Part shown: piece by piece, positions 1 through 64,000 of the stretch
How positions within the stretch are numbered: position 1 is the first letter of the stretch
How the letters are laid out: each line of letters opens with the position of its first letter
Source: Bacteroidales bacterium
GTDB taxonomy: Bacteria; Bacteroidota; Bacteroidia; Bacteroidales; FEN-979
Direction of reading: 5' to 3'
Length of the DNA stretch: 64,000 nt
Assembly (NCBI GenBank): GCA_049317265.1
Contig: JBMOIP010000007.1
Span: 2,663 to 66,662 of the forward strand
Program-made: the position numbers and the translations under genes
Notes under the pieces: model-generated
Told to the model about the DNA's origin: nothing
The model's input: only the letters and a program-made list of their open reading frames with translations
Databases searched by the model: none

Positions 1-137
1 TCGAAAACCGTTTTACAGCCATTGCAGCAGAATTGTTTTTCCTGCAGGGTAATCGGAACGGTGCCGCAATCTTCGCCACAGTGGTAGCATGCATTTGGAT
101 TTGCTGTTTTTTCGGAGGTGAAGGAAGTGTTTGACAT
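1..137 (-). CDS. 5' end of a heavy-metal P-type ATPase (CcoI/FixI-like), truncated by window edge
   Basis: Not in the ORF track (short). Minus-strand ATG at 135-137. Translation MSNTSFTSEKTANPNACYHCGEDCGTVPITLQEKQFCCNGCKTVF shows the CxxCxxxC...CCxGC cysteine pattern of the N-terminal metal-binding domain of cbb3-oxidase-associated Cu ATPases. Only 45 codons are visible. Confidence 0.45.
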   Translation of the reverse strand, partial: MSNTSFTSEKTANPNACYHCGEDCGTVPITLQEKQFCCNGCKTVF

Positions 138-615
138 AGCATATTATTAGTCCCTCATCGGGGAACGGTAGAAAATCACGGCAAATTTAAACAAAACAGT
201 ATTGTATTATCAGAATTCAGTTTCCTCTTAAAAATGAGTTTGGAAATTTATTACTGAATCCCTTACGAGAAGATAAAATCAGTAAAATCGTATTACAATT
301 GAACTATGGTAAAAGTAACTTTAAGGGATGGTTAACAGAATATTCTGAAGTTGGAACATCTGCATTGTATCTTCACCACTTCAGTCAAAATGCAAATCGC
401 AGTAGCCATAATTATACCATAATACCTACATACTTTTTTGCTAATAAATGTTAATTTTTGAATAACAAATGAGAATTCAAATAAATATTATTTTAATTTT
501 GTCTAAATACATATATAATACTTAACATTCAGTATTAGTACTTAGTGTTTTTATATAGTAGGATGTGATTTATACTTTATTATTAACCAACTTATTCATT
601 TAAACTATCTAAATT

Positions 616-2187
616 ATGAAATATTTTCTACTCATTATTATTGTGTTCGTTGTGTTCATTGGGAATGCACAAAACTATTCAGGAAGTTTTAATTTCCGAA
701 AACAATTATATTTTGTTAAAAGTGAATGTCTCGCATCAGGTGAATTTAGAATCACTTTAGCAGAATCCGAGGCCAACAAAGTGGATTTTACTATAAAACC
801 ATTGAAATATGACCTTTTTAAAACTGCCTTTAACACTAAAATGCTTACACTGCTCGGTTCAGGAGCCCCAGCAATAGCAACTGATGAAGAGTCAACTTCA
901 AAGAGCATCTTTTACAATATTGTCGTTGAGAGTCTAAAGGAATCCATGTCAGACGCTCCCATTTCAGGAAAACTTACAATTGCCTCAAGTGTCAACTTAT
1001 ACAAAGACCCAAATAAATGTGGTCAAAAGGCTGAATCAAATCAAGTCCTGATTAAGGATGTTGAGATCGAATTCAACGAAGGGTATATTGAAACCATTAA
1101 AGTTGTTGGTGAAGTTAACATCAATGGCAGTAAGCGGGATATCCTATTTGAAAATATTATTGGGATAGGGTTTTCAACCCGTAAAAACTTTAAAAAATTG
1201 GATCAGATGGGTCTTTTCGCGAACTCTTCAGTCGATAAATATCATATAATGGCTGGTGAACTACTGAATTACAATTACAAGGTTCGCCCAATGACAAGGG
1301 ATTTTAGTCCAGGCAATCAATTAGTAACAAGTTTTGGGGGAGAAAGCTTCGACTTACATAAAGATGAAACATCAAAACTTTTTGAAGCAATTGTATACAG
1401 TGACTTTCTAGGAATTGATAAAGATAAACCCAATGGACTGATCCAAATAGAGGTGGCTAAAAGAATAAACCTGAAATCAAGTCGAATTGAAAATGGGATA
1501 TTCCTTTCATGGCTTACGAAAGGAAGCGGTTGGTTGCAATACATCAAACCAGCAGTAACAATTTCAAAAATTGAAGAAAATAATCGATTTTTACTACCGA
1601 CAAAGAGCGACTCAATTGTAAAATCCTCAGCAGGGGCTGATTCCCTTGTTATTGGGAACATTGTGAGTCCAATTAAAATCCTGGAATACCAAAATCTTTC
1701 ACTGGGTCTTGATCTGAATATTTTATTTGAGGAAAATTCGAATCTGAAGTACCATTTCTACCTGAACGGTGGATTCCGGTTTGGTCGCACTGCCATCAGG
1801 GATTCACTGAGGACTCTCAATGCGCAAGGAAAAATAGCAAGTTCAGGATTTGTTAACGAGTACAATATCAATTACTTCACATTTTACCCTGAAGCAATTT
1901 TGCAGTTTCTACCAGAAGAGAGGTTTAGTATTCTGATTTCCGACCGATTGCAATATTTTCTACCAGCTTTCGGTTTACCGACTCTGAAAACCCTGGATAA
2001 AAGTTTAGGTTATGATCCGAAACCCGCCAAATGGATTAACTCCATCGAAATCATGGCTTTCGTAAAAACTGGTCAAAATGGTAAGATTTTCGCAAGATGG
2101 AGATTTACAAGCCAACTCGACAACATTCAACAAAACTATAACCAGGTGCAGGTGGGCTACTCATTTTATATTCTTAAAAAGAATTAG
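616..2187 (+). CDS. hypothetical secreted/outer-membrane protein (orphan gene in AT-rich islet)
   Basis: 523-aa ORF with a signal-like N-terminus MKYFLLIIIVFVVFIGNAQ and a C-terminus of beta-strand character (YNQVQVGYSFYIL). No family recognised. Composition is visibly more AT-rich than the neighbours. Confidence 0.6.
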   Translation: MKYFLLIIIVFVVFIGNAQNYSGSFNFRKQLYFVKSECLASGEFRITLAESEANKVDFTIKPLKYDLFKTAFNTKMLTLLGSGAPAIATDEESTSKSIFYNIVVESLKESMSDAPISGKLTIASSVNLYKDPNKCGQKAESNQVLIKDVEIEFNEGYIETIKVVGEVNINGSKRDILFENIIGIGFSTRKNFKKLDQMGLFANSSVDKYHIMAGELLNYNYKVRPMTRDFSPGNQLVTSFGGESFDLHKDETSKLFEAIVYSDFLGIDKDKPNGLIQIEVAKRINLKSSRIENGIFLSWLTKGSGWLQYIKPAVTISKIEENNRFLLPTKSDSIVKSSAGADSLVIGNIVSPIKILEYQNLSLGLDLNILFEENSNLKYHFYLNGGFRFGRTAIRDSLRTLNAQGKIASSGFVNEYNINYFTFYPEAILQFLPEERFSILISDRLQYFLPAFGLPTLKTLDKSLGYDPKPAKWINSIEIMAFVKTGQNGKIFARWRFTSQLDNIQQNYNQVQVGYSFYILKKN

Positions 2188-2249
2188 AACACTGTATGTT
2201 ATTTGACACAAATCGATTTATAATCTATTGATTCACAAATCATAATAAA

Positions 2250-2292
2250 CACCGGACGGGTTATAAACAAGATCTTTCCGGTGTTTTTTTTT
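2250..2292 (+). terminator. intrinsic terminator after 616-2187
   Basis: Stem caccgga (2250-2256) pairs with tccggtg (2277-2283), followed by a 9-T run (2284-2292). Confidence 0.6.
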
Positions 2293-2328
2293 CTAAAAAA
2301 CCGGTCGCAGAACCATAGGTTTATTCGG

Positions 2329-2336
2329 TACCTTTG
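2329..2336 (+). promoter_or_regulatory. canonical-type -7 box TACCTTTG upstream of cydA
   Basis: TACCTTTG matches the Bacteroidota TAnnTTTG -7 consensus and lies 23 nt before the cydA ATG. No TGTAAC repeats upstream. Useful as a contrast to the 67-bp modules. Confidence 0.45.
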
Positions 2337-2359
2337 TCTTCGTTAAAAAATAAACAACA

Positions 2360-3937
2360 ATGGTTCAACATATAGATCCCTCGCTGATTGACTGGTCGAG
2401 GGCCCAATTTGCATTAACTGCCATATACCACTGGATTTTCGTGCCGCTCACCCTTGGGCTGGCATTCATCGTCGCCATCATGGAGTCGGTTTATGTTAAA
2501 ACCGGGGATCCTGAATGGAAAAAGATCACCAAATTCTGGATGACCCTGTTCGGGATTAACTTTGCCATCGGTGTCGCCACCGGGATCATCCTTGAGTTCC
2601 AGTTTGGCACCAACTGGTCGAACTACTCCTGGTTTGTGGGCGACATTTTCGGGGCGCCGCTCGCCATTGAAGGGATCATGGCATTTTTCCTCGAGTCGAC
2701 CTTTATCGCGGTGATGTTTTTCGGGTGGGACAAGGTGAGCAAACGGTACCATCTCGCAGCGACCTGGCTTACCGGGATCGGGGCAAACTTATCAGCCCTT
2801 TGGATCCTCGTTGCCAACGCCTGGATGCAGTACCCCGTTGGCATGCAGTTCAACCCCGATACCACCCGCAACGAAATGACAGATTTCTGGGCGGTCCTCT
2901 TTTCACCGGTGGCCATCAACAAATTCCTGCACACCATCTCCTCGGGATATGTCACAGCCTCCGTGTTCGTAGTGGGCATCAGCGCCTGGTTCCTGCTAAA
3001 AAAGCGGCACACATTGCTGGCCAAACGTAGCATTCTGATCGCCTGTACCTTTGGACTTGCCTCCTCATTATTCCTGGCATTTACCGGTGATGGGTCGGCT
3101 TACCAGGTTTCACAAAAACAGCCGATGAAACTTGCTGCGATGGAAGGATTGTACCAGGGTAAAAGCGGGGCGGGACTTGTTGCCTTTGGGATACTCGACC
3201 CCTCTAAAACCGCCGGTGATGGGAAAGAAGCCTTTCTTTTTAAAATTGAGTTCCCCAAACTGCTATCCTTCCTTGGATACCGCAACCCCGATGCGTTTGT
3301 CCCGGGAATTGACGACATCCTGAAAGGTGGCTATAAACCAGGTTTTAGCCCTGTCAACCCCATTGAGAAAGAGCGTACGTTGTCTGTTGAGGAGAAGATC
3401 GCCCGGGGAAAAACAGCCGTCGGGGCGCTTGCTGAATACAGAACGGCCAAAGCTGAAAAGGACACTGTCAAAGCAACATCGGCCCTGGAGGTGCTTAAAA
3501 TAAACTATGCCTGGTTTGGATATGCCTACCTCAACAGCCCCCAAAGCATCATTCCCAATGTTCCCCTCACCTACTACAGTTTTCACCTGATGGTCTATCT
3601 CGGGGTCTATTTTATCCTGTTGTTCACCGTTGTTCTTTACCTTGTCAGAACAGATAAACTCGAAAGCCAGCGATGGTTGTTGTGGATCGCCCTGTTTACA
3701 ATCCCTTTGGTATACCTTGCCTCTGAAGCGGGTTGGGTAGTGGCTGAAGTCGGCCGTCAGCCATGGGTCATCCAGGATCTGATGCCGGTAATGGCTGCTG
3801 TTTCCAAGATCGATGCCACTTCGGTGATCATTACCTTCTGGCTTTTTGCAGCGGTATTTTCAGTCCTGTTGATTGCAGAACTGATGATCATGATCAAACA
3901 AATTAAACTCGGACCAAAAGATGGAGGGAAGCACTGA
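2360..3937 (+). CDS. cydA: cytochrome bd ubiquinol oxidase subunit I
   Basis: 525-aa polytopic ORF with the typical CydA N-terminus (LSRAQFALTAIYHWIFVPLTLGL), a GRQPW motif near the C-terminus, and a long Q-loop. It is followed by an overlapping cydB. Confidence 0.95.
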   Translation: MVQHIDPSLIDWSRAQFALTAIYHWIFVPLTLGLAFIVAIMESVYVKTGDPEWKKITKFWMTLFGINFAIGVATGIILEFQFGTNWSNYSWFVGDIFGAPLAIEGIMAFFLESTFIAVMFFGWDKVSKRYHLAATWLTGIGANLSALWILVANAWMQYPVGMQFNPDTTRNEMTDFWAVLFSPVAINKFLHTISSGYVTASVFVVGISAWFLLKKRHTLLAKRSILIACTFGLASSLFLAFTGDGSAYQVSQKQPMKLAAMEGLYQGKSGAGLVAFGILDPSKTAGDGKEAFLFKIEFPKLLSFLGYRNPDAFVPGIDDILKGGYKPGFSPVNPIEKERTLSVEEKIARGKTAVGALAEYRTAKAEKDTVKATSALEVLKINYAWFGYAYLNSPQSIIPNVPLTYYSFHLMVYLGVYFILLFTVVLYLVRTDKLESQRWLLWIALFTIPLVYLASEAGWVVAEVGRQPWVIQDLMPVMAAVSKIDATSVIITFWLFAAVFSVLLIAELMIMIKQIKLGPKDGGKH

Positions 3938-5100
3938 TGTTTGAAACAATGCCGATTGAAACGCTGCAAGCCTACTGGTGGATCATCATCTCCCTGCTGG
4001 GCAGCCTGCTTGTTTTCCTGATGTTTGTACAGGGCGGGCAAACACTCATCTATACCATCGGAAAAACCGAACCGGAACGGAAAATGCTGGTCAATGCCCT
4101 TGGCCGGAAATGGGAATTTACCTTTACTACGCTGGTCACCTTTGGGGGCGCATTCTTCGCCTCCTTCCCCCTCTTTTACTCCACCAGCTTCGGGGGTGCC
4201 TACTGGGTTTGGATGGCTATCCTATTCCCGTTCATCATCCAGGCTGTGGCATATGAATTCCGCAGCAAACCGAATAATTTCCTGGGACATAAAACCTACG
4301 AATGGTTCCTGATCATCAATGGGTTACTTGGAACCGTACTGATCGGAACAGCTGTGGCAACCTTCTTCACGGGATCGGCCTTTTCAGTCAACAGGTCGGC
4401 CATCACCAACCTGCTCGACCCCACCATTTCGCGGTGGCAAAATCCTGCCCACGGACTTGAAGCTGTTTTAGACTGGCGCAACGTGGCCCTTGGACTCGCC
4501 GTATTTTTCCTGGCCAGGGTTTTGGGAATCCTCTATTTCATGAATACCATTGATGATGAACAGATCATGGCCCGTTCAAGAAAGCAACTAATTATCAACA
4601 CCATACCCTTTTTGTTTTTTTTCCTGACGTTTACCGGGGCATTGCTGACCATGCCGGGCTATGCGGTCCAGCCGCTGAATGGCATGATTTGCGGGGAGTC
4701 GTACAAATACTTCCACAACCTGACCCAGATGCCGCTCGTAATGATGATGTTTGCTGCAGGGGTCGTTTTTGTTCTGCTCGGGATAACCTTGCCGTTGATT
4801 TCCATGGTAAAAAACGGATCATCGGGAATCTGGTATGCGGGGGCCGGCACGCTGCTCACCGTTTTTTCACTGTTTTGCATGGCAGGTTTAAACAATACGG
4901 CATATTACCCCTCAACATACGATTTGCAGAGTTCACTTACCATTCATAACAGTTCATCAAGCCACTACACCCTCACTGCCATGAGTTATGTGTCGCTGAT
5001 GGTTCCGTTTGTAGTTGCCTATATCTGGTATGCATGGAGAGCGGTCAACAGCAAAAAAATTGACGCTGCCGAGATGGAGGAGGGCGGGCACAGTTATTAA
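3937..5100 (+). CDS. cydB: cytochrome bd ubiquinol oxidase subunit II
   Basis: 387-aa polytopic ORF. Its start overlaps the cydA stop (TGATG). The N-terminus LQAYWWIIISLLGSLLVFLMFVQGGQ is typical of CydB. Confidence 0.9.
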   Translation: MFETMPIETLQAYWWIIISLLGSLLVFLMFVQGGQTLIYTIGKTEPERKMLVNALGRKWEFTFTTLVTFGGAFFASFPLFYSTSFGGAYWVWMAILFPFIIQAVAYEFRSKPNNFLGHKTYEWFLIINGLLGTVLIGTAVATFFTGSAFSVNRSAITNLLDPTISRWQNPAHGLEAVLDWRNVALGLAVFFLARVLGILYFMNTIDDEQIMARSRKQLIINTIPFLFFFLTFTGALLTMPGYAVQPLNGMICGESYKYFHNLTQMPLVMMMFAAGVVFVLLGITLPLISMVKNGSSGIWYAGAGTLLTVFSLFCMAGLNNTAYYPSTYDLQSSLTIHNSSSSHYTLTAMSYVSLMVPFVVAYIWYAWRAVNSKKIDAAEMEEGGHSY

Positions 5101-5120
5101 ACTGTGACTCCATTTAAAAA

Positions 5121-6329
5121 CTAACAGACAGACTTAAAGGGAATTGAAATATAAAAGACTGAACCTTCTCCTTTAACTGATTGCAATGAAATTTTGCCTC
5201 CCATGAATTCAATGCATTTTTGGGCAATGGTAAGACCCAGTCCGCTTCCTTCGTAGAGCCTGTTATGGGTCCCATTCTCCTGGACAAAATAATCAAAAAT
5301 GAACTCCAGTGCTGGTTCGGCGATCCCGATACCTGTATCCCGGATAAAAAACTCCAGTTCCTGCCCCTTATGTTCAAACCCGATGGTTACCGAACCCTTT
5401 GAGGTGAACTTTAACGCATTGTCGACCAGGTGCATAACTGCCTTTCGCAAAAGTTCCGGATATCCTTCCAATTGGCCGGCATCACCGGAATGCTGCATAT
5501 CCAGGATAAAAGCTACATTTTTCGTTTCAAATGAGTCCCTGAATTCCTGATAAACCTCCATCAGTAATTCCCCGGGAGTAAAGAGGCGTTGCTCCGCCGT
5601 CATGTTGCCGGAAACAAGCAGGGAGATATCCATGATGTCGGTTACTGTCTTGATGAGGCGGTTGCTGCTTGATTTGAGATAGGAGTAGTACTCTTCTTTG
5701 TCGAGGTCCTCGACCTTATGATCTTTAAAAATGCTGGAAATTCCAAGAATTCCATTCAGGGGAGTCCGTATTTCGTGTGAAATATTCCGCAGGAAAGCTG
5801 CCTTCAAACGGTCGCTCTCTTCTGCTTTATCCAGGGCTGCCGTAAGGGCAACATTCACCTGTTCAAGTTCGGCAGTTCGTTCCATGACCTTGTCTTCCAG
5901 CAGGTGGTTCTGATCTTGCAATTGCAGATGTAAAAACCTGGCAAACAGTAAATTATTGATACGCAAACCAACCTCAACCAGGTCAAATGGTTTCGCCAGG
6001 AAGTCTTTTGCCCCACAGGCAAGCGCTTTCAGTTTGGCATCCAGGGTAATATCGGCAGTAAGGACAAGAATGGGCAAATAGGTGTTGTCTGCTGCCATCC
6101 CTTTGATTTGTTCCATCACATCATAACCGCTGAGGTATGGCATCATCAGGTCGAGCAGGATGAGGTCAGGGTTAAAAGAAGCGCAAAGCGCTGCAACCTG
6201 CCGCGGATCGGTTGTGAAGCGGATGTTGAGGCATCCCTGGATTTCAAGGAAACCGGCAAGGACATCTATGTTGGCTTCCTTATCGTCCACAATAAGGATC
6301 CTGGCATTTTTAAAAGCTGGGTTTATCAT
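5121..6329 (-). CDS. receiver-histidine kinase hybrid (REC-HisKA-HATPase)
   Basis: N-terminal receiver (ILIVDDKEANIDVL...LLDLMMPYLSG), H-box SHEIRTPLNGILG, G2 box GSGLGLTIAQ. The start shares 1 nt with the stop of the upstream kinase (TAATG). Confidence 0.85.
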   Translation of the reverse strand: MINPAFKNARILIVDDKEANIDVLAGFLEIQGCLNIRFTTDPRQVAALCASFNPDLILLDLMMPYLSGYDVMEQIKGMAADNTYLPILVLTADITLDAKLKALACGAKDFLAKPFDLVEVGLRINNLLFARFLHLQLQDQNHLLEDKVMERTAELEQVNVALTAALDKAEESDRLKAAFLRNISHEIRTPLNGILGISSIFKDHKVEDLDKEEYYSYLKSSSNRLIKTVTDIMDISLLVSGNMTAEQRLFTPGELLMEVYQEFRDSFETKNVAFILDMQHSGDAGQLEGYPELLRKAVMHLVDNALKFTSKGSVTIGFEHKGQELEFFIRDTGIGIAEPALEFIFDYFVQENGTHNRLYEGSGLGLTIAQKCIEFMGGKISLQSVKGEGSVFYISIPFKSVC

Positions 6330-9300
6330 TATTTACCATTTTCTTTGGTGAAGCTGTCCTGTTGATTCAAGTCATCCGATCCGCCGATCCAAACATCCAG
6401 GCAGTTCAGGAATGCAACAATATCAATTGGTTTGGACAGGTAGTCGCATGCCCCGGCATTTTTCAGTTTTTCGATTGTCTCTGGCAGGATGTCTGCACTG
6501 ACCACCACCGGGATTGCCTTTGTTAATGGATCTGACTTCAGGATGTCCAGCACCTCCTGCCCATTCATGTCGTGCAGGTTGAGATCAAGAAGGATCAAAT
6601 CGGGCATGTGCTCTTTTGCAAGGCCAATGGCAAGTTTTCCGTACATTCCTGTAATGAGCTGAATGGAGGGCCGGTGGGCCGCAATAATCCCCTCTACTAA
6701 TTCGGCATTCGGAATATTGTCTTCGATATAGAGCAGTCTGCCACCTTTTTCCGTTAACACTACCACATGGGTCTGACTGGCCTCCTGTTTCCCCGGATGG
6801 TTTTCCAGCCGTTCCGCTTGCGGAAGTTCAATCCAAAAGGTGCTTCCTTCTCCCTGTTTGCTCTCGACTCCTGCTGCTCCTCCCATCGCATCCATCAGTT
6901 CCTTCACCAGGGCAAGCCCCAGACCTGTACCCTCGGTGGTTGTCCGCTCTGCTCCGATCCGTTCGAAGGGGACGAATAGTTTTCCAAGGTCTTCGGCCCT
7001 GATCCCGGGGCCGGTATCTGTCACCGATATCCTGATCCGGGAATGTAAGGATTGATTATCGCCGGTCAGTTCAGTTTTAACAAACACCTTACCGCCATCC
7101 CTGTTATATTTAACGGCGTTATTGATGAGATTAAGGAGAACCTGCCGTAACCGCTGGCGATCGGCCACTACAAAGAGTGCGTTCGACGGAGACTCTGTTA
7201 ATTCGAGTGCCTGGTCCCGCTGTACCGCATAGGAATGTATAACTTCAAGTGCCTCCTGGATTATCGGAAACAACTGAACAGGCTCAGGATCAAGAGCCAG
7301 GTGTCCTGCCTCGATGCGCGATATGTCAAGAACCTCGTTTATCAGGTTGAGCAGGTGTTTTCCGCTGTTCAGAATATGATTTACCCCTTTCCTGTGCGAC
7401 GGGTTAAGGTCGCCCATTCCCATCAGCTGTGCAAATCCGAGAATTGAATTCATGGGGGTACGAAGTTCATGGCTCATACGTGAAATGAACTCACTCTTAG
7501 CGAGGTTAGCATGCTCGGCTTCGTTCCTGGCTCTTACGATCTCCTCCTCTGAGCGCTTCCGGCTTGTAATGTCATGAAAAGACCAGATTCTTCCATAAAG
7601 TTGTCCTTCCAATCCCAATACCGGCGCTGAATATCTTTCAAGCACCATCCCGTTTTTGAATTCGATCTCGTCGCGGCTGGTCTCATACGGATGCAAATAC
7701 AAATACATCACCTTTTCGAGGAATTCATCCGGAAACTTTGTCAAAGCTACAACATGCTTGAGCAGGGCGCTATCATCTTCATCATTAGCAACGTCTTCAG
7801 GAACGTTAAAAATCTCAATCAGCCTGTTGTTAATCAGAATCCGTTTCTGGTCCTGGTCTACCACCAGCACTCCATCGAGTGTTGCATTCTTTTTTGCTTC
7901 AAGCAATGCCATTTTGGAGTGCAGCAGCGCCTCGGCATTTTTCCTGGCAGTAATGTCCAGGTGTGTGCCTGCCATCATTAACGGCTTTCCATCCATATCC
8001 CAGGCATGAACTTTCCCCCGGTCAAGAACCCAAACCCAGGAACCATCTTTATGTTTCATCCGTGATTCGAACGAATAATAGTCCAGCTCGCCATTAAAGT
8101 GTTTTCCCAACAATTCTCCTGACACCTTAAAATCATCCGGATGGGCATATTTCATCCAGGTTTCGATACTAATCGGGGCGATTTCGTCAAGTGTGTAGCC
8201 GATAATACCTGCCCATCGTTCATTGAATCTGGTTTCGCCGGTCTGAACATTCCACTCCCAGGTACCGATGTTTGTCCCTTTAATAATATCATCGAGACGC
8301 TGTTTCCCGATAGCAAGTTCCTCCTCTGCCTTCTTTCTTTCACCAATTTCAATTAAAAGCGACGAATTTGTGTCGGCCAGCTGCCCTGTTCTCTCCTCAA
8401 TTTTTCGCTCAAGCGTGGTATTGAGATACTGAATTTTCTGTTCGGCAAGTTTTCGAGGTGTTATATCCCTGATCAAGGCAAGCACCTGGTCGTCTCCGAA
8501 CGGGGTAAGCCGTGACTCAAACCACCCCTCATTCTCGCCTCGTTTCAATACATAGTCATAGGTTACCAGTCTTTTCTTACGGATACACTCCATGATATGA
8601 TCATGGTGCATTTTACCAGATTCCCCAATAAATATATTGTTGATGTTTGTCCCAACGATCTGTTCAGGAGGCACTACCAGCATATCCGGCGTGGAGCAAT
8701 AGACTTCACGGTATATCCCGTCCCGATCAATGACAAAGATCATGTCGGGCATTGCGGCAATAATGGCATTTAACCGTTCATTCTGCTTCTTAATCTGTTC
8801 TTCGGCAAGGATAATGTCGGTCACATCTACATTGATCCCTTTTAATGCAACGACAGAACCGTTTTCAAAAACAGGAACAATGGTATTCTGCAACCATTTA
8901 ACTTTTCCACCCGGAAAGACCATACGAAGATTGAAAATCCTGGTCTCATTTTCCGAAAATTCACTTTTTAGCTGGTCCCCAACGACCTTCCTGTCATCCG
9001 GATGCAGCAGCTTATAAAAACAGTCATAAAGATTGTCCAGTTTCTCCGTAGCATTCAATTCAAGCTGATGGTAATAGTTGTTTGATCCTGATAATTGCAT
9101 GGTCAGCAGGTTTAATTCCCAACTTCCCATCCCGGCAATCTCCTGTGCATAGTTCAAATCCTTTTCGCTTTGCTTTAACGCGCACTCTGCCTCTTTCAGC
9201 GAAGTAATATCAATGACTGTGGCTGACATGAACTGTGGCATTCCATCTGCATCATGGATGATGGAAGCACTCATCAAGGTAGGAAAAACGGATCCATCCT

Positions 9301-11980
9301 TTCTGCAATGTTCAACCTCTTCCACCTTGAAACCACCCTGTTCCCTGAGCAGTGTCAGTAGTTCAACAACCCTTGGCACCTGCCCTTCACCATGAAGTAT
9401 GGCAAGATTTTTCCCATACAAATCAGCAGCCACATAACCATGCATCTCGGCTAATGCATCATTTAAGTATACCAGAACTCCGTCCATGCTTGCGATGGCA
9501 GTCCCATAATTGGCATGATCTGAAATCGTCCGGAATTTCAGCAACTCCTCTTCATACTTAAACCGCTCTGTAATATCGGTATCTGTCCCGCGGTAACCGA
9601 CAAGGTCTCCCAGGTCATTCAACATCGGGATGCCGTTGGTTGAAATATAGGTCCTGTTCCCTTCAGCCCGGATTATAAAACCCATCATGTTGCTGATGGT
9701 CGATTTGTTCCTGAATATTTCAAGGGCTGCCTCCTTAAACTGCTCTTTCCTGTCTTCGGGGTGAAGATCGTAAAAATGCAGTTTCCCGACCATCTGTTCC
9801 GGGGTGTAGCCATATACCATCACCGACAGCGGGCTGACATAGGTGTACAATCCTGTCGGGTCAACTTCCCATACCACCTCCCTGGCCTGCTCAACCACCT
9901 GCCTGAAACGCTCTTCACTCTCCACCAGTTTCCGTTCACTCCTTTTTCTTTCCGTAATATCCCTGACAACAAATATCATCCGGGTCGGATTGCCAAAATT
10001 ATCCCTGATAAAATCGCCATTTACCTCGATTTCAAATGAGGTGCCATCTGACCGTAGTGCAAAAAACTCATTAGGTCCGGAATTCACACCTCGTAACATT
10101 CTTCGCACACTGTCCTTCGCACGGTCACGGTCACCGGGGATGATAAAATCCGTCAGCGGAAACCCCAATACCTCCTCTTTCCGAGTGTATCGGAACATCG
10201 GCAAAGCAGCGTCTGAAATCATCTGGATACGTCCTTCAAGGTCGGTGATGGTAATATCATCTGGCGAAGCATTGAGGATGGCATGGTAAAGGGCTTCACT
10301 CTGGCGCACGGCATCAGCAGCCTGCCTGCGCTCGGTGACATCCCGCATGGTTCCGGTAATCTTCGTTGGATTACCCTGCTCGTCGAGAATAAGTTTTGAC
10401 GAAATCGAGAGCGGGACAACTGAACCATCCCTGTTGAGAAAGTTCATCTCGTAATCGGTTACAGTGCCATTCTTGAAGAGATCGGAGAAAAACATATTCC
10501 GGTCATCAGGGTTTGCATAGAACCCAATGAGTGACCTGCCGATCAGTTCACTCCTGTGGTATTTATTCTTTGATATTCCTGCTATGGACGGACTTATTTC
10601 AAGGATAGTTCCATCAAGAGCTGCTTCGTAATAGGCATCCTGGAGTCCTTCAAAAATATGCCTGAATTTCTCCTCACTCTTTCTTAGTTTATTCTCCTTC
10701 GCTTTCCGGTCCGTGATATCCTGTATGATTCCTGAGACCGTAGCCGGGTTTCCATCTGCATCCATTTCAACAATGGCTTTCGATACGGAATATTTAGGGG
10801 CAGTGCCATCGGCAGGTATAACCATATACTCCAGGTCATATGGGGTTCCATGCTCAACCAAGTCGATCAGCGCCTGGTGAACACGCTCACGGTCGGGAAT
10901 GCAGTTTTCAATGGTTTCAAGGGTAAAATACTCCCTGCTTTCACCCAGTCCGTAAATATCCTGTGCTTCAGGCGACCCCCATAAGACCTGGCTTTTGACG
11001 TCAAACCACCATGATCCGAGACGCCCCATCTGTTGCGCCATTGTCAGTTGGGCATTCATGGCCATCAGTTCTTTCCTGCTGTCGTTTAGGGAATCCTCTG
11101 CTTTTTTCCTGGCAGTGATGTCGTTGATCAGCACATGCCGGGCATTTCTGCCGTTGAAAACAATAGAATGCGAGGTGACCTCAACAAAGATCAGTTCTCC
11201 GTTTTTCCTGATGTGCCTCCACTGACTGGACGAGTTCAATGAACGTTTCGCAGTCGTTATATTTATCATCAAGGCAGGAATATCTTCGGCCGGCCTGATG
11301 TCCTTCAGTGTCATGGATAAAAACTCCTCTTTTGAATAACCGTAATGGTCTATAGCGGCCTGGTTCACTTCAAGAAAAGCTAATGACTCAAGATCGTAAA
11401 TGACCATCGGCTGGGGGTTGTTTGAAAACAACATCCGGTATTTATTCTCCCTTACCAGTAATTCGTCATGCAAAAGCCTGGCTTTACTTATATCTACCAT
11501 GGTTACCAGGCAGTTCTCCCTTGTTTTGTTTACATTCCCTTCCAGATGAACATATACAGATATGGAATCGTCCGTAAGGAGGGTTATGTCGCAGTTTCCA
11601 TCTGCATTGGCCTTAAATACACCGGTGAGAAAATCATTAAATTGAGCCCTCGTATCTTCTGAAACAAAAAAGGCAAATGAACTGTTAATAATTTTTACCG
11701 TTTCGCGACCCAGCATTTTGGATCCTGTTCGGTTTATCTCAAGGATTTCACCTTTTGGCGACAGGGTCAGGTAACCTGAAGGTGCAAAATCGAATAATTC
11801 AAAATATTTTTCTGAGGAAGCTTGTAGCGCTGTTGCGGATTGAATGAGTTCCTCATTCATCGCCTCAAGTTCAACCTTGTGTACTTCAAGTTCGTGAATC
11901 AGTTTCCGCACATCCAACTCCGAAGTCTGATTCTCTCTTTTCATCTGGTATTGATTTTTATAATGATCATCCAGAATCAA
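6329..11980 (-). CDS. giant multi-PAS hybrid sensor histidine kinase
   Basis: 1883-aa ORF with roughly ten PAS/PAC-like segments, H-box SHELRTPMNSILG, G2 box GTGLGLALV, and a C-terminal receiver (LLYIEDN...ILLDLNLHDMNG). An alternative start at M13 (11944) is possible. Confidence 0.85.
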   Translation of the reverse strand: MILDDHYKNQYQMKRENQTSELDVRKLIHELEVHKVELEAMNEELIQSATALQASSEKYFELFDFAPSGYLTLSPKGEILEINRTGSKMLGRETVKIINSSFAFFVSEDTRAQFNDFLTGVFKANADGNCDITLLTDDSISVYVHLEGNVNKTRENCLVTMVDISKARLLHDELLVRENKYRMLFSNNPQPMVIYDLESLAFLEVNQAAIDHYGYSKEEFLSMTLKDIRPAEDIPALMINITTAKRSLNSSSQWRHIRKNGELIFVEVTSHSIVFNGRNARHVLINDITARKKAEDSLNDSRKELMAMNAQLTMAQQMGRLGSWWFDVKSQVLWGSPEAQDIYGLGESREYFTLETIENCIPDRERVHQALIDLVEHGTPYDLEYMVIPADGTAPKYSVSKAIVEMDADGNPATVSGIIQDITDRKAKENKLRKSEEKFRHIFEGLQDAYYEAALDGTILEISPSIAGISKNKYHRSELIGRSLIGFYANPDDRNMFFSDLFKNGTVTDYEMNFLNRDGSVVPLSISSKLILDEQGNPTKITGTMRDVTERRQAADAVRQSEALYHAILNASPDDITITDLEGRIQMISDAALPMFRYTRKEEVLGFPLTDFIIPGDRDRAKDSVRRMLRGVNSGPNEFFALRSDGTSFEIEVNGDFIRDNFGNPTRMIFVVRDITERKRSERKLVESEERFRQVVEQAREVVWEVDPTGLYTYVSPLSVMVYGYTPEQMVGKLHFYDLHPEDRKEQFKEAALEIFRNKSTISNMMGFIIRAEGNRTYISTNGIPMLNDLGDLVGYRGTDTDITERFKYEEELLKFRTISDHANYGTAIASMDGVLVYLNDALAEMHGYVAADLYGKNLAILHGEGQVPRVVELLTLLREQGGFKVEEVEHCRKDGSVFPTLMSASIIHDADGMPQFMSATVIDITSLKEAECALKQSEKDLNYAQEIAGMGSWELNLLTMQLSGSNNYYHQLELNATEKLDNLYDCFYKLLHPDDRKVVGDQLKSEFSENETRIFNLRMVFPGGKVKWLQNTIVPVFENGSVVALKGINVDVTDIILAEEQIKKQNERLNAIIAAMPDMIFVIDRDGIYREVYCSTPDMLVVPPEQIVGTNINNIFIGESGKMHHDHIMECIRKKRLVTYDYVLKRGENEGWFESRLTPFGDDQVLALIRDITPRKLAEQKIQYLNTTLERKIEERTGQLADTNSSLLIEIGERKKAEEELAIGKQRLDDIIKGTNIGTWEWNVQTGETRFNERWAGIIGYTLDEIAPISIETWMKYAHPDDFKVSGELLGKHFNGELDYYSFESRMKHKDGSWVWVLDRGKVHAWDMDGKPLMMAGTHLDITARKNAEALLHSKMALLEAKKNATLDGVLVVDQDQKRILINNRLIEIFNVPEDVANDEDDSALLKHVVALTKFPDEFLEKVMYLYLHPYETSRDEIEFKNGMVLERYSAPVLGLEGQLYGRIWSFHDITSRKRSEEEIVRARNEAEHANLAKSEFISRMSHELRTPMNSILGFAQLMGMGDLNPSHRKGVNHILNSGKHLLNLINEVLDISRIEAGHLALDPEPVQLFPIIQEALEVIHSYAVQRDQALELTESPSNALFVVADRQRLRQVLLNLINNAVKYNRDGGKVFVKTELTGDNQSLHSRIRISVTDTGPGIRAEDLGKLFVPFERIGAERTTTEGTGLGLALVKELMDAMGGAAGVESKQGEGSTFWIELPQAERLENHPGKQEASQTHVVVLTEKGGRLLYIEDNIPNAELVEGIIAAHRPSIQLITGMYGKLAIGLAKEHMPDLILLDLNLHDMNGQEVLDILKSDPLTKAIPVVVSADILPETIEKLKNAGACDYLSKPIDIVAFLNCLDVWIGGSDDLNQQDSFTKENGK

Positions 11981-12271
11981 TCCTAAAGCAGTGCCGGGTA
12001 AAATCTTCCTGGTATTTAGAGTTCAATTTCAGGAAAATGGGCAAAATTTGCAAGGGTTTTGTCTGTATTTGATACAAATATATAACATTTGCATTAAACA
12101 ACTAACCAAACTGTAACGGACTGATTCAATTAAATTGGACGTTCATGATTATTTAAAACAGAAATCACCGCCGGGAGGCATAGGTTTAAAAAGCATCATT
12201 GAACTTTTTAAATCTGCGATCCCAACGGTGAAAGAGAAAGAGCAGTTATTCGGGCAGTTAACTCATGATGA

Positions 12272-12457
12272 TTAAAGCGCGCTTATAATTTTATGCAGTT
12301 CCTCCTTTGTCTTTCCAAGTTTAACCTGGAGCCTGCCAAACATTTCGTCCTGCCTTCCTTCCTTATACATCAGGTCGTTGTCGGTCAATACTGCAAATTT
12401 CTGTTTGAGCTTGCCTTTCTGCTCATTCCAGTTTCCTTTTACTTCGGTGGTATTCAT
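12272..12457 (-). CDS. csbD: CsbD-family general stress protein
   Basis: The internal ATG at 12457 gives a 61-aa product, MNTTEVKGNWNEQKGKLKQKFAVLTDNDLMYKEGRQDEMFGRLQVKLGKTKEELHKIISAL, which has typical CsbD length and motif. The track's GTG start at 12517 lies within a few nt of the predicted -7 box. Confidence 0.8.
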   Translation of the reverse strand: MNTTEVKGNWNEQKGKLKQKFAVLTDNDLMYKEGRQDEMFGRLQVKLGKTKEELHKIISAL

Positions 12458-12501
12458 TGGTATGGTTTTTATTTTTTCATTCCCGCTTCTGGGGGACAGT
12501 T

Positions 12502-12517
12502 GTGAAACAAATTTCAC
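12502..12517 (-). promoter_or_regulatory. GTGAAA-N4-TTTCAC palindrome just downstream of module P1
   Basis: gtgaaacaaatttcac has perfect 6-bp arms and begins 4 nt after the TTTG of P1 in gene orientation. Confidence 0.5.
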
Positions 12518-12521
12518 CTTA

Positions 12522-12588
12522 CAAAGGTCCTTCTTTTAGCGCCGGAAAGCATTACACAATTTCGGGGAAGAGTTACATCATTCACACC
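12522..12588 (-). promoter_or_regulatory. conserved 67-bp promoter module P1 (upstream of csbD)
   Basis: Gene-oriented sequence: gGTGTGAATGATGTAAC-N13-TGTGTAATGC-N23-TTTG. TTTG is 64 nt from the ATG at 12457. The module starts 19 nt after the stop of the upstream transporter gene. Confidence 0.7.
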
Positions 12589-12607
12589 TTTTCCAGGCTC
12601 GCGACTA

Positions 12608-13870
12608 CTACAATTCCCTGATCTGCATATATGCCATCACAACTACGGCAGCCGACATTAATACCAGCGTGGCCAATCCAAGGATATTTGACCTCTTTCC
12701 ATTGGTGAATTTGCCCATGATTTTTTTGTTGTTCGAGATATGCAGAATGATGGCAATCAACACTGGTGCAGTTATCCCGTAAAGGATGGCCGAATAGATC
12801 AGCGCCTTGATGGGCGAAAGACCGATATAGTGCATCAGTAATCCCAGGATCAGCGAAACGGCAATGATCAGGTAAAAGGCTTTGGCCTTGTTGAATTTCT
12901 TATCCAGTCCCTTTTCCCAGCCAAATGTCTCGGTGATGATATAGGAGAGCGAACCTGTTAATACGGGAATGGCTAAAAAGCCGGTCCCGATCACACCCGC
13001 TGCAAAAAGGAGATAGGCCAGGTTCCCGGCCAGGGGTTTCAGTGCTTGTGCCGCCTGTTCTACTGTATCAATCTGATGAATGCCCCCGTTGAATAAAACC
13101 GTTCCCGTGGTGAGGATGATGAAAAACATGACCAGGTTCGAAAAGAGCATGCCAAAGTCGACATCCTGTTTCATGTCGTGGATAATCCTTTTGTTGACCA
13201 CCAGGTGTTTTTTCTTCAATTTAATATCTTCTGAGACCATGGTCGCCTGCCAGAAAAACAGGTACGGGGAGATGGTGGTGCCAAGAATGGCTACCAGGAT
13301 GCTGATATAACTTTTGTCGAATCTGATGGTCGGAACAAAGGTTGACTTTAATACAGCCACCCAATCCTGCTTATATAAAAACGGGATTACCAGGTAGATA
13401 AGCAGGAAAATGCAGAGGTATTTGAGGATGGCTGCTATTTTCTGATAGGGCAGCCAGATGATCATGGCCATCAGGATGACCGTAAAAAAAAGGCTGAACC
13501 AGGTGGCATGAATGGCAGGGAACAACAAGTTGCCTACAGCGCCCATGCCGGCAATGTCAGCGCCGATATTCATGACAATAGCAGGAAAGCTGAACAGCAG
13601 CATTAAATACAAAATGGGTTTTGGGTAGTTGGCTTTCAACGTTCCTGCCAACCCGTGCGAAGTAACCAGTCCGATCCTGGCGCACATCTCCTGGATGGAG
13701 GCCATCAGCGGAAAGGTGATCAGCGCAGTCCATAAGGTGGATAATCCGTAAGCGGCGCCAGCCTGCGAATAGGTGGCTATCCCCGAGGGATCATCGTCGC
13801 TGGCACCTGTAACAAGGCCGGGCCCCAGGATTTTCCAGAACCTGACAAGTTTTCCCGAAATCATATTCAT
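12608..13870 (-). CDS. NRAMP-family divalent metal cation transporter
   Basis: Polytopic ORF with N-terminal GPGLVTGASDDDPSGIATYSQAG, an NRAMP-related clade motif rather than canonical DPGN. I chose ATG 13870 because it forms an ATGA overlap with the upstream stop; the track start at 13915 is also possible. Confidence 0.75.
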   Translation of the reverse strand: MNMISGKLVRFWKILGPGLVTGASDDDPSGIATYSQAGAAYGLSTLWTALITFPLMASIQEMCARIGLVTSHGLAGTLKANYPKPILYLMLLFSFPAIVMNIGADIAGMGAVGNLLFPAIHATWFSLFFTVILMAMIIWLPYQKIAAILKYLCIFLLIYLVIPFLYKQDWVAVLKSTFVPTIRFDKSYISILVAILGTTISPYLFFWQATMVSEDIKLKKKHLVVNKRIIHDMKQDVDFGMLFSNLVMFFIILTTGTVLFNGGIHQIDTVEQAAQALKPLAGNLAYLLFAAGVIGTGFLAIPVLTGSLSYIITETFGWEKGLDKKFNKAKAFYLIIAVSLILGLLMHYIGLSPIKALIYSAILYGITAPVLIAIILHISNNKKIMGKFTNGKRSNILGLATLVLMSAAVVVMAYMQIREL

Positions 13871-14265
13871 GAATGATGGATCTTGCCGCCTGGTTTGCCG
13901 GCAACCATCTTCCACAAACTCTTCCCAAACGATTTAACTGTTTCCGGATTTTTCGCCACCAGGTCAACAATGCCAAACATAATCGCATTTCCGGCCAGCT
14001 TTTTAAACGGATTCCGGCTTCCCTGCTCAAATAAAAGTTTTGAAAGGTAACCGGTTGCCATGCCAACCGAAGTATTGATTAAATTGTCTTTCAACTCTCT
14101 CGAGGCTGTCAGTTCCCTGAGTGTGCTGATAACAAGGTTCAATGGTTTTACGCTTTCATAGGCAAGCAGGAAATGCTCTTTTAACAATACTCCCTCTTCG
14201 GCCTGAAGGTTTTCCAGTCGCTGAATGGCTGCCCTGAGTGTACTTTGTGAGTTAATGGTTTGCAT
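13867..14265 (-). CDS. hypothetical protein
   Basis: 132-aa ORF with an ATGA overlap to the downstream transporter. No family recognised. Confidence 0.55.
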   Translation of the reverse strand: MQTINSQSTLRAAIQRLENLQAEEGVLLKEHFLLAYESVKPLNLVISTLRELTASRELKDNLINTSVGMATGYLSKLLFEQGSRNPFKKLAGNAIMFGIVDLVAKNPETVKSFGKSLWKMVAGKPGGKIHHS

Positions 14266-14274
14266 AATCTATTC

Positions 14275-14616
14275 TTATTGAAGGGCCTGTGTAATGATGA
14301 GATCGCTAAGCGGTTTTTTAATCCATGAATGAAGGAAGAGATGAAGGATGACTCCCGCAACGAGGTAAAATCCCGCCACGATGAAAAAACCGAAATATAA
14401 TTTCCCAAGCAACTCGCCCAGGTAGATGGCGATTCCGATGTTCAGCACCAGTGCAAACATCGAAATCATGAGGATGACACTTAACTTCGATACCAGCGAA
14501 GTCACCACGATGGTGGTGGTTTCCAGCGCTTTTAGTTTCGAGAGTTCATAGGTTGTCATGGTGTAGGATTCAACCTTTTCAAACAGGTTTTCTATTAAAA
14601 TTGCCGGTGTTTCCAT
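14275..14616 (-). CDS. small membrane protein (phage-holin-family / YqjE-like)
   Basis: 113 aa with two central hydrophobic helices (VILMISMFALVLNIGIAIYLG, GFFIVAGFYLVAGVILHLFL). This type commonly accompanies YtxH genes. Confidence 0.55.
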   Translation of the reverse strand: METPAILIENLFEKVESYTMTTYELSKLKALETTTIVVTSLVSKLSVILMISMFALVLNIGIAIYLGELLGKLYFGFFIVAGFYLVAGVILHLFLHSWIKKPLSDLIITQALQ

Positions 14617-14650
14617 ATCTAAGTATGTTTGTTTTGAAGGGTTATATCAG

Positions 14651-14688
14651 CAAAAAGCAATATCCAAAGATCTCTCCATTGGATATTG
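14651..14688 (-). terminator. intrinsic terminator/attenuator between the YtxH and holin-like genes
   Basis: On the minus strand, a perfect 10-bp stem (caatatccaa / ttggatattg; 14679-14688 and 14658-14667) with an 11-nt loop is followed by cTTTTTg. Confidence 0.55.
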
Positions 14689-14715
14689 TATTTTACTGAT
14701 TTACAATACTTGTAA

Positions 14716-15003
14716 TTAAACTTTCACTTTGGCGTCCGCAATAACTTCCGCCTCAATGTCTTCAATTTTCTGCTTTCCCTCTTTAGCCATGCGATGGGCT
14801 TCCCCTCTCAGGTTTTCAAATTTTTCGGTGATTCCGCCGATGAAATCGTTGAATTTATCCTCCATCTCACCCGCATATTGATCTTTTTTGCGGATGATTC
14901 TCCGCCTGGTCTTTGAACCTTTGGCGGGTGCGAATAAAATGCCTAATGCTGCGCCTGCGGCAATCCCTGCCAAAACGCCTAAAAACACTTTTCCTGAATT
15001 CAT
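14716..15003 (-). CDS. YtxH-domain general-stress-type protein
   Basis: 95 aa with an N-terminal helix GVLAGIAAGAALGILFAPAKG and a charged helical tail, the typical YtxH architecture. Confidence 0.75.
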   Translation of the reverse strand: MNSGKVFLGVLAGIAAGAALGILFAPAKGSKTRRRIIRKKDQYAGEMEDKFNDFIGGITEKFENLRGEAHRMAKEGKQKIEDIEAEVIADAKVKV

Positions 15004-15033
15004 AACTATGGTTTTAATATTGATGATTAATTT

Positions 15034-15543
15034 CTATTTGTTCTTCCCGTTACCATGACCCTCGCCCCGGCCATGCCCTTTTTTCCCCTTGTTGTGATCT
15101 CCTCCCTGGTTGTTCATGTTGCCGTTACGGGAGTTATTCCCTCCCTGATTACCTCTGCCAGGTCCTTCCCCAATGGTACGTTGCATTTGACCACGATAAC
15201 CCTTCTGATATTTCAGCTTGTGCTCCTTGAAGTGAATATAGGGTGACCGGCCATGATAGTCGGGCATGACCACCTTGTACCCATGGTAGAGGTCATAATT
15301 CCTGTACCTGGAAGGAAGATCCCGCTTGCGAATCCAGGTGCTTCCGTTGAAATAGACAAACATCGACGACTGTACATCATAATATGCTTCAACATCCGGC
15401 AGGTAATAATAGTGCACTGAACCATAACCGGCTGGTCCCCATGGAGGTGGAACACCTACCTGAATGCTCATTGAAAACTGTGCCTGCATTGAAAGAGCCA
15501 GCATGAACATTAGGACAATGGCTGATAATTTAACGGCTTTCAT
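15034..15543 (-). CDS. secreted protein with Gly/Asn/His/Lys-rich tail
   Basis: Signal peptide MKAVKLSAIVLMFMLALSMQAQ, a Tyr/Pro-rich core, and the tail GNQGGNNSRNGNMNNQGGDHNKGKKGHGRGEGHGNGKNK. Confidence 0.65.
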   Translation of the reverse strand: MKAVKLSAIVLMFMLALSMQAQFSMSIQVGVPPPWGPAGYGSVHYYYLPDVEAYYDVQSSMFVYFNGSTWIRKRDLPSRYRNYDLYHGYKVVMPDYHGRSPYIHFKEHKLKYQKGYRGQMQRTIGEGPGRGNQGGNNSRNGNMNNQGGDHNKGKKGHGRGEGHGNGKNK

Positions 15544-15565
15544 GTTGTTGTTTTTTGGGTCTCCC

Positions 15566-16006
15566 CTATTTTACATTTTTAACGGTCAGGTCTGTAAAGG
15601 CTTTGCCCATCTCGTCCATATCGTGACTGAATTCAGCTTTGAAAACCAGCCATTTGTCTTTTCCCTCTTCCTTATAATTTTCAAGTCTCATTTTCATGTC
15701 GCTGTTTTTTTGTTCCAGAACTGCGATCTTCTTTTGGTATTCGGCCCGTGCAGATTTTTTCTCCTTTTCAATCCTTGCATTAAACCCCTTGATGCGCTCT
15801 TCATTGGCTGCAATGGTGGAAGCGGTTTCCATCCTGTAAGCAGCGATATCCGCCAGGTATTCCTGGTTTGCCTTGTCAAGATCCTTGTTGGCTTCCACAA
15901 CATTCTCCTGGGCATTCTCCACCTTTTGTGCACTGCTGCTGCAACCTGTTATCATGGCACTTGCAATGAACGTACTTGCTGCGAATGCTAAAATTGTCTT
16001 TTTCAT
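15566..16006 (-). CDS. coiled-coil lipoprotein
   Basis: ATG 16006 gives MKKTILAFAASTFIASAMITGC (lipobox). The remainder is K/E-rich and helical. The track's TTG start at 16081 lies inside module P2. Confidence 0.7.
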   Translation of the reverse strand: MKKTILAFAASTFIASAMITGCSSSAQKVENAQENVVEANKDLDKANQEYLADIAAYRMETASTIAANEERIKGFNARIEKEKKSARAEYQKKIAVLEQKNSDMKMRLENYKEEGKDKWLVFKAEFSHDMDEMGKAFTDLTVKNVK

Positions 16007-16023
16007 TTTATATTTGATTACCT

Positions 16024-16039
16024 GTGAATGAATTTTCAC
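16024..16039 (-). promoter_or_regulatory. GTGAAA-N4-TTTCAC-type palindrome downstream of module P2
   Basis: gtgaatgaattttcac; arms match 5/6. It begins 4 nt after the TTTG of P2. Confidence 0.45.
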
Positions 16040-16043
16040 TATG

Positions 16044-16110
16044 CAAAGGTGGCTCTGTTCAGCGCTGAATGTGTTACACAACTATCTCAAAATGTTACAT
16101 GATTCACACA
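16044..16110 (-). promoter_or_regulatory. conserved 67-bp promoter module P2
   Basis: Gene-oriented sequence: TGTGTGAATCATGTAAC-N13-TGTGTAACAC-N23-TTTG, 37 nt from ATG 16006. Confidence 0.7.
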
Positions 16111-16193
16111 TTAAAAAGAGAAACCCGCCGCGGAATGATATCCGGGCAGGCTCCTCTGCAATCGATCTTATAAACGAGTCAACTGATTCTGAT

Positions 16194-18820
16194 CTATTTA
16201 TTTACATAGAACTTCCGAACGGCCTTCTGTTCACTGTTCATAAAGAGCACGAAGTAGATACCGGCATTAACAGTACTCAGGTCGATCTGCGATTTGTAGA
16301 CACCACCCGTGGTCCGTACATCTTGCAATTCAAGCAGTTTTGCTCCGAGCTGGTTGTATATAGTGATCGTGAATATATCATCAAGGGGAGAGTGAATTGA
16401 GAGGGTGAACTGACCATTATTTGGGACAGGGTAGATGGCAAATGACGCAACCTGAACAGCTTCCTCTATGCCAACCATTTCAACCCAAACTTTATTGGAG
16501 ATTTCTGAGGTACAAGTATTGAGGGTGACAGTGCTCCAATAATATCCGGTATTACCTGACACTGAATAGGTTTGGGCATTGGCACCGGGAATAAGATTCC
16601 CATTATAAAACCATTGGTTGCCTGCCAGACTGCTGCTGGTAAGAAGAGTGCCCACTGCGGTAACAACAGCCGCTGCCGGAACCGGGTGCACCGTTACAGC
16701 CAGGGTTGAGGATGGTCCTGCTCCGCATTGATTTGTACCTGCTACCATCACGTTGCCGGTAACAGGAGTGAATCCAAAATCTACCATCACATGGGCTGTT
16801 CCTGCCCCAGATACAATGGTTGCACCGGCAGGTACAATCCAAACATAGCTCTCTGCTCCCGAAACCGGAGTGGTTGAATAGGCAACACCCGTTGTACCCG
16901 GGCACATCGATGTACTTCCTGAGATGATACCTGCAGCAACAGGCGGTGCACTTACAAATAAAGTGTAAACAACCGGCGCTCCTCCCGGGCATCCCGACAC
17001 ACTAACATAGTTTACACTTACCGACTGATAACCCTGTTGGGTCCAGCTTACATTTAAGGTACTTGTCCCCTGCCCTGAGGCAATGGTACCACCTGCTGAA
17101 ACAGACCATACATATCCCGTCATTCCGCTTTCAGTGTAATAGATGTTGTTGATGGAACTTAAACAAGGATTATTGGTACTTCCGATGGTAGGAACCGGTA
17201 AAGGTTTTACCACAAGTTCGACACCATTTGAATTGGCCACTGGCAGGAAAGTGCCGGTAATGACCACGTTGTAGTTTGATGCAGCATCCAGTGCACCGAC
17301 AGGATTGATGGTGAGGGTGGATGAATTTGCCCCGGTCACATTCCCGCCATTCGATAGATTCAGGATTCCCCTCCTCCACCGATAGGTAATGCCTGTTCCT
17401 GTTGCTGCTACTGAAAAACTTGCTGAACTCCCCGTGCAAACGGTCTGATCGGAAGGTTGTGTCGTGATCAAAGGAGACGTTGTGCCTCCGCAGCCGGCGG
17501 GCATGATGGCCGTGATGGCTGATACACTCAGGGCCCCTGTAGTAGTAAACGCTCTTCCTTCAAGCCGCACGCCCGATTTCAGAAGGATTGCCCCGTTGTT
17601 GCACACTATTGTTCCCCTGAAGAGAGAATAGTCGTTGATGCTCACCGCCCCATCTACTTTCCAGTAAACATTTTTGGCCTGTGTACCATTGATTAATGCC
17701 ACTTTCGAATAGGTGTTGGTTGACAATGCGCCGTTAATTTTAATGACAAAAACAGCAGTTGCATTGCCCTGTGCATTGAGAAACAGGGTATCGGTAAAGG
17801 TGGTAGCCGCATTCAGCAGGTAGGTATGGGGAGTAAGCACCAGGTCGTGTCCAAACTGGGCAGGATAGAGCAACTCGATATCATATGGCAACGTATTGAG
17901 GCAGGTATAACATTTCCCAGGTCGGCGGCACATTGTGCGGTAGAACCATCAGGAATGGGGTGAATGGCCCCGGTTACCAGCAACGGGTTGAACCCGGTGG
18001 TGAGGCCGACATTCGTTCCTACATCACCGGAAACATTGGTAACACCGGCATTTGAAACTGGTCCGCTGGATGAAAACAGCGTATAGCATTGTGTTGAAGC
18101 AAGCGACGGAGCAGCTGGTCCGGTAAGGATCGGGCTCCCGCAACCCGTTGGGAGATAAGCCAGCACGCCTGTAATATTCACAGCGCCTGTTGTTGAAAGC
18201 GCCCTTCCTTCGAGGGTATCGCCGGTACTCATGCTAATGGCCGCATTGTTTGCGATAACGGTTCCACGCATGGTGGTCCCCGCAGCCATGCTTACAAGAC
18301 CTTCAACTTTCCAGAACACATTGCAGGCCAGGGCGCCATTGATCAATTTAACCTTTGACGAAGCGTTGGTGGAGAATGGTCCCTGGATTTTAAAGATAAA
18401 AACGGCATTGGGGTTTCCCTGGCCATCCAAAACAATATCCAGGTTGAGGGTTGCTGCGCCGGAGATGGAGTAAACACCGGCATTCAGGGTTTGTCCGTTT
18501 CCCAGCAGCGGCGAGGGGAAAAATGCAGGGACTGCGCTGTTCAGCAGGTTGTAGGCAATAATCAGGTCGGCGGTGCATTCTGCTGTGGCGCTGTTGCCCG
18601 TGTTCATCACACCGTTTACATTGCCAAAGCCGGTGATGGCTCCGTTGTTGGTGCCCACATTCCCGGTAACCTGTGAAATCCCGGTATTCCCAACTGCCCC
18701 GATGCCCGAAAACAGGACAAATCCGGCAGCTGATCCGAGTGGAGGAGCCTGTGCAATCATAATGGCCGGAGTTAAAAGCAGAATAACTACTGTTATTACT
18801 TTAAGTAGTTGTGTTTTCAT
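16194..18820 (-). pseudogene. double-DUF3494 (ice-binding-like) T9SS cargo protein, frame-broken
   Basis: ORFs 17813-18820 and 16194-17933 are colinear with paralog 19130-21013 across the junction (AADL|GKCYTCLNTLPYDIELLYPAQFG vs AADLLDVYNYLNVLPTDIELLYPAQFG). The frame break is at the 3-nt A run (TTT on plus strand, 17913-17915), and total length is 3n+2. The protein has a signal peptide, two DUF3494-like domains, Ig-like repeats, and a T9SS C-terminal domain (IYPVPNNGQFTL...GIYFVLF). Confidence 0.75.
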
Positions 18821-18838
18821 TTTAGTTACTTTTTATCT

Positions 18839-18854
18839 GTGAAAGTATTTTCAC
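18839..18854 (-). promoter_or_regulatory. GTGAAA-N4-TTTCAC palindrome downstream of module P3
   Basis: gtgaaagtattttcac has perfect 6-bp arms and begins 7 nt after the TTTG of P3. Confidence 0.5.
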
Positions 18855-18861
18855 AACAGGA

Positions 18862-18928
18862 CAAAGGTCGTTATCCCCTTCTCCTTTTATGTTACACAAA
18901 TCCTTATAAAAGTTGTATGATTCACACA
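18862..18928 (-). promoter_or_regulatory. conserved 67-bp promoter module P3
   Basis: Gene-oriented sequence: TGTGTGAATCATACAAC-N13-TGTGTAACAT-N23-TTTG, 41 nt from ATG 18820. The distal hexamer is a variant (ACAAC). Confidence 0.65.
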
Positions 18929-18992
18929 TGATTCCCCGTAAATGCTGCTGAATGCAATTGAAAAAACTCACAATTTTGATCTGTTCTTTTTT

Positions 18993-19120
18993 CCTCTTGG
19001 TTCTCTGTGCCTTCTCAGTGGATCTCTGTGCAATTTTTTACAAGGGTTTTTTCCATGGCTATCCATTCATATTGTTTCACGGAGAAACACAGAGAAAATG
19101 CATAGAGGGCCACAGAGAGG
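18993..19120. repeat. CTCTGTG/CACAGAG imperfect hairpin element (copy a)
   Basis: Left arm: ttctctgtgcc ttctcagtg atctctgtg. Right arm: cacggagaa cacagagaa ...ggccacagagag. The arms pair in hairpin order. The element sits between the stop of 19130-21013 and module P3. Confidence 0.6.
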
Positions 19121-19129
19121 GTTTGACGA

Positions 19130-21013
19130 CTAATGCATGATGATTCTTCTTGATTCGAGATGGTCCCCGCTCCGAACCTGGATGAAATAGATTCCCGGTG
19201 TATTTCCGCCAAGGGTAAATTCGTAATGGTCCATACCTGTCAAATCTTTCTGCTGAATCAGATCACCCAGGGTGCCATAAATATGAGCCGTAGTATTTCC
19301 GCTTCTTATGGAAGGGTCCAATTCAACCGTGAATTTACCGTTGGTTGGATTTGGGTATATCCTGAGTGACAGTCCGGCTTCCTTGTCACTGGTTGTTTCA
19401 ATCAATTCTTTGGCTGCAGCAAATGAAGTTAAACCACAACAATACTCCCCTGTGGTTGTGATGTATGCATGCAGATATCCACCTGAATAGACCTGTGTTT
19501 CCGGAAGCAATTTAATATTTTGACCGGCAATCAATTTGATGATTCCACCGCCCAGGACATGGTATGGAATGGATCCACCTGCAACAATGATGGTTTGGGT
19601 GGCATTCTGGCAGTCAGATTCACCTGCGCCAATCTCACCGTTTACTGCAACTGTTTGCGGTATCGTATTCGCATTGCAACACCCTGAAGGCATGATGGCG
19701 GTTATGGCCGTGGTACTCAACGCCCCGGTTGTTGTGAGGGCCCTTCCTTCAATATAAACGCCGGTATTCAGGGCTCCCAGTGCGCCATTGTTACAAACAA
19801 TGGTTCCCCTGAATACTGAGTAGTTATTAATACTGACCGCACCTTCAATTTTCCAGAATACATTCTTGGCCTGGGCGCCATTCAGCATTTTTACCTTAGC
19901 GTAGGTGCTGGTTGACAGCGCTCCATTGATTTTAATCACGAACACGGCATCAGGGTTACCCATTGCATTGAGATAAACCCGCCCGTTCAGAACAGTTGCA
20001 GCGTTCAGCAGATAGGTATGTGGCGTTAGTACCAGGTCATTGCCAAACTGGGCCGGGTACAGTAACTCAATATCTGTAGGCAGTACGTTCAGGTAGTTGT
20101 AAACATCTAGCAAATCGGCAGCACACTGGGCAGTGGAACCATCCGGAATCGGATGAATGGTGCCCGATACCAGTAAAGGATCAAAGCCGATGGTTAATCC
20201 CACATTTGTACCGATATCCCCGGTAGCTTTTGTAGCGCCGGTATTGGCAACCGCCCCGTCGGAGGAGAACAGGACATAACACTCTGTCGACGCAAGTGCC
20301 GGCGCTATGGGGCCGGTAAGTATCGGGCTTCCGCAGCCAACCGGGGTATAGGCCAATACGCCATTGATGGTGATCGCCCCGGCGGTTGTAAGGGCCCTTC
20401 CTTCCAGGGTGTCGCCCGTGTTCATGTTTATTGCCGCGTTGTTTGCAATCACCGTTCCCCGCATGGTTGTTCCAGGAGCCATGCTCACCATACCCTCTAT
20501 TTTCCAGAACACGTTACATGATTTGGCTCCGTTGACCAGGTTTACTTTTGCGTTCGCACCCGTTGCAAAGGAGCCCTGAATCTGGAAAATAAATACCGCA
20601 TTGGCATCATTCTGGGCGTCTAAGGTAAGGTCAAGGTTCAACGTTGCCGCACCAGAAATGGAATAGACTCCTGCATTCAGCAACTGCCCGTTGCCAAGCA
20701 ATGGGGCAGGAAAAAAATTCGGGACAGTGCTATTTAGTTGATTATAGGCAATCAGCAGATCTGCGGCACACTGTGCGCTGGCGCCATCATTGTCGTGCAT
20801 CACACCGTTAACATTACCAAAACCGGTGCTTGAGCCGCTGTTTGTGCCAACATTCCCGGTTGCCTGGGTAATTCCTGAATTGTTCACGGCACCAACGGTA
20901 GAGAAAAAAACGAACCCGGCTGCAGTTCCCAACGGAGGAGCCTGGGCAAAGTTCATCATGGGCGCCAAAAACATCATAACAGCTGTTAAAGCATGTATTA
21001 TATTTGTTTTCAT
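19130..21013 (-). CDS. double-DUF3494 (ice-binding-like) T9SS cargo protein
   Basis: ATG 21013 gives the signal peptide MKTNIIHALTAVMMFLAPMMNFAQA. There are two tandem DUF3494-like domains (LGTAAGFVFFS...NAVFIFQIQG...CNVFWKIEG...GRAL; the second from about aa 240) and a C-terminal T9SS sorting domain (IYPNPTNGKFTVEL...GIYFIQV). Confidence 0.8.
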   Translation of the reverse strand: MKTNIIHALTAVMMFLAPMMNFAQAPPLGTAAGFVFFSTVGAVNNSGITQATGNVGTNSGSSTGFGNVNGVMHDNDGASAQCAADLLIAYNQLNSTVPNFFPAPLLGNGQLLNAGVYSISGAATLNLDLTLDAQNDANAVFIFQIQGSFATGANAKVNLVNGAKSCNVFWKIEGMVSMAPGTTMRGTVIANNAAINMNTGDTLEGRALTTAGAITINGVLAYTPVGCGSPILTGPIAPALASTECYVLFSSDGAVANTGATKATGDIGTNVGLTIGFDPLLVSGTIHPIPDGSTAQCAADLLDVYNYLNVLPTDIELLYPAQFGNDLVLTPHTYLLNAATVLNGRVYLNAMGNPDAVFVIKINGALSTSTYAKVKMLNGAQAKNVFWKIEGAVSINNYSVFRGTIVCNNGALGALNTGVYIEGRALTTTGALSTTAITAIMPSGCCNANTIPQTVAVNGEIGAGESDCQNATQTIIVAGGSIPYHVLGGGIIKLIAGQNIKLLPETQVYSGGYLHAYITTTGEYCCGLTSFAAAKELIETTSDKEAGLSLRIYPNPTNGKFTVELDPSIRSGNTTAHIYGTLGDLIQQKDLTGMDHYEFTLGGNTPGIYFIQVRSGDHLESRRIIMH

Positions 21014-21030
21014 GTGTTTCGTTGTTACCT

Positions 21031-21046
21031 GTGAAATAATTTCCAC
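21031..21046 (-). promoter_or_regulatory. GTGAAA-N4-TTTCAC-type palindrome downstream of module P4
   Basis: gtgaaataatttccac; arms match 5/6. It begins 7 nt after the TTTG of P4. Confidence 0.45.
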
Positions 21047-21053
21047 AAGCTGA

Positions 21054-21120
21054 CAAAGATCGTTCTCCCATGCAATGAATGTGTTACATAACTATTTAAA
21101 AATGTTACATGATTCACACA
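21054..21120 (-). promoter_or_regulatory. conserved 67-bp promoter module P4
   Basis: Gene-oriented sequence: TGTGTGAATCATGTAAC-N13-TATGTAACAC-N23-TTTG, 40 nt from ATG 21013. Confidence 0.7.
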
Positions 21121-21137
21121 TGAACGTCATGGTTACA

Positions 21138-21165
21138 TGAAATCTGAAATCTGAAATGTGAAATG
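21138..21165. repeat. heptamer microsatellite (TGAAATC)2(TGAAATG)2
   Basis: Four contiguous 7-mers immediately distal to module P4. Confidence 0.7.
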
Positions 21166-21195
21166 TGGTCGGGTGGTGCTCCTATATCATCGTAC

Positions 21196-21236
21196 CAACA
21201 AAAAGGCTGCCTGACTTTTACATCAAACAGCCTTTT
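21196..21236 (-). terminator. candidate terminator after the 688-aa OmpA-family gene
   Basis: A 9-bp stem (aaaaggctg 21201-21209 / cagcctttt 21228-21236) with an 18-nt loop. On the minus strand the 3' arm runs into TTTTTGTTGG. Confidence 0.4.
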
Positions 21237-21267
21237 CCTGAGTTGGAATCTCTTTTACTGAAAGTAC

Positions 21268-23334
21268 CTATTTCACCGGGAGAATGTCAATAACAACCGT
21301 CCTGTTGTAAAACCGCTCTTCGGGAAATTTGTTTTCGAACGGAGACAGATTTTCGTCTTCCCCAAAACCGTAGACTTCGAATTTCACATCAGTGGTGCCT
21401 GCTTTTGTCAATCCTGCGGCAAGGATGTTTCTCACTTCGTTTGCCCTGGCCAGCGAAAGGGTCTGGTTGTAGATCTCTTCGCCAATGATATCGGTATAAC
21501 CATGAATCACAACGACACTTCCTGCTGAAATCTTAGGAACTACAATATCGCTCAGGTATTTTTCATAGAGGGTAATGGCTTTCGATTCGTTGAATTCAAA
21601 GATGACGCTGAAACGCATGATCTCCACACTGACGGGCGGGGTTTTCAGAACCATGTTCACCGTGGTGTCTTTTCTTAAGGTGCTGCCACTTTTATATTCA
21701 CCGGTCATCGTGATTTTATAAGTGCCTTCTGTCTGTGCACCCATGATGGTTTTTCCCGGGATTGTAATTCTGTCCTGCGTATAAGGACCGTATTGCTTTA
21801 TATTCCCATTTCCATCCCTGGTCTCGATTGACCATGATTTAAAAGCAACGGACGCTCCAACTGCATTGAAGATCACATAACCTTCAAGGGGCGATTTATT
21901 CATGGCCAGGATCACAACCGGTTTTAATGGGGCATCATCGCCACTCTGGAACTCCATTAGTAATGCCGGTGATAAGCTGTAAATGGAGACCCTGCGATCG
22001 CCTTCGCGAAGCAGATCAAGTTCCTTGGTTCCGCCAGGTTTTTCTGAGGGAATCGTCGGCTTGATCCTTCCTTCGGTGGTAATCCTGGTCGCCTCGATGC
22101 CAAAGATGCTGACAAGGTACCGTTTTACCGACTCGGCCATGGCTTTGCCATCATCAGGGCCTTCCATGGATGCGCCAGTGAGACGGATGGTTGCGGTGGG
22201 ATTTTTTCCCAGCCGGTCACCCAGAATATTGATGACATTGTAATAAACCACCATCTGCCTTTGTGAACGGCCCGACTGGTTCTTAGGGGTAAACAACTGC
22301 ACCTGGTCTTCTTTAAAATCTTTCACCTGGTCCTTGGAGAGCAACACATATCGGTCGGGGATCTCTTTTGAATTCAGATCGAAGAAGATATAGTTACGGA
22401 TCGGGAATATCTCCCTTACCTGGCGTTCGGCGGTGATGTTCATGGGAGCGACCACTGAAAACTGTACTTTCTGGTCAGGGATGATAACTACTGCCGCAGG
22501 TAATGGGGCCGGAACAGGTTCCGGTGCCTTAGGACAGGAGTAACCAAATTTATAGGTTAATCCTACGGTGCCGGAACTGTACATATCACCCTTTATGGCC
22601 ATGGCGCCACCCTGGGTCATGTCGAGGTTGTCAGAATTCTGCCATCTCCAGATGAACTCAACCGGAACGGAGAAATGTTTACTAAGGTTAAAATCAAACC
22701 CAAGCCCTGCGGTTACTTTGAAGGCGAGGTTGTCACCACCAATGCCCTGTGCGTTTCCGACATTCAGTGGATCACCTGCCTTGCCCAGGTAGGCGATCTC
22801 CTGCTCGTTTACATCACGCAGCGTACCGCTGGAATGGTCTGCACCGATACCTCCAAGCACGTAAGATGAGAAGATGCGTTCGGGTTTATAACCCAGTATC
22901 CAGTTCAGCCAGTTTACCGTTACCTGGAGGTCTGATTCAAAGATAGATGAACGAAAACTCAGGGTGTTCTTCTGCGGAATACCTTTTCCATCCTTATAAT
23001 CCCAAACCCATTTATCCTGCACACCACTATGGATATTCCCATAGGCAAACCGTGCGCGAACACCGATAACCCTGGAAAACTGCTTCGTTACAACAAAGCC
23101 CAGGTCATAGCCAATACTCTTTGTATAGAGGTTGATCCATTTATCCCTGGATACATCTCCGTTAAACTGCATCAAACCGCCGAAAGCGCCTACCGACCAA
23201 TAATTATAGCAGGGCGCTGCATCGGTCCTGATCATTACAGGCTTCGGCCCTTCCTGTGCCATGGTGGCAAGAGGCAAAATTGCCACAAATGCGACAATGA
23301 ACACCTTGAATAGATTTTGTTTAAAATTTTTCAT
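21268..23334 (-). CDS. OmpA-family outer membrane protein (large)
   Basis: 688 aa with a signal peptide, an N-terminal beta-barrel-like region, and a C-terminal OmpA-like domain (VVIHGYTDIIGEEIYNQTLSLARANEV). Confidence 0.8.
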   Translation of the reverse strand: MKNFKQNLFKVFIVAFVAILPLATMAQEGPKPVMIRTDAAPCYNYWSVGAFGGLMQFNGDVSRDKWINLYTKSIGYDLGFVVTKQFSRVIGVRARFAYGNIHSGVQDKWVWDYKDGKGIPQKNTLSFRSSIFESDLQVTVNWLNWILGYKPERIFSSYVLGGIGADHSSGTLRDVNEQEIAYLGKAGDPLNVGNAQGIGGDNLAFKVTAGLGFDFNLSKHFSVPVEFIWRWQNSDNLDMTQGGAMAIKGDMYSSGTVGLTYKFGYSCPKAPEPVPAPLPAAVVIIPDQKVQFSVVAPMNITAERQVREIFPIRNYIFFDLNSKEIPDRYVLLSKDQVKDFKEDQVQLFTPKNQSGRSQRQMVVYYNVINILGDRLGKNPTATIRLTGASMEGPDDGKAMAESVKRYLVSIFGIEATRITTEGRIKPTIPSEKPGGTKELDLLREGDRRVSIYSLSPALLMEFQSGDDAPLKPVVILAMNKSPLEGYVIFNAVGASVAFKSWSIETRDGNGNIKQYGPYTQDRITIPGKTIMGAQTEGTYKITMTGEYKSGSTLRKDTTVNMVLKTPPVSVEIMRFSVIFEFNESKAITLYEKYLSDIVVPKISAGSVVVIHGYTDIIGEEIYNQTLSLARANEVRNILAAGLTKAGTTDVKFEVYGFGEDENLSPFENKFPEERFYNRTVVIDILPVK

Positions 23335-23414
23335 GATTCTCTTTTTTTTTGGTTTTTACGATATACATATTGATGTTACAATTAGTTTTTTAACACGCCC
23401 GGCTGTGAAGCAAG

Positions 23415-24656
23415 CTACATGTTTCTTGGGGGTTTGGGTGAATCCTTCTCCTTGTCATTACCGCCACCTTTCGATGGGCTCACCTGCTGTGGCTGTGCCG
23501 GCTGTTGCCTCGGGGGCTGAGCAGGGCGATGTTGCGGTTGCTGCTGTGCGGGCTGCTGTTTTGCCGGCTGGGCCTGGCGCTGTTGCGGTTGCTGCTGTGC
23601 GGGCTGCTGTTTTACCGGCTGGGCCTGGCGCTGTTGCGGTTGCTGTTGTGCGGGCTGCTGTTTTGCCGGCTGAGTCTGACGTTGTTGTGGCTGCTGGGGT
23701 TGCTGTGATGAAGGTTGTTGCCTTGCAGGCTGCGCAGGACGCTGCTGTTGCGCAGGTTGTTGCTTTGCAGGCTGGGCAGGACGCTGCTGTTGCGGGGGTT
23801 GCTGTTTGGCCGGTTGACTCCTTTGGGCAGGGGGCATCGCCCTTCTTTGGTCAATCGTTTTGATATTTTCAATCCGGCCTACCTTGGAAGGGGCGGGTTT
23901 TGGACCGCTGGGTGCGCTTCTTCTGACTTCCGGTTTGTAAATCTGAAGTTGATTGCTGTTCACGCGCTGGCCGGGTTTGGCGCGTTCCGTAACAGCAACC
24001 GGAGTGAATTTTCTTCCTGAGCGCTGCTCGGCCTGCCCTCTTTCAGGCCCGGCATTATAGGTTACATTCCGCGACCTGTCGACACGGTTGTTTACAATTA
24101 CGGTGGAGTTGTTGATGATCGTTACATTCTGTGTTTGGTTGACATAGTAGTTATTGATATCTCTTCTACCAAAGTCCCTGTCCCTGACGAATGTCCACCT
24201 GTTGTCCGGGATATTGTAACTATTTCCATAGGCAATATTGATACTGATGCCGGGGCCGATCGGGGCCCAGCCATAATAACCTGCCGACATCCTCCAGGTA
24301 ACCCATCCCGGTCCCCATTCATAGTCGGGAACCCACATAGCGCCATAACGATCATCCATAAACCAGCGGCCATAGTGAAATGGCGCCCACCCCCAGGAGT
24401 AGTTGGAGACCCAGGTCCATCCCTGGTCGGTAAAAATCCAGTAACCGTTTGTAGAATAAGGGGTAAATCCGGGGCCGACATCAGGAAGCCAGACATACCC
24501 GTAGTCGGGATTGTCGATCCATGTTCCGTAAGGACTCAGTTCATTATAAAAGACCTCAAAGCCGACCGACACACCCTGTGCCGGTATTCTTTGCGGAGTT
24601 AAAGCCGATCCTGCAAGGAAGATCATTAAAAGTGAAATCAATATTTTCGTTTTCAT
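23415..24656 (-). CDS. secreted W/Y/G-repeat protein with Gln/Pro-rich C-terminal repeats
   Basis: ATG 24656 gives the signal peptide MKTKILISLLMIFLAGSALT. The N-domain contains YGYVWLPD...WGWAPFHYGRW...YGWAPIGPG. The C-terminus is made of (R)QAQPAKQQPAQQQPQQ repeats. Confidence 0.75.
   Translation of the reverse strand: MKTKILISLLMIFLAGSALTPQRIPAQGVSVGFEVFYNELSPYGTWIDNPDYGYVWLPDVGPGFTPYSTNGYWIFTDQGWTWVSNYSWGWAPFHYGRWFMDDRYGAMWVPDYEWGPGWVTWRMSAGYYGWAPIGPGISINIAYGNSYNIPDNRWTFVRDRDFGRRDINNYYVNQTQNVTIINNSTVIVNNRVDRSRNVTYNAGPERGQAEQRSGRKFTPVAVTERAKPGQRVNSNQLQIYKPEVRRSAPSGPKPAPSKVGRIENIKTIDQRRAMPPAQRSQPAKQQPPQQQRPAQPAKQQPAQQQRPAQPARQQPSSQQPQQPQQRQTQPAKQQPAQQQPQQRQAQPVKQQPAQQQPQQRQAQPAKQQPAQQQPQHRPAQPPRQQPAQPQQVSPSKGGGNDKEKDSPKPPRNM
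23528..23680. repeat. 3 x 51-bp in-frame tandem repeat (degenerate units continue to ~23830)
   Basis: Units 23528-23578, 23579-23629 and 23630-23680 differ by only a few nt. Each encodes 17 aa of Q/P-rich sequence on the minus strand. Confidence 0.85.
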
Positions 24657-24690
24657 ACGGGTTACAGATAAGGATGAAATTCTCAAGCTG

Positions 24691-24757
24691 CAAAATTGCA
24701 CCCCTTTCCATGCCAAAGTGTTACACAATTACCCGGAAGAGTTACATCATTCACACG
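24691..24757 (-). promoter_or_regulatory. conserved 67-bp promoter module P5
   Basis: Gene-oriented sequence: cGTGTGAATGATGTAAC-N13-TGTGTAACAC-N23-TTTG, 34 nt from ATG 24656. Confidence 0.7.
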
Positions 24758-24758
24758 T

Positions 24759-24843
24759 TTGTGGTTTTCTGTGGGGGCTCCGTCTCTCCGAGTAACAAAT
24801 AATTACCCGGAGATTCACGGAGATATGGAGAGAACCACAGAGG
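24759..24843. repeat. CTCTGTG/CACAGAG-type imperfect hairpin element (copy c)
   Basis: Left arm tttgtggttttctgtgggggctccgtctctccgagtaa pairs with right arm ttacccggagattcacggagatatggagagaaccacagaggg. The element fills the gap between the divergent modules P5 and P6. Confidence 0.6.
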
Positions 24844-24862
24844 GAAAAATGAAATAGCGGAA

Positions 24863-24929
24863 TGTGTGAATCATGTAACATATTTAAAAAGTTATATAAC
24901 ACTTTCACAGGAGAGTCCTCATAATTTTG
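24863..24929 (+). promoter_or_regulatory. conserved 67-bp promoter module P6
   Basis: TGTGTGAATCATGTAAC-N13-TATATAACAC-N23-TTTG, with -7 box TAATTTTG, 23 nt from ATG 24953. Confidence 0.7.
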
Positions 24930-24952
24930 TGCCATTCCAAGTCATCCGGTAA

Positions 24953-25795
24953 ATGAAAAAATTCCACCCCGTTGTTAAAGTAAAAGGATATACCACCAGG
25001 CAGTCTGTGTTACTGAGTGAAAAGGCATTGGCGAAAACCGCCATCGCCAGTAACTTTTTAACGGAAATTGCTGATGTATACCTTTTTATCGTAAAATTCA
25101 TCCGGGAAACATTTACGCGCAATTTTGAATTCAGGGAGTTCATGCGTCAGTGTTTTCAAATCGGGTACAAATCGCTCCCGCTGGTATCCATCACCGGGGC
25201 TATCATGGGGCTCGTCCTCACCATTCAATCGCGTCCTGTACTGGTTAAGTTCGGGGCGGTTACCATGCTTCCCGGCATGGTCGCCATCTCCATGATCAGG
25301 GAGATGGGCCCGGTGATCACTGCTCTTATCCTTGCAGGAAAGGTCGGTTCGGGGATGGGCGCTGAACTTGGCTCAATGAAAGTAACCGAACAGATTGATG
25401 CCATGGAGGTATCCTCTACCAACCCGATGCGGTTTTTGGTGGTGACCAGGGTGTGGGCAGCCATTTTCATGATCCCCTTGCTGATTTTATATGCCGATGC
25501 ATTCGGAATTTTCGGATGCTGGGCCGGCGCCAATATCAAAGGCGATGTATCGCTGGTTCTCTTCTTTTCCCAGGCATTCGGCAATGTACAATTCATGGAC
25601 CTCCTGCCGGCGGTAATCAAGTCGTTTTTTTTCGGGGCGGTGATCGGATTCGTGGGGTGCTATAAGGGATACAATGCCGGAAGGGGAACAGAAAGTGTCG
25701 GTATTGCCGCAAATTCAGCCGTGGTACTATCCTCGCTGCTTGTAATTATTGTAGATATGATCGCTGTACAGATTACTGATATGCTGGTACAATGA
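24953..25795 (+). CDS. mlaE: MlaE-family ABC transporter permease
   Basis: 280 aa with the conserved MlaE core (REMGPVITALILAGKVGSGMGAELGSMKVTEQIDAMEV). Confidence 0.85.
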   Translation: MKKFHPVVKVKGYTTRQSVLLSEKALAKTAIASNFLTEIADVYLFIVKFIRETFTRNFEFREFMRQCFQIGYKSLPLVSITGAIMGLVLTIQSRPVLVKFGAVTMLPGMVAISMIREMGPVITALILAGKVGSGMGAELGSMKVTEQIDAMEVSSTNPMRFLVVTRVWAAIFMIPLLILYADAFGIFGCWAGANIKGDVSLVLFFSQAFGNVQFMDLLPAVIKSFFFGAVIGFVGCYKGYNAGRGTESVGIAANSAVVLSSLLVIIVDMIAVQITDMLVQ

Positions 25796-26574
25796 CCATA
25801 CTTCACAAAGAAATACCAGCCATAAAAACAATGAAGCCTTCTTCAAAGGATCCGGTGATCGAAATCAGGAACCTGAAAAAGTCGTTCGGGCAGCAGGAAG
25901 TGCTCTCCGATATCACACTTGATCTGCTGAATGGTGAAAATCTTGTAATCCTCGGCAAATCGGGTTCGGGAAAATCGGTATTGATCAAATGCATCGCCGG
26001 TTTACTTAATTCAGATGGGGGAACCATCAAGGTCTTTGACAAGATAGTGAATACGCTGGATAGCAATGAGCTGAATGACCTTCGCCAGAAAATCGGATTC
26101 CTTTTTCAAAGCGGCGCATTGTATGATTCCATGACCGTGAAGGAGAACCTTGAATTCCCCTTGAAGAGGATCAAGAAGGAGCTGACCGCAAAACAGGTGG
26201 CGGAAAAAATCGGGGAGGTACTTGAGAATGTTGGCCTGGCGGATGCCCTTTACAAAATGCCATCGCAACTTTCAGGCGGGATGCGTAAAAGAATCAGTCT
26301 TGCCCGCACCATTGTCGTCGACCCGATGATCATGCTGTATGATGAACCCACCACCGGGCTCGATCCCATTACTTCAGACGAAATCAGCGCACTCATCCTG
26401 GAGGTTCAGAAGAAATACAAAACCTCCTCCATCATCATCACCCACGATATCAAATGCGCCCGTAACACGGCAAACCGAATCATCATGCTGGCCGAAGGGA
26501 TGGTGTTGAAGGAGGGGACCATGGCCGATTTTGAAAACAGCAAAGACCCGGTCATCCAATCATTCTTCAGCTGA
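25792..26574 (+). CDS. mlaF: ABC transporter ATP-binding protein (MlaF-like)
   Basis: Walker A GKSGSGKS, signature LSGGMRKR, and an ATGA overlap with mlaE. Confidence 0.85.
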   Translation: MTILHKEIPAIKTMKPSSKDPVIEIRNLKKSFGQQEVLSDITLDLLNGENLVILGKSGSGKSVLIKCIAGLLNSDGGTIKVFDKIVNTLDSNELNDLRQKIGFLFQSGALYDSMTVKENLEFPLKRIKKELTAKQVAEKIGEVLENVGLADALYKMPSQLSGGMRKRISLARTIVVDPMIMLYDEPTTGLDPITSDEISALILEVQKKYKTSSIIITHDIKCARNTANRIIMLAEGMVLKEGTMADFENSKDPVIQSFFS

Positions 26575-26598
26575 CACCTGAAATCTGCAATCGTAAAT

Positions 26599-26929
26599 TA
26601 CTGCTGATGCGTTAACTTTTAATATTCTATATAAATCACTGATAAATAAAACAATATTGTCGTCCTGATATTTTTTGATTTGAATTATTCACAAAATTCC
26701 TCTCTGTGGCTCTCTTTGCGGTTTCTCAGTGGTACTCAGTGAAACAAAATTACACAGAGGTACCACGGAGAAGTCACTGAGAGCCACAGAGGGAAATAGA
26801 ATGTATCATAGTTTGGGAATTGACCAGATGAAATATCATTGAACGAACTACTTGTAAAATATCAAATCAGTTAGAAAGTCTATGGCAATAGCATTCTGAT
26901 AGCACCTTAAGTTAAACGCATCAGCACTA
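26599..26929. mobile_element. MITE-like non-coding insertion (331 bp) between mlaF and mlaD
   Basis: Terminal inverted repeats TACTGCTGATGCGTTAACTT (26599-26618) and the reverse complement of aagttaaacgcatcagcacta (26909-26929) differ by 1 mismatch and 1 indel. They are flanked by an identical 9-bp direct repeat ATCGTAAAT (26590-26598 and 26930-26938). No ORF inside. Caveat: the flanks are themselves heptad-repetitive. Confidence 0.45.
26699..26793. repeat. CTCTGTG/CACAGAG imperfect hairpin element (copy b, inside the MITE-like element)
   Basis: The outer stem is a perfect 13 bp (ctctgtggctctc 26702-26714 / gagagccacagag 26779-26791). The inner arms are ctcagtg x2 versus cacagag, cacggag and cactgag. 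Confidence 0.65.
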
Positions 26930-26960
26930 ATCGTAAATCACATATTCGTAAATCAACAAG

Positions 26961-27743
26961 ATGGAAACAAAATCACAAAAATTCAAAATCAGGTTAGGCC
27001 TTTTCATTGCAGGAGGCCTGGCGCTATTTGTCCTCGCCATCTTTATCATCGGCAAGCAGAAAAACCTGTTCAATCCTGTATTTCAGATTACAACGACATT
27101 TTCGAATGTCAGCGGGTTGCAGGTTGGCAACAACATCCGCTTCTCCGGGATCAATGTAGGCACTGTTGACAACATCACCATCATCAACGATTCGACGGTG
27201 AAGGTGGACATGCTGATCAAAAAAGATGTCAGGCAGTTTATCAAGACTGATTGCGAAGTAGCCATAGGGTCGGAAGGACTGATTGGCGACAGGTTGCTCG
27301 TGATCACGCAAGGCAGTGCGGAGGCTCAGCCTGTAAAGAATAAGCAGCGCCTTGTCTCGGCCGAACCCGTTGAACTCGATGCCATCATGGCCAGCTTGCA
27401 GGTTACTGCCGGCAATGCGGAAATTATTTCGCAACAGCTGGCCGAAGTGATGTATAAAGTAAACAACGGCCAGGGAACCCTTGGAAGACTAATTGAAGAT
27501 ACGGCCATTGCCAACAATTTAAGCCAGACGATGGTGAACATCAAACGGAGCAGCAAGGGGCTGGATGAAAATATGAATGCAGCCAAGGAGAATTTCCTGC
27601 TGAGAGGGTACTTCAGAAGGCAGGCTGAGGCGGAAGAAGAGAAGAAACAGGATGCGGCAGATAAGGTCAAGGATGCCCGGAAGAAGAAAGCGTCAGAAGA
27701 TAAAAAAGCAGCAAAACAAAAGTTAAAGGACGATAAGAAATAG
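26961..27743 (+). CDS. mlaD: MlaD/MCE-domain protein
   Basis: N-terminal TM anchor followed by an MCE domain (FSNVSGLQVGNNIRFSGINVGTVDNITI) and a K/E-rich tail. Confidence 0.8.
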   Translation: METKSQKFKIRLGLFIAGGLALFVLAIFIIGKQKNLFNPVFQITTTFSNVSGLQVGNNIRFSGINVGTVDNITIINDSTVKVDMLIKKDVRQFIKTDCEVAIGSEGLIGDRLLVITQGSAEAQPVKNKQRLVSAEPVELDAIMASLQVTAGNAEIISQQLAEVMYKVNNGQGTLGRLIEDTAIANNLSQTMVNIKRSSKGLDENMNAAKENFLLRGYFRRQAEAEEEKKQDAADKVKDARKKKASEDKKAAKQKLKDDKK

Positions 27744-27758
27744 CATTGTTGCAGCAAA

Positions 27759-27825
27759 TGTGTGAATCATGTAAGTTTAACTAAAAGTTGTGTAACACAT
27801 TCCGGTTCGCCGGGTCGGACCTTTG
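27759..27825 (+). promoter_or_regulatory. conserved 67-bp promoter module P7
   Basis: TGTGTGAATCATGTAAG-N13-TGTGTAACAC-N23-TTTG. It begins 15 nt after the mlaD stop, 30 nt from ATG 27856. Confidence 0.7.
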
Positions 27826-27855
27826 CTTCCTCAATATTCAACTAAAAAAACCAAA

Positions 27856-28653
27856 ATGAAAAAGAGTCTCTATTCCATTGCATGCCTCTCCATCGTGATC
27901 GGTATGATGTTTACCTCTTGTATTTCAAACAAGAAGTTCGCTGCTTCCCAGGCGAAAGTGGATCAACTTCAGAAAGACAACGCCAGTTCACTCGGCAAAC
28001 TGAATGATTGCAATTTACAGGTAAGAAACCTGAGTAATGAAAAGACCTCCCTGCAAAATGCAAACGCCTCGGTTGAAAACGATCTGAAAGCGCTCTCCTC
28101 AACCTCCAAAATGACCATTGCGGAACAGGCAAAAAGGCTTCAAAGCTTACAGAATATGATTCAATCGCAACGGGATGTGATGTCAAATTTGAAAAATTCA
28201 ATCGCAGCAGCGTTGCTGAATTACAAAGCCGATGAATTGTCGGTCTATATCAAGGATGGCAATGTATATGTTTCGATGGAAGAGAAACTGCTTTTCAAAT
28301 CGGGCAGCGACCTGGTCAATCCACAGGGGAAAGAGGCGCTGAAATCGCTTGCAAAGGTGATCAACAGCACCAAAGACATTACGGTAAACATCGAAGGACA
28401 TACCGACAATGTCCCCATCAACACCAAACAGTTTGAAGACAACTGGGATCTGAGCACTGCGAGAGCGACATCCATTGTACGTATCCTGACCAAGGATTAC
28501 GACTTTGATCCAAACCGAATTACTGCATCGGGCAGAGGCAAGTTCCACCCGGTTAAAACAAATGACACTGCTGAAGGACGTGCCGGGAACCGCAGAACAG
28601 AAGTAATTCTTTCGCCCGACCTCAATGAACTTTACAAACTTTTGTATCAATAG
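27856..28653 (+). CDS. OmpA/MotB-domain lipoprotein with coiled-coil
   Basis: ATG 27856 gives MKKSLYSIACLSIVIGMMFTSC (lipobox). A coiled-coil is followed by an OmpA-like domain (NIEGHTDNVPI...STARATSIVRIL...GNRRTEVIL). Confidence 0.8.
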   Translation: MKKSLYSIACLSIVIGMMFTSCISNKKFAASQAKVDQLQKDNASSLGKLNDCNLQVRNLSNEKTSLQNANASVENDLKALSSTSKMTIAEQAKRLQSLQNMIQSQRDVMSNLKNSIAAALLNYKADELSVYIKDGNVYVSMEEKLLFKSGSDLVNPQGKEALKSLAKVINSTKDITVNIEGHTDNVPINTKQFEDNWDLSTARATSIVRILTKDYDFDPNRITASGRGKFHPVKTNDTAEGRAGNRRTEVILSPDLNELYKLLYQ

Positions 28654-28683
28654 GCTATTTCTCATACGTCTTATGATCAATTG

Positions 28684-28719
28684 CACCTGGCACCCTGCAA
28701 AGTGCCGGGTGTTTTTTTT
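28684..28719 (+). terminator. intrinsic terminator after the OmpA lipoprotein gene
   Basis: A 10-bp stem (cacctggcac / gtgccgggtg, one G-U pair) with an 8-nt loop, followed by T8 (28712-28719). Confidence 0.6.
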
Positions 28720-28747
28720 AATCATCAATCAACTCCTGATAAAAAAA

Positions 28748-29317
28748 ATGAAAAATCTTAAAATAGCAATTTTACTGGTCCTTATGGCCGGTTTCTCAGT
28801 TCAGGGTTTCAGCGGAAATGGTCCGCTCGACCCGGCAGGCAAAGGCAATGGAATCCTCGGATTCGGATTTGGTCCCGCCATCCCCTTTTATGGCAGCAAC
28901 GGGTCTGGTCCCGCCTTTATCATCCGTTATGATCATGGTATATGGCGGGCCGGACCTGGCACCATCAGCCTGGGCGGCCAGATAGGAACCTCCTTCTTCT
29001 GGCACCACTATTGGCACAAGGATGTTCAATACACCGAACATTGGACCAACCTCGGGTTTGTCTTCAGAGCCGCCTATCATTATGGCTGGAAAGTTCCCGG
29101 CCTCGACACCTACGCAGGTTTTGGAGGAGGAACCGTGTTCAGCATGTACAATGATGGCGGATACTACCCCGAAACCAAGCCATCGCATGTGGGCTATCTG
29201 CCATCGGTATTTTTTGGCGGAACCTACTTCTTCAGCCCGGTTGTTGGCATCAATGCCGAATTCGGCTACAATTTTGCATATGCCGCCATTGGCCTCAATT
29301 TCAGGATCAACAAATAG
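28748..29317 (+). CDS. small outer-membrane beta-barrel-type protein
   Basis: ATG 28748 gives the signal peptide MKNLKIAILLVLMAGFSVQGF. The protein is G/Y/F-rich and ends AAIGLNFRINK. Confidence 0.6.
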   Translation: MKNLKIAILLVLMAGFSVQGFSGNGPLDPAGKGNGILGFGFGPAIPFYGSNGSGPAFIIRYDHGIWRAGPGTISLGGQIGTSFFWHHYWHKDVQYTEHWTNLGFVFRAAYHYGWKVPGLDTYAGFGGGTVFSMYNDGGYYPETKPSHVGYLPSVFFGGTYFFSPVVGINAEFGYNFAYAAIGLNFRINK

Positions 29318-29336
29318 CCAGAAAAATTCAAAAAAT

Positions 29337-29428
29337 GCCACAAGGGCACAAAGAAACAAAGGCGCACAAAGAGTTATATATAAGCAGCATAACCTTCGTG
29401 AAACTTAGTGCCTCTGTGCCTTTGTGGC
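29337..29428. repeat. CACAAAG/CTTTGTG imperfect hairpin element (copy d, opposite orientation)
   Basis: The outer stem gccacaagggcaca / tgtgcctttgtggc matches 13 of 14. The inner arms are cacaaag x2 and ctctgtg. Confidence 0.6.
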
Positions 29429-29476
29429 AATGATGTGCTTTTCGGGATAGGGTCAATACCCGAATGGCACAGTTAA

Positions 29477-29543
29477 AGTGTGAATGATGTAAGTTATAGT
29501 AAAAATTATGTAACGCATCCCGGCTGCCAGGGGCATAACTTTG
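29477..29543 (+). promoter_or_regulatory. conserved 67-bp promoter module P8
   Basis: aGTGTGAATGATGTAAG-N13-TATGTAACGC-N23-TTTG, with -7 box TAACTTTG, 62 nt from ATG 29606. Confidence 0.7.
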
Positions 29544-29605
29544 TTCCTGTATTCAATGATACAAACCTGGCCCGGGGGAATCGGGAAACTTAAATATACA
29601 TCATC

Positions 29606-29761
29606 ATGGGAAGCTTATTATACATCATCGCGGTTATTCTGGTTATAGCATGGGCCATTGGATTTTTCGCCTACAGCGCCGGAGGCATCATTCACATCCT
29701 GCTGGTTATTGCGCTTATTGCAATAATATTCAGGGTAATCCAGGGAAGAAACGTAATTTAA
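29606..29761 (+). CDS. lmo0937-family small membrane protein (sORF absent from track)
   Basis: The 51-aa product MGSLLYIIAVILVIAWAIGFFAYSAGGIIHILLVIALIAIIFRVIQGRNVI has two TM helices and the conserved GG.IH.LLVIA...I.G motif of this family. Confidence 0.7.
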   Translation: MGSLLYIIAVILVIAWAIGFFAYSAGGIIHILLVIALIAIIFRVIQGRNVI

Positions 29762-29768
29762 AAAAGCC

Positions 29769-30879
29769 GTGACAGCTAAAGAACTCGTATTCCCTTTTTA
29801 CGCCAGGATCACATTTCTTTTGGTCGGTTCCTTTGCCTTGATAGCGATGTTGTACATCGCTCAAGGCATTGTTGTTCCGATCATATTTGCAATAATTATT
29901 GCCATCCTGCTCCAACCAGTTGTGAGTTTTTTAGTCAGGTTACGCATCAACAGGGTAGTTGCCATTGCGATTACCATGTTACTGACATTTTTGATCATTG
30001 CTGCAATTGGTTTTTTGCTGTTCACACAGGCAAGCCGGTTCAGCGAATCCTGGCCACTATTGGTCGACAGGTTTACCTTGATGCTCAACCAGTCTATCAC
30101 ATGGGTATCCGAATATTTTGATATAAAACCACAAAAAATCCACGAATGGATCATTAAAACCAAAAATGAAGTCATCAACACGAGCAGCGCTGCCATTGGG
30201 CAAACCCTGCTCTCCGTTGGGAACACCATTGTGGTGATCCTGCTGGTTCCGGCCTATGTTTTTATGATCCTTTATTACCAGCCGCTGCTGCTTGACTTTA
30301 TCCGCAGACTGTTTGCAAAAAAGCCATCAAAGCCAGGTGAGTGAGGTGGTGGGTCAAACCAAAACTGTGATACAACACTATCTCATCGGGCTGGTTATAG
30401 AAGCCATCATTGTGGCAACCCTGGATGCCACCGCACTTTTTATCCTGGGAATTGACTATGCGATTTTGCTGGGGATTTTAGGCGCTTTGCTGAATGTCAT
30501 TCCATATATCGGCGGACTTGTTGCCGTAGCGCTGCCCATGATGATCGCAATAGCCACCAAATCAACGGCATGGTATGCCGTTTATGTGTTGCTTGCATAC
30601 TATTTCATTCAGCTGATCGACAACAACTACATTGTTCCCATCATCGTCTCTTCGAAAGTCAAAATCAATGCCTTGTTTTCCATCATCGTGGTCATTGCAG
30701 GAAATGCCTTATGGGGAGTCCCCGGCATGTTTCTGTCCATACCCCTGCTTGCCATCATCAAACTTATTTTCGATCACATCGATTCTCTCAAACCCTGGGG
30801 CTTTTTATTAGGCGACACCATGCCGCAGATCATTAAAATCAGCCCGGTAATAAAAAAAATATTAAAAAAATCTAAATGA
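29769..30879 (+). pseudogene. AI-2E/PerM-family (UPF0118) transporter, frame-broken
   Basis: ORFs 29769-30344 and 30292-30879 are the N- and C-halves of one permease. The frames differ by 1 nt with the break inside the A6 run 30317-30322, and total length is 3n+1. GTG start. Confidence 0.75.
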
Positions 30880-31916
30880 TAGAGGTTAAAAAAGAAGGCA
30901 TCATCCTGTCGAAGACCGATTTGGAATTTGAAAACGAAAGTGTGCTCAACCCCGCGGCCATCCGCGAAGGCGACAACGTTCACCTGTTTTACAGAGCCGT
31001 GCGTAAAGGAAATAATTCAACCATCGGTTACTGCCGTCTCGACGGACCACTCACGGTCGCCGAACGATGGGATAAGCCCATCATGGTTCCCGAGTTGGAT
31101 TTTGAAACTCAAGGTGTAGAAGATCCAAGGATTGTCAAGATCGATGACCTTTATTACATGTCGTATACCGGTTATGACGGAATCAATGCACGTGGGGCCG
31201 TGGCGACTTCAAAGGATATGATCCATTTTAAAAAACAGGGAATTGTCGTTCCTCCGATCACTTACGCCGAATTTGTTTTCCTTGCTGAATCGGCAGGAAA
31301 AGTAAATGAAAACTATTACCGGAATCAAAAGTTTTATTACCAGGAGGCAGATCCCGAAAAGAAGATGCTTTTATGGGATAAAAATGTGGTTTTCTTTCCC
31401 CGCAGGATCAATGGCAACCTGGTATTTTTGCACCGAATAAGGCCGGGCATCCAGCTTGCTACCGTAAAAAACATCAAAGACCTGACCAAGGAGTTTTGGA
31501 CAGAATACTTTCTTAACCTGCAGGATCATATTGTATTGGATCCTGTGCATGGACATGAATCTAGTTATATCGGAGGAGGTTGCCCCCCCATTGAGACCGA
31601 GCATGGCTGGCTATTGATCTACCATGGTGTGGAGGATACGAACAAAGGACTCATTTACTCCGCCTGCGCTGCAGCTTTACTGGACCTGGATGATCCTACC
31701 AAAGAGATCGCACGGTTGCCCTATGCATTATTTTCGCCTGAGTATGAATGGGAAAAGAGAGGTGAAGTAAACAATGTAGTATTTCCCACAGGTACCGCCC
31801 TTTTTGGCGATACTTTGTTTATCTATTATGGAGCTGCCGACACCCATATTGCCTGTGCCTCCGTGAGTTTATCCGCTTTAATGACCGAACTGTTAACATA
31901 TACTGCAAAAAAATGA
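30876..31916 (+). CDS. GH130/DUF377-family glycosidase or glycoside phosphorylase
   Basis: 346 aa with motifs SVLNPAAI, LFYRAV, GVEDPRIV and YYMSYTGYDG. No signal peptide. ATGA overlaps on both sides. Confidence 0.75.
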   Translation: MIEVKKEGIILSKTDLEFENESVLNPAAIREGDNVHLFYRAVRKGNNSTIGYCRLDGPLTVAERWDKPIMVPELDFETQGVEDPRIVKIDDLYYMSYTGYDGINARGAVATSKDMIHFKKQGIVVPPITYAEFVFLAESAGKVNENYYRNQKFYYQEADPEKKMLLWDKNVVFFPRRINGNLVFLHRIRPGIQLATVKNIKDLTKEFWTEYFLNLQDHIVLDPVHGHESSYIGGGCPPIETEHGWLLIYHGVEDTNKGLIYSACAAALLDLDDPTKEIARLPYALFSPEYEWEKRGEVNNVVFPTGTALFGDTLFIYYGAADTHIACASVSLSALMTELLTYTAKK

Positions 31917-34282
31917 AAAATATAACTGTTGCCGGCAGTAAGGCCGGAATACTATTCGTTACATCCTATCCGCCACGCGAATGCGGCATAGCCACTTACT
32001 CCCAGGACCTGATCAGTGCCCTTAACCATAAATTCAGCAGTTCACTTTCAATAAAAGTCTGTGCCCTGGAATCCAATGGAATAACCTACCCCTATCCTGA
32101 AGAGGTAACCTATATCCTGAAAACCTCGGTTGCCGAAGATTATGGAAAGCTAGCCGACCGCATAAACCTTGACGATGACGTTAAAATCATCCTCATTCAG
32201 CATGAGTTTGGCTTTTTCCACAAACAGGAACAGCCGTTCCTGCAGTTTCTATATACACTTAATAAACCTGTGGTAATTGTTTTCCACACCGTCTTGCCAA
32301 ATCCAAATGATCAGCTGAAACTGAAAATTCAACGCATCATAGCAGTCTGTGAATCAGTGATTGTCATGACCCACAATTCCGAGCAGATATTAACCTCACA
32401 ATATGATATCCTGTCAGAAAAAATTGAGATGATTGCCCATGGCACTCACCTGGTTCCACATATCAGCGAAAAAGTGCTGAAAGCCAAATACAACCTCAGT
32501 AACAGTAAAGTACTCACCACCTTCGGACTGCTCAGTTCGGGAAAAAGTATCGAAACAACACTTAACGCGATGCCGGAGATTGTTAAAAACTGTCCTGAAG
32601 CGCTCTTCCTCGTGATCGGCAAAACACACCCCGAAGTGGTGAAGGCAGAAGGTGAAAAATACCGGGCAATGCTGGAACAGATGGTTATTGACCTGGACCT
32701 GGAGAATCATGTACGATTTGTCAACCAGTATCTTCCACTATGCGATTTACTGGAGTACCTGCAGTTAACAGACATCTACCTCTTTACCTCAAACGATCCG
32801 AATCAGGCAGTGAGCGGAACCTTCGTATATGCGATGAGCTGTGCCTGCCCGATTATCTCTACCCCGATTCCTCATGCAAAAGAGTTGCTGGCCGAGTCGA
32901 CAGGCATTATTGTTGATTTCCGAAACTCCCGGCAACTGGCTGACGGGGTCAACCGGTTATTGGGCGATGAGCCACTACGAAGGAGTATGAGTTCAAACAC
33001 GCTGGAGAAAATAGTCTCCACCGCTTGGGAAAATTCCGCTATTGCCCACGCAATGCTTTTTGAAAGAGTTGCAGGTGAATCCATCTCCTTACAGTTCAAC
33101 CTCCCCTCCATCAACCTGGAACACCTCAGGAACCTGACTACCCCGACGGGGATGATCCAGTTTTCAAAGGTTAACCAGCCGGACATCTCCACCGGCTATA
33201 CCCTTGACGATAACGCAAGAGCCTTAGTTGCATCCTGCATGTATTTTAACCTGACCGGCGACGAGGAGTGCATGGGCAACATTCAAACATATCTCAGCTT
33301 CATCGGACATTGCCAGCAACCCCTTGGAAATTTTTTAAACTACACAAATAAGGACAACGCCTTCACCGCCCAGAATAATAAGGTCAACCTCGACGATTCG
33401 AACGGCAGGGCAGTATGGGCTTTGGGCTACCTGCTGTCTCTTGACGGACTGCTTCCAGCAAGCATTACCAGCGAGGCACAGTCAATACTTCAACATTCAC
33501 TGAAGCACCTCTACACCATTCACTCCACGAGAGCAATGGCTTTCGCCATCAAAGGACTGTTTTACAGTCAGAGTGCTGTAAAATCACCTGAGAACCTTGT
33601 CCTGATAAGGACATTTGCGAATCGCCTGGTTCAGATGTACAAGCATGAAGCGACCCCGGACTGGGCCTGGTATGAAGGGTACCTCACCTATGCAAACAGC
33701 ATCCTTCCCGAGGCCCTGCTCTATGCATGGCAGCTCACAGACGAGCCTGTATATAAAGAGATCGCCATCTCATCGCTCGATTTTCTGTTGTCACAGATTT
33801 TCAACAAAAACGGTATTGAGGTGATCTCCAATAAAAACTGGCTTCAAAAAGGGGAGGTTGCAGGCCATTTTGGCGAACAACCCATCGATGTTGCTTACAC
33901 CATCATGACCCTGAGCCAATTTTACGATGAGTTTTCCGACGAATCGTATGATGAAAGGATGAGGATTGCTTTCAACTGGTTCCTCGGAAAAAACAGGCTT
34001 CACCAGATTATCTATAATCCATGCACCGGCGGCTGCTACGACGGACTGGAGGAGACCCATGTAAACCTCAACCAGGGAGCAGAGTCAACCGTAAGTTACC
34101 TCATGGCAAGATTAACAATGGAGAGGTACACAAGCCTGAATAAACCCAATATGGTAATCCTGCGAAATCACTTCATTATTCATACAAGGCTTATTGAACG
34201 CATGTATTCAACGATGAATGGAAGAATGACCAGGCAGGAGAAAGTCACTTCATTGCCATACGCTGTTCCAAATTCCAATTAG
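31913..34282 (+). CDS. GT4 glycosyltransferase fused to a ~370-aa C-terminal domain
   Basis: 789 aa. The N-terminal half is a group-1/GT4 fold (FVTSYPPRECGIATYS...). The C-terminal half is an extra domain of unknown function. Confidence 0.75.
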   Translation: MKNITVAGSKAGILFVTSYPPRECGIATYSQDLISALNHKFSSSLSIKVCALESNGITYPYPEEVTYILKTSVAEDYGKLADRINLDDDVKIILIQHEFGFFHKQEQPFLQFLYTLNKPVVIVFHTVLPNPNDQLKLKIQRIIAVCESVIVMTHNSEQILTSQYDILSEKIEMIAHGTHLVPHISEKVLKAKYNLSNSKVLTTFGLLSSGKSIETTLNAMPEIVKNCPEALFLVIGKTHPEVVKAEGEKYRAMLEQMVIDLDLENHVRFVNQYLPLCDLLEYLQLTDIYLFTSNDPNQAVSGTFVYAMSCACPIISTPIPHAKELLAESTGIIVDFRNSRQLADGVNRLLGDEPLRRSMSSNTLEKIVSTAWENSAIAHAMLFERVAGESISLQFNLPSINLEHLRNLTTPTGMIQFSKVNQPDISTGYTLDDNARALVASCMYFNLTGDEECMGNIQTYLSFIGHCQQPLGNFLNYTNKDNAFTAQNNKVNLDDSNGRAVWALGYLLSLDGLLPASITSEAQSILQHSLKHLYTIHSTRAMAFAIKGLFYSQSAVKSPENLVLIRTFANRLVQMYKHEATPDWAWYEGYLTYANSILPEALLYAWQLTDEPVYKEIAISSLDFLLSQIFNKNGIEVISNKNWLQKGEVAGHFGEQPIDVAYTIMTLSQFYDEFSDESYDERMRIAFNWFLGKNRLHQIIYNPCTGGCYDGLEETHVNLNQGAESTVSYLMARLTMERYTSLNKPNMVILRNHFIIHTRLIERMYSTMNGRMTRQEKVTSLPYAVPNSN

Positions 34283-34298
34283 GTATTTCCAGTTAAAA

Positions 34299-34364
34299 TG
34301 TGTGAATTATGTAAACTATTTAAATAATTATGTAAATCATCGTCGATAAAGGCAGCCACCTTTG
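34299..34364 (+). promoter_or_regulatory. conserved promoter module P9 (66 bp)
   Basis: TGTGTGAATTATGTAAA-N13-TATGTAAATC-N22-TTTG. It begins 16 nt after the GT4 stop, 83 nt from the TTG start at 34448. This is the most divergent copy. Confidence 0.6.
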
Positions 34365-34447
34365 CACAATTTCAGATTGAACAAAATCATGCAACACCAT
34401 TAACAGAAGATATACTTATCATCAAAGCATTATAAATAAGCAACCTG

Positions 34448-35029
34448 TTGAAGATCTACATTAAATACATGGTTAGTAACCGTTGTAAATTAGCGGTGAA
34501 AGAGGCATTGAAGCAACTTGGGTTGCACTTTATCGTGGTCGATTTAGGGGAGGTGGAGATTATGGAGAGCATCACTGCTTTGCAAAGAACCGAACTTACA
34601 GGCATCCTTCTGAATTCGGGGCTCGAGCTGATGGATGACAAACGGGCCGTCCTCATTGAAAGGATAAAAAATGCAGTGATTGAGATGATCCATCATTCGG
34701 ATGAGATGATCAAGACAAATTTTTCCGACTTCATCAGTAAAAAACTCGATCATGACTACACTTACCTCGCTAACCTCTTTTCTGAAGTGCAGGGTACCAC
34801 CATCGAGCATTACATCATCTCCCATAAAATTGAACGGATCAAGGAGCTCATTATCTATGATGAACTGAATATCACAGAAATAGCCTGGAAATTAAACTAT
34901 AGCAGTGTTGCACATCTTTCAAATCAGTTCAAAAAGGCGACCGGGCTCTCCCCTTCGCATTTTAAACAACTGAAAGTAAAAAAACGAATCCCGCTCGAAG
35001 AGATCGGTAACGCAATGCATGAAGACTAA
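34448..35029 (+). CDS. small AraC-family regulator with N-terminal HMA/ferredoxin-like domain
   Basis: The TTG start is supported by the ATG-initiated paralog (MKIYIKYMVSNRC vs MKLYIKYMVSIRC). The C-terminus is an AraC double HTH (ITEIAWKLNYSSVAHLSNQFKKATGLSPSHF). Confidence 0.8.
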   Translation: MKIYIKYMVSNRCKLAVKEALKQLGLHFIVVDLGEVEIMESITALQRTELTGILLNSGLELMDDKRAVLIERIKNAVIEMIHHSDEMIKTNFSDFISKKLDHDYTYLANLFSEVQGTTIEHYIISHKIERIKELIIYDELNITEIAWKLNYSSVAHLSNQFKKATGLSPSHFKQLKVKKRIPLEEIGNAMHED

Positions 35030-37737
35030 TGCGCAATAATATGGAACGAACCCATTCACACGACGCACAATACGCCAGCAGCCTGATCGAAGCGAGCCTC
35101 GACCCGTTGATCACCATCAGTCCCGACGGGAAGATTACCGATATGAACCAGGCGAAGGTGGATATCACCGGCATCGAACGCGCACAACTTGTAGGTACGA
35201 ATTTCTTCGATTACTTCACCGAACCCAAACAGGCATACGCCGTTTACCTGGAAGTGTTCGCCAAGGGTAACGTGACCGATGCGGCCCTCACATTCCGGCA
35301 TAAAAACGGTAAGCTGACCGATGTTTTGTTCAATGGTTCGGTTTACAAAGATGAGAATGGCGTGGTGATCGGAGCTGTAGTTGTTGCACGTGACATTGGA
35401 GAGCAAAAATGGGCCATTGACCTTCAAATCGCCAACAAGGAACTTGCTTTCCAAAACGATGAAAAAGAGAAACGGGCACAGGAACTCATCATTGCCAATA
35501 AAGAACTTGCTTTCCAAAACAATGAAAAAGAGAAACGTGCACAGGAACTGATCATTGCAAATAAAGAACTTGCATTTCAGAACAACGAAAAGGAGAAGAG
35601 AGCTGCAGAGTTGATCATTGCCAACAAAGAACTTCTCTTTCAAAACCAGGAGAAAGGAAAACGGGCAGCTGAATTAGGCATCGCAAACATTGAACTTGCT
35701 TTCCAGAATGATGAAAAGGAGAAAAGGGCTGCGGAGTTAAGGATTGCCAACTATGCCCGCAGCATCATCGAGGCAAGCCGCGACCCGCTGTTTACCATTA
35801 GTCCGGCCGGTAAAATTACCGACATGAACAATGCGTCGGTAAGAATAACTGGTTGTTCCCGTGAAGCGCTGACTGGAAGCAACTTTTTTGACTATTTCAC
35901 CAACCCGGCGAAAGCACGGAAGGTATACCGTGAAGTATTCGCAAAAGGGTTCGTTGCCGACTATCCGCTAACCATCAAGGATCATAAACTGACAGATGTA
36001 CTGCTGAATGGCTCCGTGTACAATGATGAGCAGGGTAAAGTGCTGGGCGTTGTCGTCGTTGCAAGGGATATTACCGATCAGAAAAGAATTGAAAGTGAGC
36101 TGACCGAAGCGATCGTCTTTGCAGAACTGGCTACAACCATTGCAGAAGAGGCAAAAATCAAGGCGGAGAATTCGACCAGGGTGGCCGAAAATGCGGTGAA
36201 AGCAAAACAGCAGTTCCTTTCAAATATGAGCCATGAAATCCGGACCCCAATGAATGCCATCATCGGGTTTACCAAAGTTTTGCTGAAAACGGATCTCTCC
36301 GCCAAACAAAAAGAGTACCTCACCGCCATTAAAATGAGTGGGGATGCCCTGATCGTGCTGATCAACGACATCCTCGACCTGGCTAAGGTGGATGCCGGAA
36401 AGATGATTTTTGAACAAACGCCTTTTACCATGGCCTTGTCGATATCGGCCATGCTCCATCTGTTTGAAGCCAAAATCCAGGAGAAAAACCTGGCGTTTGT
36501 AATCGATTATGATAAGAACATCCCGACGGTTCTGGTAGGTGATCCGGTAAGACTGCACCAGATCATTCTCAACCTGGTGAGCAATGCAGTGAAATTCACC
36601 AACAAAGGGACCATCACGGTAAGCGTGCGGTTGATCAATGAGGACAAGGATAACGCAACCATAGAATTTGCCATTGCGGATACAGGGATTGGCATTCCGG
36701 AGGGTAAAATAGATAAGATTTTCGAAAACTTCCAGCAGGCAACGAGCGGAACTTCAAGGTTGTATGGGGGAACAGGGCTGGGACTCGCCATCGTCAAACA
36801 ACTGGTGGAACCCCAGGGTGGCAGGATATGGGTAAAAAGCAAAGTGGATGAAGGCTCGACATTCAGCTTTATACTGACTTTTCATAAAACCAGCGCTGCT
36901 GCCGAGGCCGACGATGAAATAGTGGAACTCGACACTGAGATCAAAAATATAAAGGTGCTGGTGGTCGAAGATATTCCGCTCAACCAGTTGCTGATGAAAA
37001 CGCTGCTGGACGATTTCGGGTTTGAGCGCGATGTGGTGGCCAACGGGAAAATCGCCATCGAGGTATTGCAGAACAAATCATACGATATAATCCTGATGGA
37101 CTTGCAGATGCCTGAAATGAACGGGTTTGAGGCAACGGAGTATATCCGGAACAAGATGAATTCGAAGATCCCCATCATTGCATTAACCGCAGATGTAACC
37201 ACGGTTGACCTGGCGAAATGCAAAGCAGTGGGCATGAATGACTATATTGCCAAACCGGTTGACGAACGGCTGCTTTACAGTAAAATAGTCGGGTTGGTCA
37301 AAAAACCTGTTCCGCCAAAATTCAACCCCGGAAATGAAAAAAATCCATGCGACAACAGGAAAGAGAAGTGCATCGACCTGGAGTACCTGATCCATCGTAC
37401 GAAATCAAACCCGGTGATGATGATGGAGATGATCTCTCTCTACCTTGAACAAACTCCACCATTGATCAACACCATGAAAAAAAGCCTGTTAAACAAAGAC
37501 TGGCACTCATTGCATTCGGCGGTACACAAAATGATCCCCTCCTTCGCTATCATGGGTATCAGCGTCGATTTTGAAAATATGGCTAAAAAAGTGCAGGAGT
37601 ATGCAAGTACCCAAAAACAATCAGACGGGATCAGTGACATGGTCATGCAGATTGGCAACATTTGCACACAGGCATGCAGTGAACTGGAAGAAGAATTTAT
37701 ACGAATTAAAAGTACTGAAAATGAACCAAAAAGGTAA
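35029..37737 (+). CDS. hybrid sensor histidine kinase (PAS-repeat-PAS-HisKA-HATPase-REC-HPt)
   Basis: H-box SHEIRTPMNAIIG, G2 box GTGLGLAIVKQL, receiver VLVVEDIPLNQ...LMDLQMPEMNG, and an HPt-like C-terminus. TAATG overlap with the AraC gene. Confidence 0.85.
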   Translation: MRNNMERTHSHDAQYASSLIEASLDPLITISPDGKITDMNQAKVDITGIERAQLVGTNFFDYFTEPKQAYAVYLEVFAKGNVTDAALTFRHKNGKLTDVLFNGSVYKDENGVVIGAVVVARDIGEQKWAIDLQIANKELAFQNDEKEKRAQELIIANKELAFQNNEKEKRAQELIIANKELAFQNNEKEKRAAELIIANKELLFQNQEKGKRAAELGIANIELAFQNDEKEKRAAELRIANYARSIIEASRDPLFTISPAGKITDMNNASVRITGCSREALTGSNFFDYFTNPAKARKVYREVFAKGFVADYPLTIKDHKLTDVLLNGSVYNDEQGKVLGVVVVARDITDQKRIESELTEAIVFAELATTIAEEAKIKAENSTRVAENAVKAKQQFLSNMSHEIRTPMNAIIGFTKVLLKTDLSAKQKEYLTAIKMSGDALIVLINDILDLAKVDAGKMIFEQTPFTMALSISAMLHLFEAKIQEKNLAFVIDYDKNIPTVLVGDPVRLHQIILNLVSNAVKFTNKGTITVSVRLINEDKDNATIEFAIADTGIGIPEGKIDKIFENFQQATSGTSRLYGGTGLGLAIVKQLVEPQGGRIWVKSKVDEGSTFSFILTFHKTSAAAEADDEIVELDTEIKNIKVLVVEDIPLNQLLMKTLLDDFGFERDVVANGKIAIEVLQNKSYDIILMDLQMPEMNGFEATEYIRNKMNSKIPIIALTADVTTVDLAKCKAVGMNDYIAKPVDERLLYSKIVGLVKKPVPPKFNPGNEKNPCDNRKEKCIDLEYLIHRTKSNPVMMMEMISLYLEQTPPLINTMKKSLLNKDWHSLHSAVHKMIPSFAIMGISVDFENMAKKVQEYASTQKQSDGISDMVMQIGNICTQACSELEEEFIRIKSTENEPKR
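35428..35742. repeat. 5 x 63-bp in-frame tandem repeat
   Basis: Units start at 35428, 35491, 35554, 35617 and 35680. Each encodes IANKELAFQN(D/N)EKEKRA(Q/A)EL(I), and together they link the two PAS domains. Confidence 0.85.
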
Positions 37738-38155
37738 AATAAAGCTGTTCCTGGTGGATGACGATGCCTTGTTTTTGAAGTCATTGGAAATCGAATTCCT
37801 CCAGCATGCCGATTTTTCCATTGAGACATATGCCACAGGCGAACTATGCATGGCAAACTTATCACACTGTCCGGATGTCATCATCCTCGACTATATGCTT
37901 GACAGTATTGATCAGAATGCTATGAACGGGATACAAACCCTGGATAAAATCAAAGCTTATAACCAGGACATACCGGTCATCATTTTATCCTCCCAGGATA
38001 AAATTGATGTTGCGGTGAGTTGCATGCACCACAGGGCCTTTGATTATGTGGTAAAAAGCGAAACCGCCTTTATCCGGCTTCAGAAGATCATCACCACCAT
38101 CTTCCGGTACAGGAAGATGGAGAAAGAGCTGAACTGGTATATGGAAAGGATGTGA
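37721..38155 (+). CDS. single-domain response regulator (CheY-like)
   Basis: ATG 37721 gives MNQKGKIKLFLVDDDALFLKSLE...ILDYML. It has 144 aa, no output domain, and overlaps the kinase 3' end by 17 nt. Confidence 0.75.
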   Translation: MNQKGKIKLFLVDDDALFLKSLEIEFLQHADFSIETYATGELCMANLSHCPDVIILDYMLDSIDQNAMNGIQTLDKIKAYNQDIPVIILSSQDKIDVAVSCMHHRAFDYVVKSETAFIRLQKIITTIFRYRKMEKELNWYMERM

Positions 38156-38159
38156 CCGG

Positions 38160-40688
38160 ATGCATGAAGGATTGACAGCCGCACAGGCACAGGAGAAGTT
38201 GAACAGGGAAGGACCTAACAACCTTCCCTCCTCAAAACCGAAAAACTATTTCACCATCGCCCTGGGAGTGGTAAAAGAACCCATGTTCATCCTCCTGGTT
38301 GCCTGCGGTTCGCTTTATATGGTGATGGGCGATTTACAGTCGGGACTGATGCTGCTGGGCTTTGTATTTGTGATCATGGGCATCGAGTTCTTCCAGGAAA
38401 AAAAGACCGAAAAAGCACTTAGTGCGCTGAAAGAGATGGCCAGCCCAAGGGCCCTGGTGATCCGCGACGGAGTTGAGGTTAGGGTAGCAGGGTTTGAAGT
38501 CGTTACCGGCGACCTCATCGTTTTACAGGAGGGCGACCGCGTGCCTGCAGATGCGACCGTACTTGACTCTGTCAATTTACTGGCCGATGAATCCTTGCTC
38601 ACAGGAGAGCCGATCCCTGTAAGGAAAAACGATTGGGACGGGACAGAAAAAGATATCCAACCCGGCGGAGATGATTTCCCGTTCGTCTATTCAGGGTCGA
38701 TGATCGTGCAGGGCAACGGGGTGGCAAGGGTTACCAGTACCGGGATAAACACGGAGATCGGTAAAATCGGTAAAGCCCTTGAAGGGGTGAAGGAAGAACC
38801 TACACGTCTCAAGAAGGAGATGGGGAAACTTGTTAAAAAGCTCACCATCATAGCCGCCGTACTTTGTATCCTGGTTGTGGCAGCCTATTCCATTACCCGT
38901 GGCAGTTTACTGGACGGATTCCTGGCAGGGATCACCCTTGCCATGGCGGTGTTACCGGAAGAATTTCCTGTGATCCTCACCGTGTTCATGGCCCTCGGCG
39001 CATGGAGAATGTCAAAAAAGAGGGTCCTGACCAGAAATCCGTCAGCCATCGAGACCCTGGGTTCGGCAACCGTATTGTGTACCGATAAAACCGGAACCCT
39101 CACCGAAAATAAAATGACTGTTACAAAACTCTACAACGGAAAAGAGTTTCTTTCTGTCACAAAAAATTGCGAATTCACAGCCGGGTTTCACGAAATTATC
39201 GAGTATGGCATCCTGTCGAGTCAGACAAATCCTTTTGATCCCATGGAAAAAGCCATCACCATCATGGGAGATCTCTTCCTGAAAGGTACGGAACATATCC
39301 ACCGGAATTGGGTAATGATCAAGGAATATCCCCTTTCAAAAGGGTTGATGGCCATGTCTAGGGTATTTACCCTGCACGACACCCGTGAAAAAATAATTGC
39401 TACCAAAGGAGCTCCTGAGGCCATTTTTGACCTTTGTCACCTCGACGAGGCGACAAAAAAACGCATGGTGCTGGCCGTTGGAGTGTTGGCGGAACAGGGA
39501 TTAAGGGTACTGGGTGTGGCAAAAGCAAAAATCAACACAAGCAATCTGCCGGAAATCCAGCACGACTTCCCTTTTGAATTTATCGGGTTGATCGGCCTCG
39601 CAGATCCCATCCGGAAAAATGTGAAGGAAGCCGTTGCCGTGTGTTATAAAGCCGGTATCAGGGTGATCATGATTACCGGTGACTACCCGGTGACTGCCAA
39701 ACACATCGCTTTGGAGATTGGTCTCGAAAATCCAGGCACATGCATTACCGGCCAGGAGTTGCAAACCATCACGGAAGACGAACTTTGCAAAAGGATAAAC
39801 GATATCAATGTATTCGCCAGGGTCATACCGGACCAAAAGCTGAAAATCGTCAACGCACTCAAGAAAAACAAGGAGATCGTAGCAATGACCGGCGATGGCG
39901 TGAACGACGCCCCTGCCCTGAAGTCGGCAAACATTGGCATCGCCATGGGCAAGAAAGGCACAGATGTCGCCAGGGAAGCCTCTTCCCTGGTCCTGATGGA
40001 CGACAATTTCCTATCCATTGTGGGAGCCATTAAAATGGGGAGGCGCATCTTCGACAATCTCCAGAAAGCGTTTGGATATACTTTTGCAATTCATGTACCC
40101 ATTGCCGGCCTATCCCTGATTCCGATCCTGCTTGGCAACTTCCCGATCATCCTGTGGCCTGTCCATATTGTTTTTCTCGAACTGATCATCGACCCGGCCT
40201 GTTCCATCATATTTGAAGCAGAAAAGGAGGAGAAAAATGCCATGTTGAGGCCGCCAAGAAAAATCGACGAGCCCTTCTTCGGGAGCAAAAAAGTATGGTT
40301 CAGCTGTTTGCAGGGCGCCGGCATCCTGGCCATGACCCTGGTGGTCTATTTTACAGGCATTCACCTGGCATATACCTCCAATGAAGTAAGAGCGATGACC
40401 TTCCTCACCCTGATCGCGTCGAACATTGCGGTTATATTAACCAACCGTTCCTGGACCGATAACATCTTTAAAATCATCGCCACTCCAAACAAAGCCGTTT
40501 TATGGGTAACCGGTGGCGCTATTTTTTTTCTCACCCTGGTGCTGAACGTAAGGTTTTTCCTGGATCTTTTCCAGTTTCAAAGACTAACATTTTTTAACAT
40601 CATCATCTGCAGCCTGGCAGGAATATCAACGATCGCCTGGTTCGAATTATACAAACTTCTCAAACAACACAAATCAATCATACCATGA
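38160..40688 (+). CDS. cation-transporting P-type ATPase (type II, Ca2+/Mg2+-like)
   Basis: DKTGTLT phosphorylation motif, TGDGVNDAPAL hinge, 842 aa. Confidence 0.9.
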   Translation: MHEGLTAAQAQEKLNREGPNNLPSSKPKNYFTIALGVVKEPMFILLVACGSLYMVMGDLQSGLMLLGFVFVIMGIEFFQEKKTEKALSALKEMASPRALVIRDGVEVRVAGFEVVTGDLIVLQEGDRVPADATVLDSVNLLADESLLTGEPIPVRKNDWDGTEKDIQPGGDDFPFVYSGSMIVQGNGVARVTSTGINTEIGKIGKALEGVKEEPTRLKKEMGKLVKKLTIIAAVLCILVVAAYSITRGSLLDGFLAGITLAMAVLPEEFPVILTVFMALGAWRMSKKRVLTRNPSAIETLGSATVLCTDKTGTLTENKMTVTKLYNGKEFLSVTKNCEFTAGFHEIIEYGILSSQTNPFDPMEKAITIMGDLFLKGTEHIHRNWVMIKEYPLSKGLMAMSRVFTLHDTREKIIATKGAPEAIFDLCHLDEATKKRMVLAVGVLAEQGLRVLGVAKAKINTSNLPEIQHDFPFEFIGLIGLADPIRKNVKEAVAVCYKAGIRVIMITGDYPVTAKHIALEIGLENPGTCITGQELQTITEDELCKRINDINVFARVIPDQKLKIVNALKKNKEIVAMTGDGVNDAPALKSANIGIAMGKKGTDVAREASSLVLMDDNFLSIVGAIKMGRRIFDNLQKAFGYTFAIHVPIAGLSLIPILLGNFPIILWPVHIVFLELIIDPACSIIFEAEKEEKNAMLRPPRKIDEPFFGSKKVWFSCLQGAGILAMTLVVYFTGIHLAYTSNEVRAMTFLTLIASNIAVILTNRSWTDNIFKIIATPNKAVLWVTGGAIFFLTLVLNVRFFLDLFQFQRLTFFNIIICSLAGISTIAWFELYKLLKQHKSIIP

Positions 40689-41233
40689 CCGATGCGGAAC
40701 AGAATATCACAAAAGCCCGGACACTTCGAATGAAAGCCGAAGAACAACTTAACAATGAGCAGTTGGACATAAAAGTGACCTCCCAGGAATACGATGATAA
40801 AAGGCTTCTGCACGAGCTGCGGGTGCATCAGATCGAACTGGAGATGCAGAATGCTGAATTGCAACAGGCCAACGAAACGGCTGAGGCTGCATTGAAAAGA
40901 TATACCATGCTGTACGATTTTGCGCCTATGGGCTACTTTACGCTGGATAAGGAAGGCAACATCTGTGAATTGAATTTTACAGGTGCAGAGATGCTGCAGG
41001 ACAGGCGATTTGCATTGATCAACAGCAACTTTAAACTATTCGTATCCGAAAATTCCAGGCTGGTTTTCAACGATTTTTTAAACAGGGTTTTTCTTGGTTT
41101 TGGAAAAGAATCGTGTGAAGTGATGCTCGGGTATGACAAAACCCCCTTGTGCAGGGTCTATATGGATGGGGTGGTAACCGGTCATGACTGCAGGTGTCTT
41201 TTATCCGTTGTGGAGGCACGTGGGTTACAATGA
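40685..41233 (+). CDS. stand-alone PAS-domain protein
   Basis: 182 aa. A coiled-coil lead-in LHELRVHQIELEMQNAELQQ, also seen at the N-terminus of the 1883-aa kinase, is followed by a PAS fold. ATGA overlaps on both sides. Confidence 0.7.
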   Translation: MTDAEQNITKARTLRMKAEEQLNNEQLDIKVTSQEYDDKRLLHELRVHQIELEMQNAELQQANETAEAALKRYTMLYDFAPMGYFTLDKEGNICELNFTGAEMLQDRRFALINSNFKLFVSENSRLVFNDFLNRVFLGFGKESCEVMLGYDKTPLCRVYMDGVVTGHDCRCLLSVVEARGLQ

Positions 41234-42129
41234 GACTTAAAGACATCTTCCTGATTGTAAAAACCTCATTCAGCGAATGGTGGGCTCACGATCCGTTTCG
41301 CGAAAGTGCTGTTATTGCCTACTACGCGATATTTTCATTACCGGGGTTGCTTGTGGTGGTGATGACTCTTGCAGGGTATTTCTTTGGGAAAGATATCGTT
41401 AACAAGCATGTGAGTGACCAAATCAATGCGATGCTGGGACATGACACGGCCTTACAGATTCAGAACATGATCGTGGTTGCAAGTGAGACAAAAAGTTCAA
41501 TCTGGGCAGCTATCATCGGGATAAGCTCTATCGTTATTGGTGCAACTGGTGTCTTTGCTCAATTTCAACAATCACTGAACAACATTTGGGGTGTAAAAGC
41601 AGATGACACAAAATCAGGCATATGGGCGGTCATCAGGGTTAGGCTGTTCTCCTTTGGCTTGATTATCTCAATCGCCTTTCTGCTCATTATTTCCCTGATT
41701 GTTTCAGCCATCCTGGCAGCGCTTGGAAACTGGATTTCCAACCATTTTTCTGATTCATTCCTGGTGTTGCTGCAGGTGGTTAATTTCATCCTTTCCTTTT
41801 CGATCATAGCCATTCTGTTTGCCCTGATGTTCAAATTTTTCCCCGATGCCCGCGTTCAATGGAACCATGTATGGGTTGGCTCGCTGGCGACGGCTTTTTT
41901 GTTTGAGATCGGGAAATTCGGACTTGGATTTTACTTCGGGAAAGCCAATCCCGGCCTGGGCTATGGAACAGCAGGCTCAGTAATTTTAATCATGCTCTGG
42001 GTCACCTACACCTCCATGCTGGTGTTATTTGGGGCCGAATTCACTCATGCTTACGCCATGCGGAAAACAGGGGCGGTACTCCCCACCGGGATTGCAAAAC
42101 CTGGAATCAACGATCCATCTCCTTCTTAG
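41230..42129 (+). CDS. YihY/BrkB-family membrane protein
   Basis: ATG 41230 gives MRLKDIFLIVKTSFSEWWAHDPFRESAVIAYYAIFSLPGLL. Polytopic, 299 aa. Confidence 0.8.
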   Translation: MRLKDIFLIVKTSFSEWWAHDPFRESAVIAYYAIFSLPGLLVVVMTLAGYFFGKDIVNKHVSDQINAMLGHDTALQIQNMIVVASETKSSIWAAIIGISSIVIGATGVFAQFQQSLNNIWGVKADDTKSGIWAVIRVRLFSFGLIISIAFLLIISLIVSAILAALGNWISNHFSDSFLVLLQVVNFILSFSIIAILFALMFKFFPDARVQWNHVWVGSLATAFLFEIGKFGLGFYFGKANPGLGYGTAGSVILIMLWVTYTSMLVLFGAEFTHAYAMRKTGAVLPTGIAKPGINDPSPS

Positions 42130-42134
42130 GGCAA

Positions 42135-42158
42135 CTTTGTGCCCTTGTGCTTTGTTGC
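42135..42158. repeat. solo arm of CTTTGTG-type repeat (copy e)
   Basis: ctttgtgcccttgtgctttgttgc has three heptad-like units and no partner arm. It lies between the yihY-like stop and module P10. Confidence 0.4.
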
Positions 42159-42200
42159 ATTAACAATGGACATTAAACAGCCATAAAATCGGTATGTAAA

Positions 42201-42267
42201 TGTGTGAATGATGTAACAATTTGCAAAATTTATGTAACACTTCAACCCTCCTGCGGGCTTAATTTCG
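42201..42267 (+). promoter_or_regulatory. conserved 67-bp promoter module P10
   Basis: TGTGTGAATGATGTAAC-N13-TATGTAACAC-N23-TTCG (TTTG variant), 23 nt from ATG 42291. Confidence 0.65.
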
Positions 42268-42290
42268 TAATGTCAATAACATCTGTCAAT

Positions 42291-42647
42291 ATGAAACGCA
42301 TCGAAGAAGTCAACAATCGGAAACATAAGGTTCAAAACACCACAGGATCAGGAGATATCGCCGGGTATCCATCCTATCCGCCTGACGAAGATGTATACAA
42401 CAAATTTCGCGAGGAACGTGACATAAATCCTGAAGACATTTCAAAAGACAAGGATCCGAACGATGATGAGTTGTCGGGGATCACCAATGTAAAGGGGTTT
42501 GCAAAGAATTTGTCGGGCAACGACCTCGATATTCCAGGTTCGGAACTGGATGACATCCAGGAGGATATTGGCAGTGAAGATGAAGAGAATAACTTTTACA
42601 GCCTTGGAGGTGATGGACATACCACGCTTGATGAGGAAAACGGATAA
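42291..42647 (+). CDS. acidic, probably disordered hydrophilic protein
   Basis: ATG 42291 gives MKRIEEVNN.... It has 118 aa, is D/E-rich (DIPGSELDDIQEDIGSEDEENN), and has no hydrophobic core segments. Confidence 0.55.
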   Translation: MKRIEEVNNRKHKVQNTTGSGDIAGYPSYPPDEDVYNKFREERDINPEDISKDKDPNDDELSGITNVKGFAKNLSGNDLDIPGSELDDIQEDIGSEDEENNFYSLGGDGHTTLDEENG

Positions 42648-42666
42648 CTTAAAACCTAAACGAGTC

Positions 42667-43149
42667 ATGAAAACTACAAAAATCAACAAAGTCCTGATCG
42701 CGCTGGATTACGATGCAACGTCACGAAAAGTCGCCGAGGTCGGATATACCATGGCCACGTCTATGAATGCAGAGGTTATCCTGCTCCATGTTATCGCAGA
42801 TCCTGTCTACTACTCATCGACCGAATTTTCACCCATCATGGGATATACCGGAACCATGGATGCCGTACAACTGCAATTTGACAGCATCGAAGGACTTACA
42901 AGCGCCTCCCAGTTTTTCCTGGATAAAACAAAACTTCACCTTGGGGATGACTCCATCAAGACCCTTGTTAAAGAAGGTGATTTTGCTGAAACGATTTTAC
43001 TGGCTGCGAAAGAGACACATGCCGATATTATCGTGATGGGCTCCCATAGCCGCAAGTGGCTGGAAAATATCGTGATGGGAAGTGTAACTGAAAAAGTGCT
43101 GCATCATACAAAGGTCCCGATGTTCATCGTCCCTACAAAAAAAAGGTAA
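42667..43149 (+). CDS. universal stress protein (UspA family)
   Basis: ATG 42667 gives MKTTKINKVLIALDYD.... The C-terminal motif is ADIIVMGSHSRKWLENIVMGSVTEKVLHHTKVPMFIVP. Confidence 0.85.
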   Translation: MKTTKINKVLIALDYDATSRKVAEVGYTMATSMNAEVILLHVIADPVYYSSTEFSPIMGYTGTMDAVQLQFDSIEGLTSASQFFLDKTKLHLGDDSIKTLVKEGDFAETILLAAKETHADIIVMGSHSRKWLENIVMGSVTEKVLHHTKVPMFIVPTKKR

Positions 43150-43181
43150 CGAGGCCACAAAGGAATCAAATATAGCAACCC

Positions 43182-44081
43182 ATGGATTTCGTAGACTATT
43201 ATAAGGTATTAGGAATAGCCAAAACGGCCACTCCAAAAGAGATTAAGACAGCCTACAGGAAGTTAGCCAGGAAGCTTCATCCTGATTTGAATCCCAATGA
43301 CAAGAATGCCAAACGCAATTTCCAGCAGATCAATGAGGCAAACGAGGTGCTGAGCGATCCTGAAAAACGAAAGAAATATGATCAGCATGGCGAGGACTGG
43401 CAGCATGCGGAGGAGGCAGAAAAAGCCAATCAGAACCGCCGGCAGTCTTCAAATCAACGCGGGGCAAGGTATGCTGACCCATCACAGGGTGGAGATTTTT
43501 CCGATTTTTTTGAATCCATGTTTGGTGGCGCAGCAAATCCGGGAAGAGGAAGCCAGGCACGATACCGCGGAGAAGATTACAACGCCGAACTGCACCTGGA
43601 ACTAATTGATGCTTACAAAACCCATAAACAAACGTTGACAGTCAATGGGAAAAGTATCCGGATTACCATACCCGCCGGTATTGAAAACGGGCAAACCATC
43701 AAAATACCCGGTTATGGCGGGCCGGGGACAAACGGCGGCCCCGGGGGCGACCTCTATATCGCTTTTTCTATCTCCAACCACCCGTCGATTAAGCGTTTTG
43801 GCAATAACCTGTATACTACAGCCGATCTGGATTTGTACACTGCAATACTCGGAGGAGAGTTTCTGCTGGAAACCCTCAGCGGAAAAGTCAAACTGAAGAT
43901 CAAGCCTGAAACGCAGAATGGAAGCAAAGTGAGGTTAACCGGCAAAGGATTTCCAATCTACAAAAATGAAGGACATTTTGGCGACCTGGTTGTAACCTGG
44001 GCGATTAAAATCCCGACAACCCTTAATGATCAGCAACGTGCACTATTTACGGAATTATCTAAATTACAATCCAATACCTGA
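43182..44081 (+). CDS. cbpA: DnaJ-class co-chaperone without zinc finger (CbpA-like)
   Basis: J domain DYYKVLGI...HPD...KRKKYD, a G-rich linker and two C-terminal beta domains. No CxxCxGxG repeats. Confidence 0.8.
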   Translation: MDFVDYYKVLGIAKTATPKEIKTAYRKLARKLHPDLNPNDKNAKRNFQQINEANEVLSDPEKRKKYDQHGEDWQHAEEAEKANQNRRQSSNQRGARYADPSQGGDFSDFFESMFGGAANPGRGSQARYRGEDYNAELHLELIDAYKTHKQTLTVNGKSIRITIPAGIENGQTIKIPGYGGPGTNGGPGGDLYIAFSISNHPSIKRFGNNLYTTADLDLYTAILGGEFLLETLSGKVKLKIKPETQNGSKVRLTGKGFPIYKNEGHFGDLVVTWAIKIPTTLNDQQRALFTELSKLQSNT

Positions 44082-44084
44082 ACA

Positions 44085-44390
44085 ATGCACACAAAAAGTT
44101 TAATCGCATTGGACGAATTCTGTACCAGTCACAACATTGGAATTGCCTTCATCAGCACGTTAGAACAAACGGGGCTGATTGAGATCTCGACCATTGACGA
44201 TGCAGGGTTCATCGAAGCGGGTCATTTACTGCAGCTGGAACAGATCCTCCGCTTTTATTATGACCTGGACATCAATGTGGAAGGCATCGAAACAATCACT
44301 CATTTACTTCAGCGAATCAAGGTGATGCAGGAGGAGATCATCTCCCTCAGGAACAGATTGAACCTGTATGAATCATCAGACCAGGCATAA
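44085..44390 (+). CDS. cbpM: chaperone modulator CbpM-like (MerR-like fold)
   Basis: 101 aa, immediately downstream of the cbpA-like gene, with a C-terminal leucine-rich helix (MQEEIISLRNRLNLYE). Confidence 0.6.
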   Translation: MHTKSLIALDEFCTSHNIGIAFISTLEQTGLIEISTIDDAGFIEAGHLLQLEQILRFYYDLDINVEGIETITHLLQRIKVMQEEIISLRNRLNLYESSDQA

Positions 44391-44455
44391 CAGATTTTTT
44401 TACAGTCAAAATTGAACTTACTTTAACATTGCATTCACCATAAAACTCTCATATT

Positions 44456-44767
44456 ATGAAAATTGCCATCAACAACAGCAGGAAAATTTCTGCAATCCAG
44501 GCAGAATTCAATTCGATATTCCCGGCATATAAAATTGCATTTCATGTCAAGCCAAGCCATCCTGGTTCGGCCCCTTCTGAGAAACTGGTCAGCCATAGCA
44601 GCAAAACCCTGCAGGAATGCAGGGCAGTGCACAATGAGGGGTTTCTTGAAGTGCATTCATCCATGGATATCAAGGACCTCGAAGAAAATTTCAGGGATAT
44701 TTTCGGTTTGTCGGTCGAAATTGTACCGAAAAAAGAGAATGGTCCCATCGTAACCCATGCAGGATGA
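44456..44767 (+). CDS. hypothetical protein
   Basis: 103-aa ORF with an ATGA overlap to the next gene. No family recognised. Confidence 0.5.
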   Translation: MKIAINNSRKISAIQAEFNSIFPAYKIAFHVKPSHPGSAPSEKLVSHSSKTLQECRAVHNEGFLEVHSSMDIKDLEENFRDIFGLSVEIVPKKENGPIVTHAG

Positions 44768-46335
44768 AGGCGGCTTTCCTGATAGCCATATGCCTGCTTG
44801 CCTCTTGCGTTCTGCATAGCCAGGATGTGGCTCCTCAAAATCCCAGGAAAGTTGCTCCAAACGATACCATCGTTCCCGGGAAAGGAACACCCGAAAAGCA
44901 ACTTGAGAAAATCAAGGAGGTGAAAATTGAATTGCTTTCCGATTCCATCGGGAATGAACCAAAAAAGAGTGCATTGGTCGACACTACCATGCAAAACAAA
45001 TACGGCGATTTACTCGATGACGATACGGCCTACAATAAAAGATATCCCTTGTGGATACCTGTCACCGAAGTTCTGGGGGCAGTTACCCTCACCTGGGCTT
45101 TGGACCGTTATGCCCTGAATGCCGATTATGCCAGGATTGGCTTCAAATCGTGGAAAATAAACCTGACACAGGGATGGACCTGGGATGACGACCGTTTTGG
45201 TGTCAATTTCATTGGACACCCTTACTCCGGAACGCTCTCCTACAATGCCGGGCGTGCCAATGGGTATAACTACTACCAGTCCTTTTGCTTTGCCCTGGGA
45301 GGCAGCCTGATGTGGGAATATTTTGGAGAAAACACACGGCCATCCTATAACGATATTATTTATACTCCTGTCAACGGCGCCTTTATCGGTGAAATTCTAT
45401 ACAGGTTAAGCTCTAACATTCTCGATGACCGTACCAGGGGAACAGAGCGGGTGTTCCGGGAAATAGCGGCAGGATTGATTGACCCGATGCGAGGCTTTAA
45501 CCGGCTGATCCAGGGCAAATCATTCAGAAGGACCAATAAAGAGGTCTATGAAAAAGAACCTATCAACATCTCTCTTTACGGAGGCATGCGAAAAGTGGAT
45601 GAAACACCATACAGGGCTTTCGGAAAAGGAAGTTACAGCGGCATGTTCAACTTTCAGTTTGATTATGGCAACCCGTTTGAACTTCGTAAAAGGAAGCCAT
45701 TCGATTTTTTCAAACTCAGGGTCGACTTAAATTTCGGCGTTGGCCGGAAGTACCTTGACAACGTACTTGGCTACGCCATCCTGTTCGGTCAAAACAAGCA
45801 GGCTGGCAAACTGGCGCTGCTCATCGGAGGGTTTCAATATTATGATTACTGGGACAACAATAAATTCGAATTGGGCACCATTGGATTTGGGGCAGGTGTT
45901 ATCTCCAAATGGCCGGTGAGCAAGGTAAGCAACCTTTATACCAGCATTCACCTGGCTTTGGTCCCGTTTGGCGGCAATAGCACAAAATTCGTCATCGACA
46001 CTACCCAGGTGAGGGATTATAATTTCGTCGGAGGATTGGAAGCCAAGTTTGAAAGTACGTTCAACCTCAGCAGTTTTGCCACGGCAACGTTAAGATATTA
46101 CTTTTACTGGATGCGCACTTACATTGGCATGAACGGTAACAACTTCATTCAGATCATCAAACCCAGGATCACCGTCCATGTATACAAGGGCTTAAGTTTA
46201 GGAGTTGAATCCCAGCTCTATTACAACGATCTGTATCAAAGGAATCAGCCGGCTCATCACTCCATTCAAACAGAACAGAAAATATTCATCCTGTTCTACC
46301 TTGAAGATAAGCAGCGAAGGGGTCATTATAACTGA
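44764..46335 (+). CDS. DUF3943-like secreted/outer-membrane protein
   Basis: 523 aa with a signal peptide. The core NFIGHPYSGTLSYNAGRANGY...MWEYFGENTRPSYND recalls DUF3943. The C-terminal half is beta-barrel-like. Confidence 0.6.
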   Translation: MKAAFLIAICLLASCVLHSQDVAPQNPRKVAPNDTIVPGKGTPEKQLEKIKEVKIELLSDSIGNEPKKSALVDTTMQNKYGDLLDDDTAYNKRYPLWIPVTEVLGAVTLTWALDRYALNADYARIGFKSWKINLTQGWTWDDDRFGVNFIGHPYSGTLSYNAGRANGYNYYQSFCFALGGSLMWEYFGENTRPSYNDIIYTPVNGAFIGEILYRLSSNILDDRTRGTERVFREIAAGLIDPMRGFNRLIQGKSFRRTNKEVYEKEPINISLYGGMRKVDETPYRAFGKGSYSGMFNFQFDYGNPFELRKRKPFDFFKLRVDLNFGVGRKYLDNVLGYAILFGQNKQAGKLALLIGGFQYYDYWDNNKFELGTIGFGAGVISKWPVSKVSNLYTSIHLALVPFGGNSTKFVIDTTQVRDYNFVGGLEAKFESTFNLSSFATATLRYYFYWMRTYIGMNGNNFIQIIKPRITVHVYKGLSLGVESQLYYNDLYQRNQPAHHSIQTEQKIFILFYLEDKQRRGHYN

Positions 46336-46344
46336 TCAGGGGAA

Positions 46345-47259
46345 TCAGAAATGGTAAACAAGGGTAGCTCCTAAGCCGGTTGAACTTACCGGGATGATTT
46401 GCAGCTTTTTATTGGCGTTGAAATAGACCATGCTGCCTATGGCAAATCCCAATGCAGAACCAACCAGCACATCCGAAGCCCAGTGATCATTCACCGCAAG
46501 CCGGTAAAGTGCAGTAAAGCCTGCCAGTCCGAAACAGACACCCGGCACCCATTTTGTATCCCAGTATTCGAGGGCAACGACGGTGGCCACGGAAAAAATC
46601 GCGGAAGAGTGTCCTGAAGGAAATGAATTGTAGCCAAAGGTCCCGTAAGCGCCGCCCCAGCTGAATGGGCCATCCCATACATGAGGGTCGGGAGGATTGT
46701 CCTGGTAGGGTCTGTGCCGGTGGGTGATTTGTTTGATGACATTGGTAAAAACGACAGTAATTACATAAGCTTCCAGTCCTTTCATCCCGGTTTCCTTAGC
46801 CCGCTTGTTCTTCCAGATAACACCACAGGCATAAAAAACGCCCAATGCTGGTATACTGATCATACCGCTTCCTAGAGGACTGAAAAAATATTGCGAACTC
46901 TTGCTGATAAAAAGATTCTCGTTATGAAAAAAAAACTGCTGGATGGGCTTGTCTCCATAGGCTATAAGGCCGATGGCGGAGGTTGTAATTACAGCAGCCG
47001 CAATGATCTGCCCCTTCCTCCAGTGAAATGGATTGGTAAAGGCCGACTTTGTATCTGTCCAGTATGAACCGGCATAGGATTTGGAAAATTCACTGGTAGG
47101 CAATATATTCTGAGGTTCCGCAGTGATGATCAGGGTATCCGGTTTTTTATTGACCGTATCACTTTGCGTTTGTGCGATGGTGTCCTTTTTCTCCTGCGCT
47201 TCAGCCTGCAAAACCACTAAAAAGCAAAGAAGGAAAAAAACAATTGTCCGGGAAATCAT
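46345..47259 (-). CDS. PAP2-family lipid phosphatase
   Basis: All three PAP2 motifs are present: KQITHRHRP, PSGHSS, and RLAVNDHWASD. Confidence 0.8.
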   Translation of the reverse strand: MISRTIVFFLLCFLVVLQAEAQEKKDTIAQTQSDTVNKKPDTLIITAEPQNILPTSEFSKSYAGSYWTDTKSAFTNPFHWRKGQIIAAAVITTSAIGLIAYGDKPIQQFFFHNENLFISKSSQYFFSPLGSGMISIPALGVFYACGVIWKNKRAKETGMKGLEAYVITVVFTNVIKQITHRHRPYQDNPPDPHVWDGPFSWGGAYGTFGYNSFPSGHSSAIFSVATVVALEYWDTKWVPGVCFGLAGFTALYRLAVNDHWASDVLVGSALGFAIGSMVYFNANKKLQIIPVSSTGLGATLVYHF

Positions 47260-47328
47260 GGTGTTACCTGCCTTTATTCAACATCACTGCAAACATACCA
47301 AAATTCAAGTGTATTCTGCGATAATTGT

Positions 47329-47508
47329 CTACTTGCCACGGTGGTCTTTTTGATCGTGATGCCCCGAATTACCGGGATGTCCTTTTTGGCCATGCTGTCC
47401 ATTCCCGCCACCAGGATGGCCCATCCGGGGTCCGGGGAACATGCAGGATGTTAACTGCGTTAGGATCGCGACCATCAAAATGACCAATAGCACCTTCAGT
47501 TTTTTCAT
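47329..47508 (-). CDS. small His/Gly-rich lipoprotein (sORF absent from track)
   Basis: The 59-aa product is MKKLKVLLVILMVAILTQLTSCMFPGPRMGHPGGGNGQHGQKGHPGNSGHHDQKDHRGK, with lipobox LTSC. The ATG is 32 nt downstream of the P11 TTTG. Confidence 0.55.
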   Translation of the reverse strand: MKKLKVLLVILMVAILTQLTSCMFPGPRMGHPGGGNGQHGQKGHPGNSGHHDQKDHRGK

Positions 47509-47540
47509 GGAATTATAGATTTCACCTATGTATTATTATG

Positions 47541-47607
47541 CAAAGGTCCATGAATCAACAGCAACAAGTGTTACATAACTAAGGAAAAAACTTACATGAT
47601 TCACACA
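47541..47607 (-). promoter_or_regulatory. conserved 67-bp promoter module P11
   Basis: Gene-oriented sequence: TGTGTGAATCATGTAAG-N13-TATGTAACAC-N23-TTTG. The distal end abuts the stop codon (47608-47610) of the upstream gene. Confidence 0.7.
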
Positions 47608-48666
47608 TTAATAGGTTACCGGGGCCTTTTTCTTCTTTTTGAAGATGTCGAACCTTGTCCCACCCCAAAACCGGATCTGGCCAACATCATAAGCAAACAA
47701 TGCGTTGCTGAGTTTATCAGGAACTTCGTTGAACCCTGTTTGAACCGAAGCCCCGAGAAACCATTTGTCCGAATTATAACCCAGTGCCAGTCTGCCGCTG
47801 AGCTGGAAGATAAATCCAAAATCCGTATCAGTGTCCAGTTTGCTGGTATACGACGAAAACTGGGCAGCAACGCCAGGAAAAACGCCTGCTGTAACATAGA
47901 AATTCTTAAGGAAAACGAAGGTATACATGTACCCCGGCGAAAGTCCGTAGGTATAGAACTCCCCGCTTTTAATCTGGTTGGCCAATGGCAGACCGTAGGC
48001 ATCTGCCAGTTCCTGCGGAATGATTCCATCATTTGAAGACACCCTGAAGTATAAAAAGGAGGGTCGTACCACCAGGCTGCCGGCACTCTTCTTCTGCCGT
48101 TCATTCTGAATGAATGCAGCCCTCACCGAAAACCTCTTTGCTTTATAGATCCAATACCCGGAAATGCCCAGCGAGATGGTTTGCATGTCTGGTATAATGT
48201 AGTGGGTACCATCCGGCCGTTCAGGGGAAGAAAGATAAAAACCCTTGTATCGCTGCAAAAAGAATTCACCGGCCACAACCCGCCCGAAGGCATTGATCCG
48301 GAGGTCTATCGTGGATGTTTTTCCGTAAGCGTCACGGTCTGTTTTATAGAAAGGGTTATCCATCGATAACCCCAGTCCAAACCATCTCCAGAACCCGGCA
48401 ATCCCAATCCTCAGGTTGACATTGGGCCGGTAAACGACTTTTGAAATTTTTTCATTATCAGGATTGATCAGCAGCGAGGCATTCTGAAATAAGAGGAACA
48501 ACCTTGCCGTTACCAGGCTGGTATAATCTTCAAGGTAATTACTGTCGAAGGCAATGTGCGGTATGGTATCCGGCGATTGCATAGTTGATTGGGCGCCGGA
48601 AAACTTGGCGACAATGATCAAGTAGAAAAGTATCGTGCCGGTAACCAGTGTTTTAGCTGACTTCAT
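47608..48666 (-). CDS. DUF4421-like outer-membrane protein
   Basis: 352 aa with a signal peptide and beta-strand-rich sequence (RINAFGRVVAGEFFLQRYKGFYL...). The family assignment is from memory. Confidence 0.6.
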   Translation of the reverse strand: MKSAKTLVTGTILFYLIIVAKFSGAQSTMQSPDTIPHIAFDSNYLEDYTSLVTARLFLLFQNASLLINPDNEKISKVVYRPNVNLRIGIAGFWRWFGLGLSMDNPFYKTDRDAYGKTSTIDLRINAFGRVVAGEFFLQRYKGFYLSSPERPDGTHYIIPDMQTISLGISGYWIYKAKRFSVRAAFIQNERQKKSAGSLVVRPSFLYFRVSSNDGIIPQELADAYGLPLANQIKSGEFYTYGLSPGYMYTFVFLKNFYVTAGVFPGVAAQFSSYTSKLDTDTDFGFIFQLSGRLALGYNSDKWFLGASVQTGFNEVPDKLSNALFAYDVGQIRFWGGTRFDIFKKKKKAPVTY

Positions 48667-48769
48667 TCAAATACGTCTGTTCATCCTTTTTCGCACGGAC
48701 CACTCTGCCCCGGTAGATTGAACTCATCAGGCTACCGGAGTGCAAAGATATCATTTCCTGCTGCAGGAT

Positions 48770-48955
48770 TTATACATGGATATTCATCAGGTAAGCGAAC
48801 AGTCCAAACACCTTGAGGAGCCAAATTACAAGAACTATGACGACTACCGCATTGAAAATTCTTTTAATTTTCACATCCATGGGGATGTAAGCATTGACAA
48901 GCCAGAGGAGTACACCGGCAACGATCAGGACAATTAATATAGTGAAGAGGGGCAT
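48770..48955 (-). CDS. small two-TM membrane protein
   Basis: 61 aa: MPLFTILIVLIVAGVLLWLVNAYIPMDVKIKRIFNAVVVIVLVIWLLKVFGL. Confidence 0.6.
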   Translation of the reverse strand: MPLFTILIVLIVAGVLLWLVNAYIPMDVKIKRIFNAVVVIVLVIWLLKVFGLFAYLMNIHV

Positions 48956-49001
48956 AATATAGGTTTTAAATGATTAACAATGGTAAATCGAATTACCCGG
49001 T

Positions 49002-49616
49002 TCATTTACCGGCAGACATTTTCATCAATGCCACAGGATCCAGTTTCATGGTCAGGTCTTCAATGCCCAGGTTGGTCAGTTCAATTTCACACTGGATCAC
49101 TACTTCCTCACTGATCAGGAACCCTGCCGTTTCCAACGGGGTATTCCAGGCCAGTCCCCAGTCGCTTCTGCTCAATTTCCCGGTGACGGTAAACCCGGCT
49201 TTTTCATTTCCCCATGGATCGTGCACAATTCCGCCGAACTGCAGGTTCATCTTTACATTCTTCGTAATCCCGACCATGGTCAGTTCACCCCACATTTCAT
49301 GGTTTCCTTCATGATCCGGGTTGCCGATCGTACCCGAAGTAAAGGTGAGTTGCTTGTGGTTCTGAACATCAAAAAAATCACTGCTTTTCAGATGTTCATC
49401 CCGCTTTTCATTTGCTGTTTCAATGGATGACGCATCGATCCACAGGTCAATTTCAACTGTGGTAAAGTCCTTCTCAGTAGTATAAATGCTGGCATCAAAT
49501 TTTTTGAAAGTACCATTGACGTGAGAAATCATCAGATGCTTGATTTTAAAACCGATTTCGCTGTGAGCCTGGTCGATAGACCACTTTGTTTTTTGTAGAA
49601 CTTGAGGAGTTTTCAT
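49002..49616 (-). CDS. yceI: YceI-family periplasmic polyisoprenoid-binding protein
   Basis: Contains WSIDQAHSEIGFKIKHLMISHVNGTFKKF and a later ...VTGKLSRSDWGL. 204 aa. Confidence 0.85.
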   Translation of the reverse strand: MKTPQVLQKTKWSIDQAHSEIGFKIKHLMISHVNGTFKKFDASIYTTEKDFTTVEIDLWIDASSIETANEKRDEHLKSSDFFDVQNHKQLTFTSGTIGNPDHEGNHEMWGELTMVGITKNVKMNLQFGGIVHDPWGNEKAGFTVTGKLSRSDWGLAWNTPLETAGFLISEEVVIQCEIELTNLGIEDLTMKLDPVALMKMSAGK

Positions 49617-49642
49617 GATTGGTTTTATTAAAATTTAAGATA

Positions 49643-49709
49643 CAAAGTTGGATCTCTTACCGGTGGAAAGTGTTACATAACTCCTTAAATTAGTTACATC
49701 ATTCACACA
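49643..49709 (-). promoter_or_regulatory. conserved 67-bp promoter module P12
   Basis: Gene-oriented sequence: TGTGTGAATGATGTAAC-N13-TATGTAACAC-N23-TTTG, 26 nt from ATG 49616. The distal end is 3 nt from the upstream stop codon. Confidence 0.7.
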
Positions 49710-49712
49710 TTA

Positions 49713-50405
49713 TTAACTATCGGTTTTGGTGACGATCCGTCCATCGACCATTTCAATAATGCGATGCGTTTTTTTTGCAAACTCATCATCATGAGTCACC
49801 ACCAGAATGGTTTGTTGATGTTCTTCAGCAAGTTTCCTGAATATTTCAAATACAACCAGGCTGTTCTTCTTGTCGAGGTTGCCTGTTGGCTCATCCCCCA
49901 TGATGATGGTGGGATCATTGATGAGAGCCCGGGCGATGGCAACCCGCTGTTTTTCGCCTCCCGACAATTGGTTGGCATTTTTGTCGGCTAACTTTAATAC
50001 ATCCAGATTTCGCAGATGTCCCAATGCCCGCTGCCTCACTTCGGATTCCGGGTATTTTCCAAGTTTGAGCCCGGGGAGCATGACATTTTCCAGGGCGGTA
50101 AACTCATTTAACAAATAGTGAAACTGGAATACGAAACCGATTTTCTCGTTGCGTACACGCGCAAGCTGCCTGTCACTCTTTCCCCGCATCAACTCCCCTC
50201 CGATCATAAGGTCGCCTTCATAGTCAGTATCCATGGTTGAAAGGATATAAAGCAAGGTCGATTTCCCGCAACCCGATTTCCCGATGATGGAGACAAACTC
50301 CCCCTGTTTAACAGAGAGCGTTATGTCATCCAGGATTTTCACGGTAACCGGGTCGTGAAAACTCTTGTTCACATGGTTTGCCTGGAGTACCTGGGTTTCG
50401 TTCAT
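49713..50405 (-). CDS. ABC transporter ATP-binding protein (MacB/LolD type)
   Basis: Walker [10 protein letters not shown], signature [15 protein letters not shown], Walker [10 protein letters not shown]. Confidence 0.9.
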
Positions 50406-50406
50406 G

Positions 50407-51666
50407 CTATTTACCTCTTATGATGATGACAGGATCCACTTTGCTTGCCTTCCTGGCAGGTGCCCAGCCGGCCAGGTAAGTCGTACCGATAGAAAAGATG
50501 GAGCCGATGATATAAAAAACCGGGTTGTAGTCAACAGGATAGGTCTTTACTGTTGGTAGCGCCGCCGTAATAAACGGAATCTGGTCAATCACCAGGGAAA
50601 AGAGGAAACCGAAAACGAGCCCCATCGAACCACCGAAAATCCCGATGCTCAAAGCAATCACCAGGAAAATACGATTTACGTCAGCGCCCGAAAACCCGGT
50701 AGCTTTCAGGATGGCAATGGAATCCATCTTCTCATAGATCATCATGTTTAAAATGTTGTAAATGCCGAATCCGGCAACAATCAGCAGGGTAATCCCCACA
50801 AGGTAAGATATGAGCGTCCTCACAAAAGAACCCGTTTCAAATTGCGCATTTGCTGTTTGAATATCTTCACTATCTGCCTGGTATAGTTGTGCATACTCTT
50901 TTGCAATCGCAGGTGCAGCGGCCATATCAAAGAGTTTAATCTGTATATCCGTTATGTAGTTGCCTGGTTTTCCCAGGATTTTCTGGACAGTCGGGATGGA
51001 TGCAAAGCTCTGCACTTTATCCAGCTCCTGCACACCCGATTGAAAAAAGCCAACTACTTTAAGCGAAAACCGCTCCTGGTTGACTGTTGTTATCTGAACC
51101 ACATCCCCGACGTCAACCATCAGTTTGACGGCCAGTCCCTCCCCAAGGATGATACTGTTGGACACATTCTTCAAGTCAAGCGGGTTGCAAAATTTCACAT
51201 AATCGTTAAAATGGAACAAATTGCCTTCTGACTGGCTATCAACACCATAGACGACACCGGTGATTTCAATGGAACCGTCGTTAAAAAAAACCGGGGCAGT
51301 AATCCTGGGAGCTACACCTTTTACCCGGGAATCTTTGTTCAAGGCCCGGATAATGGCCTGGCTGTTATAAATTTCCTGCCGCTTGCCTGCGGATTTAACC
51401 GACCGGATGAAATTAACACTGCCTGCAAATTCCGGAGAGAGATTAACAGGCTGATGGACATTGGGTTTTATTTCATTGAACAACCTCACATGTGCTGTTC
51501 TGTTAAGCATGAGTCCGTCGAGTAAATTATTGAGACCGGCCATAAAACTCAGGAGCGCAATAAACATAGTGATGCTGAACGTTACCCCAACAGCGGCAAC
51601 AAGAGACTGTTTCCACCTGGCCAGTAAAAGCGACTTGGCAATCCTCAGGATCAACTTGATTTTCAT
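50407..51666 (-). CDS. FtsX/MacB-type ABC permease
   Basis: 419 aa with an N-terminal TM helix, a large periplasmic domain, and a C-terminal FtsX-like 3-TM bundle. Confidence 0.85.
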   Translation of the reverse strand: MKIKLILRIAKSLLLARWKQSLVAAVGVTFSITMFIALLSFMAGLNNLLDGLMLNRTAHVRLFNEIKPNVHQPVNLSPEFAGSVNFIRSVKSAGKRQEIYNSQAIIRALNKDSRVKGVAPRITAPVFFNDGSIEITGVVYGVDSQSEGNLFHFNDYVKFCNPLDLKNVSNSIILGEGLAVKLMVDVGDVVQITTVNQERFSLKVVGFFQSGVQELDKVQSFASIPTVQKILGKPGNYITDIQIKLFDMAAAPAIAKEYAQLYQADSEDIQTANAQFETGSFVRTLISYLVGITLLIVAGFGIYNILNMMIYEKMDSIAILKATGFSGADVNRIFLVIALSIGIFGGSMGLVFGFLFSLVIDQIPFITAALPTVKTYPVDYNPVFYIIGSIFSIGTTYLAGWAPARKASKVDPVIIIRGK

Positions 51667-52742
51667 TGGGTTGGCTTATTGATCACGTCACCGGCAGACA
51701 GGCCGTTTATAATTTCAACCCTTTGATAATCCTTCAGTCCTACGATAACTTGTCTCATTTTCCCTTTTTTCATCTGTACCATCGAATCTCCGACCAGGTA
51801 ACTCCTGGGAATGGTCAGGGCTTTTTCCCTGGATTGAATGATAATATTTGCCTCAACGGTGAGATTAGGGTAGAGCACTTCGGGTTTTGAGACAAACAGG
51901 GCATTTACAGTGAAAGACCTCGTTTTCTCATTCATCAGGGGTTCAATGCGGTCGACTTTTGCTTCAAATACTTTACCCTTATAACTGTCCATTGTGAATA
52001 ACACTCTTTGCCCCATGTGAATCCTGGCAATGTCATACTCGTCAACGTTCATTTCAATTAAAAAAGCCGTTGCATCGCCTACAATTGCCAGCGGAATCAG
52101 GGTGCTAACAAATTCACCTTTTTCCTTGAAAATTTTATATACCCTCCCGCCGGCTTCCGCATTTACATAATAATCACCTGTCTGCAAGGCACTTATCTTC
52201 AGGTTCGTTTTCGCCTGGTTGGCAGTGAACTCCAATTGCCGTTGTAATTCGTGGTAGCGCAACTTTGCCAGCTGGAAATTGGCAACCGAGTTTTTATAGG
52301 CAAGCTGCCGCTGTTCAAATTCAACACGGCTGCCGATCCCCTCGGCCCACAATATGCGTTGCCTGGCCAGCAACAATGAATCATCCTTCATTTTGCTTAC
52401 AGAAACACTTATATTAACCTTTGCTTCGCCAAGTTTATCGGTGTTGGAAAACAGATCGGCATTGTTTGCTGCCAGCTGTGCGTTATAGGTATTCAGTTTC
52501 GACGATTCGTTCAATATCTTTATCAGCGGATCCCCCTTTCTGACAGTATCCCCCTCACGTACCAATATATTCTGGATCAACCCATTTACGGAGGAATATA
52601 CCTGGTACTGGTTTTTGCTCTTGATGATCCCGGAAGCGTAGACCGATTCAGAAATCGGGCCGATCGTCGGGCTGATCTGTTCCTTGCGGTTCCCGCATGA
52701 CACTGTCGACAGCATCAGAAAAATGAGCATCCTGTTTTTCAT
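51663..52742 (-). CDS. HlyD/MacA-type periplasmic adaptor lipoprotein
   Basis: Lipobox LSTVSC, a coiled-coil hairpin and beta-barrel regions. Start and stop codons overlap the neighbouring genes on both sides. Confidence 0.8.
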   Translation of the reverse strand: MKNRMLIFLMLSTVSCGNRKEQISPTIGPISESVYASGIIKSKNQYQVYSSVNGLIQNILVREGDTVRKGDPLIKILNESSKLNTYNAQLAANNADLFSNTDKLGEAKVNISVSVSKMKDDSLLLARQRILWAEGIGSRVEFEQRQLAYKNSVANFQLAKLRYHELQRQLEFTANQAKTNLKISALQTGDYYVNAEAGGRVYKIFKEKGEFVSTLIPLAIVGDATAFLIEMNVDEYDIARIHMGQRVLFTMDSYKGKVFEAKVDRIEPLMNEKTRSFTVNALFVSKPEVLYPNLTVEANIIIQSREKALTIPRSYLVGDSMVQMKKGKMRQVIVGLKDYQRVEIINGLSAGDVINKPTQ

Positions 52743-55099
52743 AATCTCTTTTTCTTACGTTCCACCATATATTTATTCCTGGGCTTTTCATTATCCAGGT
52801 CATTCATCTTTCTGTGCGCCCTCACGAGACTGCGTGGGAGTTCACCTTTGTACCTGATCTTGTAGTATGAAAATCCATTGAAGGGAATGGTTATCTGATC
52901 GGGGTGCATGATAACACGGTTGGCAACACCTTTATCTATAAACTGCACCATAAAGGCCATTTCCCTGGCTTTCACCAACTGACTCAACTTTCTGTCGATG
53001 AATGCATCACCGACAAAGTTGCTACACTTTTCCTGGATGGTATAAAAGGCATGGCCATTGGCCAATTTGTTTAAGTAGTGGACAAAAACTGAATCCTTTA
53101 CCGACATTTTATCCACCATTGCTGAATCTTCTTCACTGAAATTCCGCTCGCTCCCCGGGTGAATCAGCAGGTAATACTTTTTCTTTGCTTCAAAAAAAAG
53201 GGTGTACTCCTTCTCCTTTTCAACAAACGGCATGGGGTAAACCCAAAGGGTTGCCTCCTTGTTTTGCTCAAGATAATCGACCATCCTGGCAACAAACTTA
53301 TCCTGGTTCCGTGATAGCAGACTTTTTCTCATCTCCCATTTAAGGGTAAGTGATTGCTCAATTTCAGATTCCGTATTCTTCACCTCCATCCTGTAGGAGG
53401 TTGTTGCAGGCTTCACGAAGATATTTTCCACTAAATCGACAAGCACATCATGAAGATGAAATTTCGGATCCTTCAGATTACCCGTTATCGGAATCTCATA
53501 ATCGATCACATTGCCCCGCTCACGGATTAGCGACATGATGAGCGGAAGGGGCAGCCAGTTTTTATCTTTATTTCTTACCCTGCCGGTCCTGCGCGGATCA
53601 ATGATGATCACATGATTATTACTTTCAATATGCCCGCTTCTAACCCACCAGGCGCCTTTGAGTTCTATGGTCCCCCTGTCAAGCGGATAGGATGTAAAGG
53701 TGATTATATAAGGATTAAACATGGCGGCAGAGAGCCCCTGCAGAACATATTGAAGATCAAAATCCGTGCTGTCCTTCGGGTTTATACTTAACATTACAGA
53801 GACATTGCCGTAAGGTTTAATCCCCGATTTAAGCAGCACATGAACACGCTCCTGGTCCTTTTCTATCGAATCGGCCACAATGTAGAGCGGGTCAAGCGCG
53901 ACAGAAAATTTCTCACTGACAGCATAGTCATTAAATTGCAAATCAGCACGGTAAATTCCCAACCTGTTGATCTTATAATTACTTGTAAAAAAGTTTTTTG
54001 CCAGCACTTTCACATAGCGCGCTATTTCAATAATAAGGTTGAATCTTGCGACATCAGTCGTGGCAGCAGTTAGGTTGACCCCGTTTTTCCCGAACATTGT
54101 TTGAATGTTGTCAAGGTAATCGTATCGCTCATATTTTAAAAACGGATGGCTCAGCGACACTGAATCGAAAAGGTAATGATGCAGTTTAGGACTTATATCT
54201 CTCATGGCAAGCACCAGGTTATCAAAGGAGGCATAATCCTCATTCGGGTTTTTCCCAAAATGGAAATCATTGATCGAAAGTACTCCTGAAGCATTCAGAT
54301 CCTCCTGGTCCTTGAAATTCCCCCTGGCTTTGATGGTTGCATCGAGATATGCAGAAAAACTTCCATTATTCGTTAAATCTTTGAGATATTGCTGAATGAT
54401 GTTCAGATCAAACTTCCTGACAACAATGGCCAGCCTGTAATCAACAGTTTTAAAATTGATCATTAATTTGCCTTTAACATCCCCTGTGCCTATTCCCGGG
54501 AGAAAGGAAAACTTCGCAGTGATAGAGTCTGAATTCCATCGTTTTCCATCGCTTTCAATGTTTACCTTTTTAATAAAATAGTTGATTGGAATTAATTTCT
54601 CGCGATAATGAAATTCCCCGTCATGAATCACTATTCTGAGAATGTTAAAACGAATGTTGGAGGGTGTTTTATCAACGCCTGCAGGGGTGAATTTTTTTAT
54701 TAAATCGGCAAAATTCAACTCCTTTTTCTCCTGGATGATGGTACCCTTGGGCTGATCCAGGATAATTTCTGAAATTTCAATTGTTTTCGACAGCAACTTA
54801 TGCATGGCAAAGTTAGCGCTCAATCCTTGCGCTGAGAAGAATATAACATCAGCATCCCGGACAGAAGCGGAACTTTTCAACTCATAAATTGTCAAGCCGC
54901 TTAAATGGATATACCCGGTAAAAGGATTAACATAGACCCATCCCAATTCGATTTTTCTTCCGGTATATTTCTCATCATATTTTTCGATGAGATACTTTGC
55001 GATGGGTGATATCAGCACAATGATCACAACTATTGCGGTCAGGATGATACCTGAAACGATAATGATTGTTTTCTTTAATTTGGTATTGGCAATTTTCAT
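52739..55099 (-). CDS. DUF748/AsmA-like large membrane-anchored protein
   Basis: 786 aa with an N-terminal TM anchor (IIIVSGIILTAIVVIIVLI). The N-terminal region resembles DUF748. Confidence 0.6.
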   Translation of the reverse strand: MKIANTKLKKTIIIVSGIILTAIVVIIVLISPIAKYLIEKYDEKYTGRKIELGWVYVNPFTGYIHLSGLTIYELKSSASVRDADVIFFSAQGLSANFAMHKLLSKTIEISEIILDQPKGTIIQEKKELNFADLIKKFTPAGVDKTPSNIRFNILRIVIHDGEFHYREKLIPINYFIKKVNIESDGKRWNSDSITAKFSFLPGIGTGDVKGKLMINFKTVDYRLAIVVRKFDLNIIQQYLKDLTNNGSFSAYLDATIKARGNFKDQEDLNASGVLSINDFHFGKNPNEDYASFDNLVLAMRDISPKLHHYLFDSVSLSHPFLKYERYDYLDNIQTMFGKNGVNLTAATTDVARFNLIIEIARYVKVLAKNFFTSNYKINRLGIYRADLQFNDYAVSEKFSVALDPLYIVADSIEKDQERVHVLLKSGIKPYGNVSVMLSINPKDSTDFDLQYVLQGLSAAMFNPYIITFTSYPLDRGTIELKGAWWVRSGHIESNNHVIIIDPRRTGRVRNKDKNWLPLPLIMSLIRERGNVIDYEIPITGNLKDPKFHLHDVLVDLVENIFVKPATTSYRMEVKNTESEIEQSLTLKWEMRKSLLSRNQDKFVARMVDYLEQNKEATLWVYPMPFVEKEKEYTLFFEAKKKYYLLIHPGSERNFSEEDSAMVDKMSVKDSVFVHYLNKLANGHAFYTIQEKCSNFVGDAFIDRKLSQLVKAREMAFMVQFIDKGVANRVIMHPDQITIPFNGFSYYKIRYKGELPRSLVRAHRKMNDLDNEKPRNKYMVERKKKRL

Positions 55100-55104
55100 C
55101 TTTG

Positions 55105-56016
55105 CTACTTACTAAATTTGGCAAGTCGCTTATTATCAAGTTTCCAGCAAACACTTAATCCCACCTCTTCGGGTGAGGTAGATAATCCAACGGAGAGGTA
55201 TTTGCTGCAGGAAACTTTATGCAAAGCAGGAACCACAATGCCAATTACAGCGCCAAGGCCAAATCCCACTGCCACATCCGAAGGGAAATGGTCAAGCGAT
55301 TTGATGCGTGCATACCCGATTGCCAGTGGTGGAATAGAAGCGGCAAGGTAAATAAGGTATTTTGCAGCACCCAATTCCGGATGATAGTCACAATAAACCT
55401 TTGCCATGAAAAACGTGCTGTAGGCACATGAGCCGACATGTCCGCTAAAGAAAGAGTTCCGGGTATTGTTGTTGTTCATGCGGTAATCCTCGGTAAGTCC
55501 TTCGGATCCGTTTTCAGGATAATAGACAAACGGCCGGTATCGGTTCACAAAAGATGGCCCGAGGGGACTGTAGTTATAGAAGCTGAAAGTAATGGTATGG
55601 CCCTCAACATACATCAGGAGGATATCGAGCCAATCCCTGCGTATGTTTTTATCGATGATCAGCAGGCTCGGCAACACGAAAATGCCGATCTCTCCATAAT
55701 CGGAGAACTTCTTATACAGGGTGCGGTCAGAAGATTTCTGGTGCAATGCCCACCGGTCGATGGAGTTGATAAGGTTTTTCTGCTGATCTGTATTGATGAA
55801 GGACAACTCTTCAGGGGTGAGCTTTGGTTTGCTTTTAAGGCGGCTGATGGCAAAATAATCACCGGCCATCCCAATCCCGATGATACTGCCGGTCACATAG
55901 TAGTTAACATGGTATCTTTTGATACGTTTAACTGGGTTGACAAGAGAGTCGGCAGGTTGGCATAAGGCGCTGACTGAAACACACAGTACCGCCAGTAAAA
56001 ACAAGGTTTTTTTCAT
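55105..56016 (-). CDS. PAP2-like membrane phosphatase (divergent)
   Basis: Signal/TM N-terminus. Contains FSGHVGS and HFPSDVAVG (PAP2 motifs 2 and 3). Motif 1 is not obvious. Confidence 0.6.
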   Translation of the reverse strand: MKKTLFLLAVLCVSVSALCQPADSLVNPVKRIKRYHVNYYVTGSIIGIGMAGDYFAISRLKSKPKLTPEELSFINTDQQKNLINSIDRWALHQKSSDRTLYKKFSDYGEIGIFVLPSLLIIDKNIRRDWLDILLMYVEGHTITFSFYNYSPLGPSFVNRYRPFVYYPENGSEGLTEDYRMNNNNTRNSFFSGHVGSCAYSTFFMAKVYCDYHPELGAAKYLIYLAASIPPLAIGYARIKSLDHFPSDVAVGFGLGAVIGIVVPALHKVSCSKYLSVGLSTSPEEVGLSVCWKLDNKRLAKFSK

Positions 56017-56043
56017 AGAAAATGAGGATCTTACAATCGAATG

Positions 56044-56110
56044 TAAAGATCAGCACATCCCGGGCGGAAGGTGTTACACAACTTTCGAAATAAATTACAT
56101 CATTCACACA
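56044..56110 (-). promoter_or_regulatory. conserved 67-bp promoter module P13
   Basis: Gene-oriented sequence: TGTGTGAATGATGTAAT-N13-TGTGTAACAC-N23-TTTA, 27 nt from ATG 56016. The first 7 nt overlap the last Val codon and the TGA stop of the AraC paralog. Confidence 0.65.
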
Positions 56111-56664
56111 TTTTCCAGTGTGCTGCGCTTTTTATGCTTGAGGGATTTGAAAAAAGAGGGAGTAAGGCCTGTAATCTTTTTAAATTGGTGGGAAAGATGG
56201 GCCACACTGCTGTAGTGCAGCTTCCATGCTATTTCAGAGAGGTTGAGTTCGTCGTAAATGATCAACTCCTTAACCCGTTCTATTTTATGGAGAATGATAA
56301 AATGCTCTATCGTTATTCCCTTGGTCTCAGAAAAGATGTTTGCAAGGTAGGTGTAGTCATGGTTCAGCTTTTCACCCAGGTAATCCGAAAAATTCACCTT
56401 GGGCACCTCATCGGTGTAATGGACCATTTCGATAATGACATTTTGGATCTTCTCTATCAGGATCGCCTTTTTATCATCCATCAACTCAAGTCCCGAACAC
56501 AACAAAATGGTTTTCAACTGTTCACGTTGCTGCTGGGTAATGGTTTCCATTACCTCAACTTCTCCCAGGTCAACAGTGACGTAATGCAGCCCAAGCTTTT
56601 TCAACTGCTCCTTCACCAGCATCTTACACCGGATGCTCACCATGTATTTAATGTAAAGTTTCAT
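56104..56664 (-). CDS. small AraC-family regulator, paralog of 34448-35029
   Basis: 186 aa, colinear with the other copy over its full length (MKLYIKYMVSIRCKMLVKEQLKKLGLH...YSSVAHLSHQFKKITGLTPSFF). Confidence 0.8.
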   Translation of the reverse strand: MKLYIKYMVSIRCKMLVKEQLKKLGLHYVTVDLGEVEVMETITQQQREQLKTILLCSGLELMDDKKAILIEKIQNVIIEMVHYTDEVPKVNFSDYLGEKLNHDYTYLANIFSETKGITIEHFIILHKIERVKELIIYDELNLSEIAWKLHYSSVAHLSHQFKKITGLTPSFFKSLKHKKRSTLENV

Positions 56665-56682
56665 CTGCTGAACGGATTTCTC

Positions 56683-59127
56683 CTATTTTTTAAAAAATCT
56701 GACAACCCCGGTTACCACTAATCCGGCTAACAGCAGCAGTACTGCAAGTGAACTGACTAAAGATACCTTCTCACCGATGGCATAAACCGCCGGTTCGAAC
56801 CTGAATTCGAGTTTATGGTTGCCAGCAGGCAGGACCATTGCCCTTAGCACATAGTTGGCCCTGAAATGGGGTGTCAGGGTTCCGTCAACATAGGCATTCC
56901 ATCCTTTGGGATACCAGATTTCGGAAAAGAGGGCAACACCACTGTTTCGCGTATTGTAGGAATATTGAAGCCGGTTAGGTGCATAGGTTTCCAGGCTAAT
57001 ACGGTCGCTGGAATCACGTCCGCCGGAAAAACCTTTAAGCTGTTCGCTGAATTGCCGGTCAACGATGGCCACCGAATCGGGACGGAAAGAGGTAAGCGCC
57101 CCCAGCTCCTCATCCGCATTAGCCACTAACTTTACCGCCGGGACAAACCATGCATGCCCCAGGGCTGCCTGGTTCAACTGAACTTCCGGTTGCCGGTTTT
57201 TATCAGGGACAATAAAGTACTTTGTGTTGAGCATGTTTAAAACGCTCATGTTATTTTTACTGATCTGATGATCCCATAGCTCCTGGTATCGTCGCATTTT
57301 CACCCCGCTGTAACCGCCGAGTGATTTATGGAAATAAGAGGTCGCCGGATCAATAAACGGGTTCGAAGAGGTGAGGTTGAACACCCTGTAATCCGGATCA
57401 GGATCGCGGAGGATTTGTTGATCTGCTGCGGAAGCTTCAAATGGAACCACCTGTGAAGATGCCGGGGTAAAACTGTCGCTGCTCAGGTACCGTTTATTGA
57501 TGGGAAACATATCCGCAAGAAGGAGTACCAGCAATAATGGGAAAAGGTAGTTCTGTTTAATCTTACCGGCAAGAACACCTTGCAAAAGCAATGCAGCAAA
57601 GGTGATAAATGCAAAACTGCGCCATGCATCCCTGCTGAGCAATTTCAACCTGTCGGCCCTGATGGCAGCCATGAACCAGTCGGGATAATGGCTTGCAAGT
57701 TCTGCATCATTCGGGCCTATGAAATTAAAGAACAGGCCGGGGAAGAGTGCGAACAGGATACTGATTCCCGCAGTTATTCCGAATGCAATGCGCAACATAA
57801 GCATGTTCCTTTTCTTATTACCCGATGGTTCCAGAAACTCCTTTACAGCAAGAATCCCGAGCAGCGGCATGGTAAATTCAGCAATGACCAGGATCATCGT
57901 CACTGCCCTGAACTTGTTGTAGCCGGGGAAATAGTCAAGAAAAAGGTTGGTTGCTGCCATGAAGTTGTGCCCCCAGGCTAGCACCACTGATAGCAGTGTA
58001 GCTGTCAATAGCCACCATTTCAGGGGTCCCTTCACGATAAACAGCCCCAATAAAAAAAGGAAACAGACAATAGCGCCAACATAAACCGGCCCCGAGGTAC
58101 TGGGTTGATTCCCCCAATAGTAGAGGAATGAAACCGGTTGCCCGGCAAACTGCTTCACGGTTCCCGGATCAACGCCATTCTCCTGCATCGCCTTAACCAC
58201 CTCCGAGTTTTCACTTACTTTAGCCCCTGATGCGCCACCGTAAACATTGGGGATCAGCAGGGTCATGGTTTCACCGATACCATAACTCCAGTAGGTGGCA
58301 TAATCACGGTCGATGCCTGCCGTTCGGTTCTGTTTGTCTGTTGCGAGTTCCGATTTGCCCCGTACAGTATATTTGGTGTATTCCAGGGTTGCCCAAAGAG
58401 TTGTGAGGTTGGTCAGGACAGCAAATACCAGGGCGAGCGCCATCACGCCACAAGCGGTAAAATAGGTGCCAAGCGCCTTCTCCCGGACTGCTTTCACCAG
58501 CAGAAAAACCATTAAAAGCAAGGCAATGATCGCCAAGTAATAAGTAATCTGGGGATGGTTCGCCTTGATCTCCAGTGACAGGAAAACAGCAGTCAACGCG
58601 CCGCCAAGCCAGTATTTTCTACGGAGTGTAAGGATCATCCCGGCTATGAGCGGGGCCATATAGGCGATTGCATGGGCCTCGGAGTTATGTCCTACATCAA
58701 TAATGATAAAGAAAAATGAGGAGAAGCCAAATGCGACGGCCCCGGCTATGGAAAGCCACGGATCGACCTTCAGGACGATCAGCAGGATGAAAAAACCAAG
58801 AAAGTATAAAAAGATTGTGCTCGCCGGATGCGGAAGGCCCAGGGTTAGGACTATATCAAGATGCCCGAGCAGGTTTCCCGGGTACTTTGTAGAAACCTGG
58901 TAGGCCGGCATCCCGCCATACATCGAGTTTGTCCAGAGAGGCTCCTGCCCCGTTTTATCCCTGAAATCGGAGATCTCCTTTGAGACTCCCCTGAAATTGA
59001 TGATGTCCGACTGGTAGATCTTCTTTCCTTCAAGTAAAGGATAGAGGTAGGCCATGGTGATGACCAGAAATACTACAATGGCGGTGGCATAAGGAGCCAG
59101 GTTTTTCAGGTCGTTTTTTGTTACCAT
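56683..59127 (-). CDS. YfhO-family polytopic membrane protein (putative glycosyltransferase)
   Basis: 814 aa with more than 12 TM segments and the N-terminus YLYPLLEGKKIYQSDIINFRG...WTNSMYGGMPAYQ, typical of YfhO. Confidence 0.7.
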   Translation of the reverse strand: MVTKNDLKNLAPYATAIVVFLVITMAYLYPLLEGKKIYQSDIINFRGVSKEISDFRDKTGQEPLWTNSMYGGMPAYQVSTKYPGNLLGHLDIVLTLGLPHPASTIFLYFLGFFILLIVLKVDPWLSIAGAVAFGFSSFFFIIIDVGHNSEAHAIAYMAPLIAGMILTLRRKYWLGGALTAVFLSLEIKANHPQITYYLAIIALLLMVFLLVKAVREKALGTYFTACGVMALALVFAVLTNLTTLWATLEYTKYTVRGKSELATDKQNRTAGIDRDYATYWSYGIGETMTLLIPNVYGGASGAKVSENSEVVKAMQENGVDPGTVKQFAGQPVSFLYYWGNQPSTSGPVYVGAIVCFLFLLGLFIVKGPLKWWLLTATLLSVVLAWGHNFMAATNLFLDYFPGYNKFRAVTMILVIAEFTMPLLGILAVKEFLEPSGNKKRNMLMLRIAFGITAGISILFALFPGLFFNFIGPNDAELASHYPDWFMAAIRADRLKLLSRDAWRSFAFITFAALLLQGVLAGKIKQNYLFPLLLVLLLADMFPINKRYLSSDSFTPASSQVVPFEASAADQQILRDPDPDYRVFNLTSSNPFIDPATSYFHKSLGGYSGVKMRRYQELWDHQISKNNMSVLNMLNTKYFIVPDKNRQPEVQLNQAALGHAWFVPAVKLVANADEELGALTSFRPDSVAIVDRQFSEQLKGFSGGRDSSDRISLETYAPNRLQYSYNTRNSGVALFSEIWYPKGWNAYVDGTLTPHFRANYVLRAMVLPAGNHKLEFRFEPAVYAIGEKVSLVSSLAVLLLLAGLVVTGVVRFFKK

Positions 59128-59129
59128 AG

Positions 59130-60125
59130 TTAGTCGATGTGCTCTTTGTTAACACTTGATTCCATCCATCTTGTATTTCGCCATTCACTTTGCTCTTCAC
59201 GGGTAAGGAAGGTCCAGGCAACCATGCGGCTCGATTTATTTCCCTGGCCCATCGGGATGGTCTTCACCTCCATGGCTTGCTCTTTCGACAAAGCATCATA
59301 TACCCCCTTCAGGTGCGACTGCTTGGATATCAGCGTGGTAAACCAAAAACATGATTTTGCGAAAAATTTACTCTGACGCACCATATCCTGAACAAACTTC
59401 CCCTCTCCCCCTTTGCACCACAACTCTCCGTGTTGTCCTCCGAAATTAAGCACAGGCTCGCCGCTTTTCCCGGGACTCAGGTTATTCTGTTTAAGCAGCG
59501 CCCCGGACTTCGCTTCTTCGGCTGAGGCATGAAACGGAGGGTTACACACGGAGAGATCAATAACTTCCTCTTTTTGGAGGATCCCGAAAAAGATGTCATT
59601 GGGCTGCTTCTGGATACGAAACTCAATCTTGTCCGCTAAAACCGGGTTTAAACCGACAATTTTAGAGGCAGATTCTATGGCAAGCGGATCAATATCGGAA
59701 CCAATGAATGACCAACCATACTCTATGTTTCCAAGGATAGGGTAAATACAGTTTGCCCCTACGCCAATATCAAAACATTTGATCTTCCCGCCCCGGGGAA
59801 TGACCCCGAAATTCTTACTGCCAAGCAAATCCGCCACATGATGGAGGTAGTCTGCCCGACCGGGTATTGGCGGGCAGAGAAACCCGTCGGGGATATCCCA
59901 GTTGGCTATGCCATAGAAGTGGATCAGCAGCGCCCGGTTCAGCATTTTCACGGCTGCGGGATCTGCGAAATCTATAGACTCATCCTCAAACATGTTCAGC
60001 CTGACAAATGGGGCCAATTCCGGGCATGACAATGTTAACTTGCTGAAATCATACCTTTCACGATGTTTGTTCCGTGAATGTAACCGGGTCTTTTCCTTCG
60101 GGTGTTCTCTCTTTTTAACAGGCAT
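59130..60125 (-). CDS. rlmF: 23S rRNA (adenine1618-N6)-methyltransferase
   Basis: Contains HSRNKHRERYDF, IPGRADYLHHVADLL, a GxGxxxIYP SAM-binding site, and an NPPF catalytic motif. Confidence 0.75.
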   Translation of the reverse strand: MPVKKREHPKEKTRLHSRNKHRERYDFSKLTLSCPELAPFVRLNMFEDESIDFADPAAVKMLNRALLIHFYGIANWDIPDGFLCPPIPGRADYLHHVADLLGSKNFGVIPRGGKIKCFDIGVGANCIYPILGNIEYGWSFIGSDIDPLAIESASKIVGLNPVLADKIEFRIQKQPNDIFFGILQKEEVIDLSVCNPPFHASAEEAKSGALLKQNNLSPGKSGEPVLNFGGQHGELWCKGGEGKFVQDMVRQSKFFAKSCFWFTTLISKQSHLKGVYDALSKEQAMEVKTIPMGQGNKSSRMVAWTFLTREEQSEWRNTRWMESSVNKEHID

Positions 60126-60181
60126 GAAATTTCAGTCAGTAATATTATTTAATCAACTATACGCTTGATGATCGGCTCCCA

Positions 60182-61438
60182 TTATTCAATGACAAATTTG
60201 ACAACTTCGCTTTTATCACCAGAATTCACTTTTAGGAAATAGACTCCTTTTGATAACGTTGGCAGCATAATATCATTTTTTTCCTGCATCAGAGGCTCTT
60301 GAAGAATGAGTTGTCCGTAACTGTTAAATATTGAAATCAATCCCCTGTCGCTGCTGTTAAACGATGGGTATCTGAGTGTGATTTTATCTGTGGCCGGGTT
60401 TGGATAAACGCGTGGCAACTTACTATTAACCAACTCCCTGACGCTGACATACGTTCCACCATCGGTGGTTTTTAAAATATTGTCTCCGCTCAGGGCATAT
60501 CCAATACTGTCAGTAACAAATGCAATCCCTGAACTTGCAATTCCTACCATGGATGGTGGGTTCCAGTCATAAAGACTCATCTGCCAGTTTTGTCCGAAAT
60601 CAGTTGTCTTTGAAATACCAATAAAACACTCTCCATTGGTGGTGCAATTCGATGTAATGGTAAAACCAAGGCTGTCATTGCGGAAATACATTCCGGTGAT
60701 GCCCGTCGGATTAGCGGCTAAATAATCATGGGTCCAGAAGATATTATCTGTCGTTCTATATAACTCATCACCTCCATAGCTGTAGTTATGTACCCATCCG
60801 GCCAGCATGTATGCATAATTCCCGGTCAGGCATAATGCATAAAAGTCCTTAGTTGTAGCCAGGTTCACCAGGTTCCATGTGGAGCCGCCGTTAGTGGTCT
60901 TCAGTAAAGTGCCGGCGTTTCCCGCAATATATCCGTTGCTGAAATTTCTGAAACGCACACTGTTCAACCTGTTTTGCGTTAAAGCATTGTTGTTCTGCCA
61001 TGTACTTCCGAAATCGAGGGAGGTCAGTATCACACCACTATCTCCAACAACCCATATATTATCCGGTGCAACAATGAAAACAGAAAAAAGGTCCCTGGTA
61101 GTTCCTGAAGTCAATGCAGTCCATGTATTCCCGCCATCAGAAGTTTTCAGGATAGCGCCATTGGTCCCAACGGCATAACCTGTTGAACTGCTGACGAAGG
61201 CCATATCAAAGAATGATTCGGCAGAGCCGGTGTTGCTTTGAACCCAAAGCGATCCGCCATTCGTTGTTTTACAAAATTTTCCCGGGTCGGCCATCACAAA
61301 GACTGTATCCCTGGTGAAGGGTGAAATTACACCGGACAGGTTTCCGGATAAATTTGAGTTCTGGTACTGCCAGCCCTGCTGGGCCATCAGTTGATTGCCA
61401 AAGACAATCAATAGGAACAGAAGAAGATTTGCTTTCAT
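60182..61438 (-). CDS. BNR/Ycf48-like beta-propeller protein with T9SS C-terminal domain
   Basis: Repeated S/T-x-D/N-G-G-x-T-W motifs (TTNGGSLW, TSDGGNTW, SLDFGSTW, TTNGGSTW, TTDGGTY). C-terminus VYPNPATDKITL...GVYFLKV. Confidence 0.7.
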   Translation of the reverse strand: MKANLLLFLLIVFGNQLMAQQGWQYQNSNLSGNLSGVISPFTRDTVFVMADPGKFCKTTNGGSLWVQSNTGSAESFFDMAFVSSSTGYAVGTNGAILKTSDGGNTWTALTSGTTRDLFSVFIVAPDNIWVVGDSGVILTSLDFGSTWQNNNALTQNRLNSVRFRNFSNGYIAGNAGTLLKTTNGGSTWNLVNLATTKDFYALCLTGNYAYMLAGWVHNYSYGGDELYRTTDNIFWTHDYLAANPTGITGMYFRNDSLGFTITSNCTTNGECFIGISKTTDFGQNWQMSLYDWNPPSMVGIASSGIAFVTDSIGYALSGDNILKTTDGGTYVSVRELVNSKLPRVYPNPATDKITLRYPSFNSSDRGLISIFNSYGQLILQEPLMQEKNDIMLPTLSKGVYFLKVNSGDKSEVVKFVIE

Positions 61439-61519
61439 TTTGGTGGGATTTTATGTTTGATAACAGTGATATTGGCAACCAAACATTCAAAAACATCTGC
61501 AACTACAAGTCAAACAAAA

Positions 61520-62215
61520 CTATACCGGTATAATTTTCAACACATCAGCGAGATTAACGACTGTAAAATATTTACTGTTGTCCGGTAATGCATGATCATT
61601 TTCATGCTGCCAGGTCGTCTCATATGGAACATGAATCGCGGATGCTCCAATATTGATCACGGGTAAAACATCTGATTTGATGGAATTTCCGATCATGATG
61701 AAATCTTCAGGTTCAATATCAAGGCGCCGGATAAGTTTCAGGTAATTCTCTTCCCTCTTGTCACTCATGATCTCAATGTGGTGAAAGCAGGTGATCAGCC
61801 CCGACTTTTCAAGTTTTCGTTCCTGGTCAAGCAGGTCGCCCTTTGTTGCCAGGATCAGTTTATACCTGGTTTGCAATTTCTTTAATACTGCCGCCGTGTT
61901 GTCGAGAAGTACCACAGGCATATTCATTAAGGCTTTGCCGATTTCCAGTATCCGTTCTGTTTCAGTAGCGGTAATTTGGCCTCCTGAAATCCGTATGGCA
62001 GTCTCGACCATTGACAGGACAAACCCCTTAGCACCATAGCCATACAATTCAAGATTCCGGATCTCTGTTTTAAACAACTCACTACGCGTCTCTTTTTCCG
62101 GAGCGTAGGGTTTTAATATTTCGCAGAAATCGCTCTCAGTAGTTTGATAAAACGGCTCATTAACCCATAAGGTGTCATCTGCATCAAAACCAATTATTTT
62201 AAAATCCCTCGCCAT
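61520..62215 (-). CDS. HAD-superfamily hydrolase
   Basis: DxDxT motif (FDADDTLW), a later TKGD, and GNSIKSD. Confidence 0.75.
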   Translation of the reverse strand: MARDFKIIGFDADDTLWVNEPFYQTTESDFCEILKPYAPEKETRSELFKTEIRNLELYGYGAKGFVLSMVETAIRISGGQITATETERILEIGKALMNMPVVLLDNTAAVLKKLQTRYKLILATKGDLLDQERKLEKSGLITCFHHIEIMSDKREENYLKLIRRLDIEPEDFIMIGNSIKSDVLPVINIGASAIHVPYETTWQHENDHALPDNSKYFTVVNLADVLKIIPV

Positions 62216-62331
62216 AAGTGCCTCTTGACTCCATCCATTCTCACTTCCAAAAGTACATAATAATTCGTTGTCAGGGAAAAATGTTCTGAGGCAGATTCCA
62301 AATATTAATTGATCACAACGATGCCAAATGG

Positions 62332-63669
62332 TTAATGAACAACCACCTTTACCAGGCGTGGGTTGGTGCCGTTCCCGATTTTCACCAGGTAGGTTCCATT
62401 GGCCAGACTTGACAAATCAACATCAACCATGGTTTTCCTGCTGGTATAGCAACCATTGTAAACCTTTTCCCCATTTGCATTGTATACATCCACGGACGTG
62501 ATCGGAAACTCACTTTCGATGGAAATAACTTCGTGTCCCGGGTTGGGATAGACCTTCACGCTCTCATCCTGCTTTGAAATTTCATCCATCCCGACGATGG
62601 TGTGAAAATAGTTGTAGGTGCTGTCGCTGTATAGCACCGTCATACCGGGATTTCCCCACTGGGTGTAGACACTGCTCAGGGTGAAATTGCTGGTATCATA
62701 AGAAAAATCCGATTGGGAGGAGTTGTCCCAGGTACCGCTATTCCAATTCTGTGTCAGGATGAGGACCAGGTTTAATTCAGAATCATAGGTGTTAAAATAC
62801 CGCCAGGCATCGGTCCATTCACTACCGCTCCAGCTTTTTATCAGACAACCCGAGATATTATTGCCTGCATCATACGAATAGTTGTATAAGGTTGAATTTT
62901 CCCAGGATATGCCGTTCCAGTTCTGTTCAAAGCAGGTGAGCAGGTTATTCCCGGCATCATAGGTGCAGGCAGACTGCCAGGAATTTTCCCATGCGCTGCC
63001 ATTCCAGGTTTCACTGGAGGACCCTGTCATGTTGTTGTTCACATCATATGTATAGATGGCCTTCGAGGAATTCTCCCAATTGCTGCCGGTCCATACCCTG
63101 GCCTCTTCACCCGTAAGATTGAAATTGTTGTCATAGAAGTAGGCATTCTTCCAAGAATTATCCCAGGAGGAACCATTCCAGGTTAGCCCCGAATCAAGCT
63201 GCAGGTGATTGCTGCCACCATAAAAACCTGCATATTTCGAGGAATTCTCCCAGGCATTGGCATTCCAAACCTGGTCTGTCTGGTCGATGAGGTGATCGCC
63301 GGCATCATAAACGGCATTAAACCGGGATGCATTTTCCCAGTTTCCACCGGTAGAATTCTCAACAATAGCATGGATAAGGTTATGGCGCAGATCATAATTC
63401 ATATCCGTGGTTTTAGACTGAACGATCCATTGCATCAGGACTGTATCCCATTGCCACCTGTAAATGCTGTCATGAAGGGGTATTAAGGATGGTTGATCCT
63501 TAACCGCACTCCCTTTTATCACACTTACAGGTATTGCCGGCAGCCTGTTCCGAAGATGGCCAGTAAGCGGTCTGTATTGAGAAAAAGAACTGAATGACAG
63601 CACAATAAGCCCAATAAATAACACTGTCTTTAAACCTGGGAGGTTTGGATTATTTGAAAAGCCGTCCAT
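62332..63669 (-). CDS. repeat protein with T9SS C-terminal sorting domain
   Basis: About ten degenerate W(E/D)NS....Y.YD..NNL repeats. C-terminus VYPNPGHEVISI...GTYLVKI. Confidence 0.65.
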   Translation of the reverse strand: MDGFSNNPNLPGLKTVLFIGLIVLSFSSFSQYRPLTGHLRNRLPAIPVSVIKGSAVKDQPSLIPLHDSIYRWQWDTVLMQWIVQSKTTDMNYDLRHNLIHAIVENSTGGNWENASRFNAVYDAGDHLIDQTDQVWNANAWENSSKYAGFYGGSNHLQLDSGLTWNGSSWDNSWKNAYFYDNNFNLTGEEARVWTGSNWENSSKAIYTYDVNNNMTGSSSETWNGSAWENSWQSACTYDAGNNLLTCFEQNWNGISWENSTLYNYSYDAGNNISGCLIKSWSGSEWTDAWRYFNTYDSELNLVLILTQNWNSGTWDNSSQSDFSYDTSNFTLSSVYTQWGNPGMTVLYSDSTYNYFHTIVGMDEISKQDESVKVYPNPGHEVISIESEFPITSVDVYNANGEKVYNGCYTSRKTMVDVDLSSLANGTYLVKIGNGTNPRLVKVVVH

Positions 63670-63940
63670 TGCTTCGATTAAAACCGATTATTGTAAAATA
63701 AGGATATTGATTGGCTGAACAAGCATGAAACTGTTCAATAAGGGCAATATCTGTAACACATTTCCTATCTATATTATAACAAAGGTAGAAATATTTTATT
63801 CAACAACAACCTTTTGTGAATAATATCACAAACGATATGTAAAAAACCCAACAGTTTAACTCTTCAAAACGGATCACCGGCAGCCAGCCTTTCACATTTT
63901 TTTTTGTACCTTTACAACCTAATCCAAAACTCCGTACGCT

Positions 63941-64000
63941 ATGAGAACCATGACCCTGTTTGCCATTTTTTTTCTTTTTGTTATGTCGGGCAAAGCCCAA
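63941..64000 (+). CDS. 5' end of a secreted protein, truncated by window edge
   Basis: Signal-like MRTMTLFAIFFLFVMSGKAQ, preceded by the -7-like box TACCTTTA (63907-63914). Only 20 codons are visible. Confidence 0.4.
   Translation, partial: MRTMTLFAIFFLFVMSGKAQ

Follow-up and report, generated by a model that had tools for sequence, protein, structure and literature searches.

Bacteria of several phyla place a recurring set of protective genes under a general stress sigma factor, whereas searches of the open-access literature found no description of a comparable circuit in the phylum Bacteroidota. A 64,000-nt stretch of contig JBMOIP010000007.1 (GenBank assembly GCA_049317265.1, positions 2,663 to 66,662 of the forward strand) from a Bacteroidales bacterium of lineage FEN-979, hereafter the window, raises the question of whether such genes can be joined in this phylum by a dedicated cis-acting element and, if so, by what regulator. 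The original prediction proposed that genes resembling a general stress and envelope regulon lie behind repeated modules between positions 12272 and 49616, and that a dedicated element of this kind would be a candidate for the missing circuit. The observation itself was confirmed by the present analysis, which found 13 copies of an oriented 70-base promoter module, while the interpretation placed on it was supported only in part.

Anatomy of the promoter module

The consensus of the 13 copies is aAtGTGTGAATnATGTAAC-N11-ARTTRTGTAACa-N21-tAnCTTTG. A search with the pattern GTGTGAATNATGTAA-N13-TTRTGTAA, allowing up to two mismatches, returned 13 hits in the window and none in 100 dinucleotide-preserving shuffles, i.e., 13 copies against 0 expected by chance. 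A position weight matrix (PWM) scan recovered the same 13 copies with scores of 42-70 and nothing between 18 and 42. The last box, which lies at an invariant distance from the others, equals the Bacteroidota sigma-A -7 box, for which the consensus TAnnTTTG spans -12 to -5 (PMC9723704), and in every copy it precedes a start codon by 24-83 nt. No -33 TTTG box is present, although this element is weak in many Bacteroidota promoters, so that its absence alone does not prove activator dependence. The proximal box (A-R-TT-R-TGTAAC) sits at about -44 to -34 and the full distal box (AATGTGTGAATnATGTAAC) at about -73 to -55, and their shared AATnRTGTAAC cores are direct repeats 21 bp apart, equivalent to two helical turns. 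A second element, the palindrome GTGAA-N6-TTCAC, was found at the predicted transcription start downstream of the first module (12502-12517, minus strand), with other copies at 16024-16039, 18839-18854 and 21031-21046.

Genes of the module-driven island

The 13 units tile positions 12272-56664 almost completely, forming a 44-kb island. Module 1 (12522-12590, minus strand; PWM 70.1) drives CsbD (61 aa; 12272-12457, minus). Module 2 (16044-16112, minus; PWM 66.2) drives a unit at 12608-16003 (minus) that runs from an sll1863-family stress protein through a 169-aa unknown, YtxH (14716-15003), a weak holin-like ORF (14275-14616) and a 132-aa unknown to NRAMP (12608-13870). Module 3 (18862-18930, minus; two mismatches, PWM 48.8) drives two overlapping Ice_binding ORFs (16194-18820, minus), probably one frameshifted gene, with Ig/PKD domains and a T9SS tail. 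Module 4 (21054-21122, minus; PWM 61.8) drives a 627-aa protein (19130-21013, minus) with two Ice_binding domains and a T9SS tail. Module 5 (24691-24759, minus; PWM 58.2) drives DUF6600 and then a 688-aa OmpA-family protein (21268-23334) in a unit at 21268-24656 (minus), and is divergent from module 6 (24861-24929, plus; PWM 58.6), which drives MlaE, an MlaF-like ABC ATPase and MlaD (24953-27743, plus). Module 7 (27757-27825, plus; PWM 64.8) drives a 265-aa OmpA-family protein with a coiled-coil N-terminus (27856-28653, plus), followed by a terminator-like hairpin at 28683-28712. Module 8 (29475-29543, plus; PWM 61.3) drives a unit at 29606-34282 (plus) containing an lmo0937-family small ORF (29606-29761) that scored above the NCBIfam cut-off, an AI-2E transporter split into two ORFs, GH130 and GT1.

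Module 9 (34297-34365, plus), the weakest copy (PWM 42.0), drives the likely regulatory operon described below, the remainder of which (38160-42129, plus) consists of a P-type cation ATPase (38160-40688), a 182-aa PAS-like ORF and a BrkB-family membrane protein. Module 10 (42199-42267, plus; PWM 58.4) drives a unit at 42291-46335 (plus) encoding an acidic 118-aa protein (42291-42647), Usp (42667-43149), a CbpA-like DnaJ (43182-44081), its MerR_2/CbpM-like partner (44085-44390), a 103-aa unknown and DUF3943. Module 11 (47541-47609, minus; PWM 65.5) drives a 59-aa small ORF and a PAP2 phosphatase (46345-47259) in a unit at 46345-47508 (minus), and module 12 (49643-49711, minus; PWM 68.0) drives YceI (49002-49616), a Thivi_2564-family 61-aa membrane protein and DUF4421 in a unit at 47608-49616 (minus). 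Module 13 (56044-56112, minus; PWM 66.1) drives a unit at 49713-56016 (minus) containing PAP2 (55105-56016), DUF748 and an HlyD-type adaptor, a MacB/FtsX permease and an ABC ATPase (49713-52742).

All of the gene families that had been named beforehand are present, with some corrections. YtxH, the holin-like ORF, NRAMP, Usp, CbpA/CbpM, the MacAB-like genes and the P-type ATPase are internal members of units rather than first genes. The island extends past 49616 to 56664 and includes the 13th module and a second regulator gene. The earlier list omitted the three Ice_binding ORFs, DUF6600, the sll1863-family protein, the Thivi_2564 small ORF and the AraC-kinase-receiver operon, which is itself module-driven.

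Distribution of the module in Bacteroidota

The original prediction had named the presence of the same module upstream of orthologs in related Bacteroidota as a point on which it would stand or fall, and this comparison came out in its favor. The exact pattern occurs in at least 120 loci from Bacteroidales, Chitinophagales, Cytophagales and Flavobacteriales. In 137 copies from other genomes, positions outside the search pattern are conserved, namely AAT just 5' of the pattern, A at +26, and A/TT/T/G of tAnCTTTG at +59 to +65 (123, 133-135, 114 and 91 of 137), and the spacing is invariant. Because these loci were selected by an exact pattern, the apparent conservation of the pattern positions themselves is inflated, but a less biased consensus from 148 copies gave the same picture. 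An ORF start lies 72-140 nt downstream in 98 of 122 copies, against 12 of 122 in the opposite direction, and the median distance from the -7 box to the ATG is 40 nt.

The first genes downstream of the module in other genomes belong largely to the families found in the window: CsbD (9), Ice_binding (8), OmpA (8), Thivi_2564 (6), the 169-aa unknown family (5), lmo0937/DUF5670 (4), sll1863-like (3), DUF6600 (3), the small AraC protein (3), YtxH (2), MlaE (2), the acidic protein (2), and Usp, YceI and PAP2 (1 each). Others are BON/OsmY-like, ferritin-family (possibly Dps-like), DUF4142, CMAS (cfa-like), peptidase M48, an old-yellow-enzyme family oxidoreductase (Oxidored_FMN) and glycine-zipper proteins. 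In loci sampled through the AraC protein rather than through the module, MlaE (6/6), CsbD (3/3), Thivi_2564 (3/3) and Ice_binding (10/13) genes carry a module directly upstream.

Linkage to small AraC-family proteins and a phosphorelay

The first gene behind module 9, AraC-1 (34448-35029, plus), encodes a 193-aa protein, with a 100% identical 193-aa match (P0001), that consists of an ~85-aa N-terminal alpha/beta domain and an AraC-type double helix-turn-helix DNA-binding domain. The DNA-binding domain matches the AraC, MarA, GadX and YesN folds, while the N-terminal domain has no Pfam or PDB match. The AraC-1 stop codon overlaps the start of a cytoplasmic hybrid histidine kinase gene (35029-37737, plus), the product of which contains PAS, five 21-aa coiled-coil repeats, PAS, HisKA, HATPase, REC and an HPt-like C-terminus that was assigned by eye. 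The end of the kinase gene is in turn overlapped by the gene for a 144-aa single-domain receiver (37721-38155, plus), copies of which with 62-88% identity follow the kinase in 12 other loci. A paralogue, AraC-2 (56104-56664, minus), has 186 aa, is 70% identical to AraC-1 and has nearly identical predicted recognition helices. Its last codon and stop codon, GTG TGA, are the first six bases of module 13. The module lies at nt +534 of its coding sequence, and the same geometry was found in 10 other loci.

Homologues of the small AraC protein occur in 24 of 120 8-kb module loci, and the AraC proteins are 79-85% identical across many clusters. Among 72 AraC-1 genes sampled from metagenomes without regard to the module, 44 have a strong module, mostly at -110 to -117, six have a single-site variant and about seven have a degenerate copy at the same place, so that about 79% carry a recognisable module or variant at about -113. 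The AraC-sampled loci are the best 80 of at least 571 hits and are biased toward close relatives. The arrangement seen at module 9 recurs in other genomes; the kinase is present downstream of AraC-1 in 25 of 32 unbiased loci, and kinase plus receiver in 24 of 32. Two loci, designated L121 and L122, contain 11 and 6 modules, respectively, within 20 kb of AraC-1.

A model for module-dependent transcription

These findings are best explained if the module is an activator-dependent promoter read by the housekeeping sigma-A RNA polymerase. In this view, which is favored with reasonable though incomplete confidence, AraC-1 and AraC-2 most likely bind the two direct-repeat boxes and would recruit polymerase as AraC, XylS and RhaS do at class II promoters. 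The location of AraC-1 behind its own module would give positive autoregulation, and the co-transcribed PAS hybrid kinase and receiver would supply the input signal. The sequence analysis shows the module, its fixed geometry and orientation toward genes, its spread across the phylum, the recurrence of the same gene families and the tight genomic linkage to AraC-1, the kinase, the receiver and AraC-2. That the AraC proteins bind the module and activate from it, that the kinase and receiver control them, and that stress is the trigger are inferences, made without binding, expression or genetic data of any kind. The assignment of the AraC proteins rests on guilt by association, and a regulon member autoregulated by another factor would look similar. 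Moreover, AraC-1 has no receiver domain, which leaves the action of the kinase and receiver on it without an explanation.

The main alternative for the regulator, considered unlikely, is that a transcription factor encoded elsewhere, e.g., a Crp/Fnr-type dimer, binds the module and that AraC-1, AraC-2, the kinase and the receiver are only members of the regulon. The distal box also reads TGTGA-N6-TAACA, which resembles a CRP/FNR-type site, with four of five matches to the second CRP half-site, the AraC link is positional only, and AraC-1 lacks any recognisable signal-input domain. However, the conserved cores are direct repeats rather than a palindrome, the AraC-2 stop codon is embedded in a module in 11 genomes, and no Crp/Fnr gene was found among the window ORFs scanned. 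E. coli CRP/FNR queries gave one weak hit, although this test has low sensitivity, compared with 24 of 120 loci for the small AraC. An alternative sigma factor that reads TGTAAC as a -35 element and CTTTG as a -10 element, a true analogue of sigma-B, RpoS or EcfG, is a very improbable reading. Many ECF promoters have an AAC-containing -35 element and the regulon content matches alternative-sigma stress regulons, yet the downstream box equals the sigma-A -7 consensus at the sigma-A position, the 21-nt gap from TGTAAC to this box exceeds the roughly 16-17 nt usual for ECF promoters, and the conserved box at -73 to -55 is beyond the reach of a sigma factor. No sigma factor gene was found among the window ORFs scanned or those called in L121 and L122. 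Although many copies occur in a short region, a dispersed repeat without a regulatory role, such as a REP- or MITE-like element or a recombination site, is contradicted by the strict orientation and distance to start codons, the fixed spacing to the -7 box, the absence of terminal inverted repeats in the consensus and the location upstream of homologous genes in four orders.

A separate question is whether the response is general. It is possible, though tentative, that the regulon is instead a specific program for cold, freezing, desiccation or osmotic stress and envelope remodeling, or for dormancy, set off by one signal sensed by the PAS kinase. The content leans toward cold, freezing, desiccation and envelope functions. 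Ice_binding proteins are among the commonest module-driven genes, with three ORFs in the window and eight first genes elsewhere, the regulon also contains the acidic hydrophilin-like protein, Mla, PAP2, OmpA and a CMAS gene, a fatty-acid desaturase lies beside AraC-1 in L121, and the core operon holds a single dedicated kinase. Because induction by stress was not examined, the general stress label rests on family names, which do not separate the two readings. On the other hand, CsbD, YtxH, lmo0937-family, Usp, CbpA/CbpM, BON, ferritin-family, DUF4142, peptidase M48 and old-yellow-enzyme family proteins are typical of multi-stress regulons.

Relationship to known regulatory systems

As in the general stress responses governed by sigma-B (Bacillus, Listeria), RpoS (gamma-proteobacteria) and EcfG-NepR-PhyR (alpha-proteobacteria), one shared promoter signature joins dozens of small protective proteins of the same families, including CsbD, YtxH, lmo0937-family, Usp, CbpA/CbpM, BON/OsmY-like, Dps-like, cfa-like and glycine-zipper proteins. 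The regulator gene is itself in the regulon and a phosphorelay lies next to it, as with PhyR. The signature, however, is the housekeeping -7 box plus two upstream activator-type boxes rather than a sigma-specific -35/-10 pair, and no alternative sigma, anti-sigma or partner-switching genes were found among the ORFs scanned. The mechanism is not of the sigma-B/RpoS/EcfG kind.

The AraC/XylS-family class II activators (AraC at araBAD I1-I2, XylS at Pm, RhaS, MelR) share with the candidate regulators two helix-turn-helix motifs, a target of two direct-repeat sites about 21 bp apart with the proximal one abutting the -35 region, and likely autoregulation. The proteins described here carry a short alpha/beta N-terminal domain instead of a cupin or sugar-binding domain, are far more conserved than typical AraC regulators, at about 80% identity across genera, and would control a large dispersed regulon rather than one catabolic operon. 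In the MarA/SoxS/Rob and GadX/GadW stress regulons of enterobacteria, AraC-family proteins activate a multi-gene stress regulon from asymmetric ~20-bp boxes at fixed positions relative to the core promoter, and single-site variants of the module do exist. Nevertheless, the standard module has two sites, the proteins have an extra N-terminal domain, a kinase and receiver are encoded in the same operon, and the target families are different. Bacteroidota hybrid two-component systems (HTCS) contain the same set of histidine kinase, receiver and AraC-type domains, and the best PDB sequence matches of the DNA-binding domain are receiver-fused AraC domains (AraT, YesN) and an HTCS protein. Here the domains are split over three proteins, the sensor is a cytoplasmic PAS domain rather than a periplasmic glycan-binding domain, an HPt-like region and a stand-alone receiver are added, and the targets are stress and envelope genes instead of polysaccharide utilisation loci.

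Searches of the open-access literature found no description of this motif or of a general stress regulator in Bacteroidota. The output of the proposed circuit is a regulon of small protective proteins and envelope-remodeling functions, the content of which matches the general stress regulons of other phyla. It resembles a general stress response in gene content but not in mechanism. The module and its likely regulators, a pair of highly conserved small AraC-type proteins encoded beside a sensor kinase, thus provide a testable candidate for a stress circuit not yet described in this phylum.

Architecture and Genomic Distribution of the Promoter Module

Repeat finding in the window revealed two families of about 44-71 nt that are one element on opposite strands. 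When oriented toward the downstream gene, the 13 copies of this element align without gaps, in the order TGTGTGAAT[C/G]ATGTAAC, 11 nt, [A/G]TT[A/G]TGTAACAC, about 20 nt and A[C/A]CTTTG, followed by 24-83 nt to a start codon. The module includes GTGTGAAT together with a TGTAAC sequence in each of its two upstream boxes. A search with the pattern GTGTGAATNATGTAA-N13-TTRTGTAA, allowing up to two mismatches, gave 13 hits in the window and none in 100 dinucleotide-preserving shuffles. A weight matrix built from copies in other genomes identified the same 13 copies, with scores of 42-70 and nothing between 18 and 42. The GTGTG start positions are 12587-, 16109-, 18927-, 21119-, 24756-, 24864+, 27760+, 29478+, 34300+, 42202+, 47606-, 49708- and 56109-, where the sign denotes the strand; the last of these lies beyond the end of the region covered by the original prediction. 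The observation on which that prediction rested is confirmed, and it has been extended.

The exact pattern was sought in one genome per species across a 596-Gb collection, in which the chance expectation is estimated to be below one hit, and was found in at least 120 loci. Bacteroidales in the broad sense are represented by Prolixibacteraceae, Draconibacterium, Mariniphaga, Maribellus, Sunxiuqinia, Tangfeifania, Carboxylicivirga, Ancylomarina, Paludibacter, Rikenellaceae, Lentimicrobiaceae and two Bacteroidaceae MAGs. Chitinophagales are represented by Ferruginibacter, Segetibacter, Ginsengibacter and Saprospiraceae, Cytophagales by Emticicia, Arcicella and Lacihabitans, and Flavobacteriales by Yeosuana and Lutibacter. 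The only hit labelled outside Bacteroidota is a 3.7-kb contig of a Syntrophales MAG (locus L077, JBAZOY010000146.1), which is most likely a binning error. None of the loci is more than about 78% identical to the window.

In 137 copies, positions that were not part of the search pattern are conserved, namely AAT just 5' of the pattern, T at +16 and +19, and A at +26. Above all, tAnCTTTG at +58 to +65 is conserved at an invariant distance, with A in 123, TT in 133-135, T in 114 and G in 91 of 137 copies. A less biased set of 148 copies, derived from loci sampled through the AraC gene plus the window, gave the consensus aAtGTGTGAATnATgtAActtWTt-N5-ARTTRTgTAAca-N21-AncTTTg. The sequence TAnnTTTG at -12 to -5 is the sigma-A -7 box of Bacteroidota (PMC9723704), and the predicted transcription start is therefore at about +70. 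This places the proximal box at about -44 to -34, where a -33 TTTG would otherwise sit, and the distal box at about -73 to -55. The cores of the two boxes, AATnATGTAAC and A(A/G)TT(A/G)TGTAAC, are direct repeats 21 bp apart.

The element behaves as a promoter. An ORF of at least 38 codons starts 72-140 nt downstream in 98 of 122 copies, against 12 of 122 in the opposite direction, which served as the control, and the median distance from the -7 box to the ATG is 40 nt. No match to a known structured RNA family was found in Rfam, either at gathering thresholds over the whole window or at E <= 0.5 over 12000-57000. A scan of 12000-31999 for E. coli-type sigma-70 promoters and terminators gave counts at the level of shuffled sequence and is uninformative for Bacteroidota, except for one convincing terminator at 28683-28712(+). 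This hairpin, the best terminator-like structure in the region, contains 11 pairs followed by a run of T. It is overlapped by a 230-aa ORF at 28625-29317(+), which follows the OmpA gene, has no family match and is probably not a gene.

A second conserved element, the palindrome GTGAAAATNNATTCAC, starts exactly at +70 or +73 of the module, i.e., at the predicted transcription start. With up to three mismatches it occurs in 57 of 328 modules and in none at control offsets. In the window it is located at 12502-12517(-), 16024-16039(-), 18839-18854(-) and 21031-21046(-), following the modules for CsbD, the sll1863/YtxH unit and two of the Ice_binding units. It was also found at module loci of other genomes, including L001, L003, L015, L022, L038, L039, L062, L111 and L122. 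Its half-site, GTGAAT, equals the start of the distal box. The palindrome could be a DNA operator for a second layer of control or a 5'-terminal RNA hairpin. Just after it, the CsbD 5' leaders share a short GC hairpin of the form CCGC-CAGNN-GCGG, at about 12480-12500(-) in the window and in the loci L054, L081, L090, L102 and L114; Rfam contains no match to it.

Gene Content of the Module-Driven Units

Pfam and NCBIfam searches confirmed every gene family named in the original prediction and added families that it had missed. Genes that follow one another on the same strand after each module make up 13 units, which cover almost every gene from 12272 to 56664, although the membership of internal genes is inferred from strand and spacing only. 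Unit 1 consists of CsbD, and unit 2 of an sll1863-family protein, a 169-aa unknown, YtxH, a holin-like ORF, a 132-aa unknown and NRAMP. Units 3 and 4 encode Ice_binding proteins with T9SS tails, unit 5 DUF6600 and an OmpA-family protein, unit 6 MlaE, MlaF and MlaD, and unit 7 an OmpA-family protein. Unit 8 comprises an lmo0937-family small ORF, an AI-2E transporter, GH130 and GT1, while unit 9 comprises AraC-1, a hybrid kinase, a receiver, a P-type ATPase, a PAS-like ORF and BrkB. Unit 10 contains an acidic protein, Usp, CbpA-like and CbpM-like proteins, a 103-aa unknown and DUF3943. Unit 11 contains a 59-aa small ORF and PAP2, unit 12 YceI, a Thivi_2564 small ORF and DUF4421, and unit 13 PAP2, DUF748, HlyD, MacB and ABC. 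The boundaries of the CsbD, sll1863-family, AraC-2 and receiver genes were assigned from homology. Several of the families listed in the original prediction, namely YtxH, Usp, CbpA/CbpM, NRAMP, the P-type ATPase and MacAB, are internal members of units rather than first genes.

Two pairs of ORFs overlap in different frames, 16194-17933(-) with 17813-18820(-) and 29769-30344(+) with 30292-30879(+), and each pair splits one domain between its two ORFs (Ice_binding and AI-2E transporter, respectively). These are probably frameshifts arising from assembly error, or pseudogenes. In-frame tandem repeats of 51 nt occur inside the DUF6600 gene at 23488-23823(-), and repeats of 87 nt occur at 62696-63271(-) inside a T9SS-tailed protein outside the island. 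At the edge of the island, directly downstream of CsbD at 5121-11944(-), lie a 1,871-aa hybrid kinase with repeated PAS-family domain matches and a REC-HisKA-HATPase protein, with cytochrome bd oxidase at 2360-5100. No evidence is available on whether these kinases feed into the same circuit.

Conservation of the Regulon

Comparison with related genomes had been named in advance as a test of the original prediction, which would have failed if orthologs in close relatives lacked the module. The first ORFs after 133 module copies in other genomes were clustered with the window proteins, and most window units were found to have counterparts. These were CsbD (9), Ice_binding (8), OmpA (8), Thivi_2564 (6), the 169-aa unknown family (5), lmo0937/DUF5670 (4), sll1863-like (3), DUF6600 (3), the small AraC (3), YtxH (2), MlaE (2), the acidic protein (2), and Usp, YceI and PAP2 (1 each). 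Other module-driven first genes encode BON (OsmY-like), ferritin-family (possibly Dps-like), DUF4142, DUF305 and glycine-zipper proteins, a cupin, CMAS (cfa-like), peptidase M48, an old-yellow-enzyme family oxidoreductase (Oxidored_FMN), bestrophin-like proteins, outer-membrane barrels and PAS kinases.

The reverse direction was tested in loci sampled through AraC rather than through the module. Homologues of the window's first genes mostly carry a module directly upstream, as seen for MlaE (6/6), CsbD (3/3), Thivi_2564 (3/3), Ice_binding (10/13) and the 169-aa family (5/7), whereas operon-internal families score 0/8, as expected. These loci lie near AraC, and the sample is therefore not genome-wide. 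In locus L121, from another genome, a module at 2952(+) sits upstream of a NusG-family paralogue (3256-3789), and the AraC-1 neighborhood there also holds a SHOCT protein, a fatty-acid desaturase, VIT1 and an old-yellow-enzyme family oxidoreductase (Oxidored_FMN), which hints at lineage-specific extensions of the regulon.

In Bacillus, csbD and ytxH are sigma-B genes, and lmo0937-type genes belong to the Listeria sigma-B regulon. In E. coli, osmY, dps, cfa and cbpAM are RpoS-dependent, and CsbD, BON and glycine-zipper genes recur in alpha-proteobacterial EcfG regulons. The resemblance in content is therefore strong, but it rests on family names.

Small AraC-Family Proteins as Candidate Regulators

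Module 9 drives a 193-aa protein, AraC-1 (34448-35029). Its C-terminal DNA-binding domain of ~100 aa contains two helix-turn-helix motifs and is of the AraC type, as Pfam HTH_18 scores 59.3 bits against a cut-off of 33.6 and HTH_AraC scores 31.1 against 26.6. A Foldseek search with the predicted structure matched the AraT, GadX, YesN, AraC, MarA and AdpA DNA-binding domains with target-normalised TM-scores of 0.68-0.78. The N-terminal domain (residues 1-85) has no Pfam, NCBIfam or PDB match, and no cupin or periplasmic-binding-protein-like domain was detected. The AF2 model shows a short alpha/beta domain at pLDDT 57-70; an apparent likeness to an HMA/ACT-like ferredoxin fold is not supported by any hit.

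The AraC-1 stop codon overlaps the start of a 902-aa cytoplasmic kinase (35029-37737), which consists of PAS, five 21-aa coiled-coil repeats, PAS, HisKA, HATPase and REC. An HPt-like C-terminus was identified only by visual inspection of the translation and was reported by no search. A 144-aa single-domain receiver (37721-38155) follows. The coiled-coil region is encoded by five tandem 63-nt repeats at 35365-35750(+), whose 21-aa (three-heptad) units, ANKELAFQNxEKEKRAAELIIANKEL, lie between the two PAS domains. A tblastn search gave multiple staggered matches to this region in homologues (loci L012, L048, L078 and L086), which suggests a variable repeat number and hence a coiled-coil linker of variable length.

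A second paralogue, AraC-2 (56104-56664, minus strand), is 70% identical and has nearly the same predicted recognition helices. It ends with Glu-Asn-Val-stop, encoded by GAA AAT GTG TGA, and these bases are the conserved 5' end of module 13. Homologues of the small AraC occur in 24 of the 120 8-kb module loci. AraC-2-type genes have the module at nt +534 of the coding sequence in 10 other loci, while AraC-1-type genes have it about 115 nt upstream. In L023 and L122, two of the loci from other genomes, the two genes are adjacent, so that the module in the AraC-2 stop drives AraC-1.

An independent sample was obtained from the best 80 of at least 571 metagenome loci found through AraC peptide patterns. 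Of 72 genes with enough upstream sequence, 44 have a strong module, mostly at -110 to -117, six have a single-site variant and about seven have a degenerate copy at the same position. The single-site promoter, found in loci L131, L137, L142, L143, L146 and L149, consists of a full distal-type box, GTGTGAATTATGTAAC, 20 nt before TATCTTTG. No kinase or receiver lies downstream in L142, L143, L146 and L149, whereas L131 and L137 are too short to tell. This subgroup suggests that the distal-type box is a complete binding site and that there is a third paralogue class. The kinase follows the AraC gene in 25 of 32 loci, and kinase plus receiver in 24 of 32. Modules cluster around the operon, with 11 in 20 kb in L121, 6 in L122 and 118 in 470 kb of AraC-sampled loci. 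The full set of GTDB Bacteroidota genomes, including the gut Bacteroides, was not scanned with the module matrix, and module counts were not correlated with the presence or absence of AraC-1, AraC-2, the kinase and the receiver or with lineage. The protein family is large, with at least 8,000 clusters, and unusually conserved, at 79-85% identity among the best 120, none of which carries more than a generic name.

Proposed Mechanism and Alternative Explanations

In the most likely model, which is held with moderate confidence, AraC-1 and/or AraC-2 bind the distal full site and the proximal half-conserved site as a dimer or as two units and activate sigma-A polymerase from a class II position. 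Three features point to activation rather than plain repression, namely the invariant spacing between the boxes and the -7 box, the separation of the cores by 21 bp, or two helical turns, and the absence of a -33 box. Neither DNA binding nor activation was assayed, and only the geometry agrees with that of direct-repeat sites next to the -35 region. Autoregulation of AraC-1 would give a positive loop, and the kinase, HPt region and receiver are the obvious input. Because AraC-1 has no receiver domain, this coupling is pure inference; it could be a protein-protein contact with the stand-alone receiver, in effect a split YesN/HTCS-type regulator. The best PDB sequence matches of the DNA-binding domain are receiver-fused AraC domains (AraT, YesN) and an HTCS protein, a weak hint in this direction. 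The anatomy of the module, its conservation, its orientation and its linkage to the AraC genes are direct outcomes of the analysis, while binding, the sign of regulation, the signal and the stress label have been inferred from them.

It is unlikely, though possible, that another factor binds the module and that the AraC operon is only a target. A CRP/FNR-type regulator was considered because the sequence TGTGA-N6-TAACA is present, but it was rejected as the leading idea, as the conserved cores are direct repeats and no Crp-like gene is enriched near modules in a test of low sensitivity, in which queries with E. coli CRP and FNR found one weak hit in the module loci. An alternative-sigma promoter is very unlikely, given the sigma-A-type -7 box, the 21-nt gap, the far-upstream box and the lack of any sigma factor gene among the window ORFs scanned or those called in L121 and L122; an ECF-type promoter, in particular, was rejected on spacing and on the -7 box. 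A non-regulatory dispersed repeat (REP or MITE) is hardly tenable, since the module is oriented toward ORF starts and has a fixed spacing to the -7 box. A further possibility, judged doubtful but compatible with the proposed mechanism, concerns the functional label only, i.e., the regulon may be a specific cold, freezing, desiccation and envelope program rather than a general one.

The suggestion in the original prediction that a dedicated cis-element joins these families as a candidate for a missing general stress circuit is partly supported. The shared cis-element and its conserved stress-type regulon are real and phylum-wide, and there is now a specific candidate regulator, but the mechanism appears to be activator-based rather than sigma-based, and no expression data bearing on stress induction were available.

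Relationship to Known Regulatory Systems

In content, the regulon works like the sigma-B, RpoS and EcfG regulons, in that multi-stress protective proteins, recognized at the level of family names only, share one promoter signature. It fails their defining test, a dedicated sigma promoter with a consensus distinct from the housekeeping one, because the downstream box is tAnCTTTG, the sigma-A -7 consensus, at a fixed place. Induction by many unrelated stresses or by entry into stationary phase was not measured. In mechanism, it looks like AraC/XylS class II activation and, as a stress regulon, like MarA/SoxS/Rob or GadX, from which it differs in its N-terminal domain, its extreme conservation and the attached phosphorelay. 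MarA/SoxS/Rob-type regulators act as monomers on one asymmetric ~20-bp box per promoter. The standard module has two boxes, whereas six AraC loci have a single full box 20 nt before the -7 box, and in the absence of data on oligomeric state these observations do not settle whether the small AraC proteins act in this way.

The system shares its set of domains with the Bacteroidota hybrid two-component systems (HTCS), in which one polypeptide carries a periplasmic sensor, transmembrane segments, HisKA, HATPase, REC and an AraC HTH. Here the domains are split over three separate ORFs, the kinase starts directly with a PAS domain and has no periplasmic domain, and no SusC/SusD-type genes, as found in polysaccharide utilisation loci, were detected among the module-driven units. 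No description of the motif or of the circuit was found in searches of an open-access library on general stress responses in Bacteroidota, on CsbD, AraC and YtxH and on the motif itself, which returned only unrelated papers or primer sequences and did not extend to subscription-only papers.

Possible Implications for Stress Regulation in Bacteroidota

General stress responses are well worked out for Firmicutes (sigma-B), gamma-proteobacteria (RpoS) and alpha-proteobacteria (EcfG), but no equivalent appears to have been described for Bacteroidota, a dominant phylum in soils, sediments, oceans and guts, and none was found in the open-access library searched. A more far-reaching hypothesis, which remains tentative and is somewhat less likely than not, is that Bacteroidota run a phylum-wide general stress response without an alternative sigma factor. 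In this view, two highly conserved small AraC-type activators would read a 70-bp module on sigma-A promoters and would be switched by a cytoplasmic PAS hybrid kinase with an HPt domain and a single-domain receiver, in effect a "split" hybrid two-component system. Together they would induce CsbD, YtxH, lmo0937-family, Usp, CbpA/CbpM, OsmY-like, Dps-like, ice-binding and envelope-remodelling genes, and the second palindrome at the transcription start would add a further layer of control on a subset of these promoters.

The analysis supplies a sharply defined cis-element that can be scanned in any genome to predict the regulon, and named candidate regulators, namely AraC-1, AraC-2, the PAS kinase and the receiver. 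It also identifies cultured strains that carry the module: Maribellus sp. YY47, Maribellus maritimus 5E3, Sunxiuqinia indica, Ancylomarina salipaludis, Carboxylicivirga sp. RSCT41 and Lacihabitans sp. LS3-19. If confirmed, the circuit would show that a general-stress-type regulon can be built on an activator and the housekeeping sigma factor instead of sigma replacement. It would assign a regulatory context to many families of unknown function (DUF6600, DUF4421, DUF3943, Thivi_2564 and several with no Pfam match), and it would also place ice-binding proteins inside a stress regulon.

What the first reader, a model, noticed from the sequence alone, without database searches (positions are those of the whole stretch)
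12522..56110. Thirteen copies of a fixed-geometry 67-bp promoter-like module tile a 44-kb block
Thirteen intergenic copies are seen directly.
- Minus strand: 12522-12588, 16044-16110, 18862-18928, 21054-21120, 24691-24757, 47541-47607, 49643-49709, 56044-56110.
- Plus strand: 24863-24929, 27759-27825, 29477-29543, 34299-34364, 42201-42267.

The shared pattern is TGTGTGAAT(G/C)ATGTAAC - 13 nt - T(G/A)TGTAACAC - 23 nt - TTTG. Spacer lengths are invariant (13 nt in 13/13; 23 nt in 12/13, 22 in P9), while spacer sequence is free. Conserved geometry with free sequence is what a protein-contact site looks like, not a mobile repeat.

Every copy points at the next gene, and the TTTG lies 23-83 nt from the start codon. 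I found no good copy inside coding sequence or in 1-12.2 kb and 56.2-64 kb. Consecutive units from csbD to the PAP2/MacAB-like operon all carry it. This density of one composite site is far beyond what a normal regulon shows in a single locus. It does not match the canonical Bacteroidota TTTG(-33)/TAnnTTTG(-7) promoter, sigma-54, or any operator consensus I can name.
Basis: seen in the sequence. Interest (0 to 1): 0.9.

Follow-up and report, generated by a model that had tools for sequence, protein, structure and literature searches.

The report
Activator-dependent promoters of a Bacteroidota stress island
Thirteen near-identical 67-bp promoter modules head every transcription unit of a 44-kb stress-gene block. 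Each looks like a two-repeat binding site for an AraC-type activator encoded in the block, placed in front of an ordinary Bacteroidota -7 box, and the same modules, genes and regulator recur in many uncultured Bacteroidota.

Summary
All 13 modules sit at the stated coordinates and nothing else in the window resembles them. A PWM scores them at 48 bits or more, with no other hit above 15 bits and none in shuffles. All are intergenic and point at the next gene.

The module has two parts:
- **Direct repeats.** Two repeats, TGTGTGAATsATGTAAC and AgTTrTGTAAC, lie 21 bp apart.
- **-7 box.** A yAyCTTTG box follows 23 nt later. This is the normal Bacteroidota sigma-A -7 element. There is no -33 element.

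This is the geometry of a class II AraC/XylS-type activator site (araI1-I2-like).

Two 70%-identical small AraC-family genes lie in the block. One is itself preceded by a module and heads a conserved araC-hybrid histidine kinase-receiver operon.

In 80 metagenomic loci holding orthologues of this regulator I found 129 more modules, all with the 13-nt gap. They precede the regulator and orthologues of the window's genes (CsbD, YtxH, ice-binding-like, Mla, OmpA and others).

It is most likely a conserved, clustered stress regulon. That the AraC protein binds the module is inferred, not shown. I found no published description.

This is a new member of a known kind, of moderate to high interest.

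The parts
12522..12588 (-). Module 1, upstream of csbD (ATG 64 nt after TTTG)
   Evidence: Pfam CsbD
16044..16110 (-). Module 2. It heads a unit of an sll1863-family stress protein, an unknown 169-aa protein, YtxH, two small unknowns and Nramp (12608-16007).
18862..18928 (-). Module 3, upstream of two ice-binding-like (DUF3494) secreted proteins (16194-18820)
   Evidence: Pfam
21054..21120 (-). Module 4, upstream of a 627-aa ice-binding-like T9SS-sorted protein (19130-21013)
   Evidence: Pfam
24691..24757 (-). Module 5, upstream of DUF6600 and a 688-aa OmpA-family protein (21268-24656)
   Evidence: Pfam
24863..24929 (+). Module 6, divergent from module 5, upstream of mlaE-mlaF-mlaD (24953-27743)
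   Evidence: Pfam
27759..27825 (+). Module 7, upstream of a 265-aa OmpA-family lipoprotein (27856-28653)
   Evidence: Pfam
29477..29543 (+). Module 8, upstream of DUF5670, an AI-2E transporter, GH130 and a GT1 glycosyltransferase (29606-34282)
   Evidence: Pfam
34299..34364 (+). Module 9, the weakest copy (22-nt second spacer). It lies upstream of the regulator operon.
42201..42267 (+). Module 10 (TTCG in place of TTTG), upstream of a 118-aa unknown, Usp, CbpA/DnaJ, MerR_2 (CbpM-like), an unknown and DUF3943 (42290-46335)
   Evidence: Pfam
47541..47607 (-). Module 11, upstream of a 59-aa lipoprotein-like ORF and a PAP2 phosphatase (46345-47508)
   Evidence: Pfam
49643..49709 (-). Module 12, upstream of YceI (49002-49616). 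The DUF4421 gene after it has its own TATCTTTG box.
   Evidence: Pfam
56044..56110 (-). Module 13 (TTTA in place of TTTG), upstream of PAP2, DUF748, HlyD, MacB permease and MacB ATPase (49713-56016)
   Evidence: Pfam
34448..35029 (+). AraC1, the candidate activator. It is 193 aa from a TTG start. It has an N-terminal beta-alpha-beta-beta-alpha-beta (ferredoxin-like) domain of about 65 aa, a long helix, and an AraC/XylS DNA-binding domain with two HTH motifs.
   Evidence: Pfam HTH_18/HTH_AraC; identical NCBI protein of 193 aa; models; fold matches
35029..37737 (+). Hybrid histidine kinase (2 PAS, HisKA, HATPase, REC), apparently cytoplasmic. It is co-operonic with AraC1, and the operon is conserved in 31/38 loci.
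   Evidence: Pfam
37571..38155 (+). Single-domain receiver protein. The ORF is given as listed; the true start is probably near 37740. It is conserved after the kinase in 25/38 loci.
   Evidence: Pfam; NCBIfam
56104..56664 (-). AraC2, a paralogue of AraC1 (70% identity, 186 aa). It ends 6 nt before the 5' edge of module 13.
12502..12517 (-). Palindrome GTGAAA-N4-TTTCAC, 4 nt after the TTTG of module 1. Further copies lie at 16024-16039, 18839-18854 and 21031-21046, after modules 2-4.

Best explanation
Each module is an activator-dependent housekeeping-sigma (sigma-A) promoter.

**Anatomy.**
- Positions 60-67 (yAyCTTTG) are the Bacteroidota -7 box. Transcription should therefore start about 5 nt after the G, near module position 72.
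- No -33 element is present.
- The place of the -33 element is taken by the promoter-proximal copy of a direct repeat. The TGTAAC of that copy falls at about -39 to -34.
- A complete 17-bp unit, TGTG-N7-TGTAAC, lies 21 bp (two helical turns) further upstream, at about -71 to -55.
- The conserved blocks are centred about 10 bp apart, on one face of the helix. Two AraC/XylS-type DNA-binding domains, each with two HTH motifs, would contact the DNA this way.

**Proposed mechanism (inferred).** A dimer or two monomers of the small AraC-family protein(s) encoded in the block (AraC1 at 34448-35029, AraC2 at 56104-56664) bind the two repeats. They recruit RNA polymerase as a class II activator, as AraC does at araI1-I2.

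**Outcome.** The 13 promoters switch on 13 transcription units, roughly 45 genes. Their products are typical of general, osmotic and envelope stress responses:
- CsbD, YtxH, an sll1863-like protein and Usp;
- CbpA/CbpM;
- ice-binding-like secreted proteins;
- OmpA-family proteins, Mla and PAP2;
- a MacAB-like pump;
- a GH130/GT1 pair, Nramp and a P-type ATPase.

One promoter drives araC1 itself together with a PAS hybrid histidine kinase and a single-domain receiver. This gives positive autoregulation, and probably (speculatively) a phosphorelay input to the activator through its ferredoxin-like N-terminal domain.

**Shown here:** the anatomy, its statistics, its conservation, and its linkage to the regulator gene.

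**Inferred:** who binds the repeats, activation rather than repression, the transcription start site, and the inducing signal.
For: **Anatomy in the window.** 13 copies are found where 0 are expected. Repeat spacing is invariant and the spacers are free. Half-sites never occur singly in the window.

**The -7 box.**
- In 126 modules from other metagenomes, detected only through positions 1-17 and 29-40, position 61 is A in 90% and 63 is C in 71%. Positions 64-67 are T, T, T, G in 98, 99, 84 and 69%.
- The distance from repeat 2 to TTTG (or TTT) is 23 nt in 143 of 189 modules and 22 nt in 25.
- Non-module genes of the window carry TAyCTTTG. An example is cydA, with TACCTTTG 23 nt before the ATG.
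- TAnnTTTG lies at -12 to -5 in mapped Flavobacterium promoters (PMC9723704).

**Promoter-like placement.**
- TTTG lies 23-83 nt before start codons.
- 168 of 176 modules in other loci lie outside ORFs of 100 aa or more, although such ORFs cover 80% of that DNA.

**Regulator linkage.**
- Two HTH_18 genes lie in the block.
- A module lies about 90-120 nt upstream of 39/84 (strict criterion) to 48/79 AraC orthologues, and further sites fall just below threshold.
- Three of the 41 loci found through the DNA motif alone hold an AraC homologue. In two of them (L028, L033) the module directly precedes araC-kinase-receiver.

**Regulon conservation.**
- Modules elsewhere precede orthologues of the window's genes: ice-binding-like 14, the 169-aa unknown 6, MlaE 6, YtxH 5, OmpA 4, CsbD 4, DUF6600 3, DUF748 2 and GH130 2. 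DUF5670, Usp, BrkB and Nramp are each preceded once.
- All 129 modules in the 80 AraC-anchored loci have the 13-nt gap. Density there is 0.2 per kb, with up to 8 modules per 20 kb.

**Operon conservation.** The araC-hybrid kinase-receiver operon is conserved in 31/38 loci.
Against: - No binding, transcription start or expression data exist, so the AraC assignment rests on position, autoregulation and site architecture.
- The 80 loci were collected through the AraC gene, so their co-localisation with modules is partly built in. The independent test (3 of 41 motif-anchored loci) is small.
- About 40% of AraC orthologues show no recognisable module upstream. AraC2 in the window has none.
- The first base of the -7 box is T in only 30% of modules.
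- The proximal unit conserves only its TGTAAC part, so a second full AraC-type site is not evident.
- The distal 17-mer also reads TGTGA-N6-TAACA, close to a CRP/FNR half-palindrome. Its centre would fall near -61.5, and the centre of the proximal site near -41.
- I could not scan the source genome or any complete genome, so regulon size outside the island is unknown.
Confidence: 0.65

Rival explanations
1. The promoter reading is the same, but the repeats are bound by a different, unlinked transcription factor. Candidates are an OmpR- or LytTR-type response regulator fed by the PAS kinases, or a CRP/FNR-type protein. The AraC gene would then be only one more member of the regulon.
For: - Direct repeats with a 21-22 bp period are also typical of LytTR regulators (own knowledge).
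- The distal unit contains TGTGA-N6-TAACA.
- Three histidine kinases and a receiver lie in or next to the block.
- About 40% of AraC orthologues lack an upstream module.
Against: - No LytTR, OmpR-type, Crp-type or other DNA-binding domain apart from the CbpM-like MerR_2 was found among the window's ORFs.
- The receiver at 37571-38155 has no output domain.
- The proximal site is not palindromic.
- The 4+7+6 bipartite 17-mer and the two-unit direct repeat abutting the -33 position match AraC/XylS sites best.
- The AraC gene is the only DNA-binding gene repeatedly found at modules in other genomes.
Confidence: 0.2
2. The repeats are an operator for a repressor, whether AraC-type or other. The stress genes would be de-repressed rather than activated.
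For: The sequence alone cannot show the sign of regulation. Some AraC-family proteins repress (own knowledge).
Against: - The site lies wholly upstream of the -7 box, at about -71 to -34.
- The promoters lack a -33 element.
- This layout is typical of activator-dependent promoters. Repressor sites usually overlap the core promoter or the start site.
Confidence: 0.08
3. The module is the promoter of an alternative (ECF-type) sigma factor, with TGTAAC as its -35 element.
For: TGTAAC resembles ECF -35 boxes such as that of Bacillus subtilis SigX (own knowledge).
Against: - There are two TGTAAC boxes, not one.
- Nothing is conserved 16-17 nt after either box.
- The conserved downstream element is 22 nt away and equals the housekeeping -7 box.
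- No sigma-70 region 2 or region 4 protein is encoded in the window.
Confidence: 0.04
4. The module is a dispersed repeat, such as a mobile or recombination-spread promoter cassette, with no common regulator.
For: There are many near-identical copies within one 44-kb block.
Against: - The spacers differ freely between copies.
- No terminal inverted repeats or target duplications are visible.
- Copies sit before orthologous genes in distant Bacteroidota.
- 95% of copies are intergenic.
- Only six exact-pattern hits occur in 2.9 million viral contigs, all on contigs of 17-676 kb.
Confidence: 0.02

Closest known systems
AraC at araI1-I2 of the E. coli araBAD promoter, and XylS at Pm, RhaS and MelR (class II AraC/XylS activator sites)
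   Same: - Two asymmetric units of about 17 bp lie in direct repeat with a 21-bp period.
- Each unit is bipartite (a short box, about 7 nt, then a 6-bp box).
- The proximal unit abuts or overlaps the -35-equivalent of a promoter that lacks a good upstream hexamer.
- The regulator has two HTH motifs (Pfam HTH_18).
   Different: - The core promoter is the Bacteroidota -7 type.
- The box sequences are different.
- The regulator has a ferredoxin-like N-terminal domain of about 65 aa instead of a cupin sugar-binding domain.
- It controls at least 13 promoters of stress genes rather than a catabolic operon.
- Binding has not been shown.
Bacteroides hybrid two-component systems (HTCS)
   Same: An AraC-type output domain is combined with a histidine kinase and a receiver. 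A PDB chain named 'hybrid two-component system protein' matches the DNA-binding domain (12aw_A, E = 8e-5).
   Different: - Here the kinase-receiver, a second receiver and the AraC protein are three separate polypeptides in one operon.
- The kinase has cytoplasmic PAS sensors instead of a periplasmic domain.
- The targets are stress genes, not polysaccharide utilisation loci.
Canonical Bacteroidota sigma-A promoter (-33 TTTG / -7 TAnnTTTG)
   Same: The A and the TTTG of the -7 box are conserved, at the usual distance from start codons (PMC9723704).
   Different: There is no -33 element. The first T of the TA is weak (30%).
General stress regulons of other phyla (sigma-B of Bacillus, EcfG/PhyR of Alphaproteobacteria, RpoS)
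   Same: The gene content overlaps: CsbD, YtxH, Usp, small membrane proteins, envelope proteins and chaperones. Many promoters carry one shared signature, and the regulator is autoregulated.
   Different: The shared signature is an activator site on housekeeping promoters, not an alternative-sigma promoter. The regulon is physically clustered.

Membership tests
AraC/XylS-type class II activator site | Two asymmetric half-sites of about 17 bp in direct repeat, about 21 bp apart | tested here: met
   The TGTAAC boxes are 21 bp apart in 13/13 window copies and in 129/129 copies of the AraC-anchored loci. A rare 20-bp variant exists elsewhere.
AraC/XylS-type class II activator site | Each half-site is bipartite, with two major-groove contacts about 10 bp apart | tested here: inconclusive
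   The distal unit is clearly bipartite (TGTG-N7-TGTAAC). The proximal unit conserves TGTAAC plus A.TT, and its upstream box is weak.
AraC/XylS-type class II activator site | The proximal half-site abuts or overlaps the -35-equivalent of a promoter with a poor upstream element | tested here: met
   With the -7 box at -12 to -5 (PMC9723704), the proximal TGTAAC lies at about -39 to -34. No TTG is found at the -33 position. The start site itself is inferred.
AraC/XylS-type class II activator site | A cognate AraC/XylS-family protein is genetically linked | tested here: met
   Two HTH_18 genes lie in the block. Modules lie upstream of 39-48 of about 80 orthologues. Motif-anchored loci L028 and L033 show the same arrangement.
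AraC/XylS-type class II activator site | Direct binding and activation by that protein | not testable with these tools
   This needs gel-shift or footprinting assays, mutants and reporters.
Bacteroidota sigma-A promoter | -7 box TAnnTTTG | tested here: inconclusive
   A is present in 90% and T, T, T, G in 98, 99, 84 and 69%, but the leading T in only 30%. Other genes of the window carry the same type of box as TAyCTTTG.
Bacteroidota sigma-A promoter | -33 TTG about 19-21 nt upstream of the -7 box | tested here: not met
   Positions 38-40 read CAC or are variable. This is as expected for an activator-dependent promoter.
ECF sigma promoter | A single -35 box, a 16-17 nt spacer, a conserved -10 (CGT-like), and a nearby sigma/anti-sigma gene pair | tested here: not met
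   There are two boxes, and nothing is conserved at the -10 distance. No sigma-70 r2/r4 hit was found in the window.
LytTR response-regulator site | 9-bp direct repeats with a 12-13 nt spacer, plus a LytTR-domain regulator | tested here: not met
   The period fits, but no LytTR domain is encoded in the window. The distal unit also extends to 17 bp.
CRP/FNR site | A palindrome TGTGA-N6-TCACA bound by a Crp-family dimer | tested here: not met
   The distal unit reads TGTGA-N6-TAACA. The proximal unit lacks the left arm. No Crp-family gene lies in the window.
Mobile repeat (MITE/REP-like) | High identity over the whole unit, terminal inverted repeats, and insertion independent of gene context | tested here: not met
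   The spacers are free. Copies lie before orthologous genes in other genomes. 95% of copies are intergenic and oriented towards a gene.
Known RNA family | A match to an Rfam covariance model | tested here: not met
   There are 0 matches at gathering thresholds in the whole window.

The most novel reading that the evidence does not exclude
The module may be the cis-signature of a general stress response that is widespread in Bacteroidota. No master regulator of such a response is established for this phylum, to my knowledge.

On this reading, the response is run by a three-protein device that amounts to a hybrid two-component system split into pieces:
- a cytoplasmic PAS hybrid histidine kinase;
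- a single-domain receiver;
- a receiver-less AraC-type activator. A phosphorylation-dependent protein-protein contact with its ferredoxin-like N-terminal domain would control its activity (a partner-switch logic).

The regulon would be kept as a physical island next to its regulator.
Probability: 0.3. Interest if true: 0.8.

Novelty: new member of a known kind. Interest (0 to 1): 0.6.

Why it matters
Bacteroidota lack RpoS, sigma-B and EcfG/PhyR (own knowledge), and how they coordinate general stress protection is poorly understood. This finding supplies four things:
- a precise, testable promoter signature;
- a candidate master activator with its signalling partners;
- a defined set of target families, many of unknown function: DUF6600, DUF748, DUF5670, ice-binding-like proteins and an sll1863-like protein;
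- conservation across several orders (Bacteroidales, Chitinophagales, Cytophagales, Flavobacteriales, Saprospirales-like and Marinilabiliales-like MAGs).

It would allow regulon prediction from sequence in uncultured Bacteroidota. It also offers a compact inducible promoter for genetic tools.

Tried and rejected
   - It could not hit the window's own form, so it says nothing about the source genome or about copy number per genome.
   - It still returned 41 loci, about 36 of them Bacteroidota. Most of these look like genuine modules of a rare 20-bp-period variant, and they served as motif-anchored, regulator-independent loci.
2. **Walking along the source contig.** The look-up of encoding contigs found none of three window proteins on record, so the 133-kb source contig outside the window could not be read.
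3. **Known RNA families.** Rfam gave no match.
4. **E. coli-type promoter and terminator scan.** It was not enriched (30 found against 31.9 expected) and is uninformative for this phylum.
5. **Literature.** Five full-text searches on the motif words, the regulator and Bacteroidota stress regulons found no description. Absence from this library is not proof of novelty.
6. **N-terminal domain.**
   - The AlphaFold model has low confidence (pLDDT 59).
   - Foldseek gave only weak ferredoxin-like matches (CopZ, Atx1, ACT), none at E of 0.001 or better.
   - The fold class is therefore suggested, and no function is assigned.
7. **Readings rejected.** ECF sigma, LytTR, CRP/FNR and mobile-repeat readings were considered and rejected. 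See the rival explanations and membership table.


Full report
**1. Observation**

None is expected in 100 shuffles.

Aligning all 13 with flanks gives this consensus: AA-TGTGTGAATsATGTAAC-N11-AgTTrTGTAACAC-(t)TTc-N16-A.cTTTG.

A PWM built from the 13 returns exactly these 13 sites at 48-81 bits. It returns nothing between 15 and 48 bits, and no shuffle gave a hit at 5 bits or more. Neither repeat unit occurs singly anywhere in the window.

- The first spacer is 13 nt in 13/13 copies.
- The second spacer is 23 nt in 12/13 and 22 nt in the copy at 34299.
- Two copies end in TTTA (56044) or TTCG (42264-42267) instead of TTTG.
- TTTG lies 23-83 nt before the start codon of the next gene.

**2. 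Gene map**

Pfam and NCBIfam scans of about 55 ORFs show a Bacteroidota genome with several T9SS sorting domains. The closest protein record is an NCBI 'MAG: Bacteroidales bacterium' on a 133-kb contig.

The 13 modules head 13 transcription units that fill 12.3-56.1 kb without a gap:

| Module | Genes led |
|---|---|
| 1 | csbD |
| 2 | sll1863-like, unknown, ytxH, two small unknowns, Nramp |
| 3 | two ice-binding-like proteins |
| 4 | a third ice-binding-like protein |
| 5 | DUF6600, OmpA |
| 6 | mlaEFD |
| 7 | OmpA |
| 8 | DUF5670, AI-2E, GH130, GT1 |
| 9 | AraC-family gene, PAS hybrid histidine kinase, receiver, P-type ATPase, PAS-like, BrkB |
| 10 | unknown, Usp, CbpA, CbpM-like, unknown, DUF3943 |
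| 11 | small lipoprotein, PAP2 |
| 12 | YceI |
| 13 | PAP2, DUF748, HlyD, MacB |

A second AraC-family gene, 70% identical to the first, ends 6 nt from module 13. A 1871-aa kinase with many PAS domains and a receiver-kinase flank the block on the left. No sigma factor, LytTR, OmpR-type or Crp-type gene is present.

**3. The 3' part is an ordinary -7 box**

Non-module genes of the window carry TAyCTTTG at similar distances from their start codons. Examples are cydA (TACCTTTG, 23 nt), the HAD gene (TACTTTTG, 32 nt) and DUF4421 (TATCTTTG). In Flavobacterium psychrophilum the sigma-A box TAnnTTTG lies at -12 to -5 (PMC9723704).

I examined 126 modules from other metagenomes, detected only through positions 1-17 and 29-40. 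In these, position 61 is A in 90%, 63 is C in 71%, and 64-67 are T, T, T, G in 98, 99, 84 and 69%. The distance from repeat 2 to TTTG (or TTT) is 23 nt in 143 of 189 modules and 22 nt in 25.

The start site is therefore predicted near module position 72. No TTG is found at the -33 position.

**4. The 5' part has the architecture of an AraC/XylS class II site**

The TGTAAC boxes are 21 bp apart in direct orientation. The distal unit is a 17-mer with a 4-bp box, 7 nt, and a 6-bp box. Conserved blocks are centred roughly 10 bp apart. With the start at position 72, the units span about -71 to -55 and -50 to -34.

This is essentially the layout of araI1-I2 and of XylS, RhaS and MelR sites (own knowledge of those systems).

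**5. Related sequences**

*Regulator family.* The AraC1 protein has more than 8000 homologues. The best 120 are 79-85% identical, and the named ones among them are from Bacteroidota. Its N-terminal domain defines 1255 clusters at 50% identity, nearly all in proteins of about 190 aa or less.

*Loci collected.* A metagenome scan with AraC1 gave 80 loci totalling 649 kb. My one genome scan used a pattern with the gap 1 nt too short (my error, see 'tried and rejected'). It still gave 41 motif-anchored loci, about 36 from Bacteroidota of several orders and one from Balneolaceae. Most carry a rare 20-bp-period variant.

*Module scan.* A two-part PWM scan finds 13 hits in the window, 0 in shuffles and 176 in the loci.
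- In the AraC-anchored loci all 129 modules have the 13-nt gap. Density is 0.2 per kb.
- The 22 loci of 12 kb or more carry 0-8 modules, with a mean of 3.4.
- 168 of 176 modules lie outside ORFs of 100 aa or more, against 80% background coverage by such ORFs.

*Genes behind the modules elsewhere.* They are orthologues of the window's own genes:

| Gene family | Modules preceding it |
|---|---|
| AraC1 orthologues | 39 |
| Ice-binding-like | 14 |
| 169-aa unknown | 6 |
| MlaE | 6 |
| YtxH | 5 |
| OmpA | 4 |
| CsbD | 4 |
| DUF6600 | 3 |
| DUF748 | 2 |
| GH130 | 2 |
| DUF5670, Usp, BrkB, Nramp | 1 each |

*Link to the regulator.*
- A module lies at a nearly fixed distance upstream of 39/84 (strict) to 48/79 AraC orthologues.
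- A subgroup has only one 17-mer placed next to the -7 box.
- The araC-hybrid kinase-receiver operon is conserved in 31/38 loci.
- In two motif-anchored loci (L028, L033) the module directly precedes this operon.

**6. The regulator protein**

The C-terminal half is a standard AraC/XylS DNA-binding domain. Its best PDB sequence matches are YesN-type and HTCS output domains, XylR and AraC.

The N-terminal 65 aa or so are predicted as beta-alpha-beta-beta-alpha-beta, with an invariant Cys at the start of helix 1 and conserved His residues. Foldseek finds only weak ferredoxin-like matches to CopZ, Atx1 and ACT domains. The sensing mechanism remains unknown. A link to the co-operonic kinase and receiver is an inference from gene order.

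**7. Verdict**

The module is best explained as an activator-dependent sigma-A promoter of a conserved, physically clustered stress regulon. The in-block AraC-family protein is the most likely activator, and it is positively autoregulated.
- I put 0.65 on the whole statement.
- I put about 0.85 on 'promoter plus upstream transcription-factor site'.
- I put about 0.6 on the AraC assignment.

The kind of element is well known. This family, its regulon and its signalling partners appear undescribed in the literature I could search.

Noticed in passing
window 12502-12517, 16024-16039, 18839-18854, 21031-21046 (- strand): A palindrome GTG(A/G)AA-N4-(A/T)TTCAC lies 4-7 nt after the TTTG of modules 1-4.
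- The strict pattern occurs nowhere else in the window.
- It recurs after modules in L082, L083, L092 and L104. The L092 and L104 modules precede ice-binding-like orthologues.
- As RNA it would form a hairpin at the 5' end of the transcript, at -4 to -10.5 kcal/mol.
- It could instead be a second operator. Its half-site TGTGAAA resembles the TGTGAAT of the module.
   Followed up: partly
L050, L053, L057, L062, L064, L067, L070 (upstream of AraC orthologues): A variant promoter carries only one 17-mer (TGTGTGAATTrTGTAAC), placed about 24 nt before GTATCTTTGACC, in place of the two-repeat module. L062, L067 and L070, three of these seven, are among the loci that lack the kinase-receiver genes downstream. 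L053 also holds a more distant AraC paralogue (about 54% identity) that has a normal module.
   Followed up: partly
L001-L041 (GTDB genomes): A rare form of the module has a 12-nt instead of a 13-nt inter-repeat gap. It appeared in about 36 Bacteroidota genomes and was found only because of my mistyped pattern. In L018 both gap lengths occur in one 8-kb locus.
   Followed up: partly
window 29769-30344 and 30292-30879 (+): An AI-2E family transporter is split into two overlapping ORFs that cover the N- and C-terminal halves of the Pfam model. This suggests a frameshift, a pseudogene or an assembly error.
   Followed up: no
window 28683-28712 (+): A strong terminator-like hairpin (11 pairs followed by T7) lies just after the OmpA gene and inside the listed ORF 28625-29317. 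That ORF has no family hit and may not be a gene.
   Followed up: no
window 5121-11944 (-): A 1871-aa cytoplasmic hybrid histidine kinase with many PAS-family domain hits (up to 7 stretches per Pfam PAS model), followed by a receiver-kinase, sits directly at the left border of the module block. It has no module of its own.
   Followed up: no
window 1-2187: The first 2 kb have 34.8% G+C against about 46% elsewhere. They hold a 523-aa ORF with no Pfam hit, even at E = 0.1.
   Followed up: no
protein P0124: A 1043-aa representative protein matches the AraC N-terminal domain in 10 separate stretches, that is, as a tandem array of the domain. Its nature was not examined.
   Followed up: no

Follow-up and report, generated by a model that had tools for sequence, protein, structure and literature searches.

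What switches on the genes that stand behind the 69-bp module recurring in this stretch of Bacteroidales DNA (64,000 nucleotides, analysed as a whole and called the window below), and which protein reads the module? A sequence-only reading of the window had proposed an activator-dependent promoter with two small AraC paralogs as candidate regulators. The module is present 13 times in the window, always ungapped and with a common layout. Anchors in the list below give the position of the first T in TGTGAAT.

12522-12590, minus strand: module (anchor 12586) of a CsbD gene (12272-12457; Pfam CsbD)
16044-16112, minus strand: module (anchor 16108) of a gene for a 146-aa coiled-coil lipoprotein (15566-16006)
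18862-18930, minus strand: module (anchor 18926) of an ice-binding-like paralog (17813-18820)
21054-21122, minus strand: module (anchor 21118) of a gene (19130-21013) for an Ice_binding protein that carries a T9SS sorting domain (Pfam)
24691-24759, minus strand: module (anchor 24755) of a DUF6600 protein (23415-24656; Pfam), back to back with module 24865
24861-24929, plus strand: module (anchor 24865) of MlaE, an ABC-type ATPase-like gene and a third codirectional gene (24953-27743)
27757-27825, plus strand: module (anchor 27761) of an OmpA-family lipoprotein (27856-28653; Pfam)
29475-29543, plus strand: module (anchor 29479) of a DUF5670/lmo0937-family membrane protein (29606-29761)
34297-34365, plus strand: module (anchor 34301) at A1, the weakest copy (49 bits), proposed to drive the A1 operon
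42199-42267, plus strand: module (anchor 42203) of an acidic 119-125-aa protein, then Usp, CbpA-like DnaJ and MerR_2 (CbpM-like) genes
47541-47609, minus strand: module (anchor 47605) of a 59-aa Gly/His-rich lipoprotein, then a PAP2 gene
49643-49711, minus strand: module (anchor 49707) of YceI (49002-49616; Pfam)
56044-56112, minus strand: module (anchor 56108) of a PAP2 gene, a DUF748 gene and more codirectional genes

The MlaE label comes from Pfam; those of the neighbouring ATPase and MlaD-like genes, and the HlyD and ABC labels downstream of the PAP2 and DUF748 genes of module 56108, come from reading the sequence only. The ice-binding-like gene 17813-18820 is apparently split from 16194-17933, and the DUF5670/lmo0937-family gene is followed by a split permease, a GH130 gene and a glycosyltransferase.

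With a 72-column weight matrix, the 13 copies scored 49-83 bits, all the rest of the window staying below 15 bits; modules 49707 and 16108 are the strongest. The exact sequence TGTGAATNATGTAA occurs 12 times in the window; with up to 2 mismatches, 17 matches were found against 2.45 expected from shuffles, and TGTAA-N16-TGTAA with at most 1 mismatch also gave 17 against 4.26 expected. Together with the copies in about 200 other contigs, the total reaches 477 modules. Being a sharply defined cis element of about 25-80 bits, the module can be used for searches in any genome.

The module begins with TGTGAATnATGTAA(c), followed by TGTAA(c) 21 bp downstream and by nAnCTTTG 20-21 nt beyond. The TGTAA(c) repeats of boxes 1 and 2 occupy module offsets 9-13 and 30-34, with a period of 21 bp, and the nAnCTTTG box offsets 57-64. 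Spacing between the two boxes was constant in all 152 copies tested from other genomes, which confirms the direct repeats 21 bp apart claimed earlier, with the proximal one at the -33/-35-equivalent position. From box 2 to the -7 box, 113 copies had the same distance and 10 were one nt short of it. The repeats had been written TGTAAC, of which the TGTAA core proved to be conserved whereas the final C is found in 55-72% of copies. In the module at A1, both repeats read TGTAAA (34310-34315 and 34331-34336). The elements of this copy are as follows.

34298-34314, plus strand: box 1, TGTGAATTATGTAAA
34326-34336, plus strand: box 2, AATTATGTAAA
34357-34364, plus strand: -7-like box, CACCTTTG, shifted by 1 nt towards box 2 relative to the 12 other copies

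The primary sigma factor of Bacteroidota uses both a -33 and a -7 element. At the module, the lack of a TTTG -33 element noted earlier is general, since none was found in the 13 window copies nor among the 477 overall (TTG is there in 1.3%). The likeness of the 3′ box to the -7 box TAnnTTTG stood in part: 95% of copies have A58, and the TTTG is conserved, whereas the first T of TAnnTTTG occurs in just 26% of all copies. Information content is close to zero at offsets 50-57, and the conserved 3′ element CTTTG begins about 21-22 nt past TGTAAC. A correctly oriented ORF lies behind 450 of the 477 modules, its start codon at a median of 40 nt past the -7 box and typically 20-75 nt downstream.

This architecture would be that of an activator-dependent promoter of the primary Bacteroidota sigma factor, with the -7 box kept and the -33 element absent. 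In Flavobacterium psychrophilum, the -7 box is located at -12 to -5 (PMC9723704, a start-site paper from which the module motif is absent). If the box is placed in the same way here, transcription would start near module offset 69 and the 10-bp direct repeats (AaTnrTGTAA) would therefore be centred near -61 and -40. We consider it fairly probable that an autoregulated class II activator of the AraC type (A1, maybe A2) replaces the missing -33 contact at the module. A1, possibly together with its paralog A2, would bind the repeats head to tail, and the protein on the proximal repeat would cover the -33/-35-equivalent position and recruit RNA polymerase.

Both proposed AraC paralogs of about 190 aa are genuine members of the family.

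34448-35029, plus strand: A1, AraC paralog of 193 aa with a TTG start
56104-56664, minus strand: A2, AraC paralog of 186 aa

The two proteins are 70% identical, and Pfam matched HTH_18/HTH_AraC at residues 99-174 in both (HTH_18 E 4.5e-16 for A1 and 1.8e-13 for A2), which places them in the AraC/XylS family. From its N-terminus, A1 consists of an HMA-like domain (residues 1-61), a long helix at residues 64-82, a linker and, at residues 92-173, the AraC DNA-binding domain. In the AlphaFold2 model, residues 92-173 form seven helices, that is, a complete two-HTH AraC domain, and the nearest structural matches of this domain in Foldseek were AraT, YesN, MarA, SoxS and GadX; AraC DNA-binding domains were matched as well. 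Model confidence falls at residues 81-90, which suggests that the linker is flexible.

The N-domain was modelled as beta-alpha-beta-beta-alpha-beta (AlphaFold2, pLDDT 81) and matched Atx1, CopZ and TTHA1718 (hits 2xmt, the Atx1 entry, 2roe and 2qif) with a target-normalised TM of 0.62-0.67; Foldseek gave these HMA matches a probability of 0.98-1.0, with E-values of only about 0.1. No Pfam match of any kind was obtained for the N-domain, and HMA (PF00403) was not matched in A1 or A2 even at E<=10, which makes metal binding by these proteins doubtful. The modelled fold bears out the HMA-like domain with a degenerate metal motif that had been read from the sequence: the A1/A2 clade carries an invariant M-V-S-x-R-C (SxxC, with one Cys), whereas more distant relatives at 43-55% identity have kept MxCxxC. 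Because of the motif in these relatives, the N-domain is probably derived from HMA. This domain of 60 residues is not of cupin type, which also sets A1 and A2 apart from AraC sensu stricto, a sugar-responsive dimer with a cupin-type N-domain for ligand binding and dimerisation. NCBIfam holds no specific model for A1 or A2; P0001, from a Bacteroidales MAG, is 100% identical to A1, and an exact-sequence look-up of A2 returned no record.

A1 is indeed the first real gene past module 34301, and A2 is without an upstream module. The AraC orthologue is immediately preceded, at <400 nt, by a module in 66 of 80 genomes, as autoregulation predicts, and this supports the autoregulation suggested earlier. 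Carriers of the pair were found in Bacteroidales, Prolixibacteraceae, Paludibacter, Odoribacter, Flavobacterium, Chryseobacterium, Chitinophagaceae and Cytophagales, and the genomes represent at least seven Bacteroidota lineages; the other 14 of the 80 orthologues have no detectable module within 400 nt. Additional AraC paralogs are interleaved in tandem with modules. A1 would be transcribed from a module copy, and a weak one, so that the circuit would be one of positive feedback. Orthologous AraC proteins are 76-84% identical, with four-fold degenerate sites just 23-40% identical. Such saturation of synonymous sites points to ancient and strong purifying selection on the protein, paralleled by conservation of the site, and rules out recent horizontal transfer as the source of the high identity. 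In L014 and L201, which are closely related contigs, variant modules (TGTGATTTATGCAAC..TTGTATAAC) adjoin genes of A3, a divergent AraC paralog subfamily. In these contigs the variant-module promoters belong to genes duplicated in tandem, and TGCAAC is also frequent as a variant elsewhere; the variant modules at A3 genes were not counted as evidence.

Binding of the AraC proteins to the repeats is what we infer from association and geometry, and the association would fit equally well with A1 as a mere target of the true regulator. That an unlinked regulator (an alternative or ECF-type sigma factor, a CRP/FNR-like or a LytTR protein) reads the module, the AraC-kinase-regulator operon being one target among others, seems to us rather unlikely. 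Bacillus subtilis ECF promoters of the SigX type have TGTAAC as their -35 hexamer, box 1 contains one half of a CRP site in its TGTGA, and a perfect TGTGA-N6-TCACA occurs at 63815-63830. Nevertheless, no sigma factor, CRP/FNR or LytTR protein was found in the window or in the clusters recurring in 80 loci, and Pfam scans of the long ORFs of the window revealed no DNA-binding regulator besides A1 and A2. The LytTR regulator considered earlier fits less well, no LytTR domain being present in the scanned window proteins or the recurring gene clusters. The same holds for an alternative sigma factor reading TGTAAC as its -35, since no conserved -10 element lies 16-17 nt past either TGTAAC and the 3′ element is the housekeeping-type CTTTG; moreover, about 40 bp of conserved upstream sequence and a second repeat would be superfluous for a sigma factor. 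A CRP-like protein at the distal TGTGA was the third suggestion. Box 1 argues against it, as it is without two-fold symmetry: its right half is TAAC(t), with A at offset 12 in 99% of copies and T at offset 15 in 73%, positions at which C and A would be required for a site of CRP type. Box 1 also has a strongly conserved TGTG(A), the matching positions of box 2 being unconserved, and this feature is unexplained by a simple two-repeat model.

It appears improbable that A1 and A2 bind the repeats mainly as repressors or anti-activators, with box 2 occluding the polymerase and the kinase pathway relieving this effect. Box 2 does overlap the expected site of sigma region 4, negative autoregulation is common, and the module of A1 itself is the weakest copy. 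However, with the -33 element absent in 477 copies, the bare promoter should be weak, so that little is left to repress. Activators are classically arranged on direct repeats such as these, at about -61 and -40, and the part of a repressor site seems to fall to another element, a palindrome located at the start site of some modules. Finally, the module does occur in many intergenic copies of one fixed length, yet it is most improbable that it is a repeat or mobile element between genes, or a motif of 5′ RNA structure, and not a promoter, given its constant orientation towards genes with start codons at the distance indicated above, its terminal -7-like box of Bacteroidota type, its sequence conservation across orders without compensatory-pair structure, and the absence of any Rfam match at gathering thresholds anywhere in the window.

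For an AraC-type activator at the module, the reading we prefer, a possible input is provided by the two genes that follow A1.

35029-37737, plus strand: tripartite sensor kinase with PAS, coiled-coil repeats, PAS, HisKA, HATPase, REC and Hpt (Pfam)
37721-38155, plus strand: single-domain response regulator of 144 aa, the first 17 nt of its gene shared with the 3′ end of the kinase gene

The kinase ATG overlaps the A1 stop codon (TAATG). Hpt is matched weakly in Pfam (E 0.0019); the Hpt region is also covered by NCBIfam matches of the kinase to ArcB, TorS and BarA, those to ArcB and TorS reaching through the C-terminus. Response_reg was matched at residues 10-114 of the 144-aa regulator (Pfam, E 1.6e-16). 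HisKA, HATPase, REC and Hpt in the kinase, together with a separate receiver, make up a tripartite phosphorelay in which the 144-aa regulator is the presumed terminal phospho-acceptor. Such a kinase is located behind the AraC gene in 56 of 92 AraC copies; the kinase cluster is represented in 61 loci and the orthologue cluster of the single-domain regulator in 58 of 81. In L205 and L206, the single-domain regulator lies directly behind AraC with no kinase between. A1 would be translationally coupled to the 144-aa regulator and to the PAS kinase, with its tripartite relay from His to Asp to His. The phosphorelay would end on this regulator, which could control A1 via the HMA-like N-domain or the linker helix, and the two proteins would constitute a split response regulator of AraC-output type.

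The genes behind modules include CsbD, YtxH, DUF5670/lmo0937, YceI, Usp, OmpA, MlaE and ice-binding-like proteins, a set that is general-stress-like. CsbD and YtxH are classic SigB-dependent proteins. For Bacteroidota, a phylum abundant in soil, water and gut habitats, no defined counterpart to SigB, RpoS or EcfG is known to us. The output of the system would be a general, envelope, cold or desiccation stress regulon. This regulon, the kinase and single-domain regulator in the AraC operon, and the phylum-wide conservation go beyond the sequence-only reading. Some modules are accompanied by a second cis element, the palindrome GTGAA-N6-TTCAC.

12502-12517, minus strand: GTGAA-N6-TTCAC at the predicted transcription start
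16024-16039: further copy of the palindrome
18839-18854: further copy of the palindrome
21031-21046: further copy of the palindrome

It was observed behind 27 of 58 CsbD modules and 20 of 44 Ice_binding modules, and behind none of 67 AraC modules. At the predicted start site, it looks like a candidate repressor site.

We tentatively propose, as a possibility somewhat short of even chances, an unrecognised general stress master switch extending through the phylum Bacteroidota, in which the HMA-derived AraC activator is governed by a single-domain receiver in its phosphorylated form and GTGAA-N6-TTCAC adds a second layer of control in a subset of promoters. The literature searched contained no description of the module, the HMA-AraC family or any general stress regulator of Bacteroidota, and the family libraries searched contained none of the module-AraC system. 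The analysis supplies a conserved candidate regulator with a sensory operon and a coherent target set. If the proposal is true, a general stress response would be based on a split response regulator and not on an alternative sigma factor, with an AraC activator replacing the missing -33 element at dozens of rigidly spaced promoters. It would also provide a clean case of class II activation on Bacteroidota -33/-7 promoters and an output for orphan single-domain response regulators.

The arrangement resembles that of AraC at araBAD I1-I2, XylS at Pm and RhaS/RhaR, where direct half-sites are also 21 bp apart with the proximal one at the -35-equivalent position. These class II activators likewise combine a C-terminal two-HTH domain, a flexible linker and an N-domain with autoregulation. 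In A1, however, the N-domain is an HMA-like ferredoxin fold of about 60 residues instead of a cupin/jelly-roll sugar-binding domain, and the host promoter is of the Bacteroidota -33/-7 type, unlike araBAD and Pm. The input to A1, whose binding is predicted, is apparently a co-transcribed phosphorelay and not a small-molecule ligand as for AraC. MarA, SoxS and Rob are also small AraC-family proteins, with dispersed stress regulons and degenerate asymmetric boxes, and were among the Foldseek matches. MarA and SoxS are nevertheless single-domain monomers on one marbox, controlled by abundance, whereas the A1 system has two phased boxes and an N-domain.

By sequence and structure, the closest DNA-binding domains are those of the REC-AraC proteins YesN and AraT and of Bacteroides HTCS (6swi AraT, 3lsg YesN, 12aw HTCS), in which an AraC output is likewise coupled to His-Asp signalling. 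In contrast to YesN and AraT, the receiver of the A1 system is a separate 144-aa protein, with the HMA-like domain in its place. CopZ, Atx1 and TTHA1718 have the fold of the A1 N-domain in common, with the motif in the beta1-alpha1 loop, which reads MxCxxC in HMA metallochaperones and the invariant MVSxRC with one Cys in A1/A2. The regulon overlaps those of SigB (Bacillus), EcfG-NepR-PhyR (Alphaproteobacteria) and RpoS, as judged by CsbD, YtxH, Usp, YceI, Dps-like and envelope proteins, and autoregulated control with several PAS kinases or single-domain regulators nearby is a further likeness. The control proposed here would nevertheless lie with an activator that cooperates with the housekeeping sigma factor, in place of an alternative sigma factor with partner switching. 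RgzA/RgzB of Flavobacterium johnsoniae pair an unorthodox hybrid kinase carrying Hpt with an adjacent single-domain response regulator (bioRxiv 10.64898/2026.07.01.735801). RgzA is GAF-type with no AraC neighbour mentioned (10.64898/2026.07.01.735801) and the kinase of the A1 operon is PAS-type; RgzAB is regarded as an architectural analogue only.

As for A2, which runs from 56664 to 56104 on the minus strand, it does end inside a module as had been noticed, its TGA stop (56106-56104) falling within the TGTGAAT of box 1 of module 56108. The same overlap of a stop codon with box 1 recurs in L005, L010, L037 (twice) and L063.

Within the interval 34299-35029 lie one copy of the module (34297-34365) and, behind it, the 193-aa ORF (34448-35029) of the small AraC-type protein A1. 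By repeat finding and fuzzy search, 13 copies of this element of about 69 bp were found without gaps in the window, 5 on the plus and 8 on the minus strand. Its parts, with offsets counted from 0 at the first T of TGTGAAT, are:

Layout of the module
offsets 0-14: TGTGAATsATGTAA(c), with the distal repeat (box 1)
between offsets 0-14 and 25-35: A/T-rich stretch
offsets 25-35: A-r-T-T-r-TGTAA(c), with the proximal repeat (box 2)
between offsets 25-35 and 57-64: variable spacer, G+C-rich in the window (59% vs 46% overall)
offsets 57-64: nAnCTTTG, the -7 box

Scored with a weight matrix derived from these 13 copies, the modules reach 49-83 bits and every other window position 15 bits or less. In shuffle controls of the window, TGTGAATNATGTAA at up to 2 mismatches gave 17 matches vs 2.45 expected, and TGTAA-N16-TGTAA at up to 1 mismatch gave 17 vs 4.26. 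The direct repeats described in the sequence-only reading were recovered, with TGTAA(c) copies spaced exactly 21 bp. Its assignment of the 3′ element to the -7 box TAnnTTTG stood except for the leading T, which is mostly absent (T in 26% and A58 in 95% of copies). As it also noted, no -33 TTTG lies 19-21 nt upstream; the end of the proximal repeat holds that position, and TTTG occurs there in 0 of 477 modules. In two details its text departs from the copy ahead of A1, where both boxes are TGTAAA and the -7 box is 1 nt closer; this copy is the lowest-scoring of the 13. In F. psychrophilum, positions -12 to -5 have been assigned to the -7 box (PMC9723704). By analogy, transcription would start near offset 69, and the two boxes would span roughly -72 to -56 (box 1) and -44 to -34 (box 2).

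Besides A1, the following genes lie behind modules in the window:

Genes behind modules
CsbD
coiled-coil lipoprotein
two Ice_binding/T9SS proteins (two modules)
DUF6600
MlaE, then two genes
OmpA
DUF5670/lmo0937-family protein, then GH130 and a glycosyltransferase
acidic protein, then Usp, CbpA-like DnaJ and a MerR_2 (CbpM-like) gene
Gly/His-rich lipoprotein
YceI
PAP2, then DUF748 and more genes

Among the long ORFs of the window, Pfam scans detected no transcription factor (sigma factor, CRP/FNR, LytTR or other) besides A1 and its paralog A2, which are 70% identical.

AraC paralogs and receiver
34448-35029, plus strand: A1, TTG start, C-terminal HTH_18/HTH_AraC match only (Pfam)
56104-56664, minus strand: A2, C-terminal HTH_18/HTH_AraC match only (Pfam)
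37721-38155: 144-aa single-domain response regulator, overlapping the 3′ end of the kinase gene

The first 92 residues gave no Pfam HMA match, even at E<=10. In an AlphaFold2 model (pLDDT 81), residues 1-61 form a beta-alpha-beta-beta-alpha-beta fold, after which come a long helix, a linker of low confidence and an AraC DNA-binding domain of canonical form. In Foldseek the latter matched AraT, YesN, MarA, SoxS and GadX, and the matches of the N-domain were copper chaperones (Atx1, CopZ and TTHA1718; target-normalised TM 0.62-0.67). The motif M8-V9-S10-x-R12-C13-K14 does not vary within the A1/A2 clade, and the canonical MxCxxC is common in family members at 43-55% identity. The model, these matches and the motif kept in distant relatives bear out a degenerate HMA-like N-domain as to fold and ancestry. 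A2 does end inside a module, as proposed: its TGA stop is the TGA inside TGTGAAT of module 56108 (56104-56108), so the gene abuts the next module-driven gene with zero intergenic space. This overlap (..AAT GTG TGA) recurs in loci from other genomes, at L005 3763-3767, L010 9306-9310 and L063 14078-14082, and twice in L037 (8745-8749 and 9432-9436).

The close relatives of A1 number over 8000, with a 100% match from a Bacteroidales MAG. When one genome per species was scanned, over 530 relatives turned up; of these, the best 80, at 76-84% identity, belong to Bacteroidales, Prolixibacteraceae, Paludibacter, Odoribacter, Flavobacterium, Chryseobacterium, Chitinophagaceae and Cytophagales. Between A1 of the window and its orthologues, identity is 77-84% in protein but only 23-40% at four-fold degenerate sites; the conservation of A1 is thus due to ancient purifying selection, and recent transfer was rejected as its source. 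In 1.19 Mb of DNA flanking the best 80, the weight matrix found 249 modules at >=25 bits, chance expectation being estimated at well below 1. The arrangement that autoregulation predicts was seen in 66 of the 80 loci, where a same-strand module precedes the AraC gene, usually 88-95 nt from its start codon. Spacing between the two boxes was constant in 152/152 copies, and that from box 2 to the -7 box in 113, with 10 copies 1 nt shorter.

For an AraC-independent sample, the exact module pattern was searched in metagenome contigs, giving at least 215 modules on at least 120 contigs. Among the matches listed, downstream genes were CsbD (31), Ice_binding (15), OmpA/Gly-zipper (15), DUF5670 (9), cupin (9), MlaE (8), AraC (3) and YceI (3).

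The stop codon of A1 overlaps the ATG of a 902-aa kinase (PAS, coiled-coil repeats, PAS, HisKA, HATPase, REC, Hpt). Clustering of all ORFs across loci gave a conserved core of AraC (81), hybrid PAS kinase (61) and 144-aa receiver (58). The receiver directly follows AraC in some lineages; in others CheR, CheB and an MCP-like GAF kinase are inserted, which implies an input pathway with methylation-based adaptation. In L201, L203, L205, L207, L075 and L076 the gene order is AraC, CheR, CheB, 4HB_MCP-GAF hybrid kinase (1211 aa), REC-PAS kinase and single-domain regulator (143-144 aa). The CsbD module of the window adjoins a 1883-aa kinase that has seven PAS domains, together with a neighbouring REC-HisKA-HATPase protein (5121-11980, minus strand), so that several sensor kinases cluster with the regulon.

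The best supported model, which we hold to be fairly probable, is that of an AraC activator, with predicted binding to the repeats. The promoter would be one of the housekeeping sigma factor that depends on an AraC-type protein seated on two phased direct repeats, the proximal one replacing the -33 contact, much as in class II AraC/XylS activation. The A1 clade is the candidate for this protein: it is constantly linked to the module, its own promoter included, is the sole DNA-binding protein of the conserved core and the sole regulator type found in the 64-kb, 13-module window, and forms tandem paralog-module arrays; extreme conservation of both protein and site and the textbook AraC/XylS geometry point the same way. 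From operon structure only, the kinase would signal to the AraC protein. The DNA-binding domain is most like those of REC-AraC response regulators, which suggests that A1 and the receiver may be a split version of that design.

Reading of the module by an unlinked regulator or sigma factor is unlikely. An ECF-type reading lacks a conserved -10 element at the right distance, box 1 lacks the symmetry that a CRP-like reading calls for, and a LytTR reading finds no such protein among the long ORFs of the window scanned with Pfam. That the AraC protein acts as a repressor on the module appears improbable, and that the module is not a promoter hardly credible.

In gene content, the regulon of the proposed AraC activator resembles those of SigB and EcfG. 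Compared with these and AraC/XylS, the HMA-derived N-domain, separate receiver, Bacteroidota promoter context and phylum-wide role would be peculiar here. The system is undescribed in Rfam, NCBIfam and the full-text literature searched, none of which held a description; the nearest published item is F. johnsoniae RgzAB, a kinase and single-domain regulator pair whose downstream output was not established there.

Another conserved element, GTGAA-N6-TTCAC (typically GTGAAAATTCATTCAC), is palindromic and sits where transcription is predicted to start, 4-7 nt 3′ of the -7 box. It is present in many loci (e.g. L021 ~14500, L030 ~15570) and in the window at:

12502-12517, minus strand: palindrome
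16024-16039, minus strand: palindrome
18839-18854, minus strand: palindrome
21031-21046, minus strand: palindrome

It follows 27/58 CsbD, 20/44 Ice_binding, 7/25 OmpA and 0/67 AraC modules, and may be a 5′ hairpin but is more probably the operator of a separate repressor. Unrelated to the modules, a perfect CRP-type palindrome, TGTGAATAATATCACA (63815-63830), is found upstream of the T9SS-cargo gene on the minus strand (62332-63669) and close to that gene's TACCTTTG box (63780-63787).

Variant modules (TGTGATTTATGCAAC ... TTGTATAAC) precede tandem short Ice_binding-like lipoprotein genes in L014 (3366-6915) and L201 (416-3655, 10859, 12041). They adjoin divergent AraC paralogs (50-69% identity) with canonical modules upstream, and may form a regulatory cascade. 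Looked for as a sign of covariation between factor and site, variant modules appeared in these two contigs only, which are close relatives.

Two module-driven genes of the window look disrupted, by frameshifts, pseudogene formation or assembly errors: a permease split into overlapping ORFs (29769-30344 and 30292-30879), with single ~350-aa proteins as orthologues, and one Ice_binding paralog (17813-18820 and 16194-17933). Tandem repeats occur in the DUF6600 gene (51 nt, 23488-23823), in a T9SS-sorted protein gene (87 nt, 62696-63271) and in the PAS kinase gene (35365-35750), where five 63-nt copies encode 21-aa units IANKELAFQNxEKEKRAxEL between two PAS domains; kinases and PAS proteins encoded at other loci share this peptide repeat.
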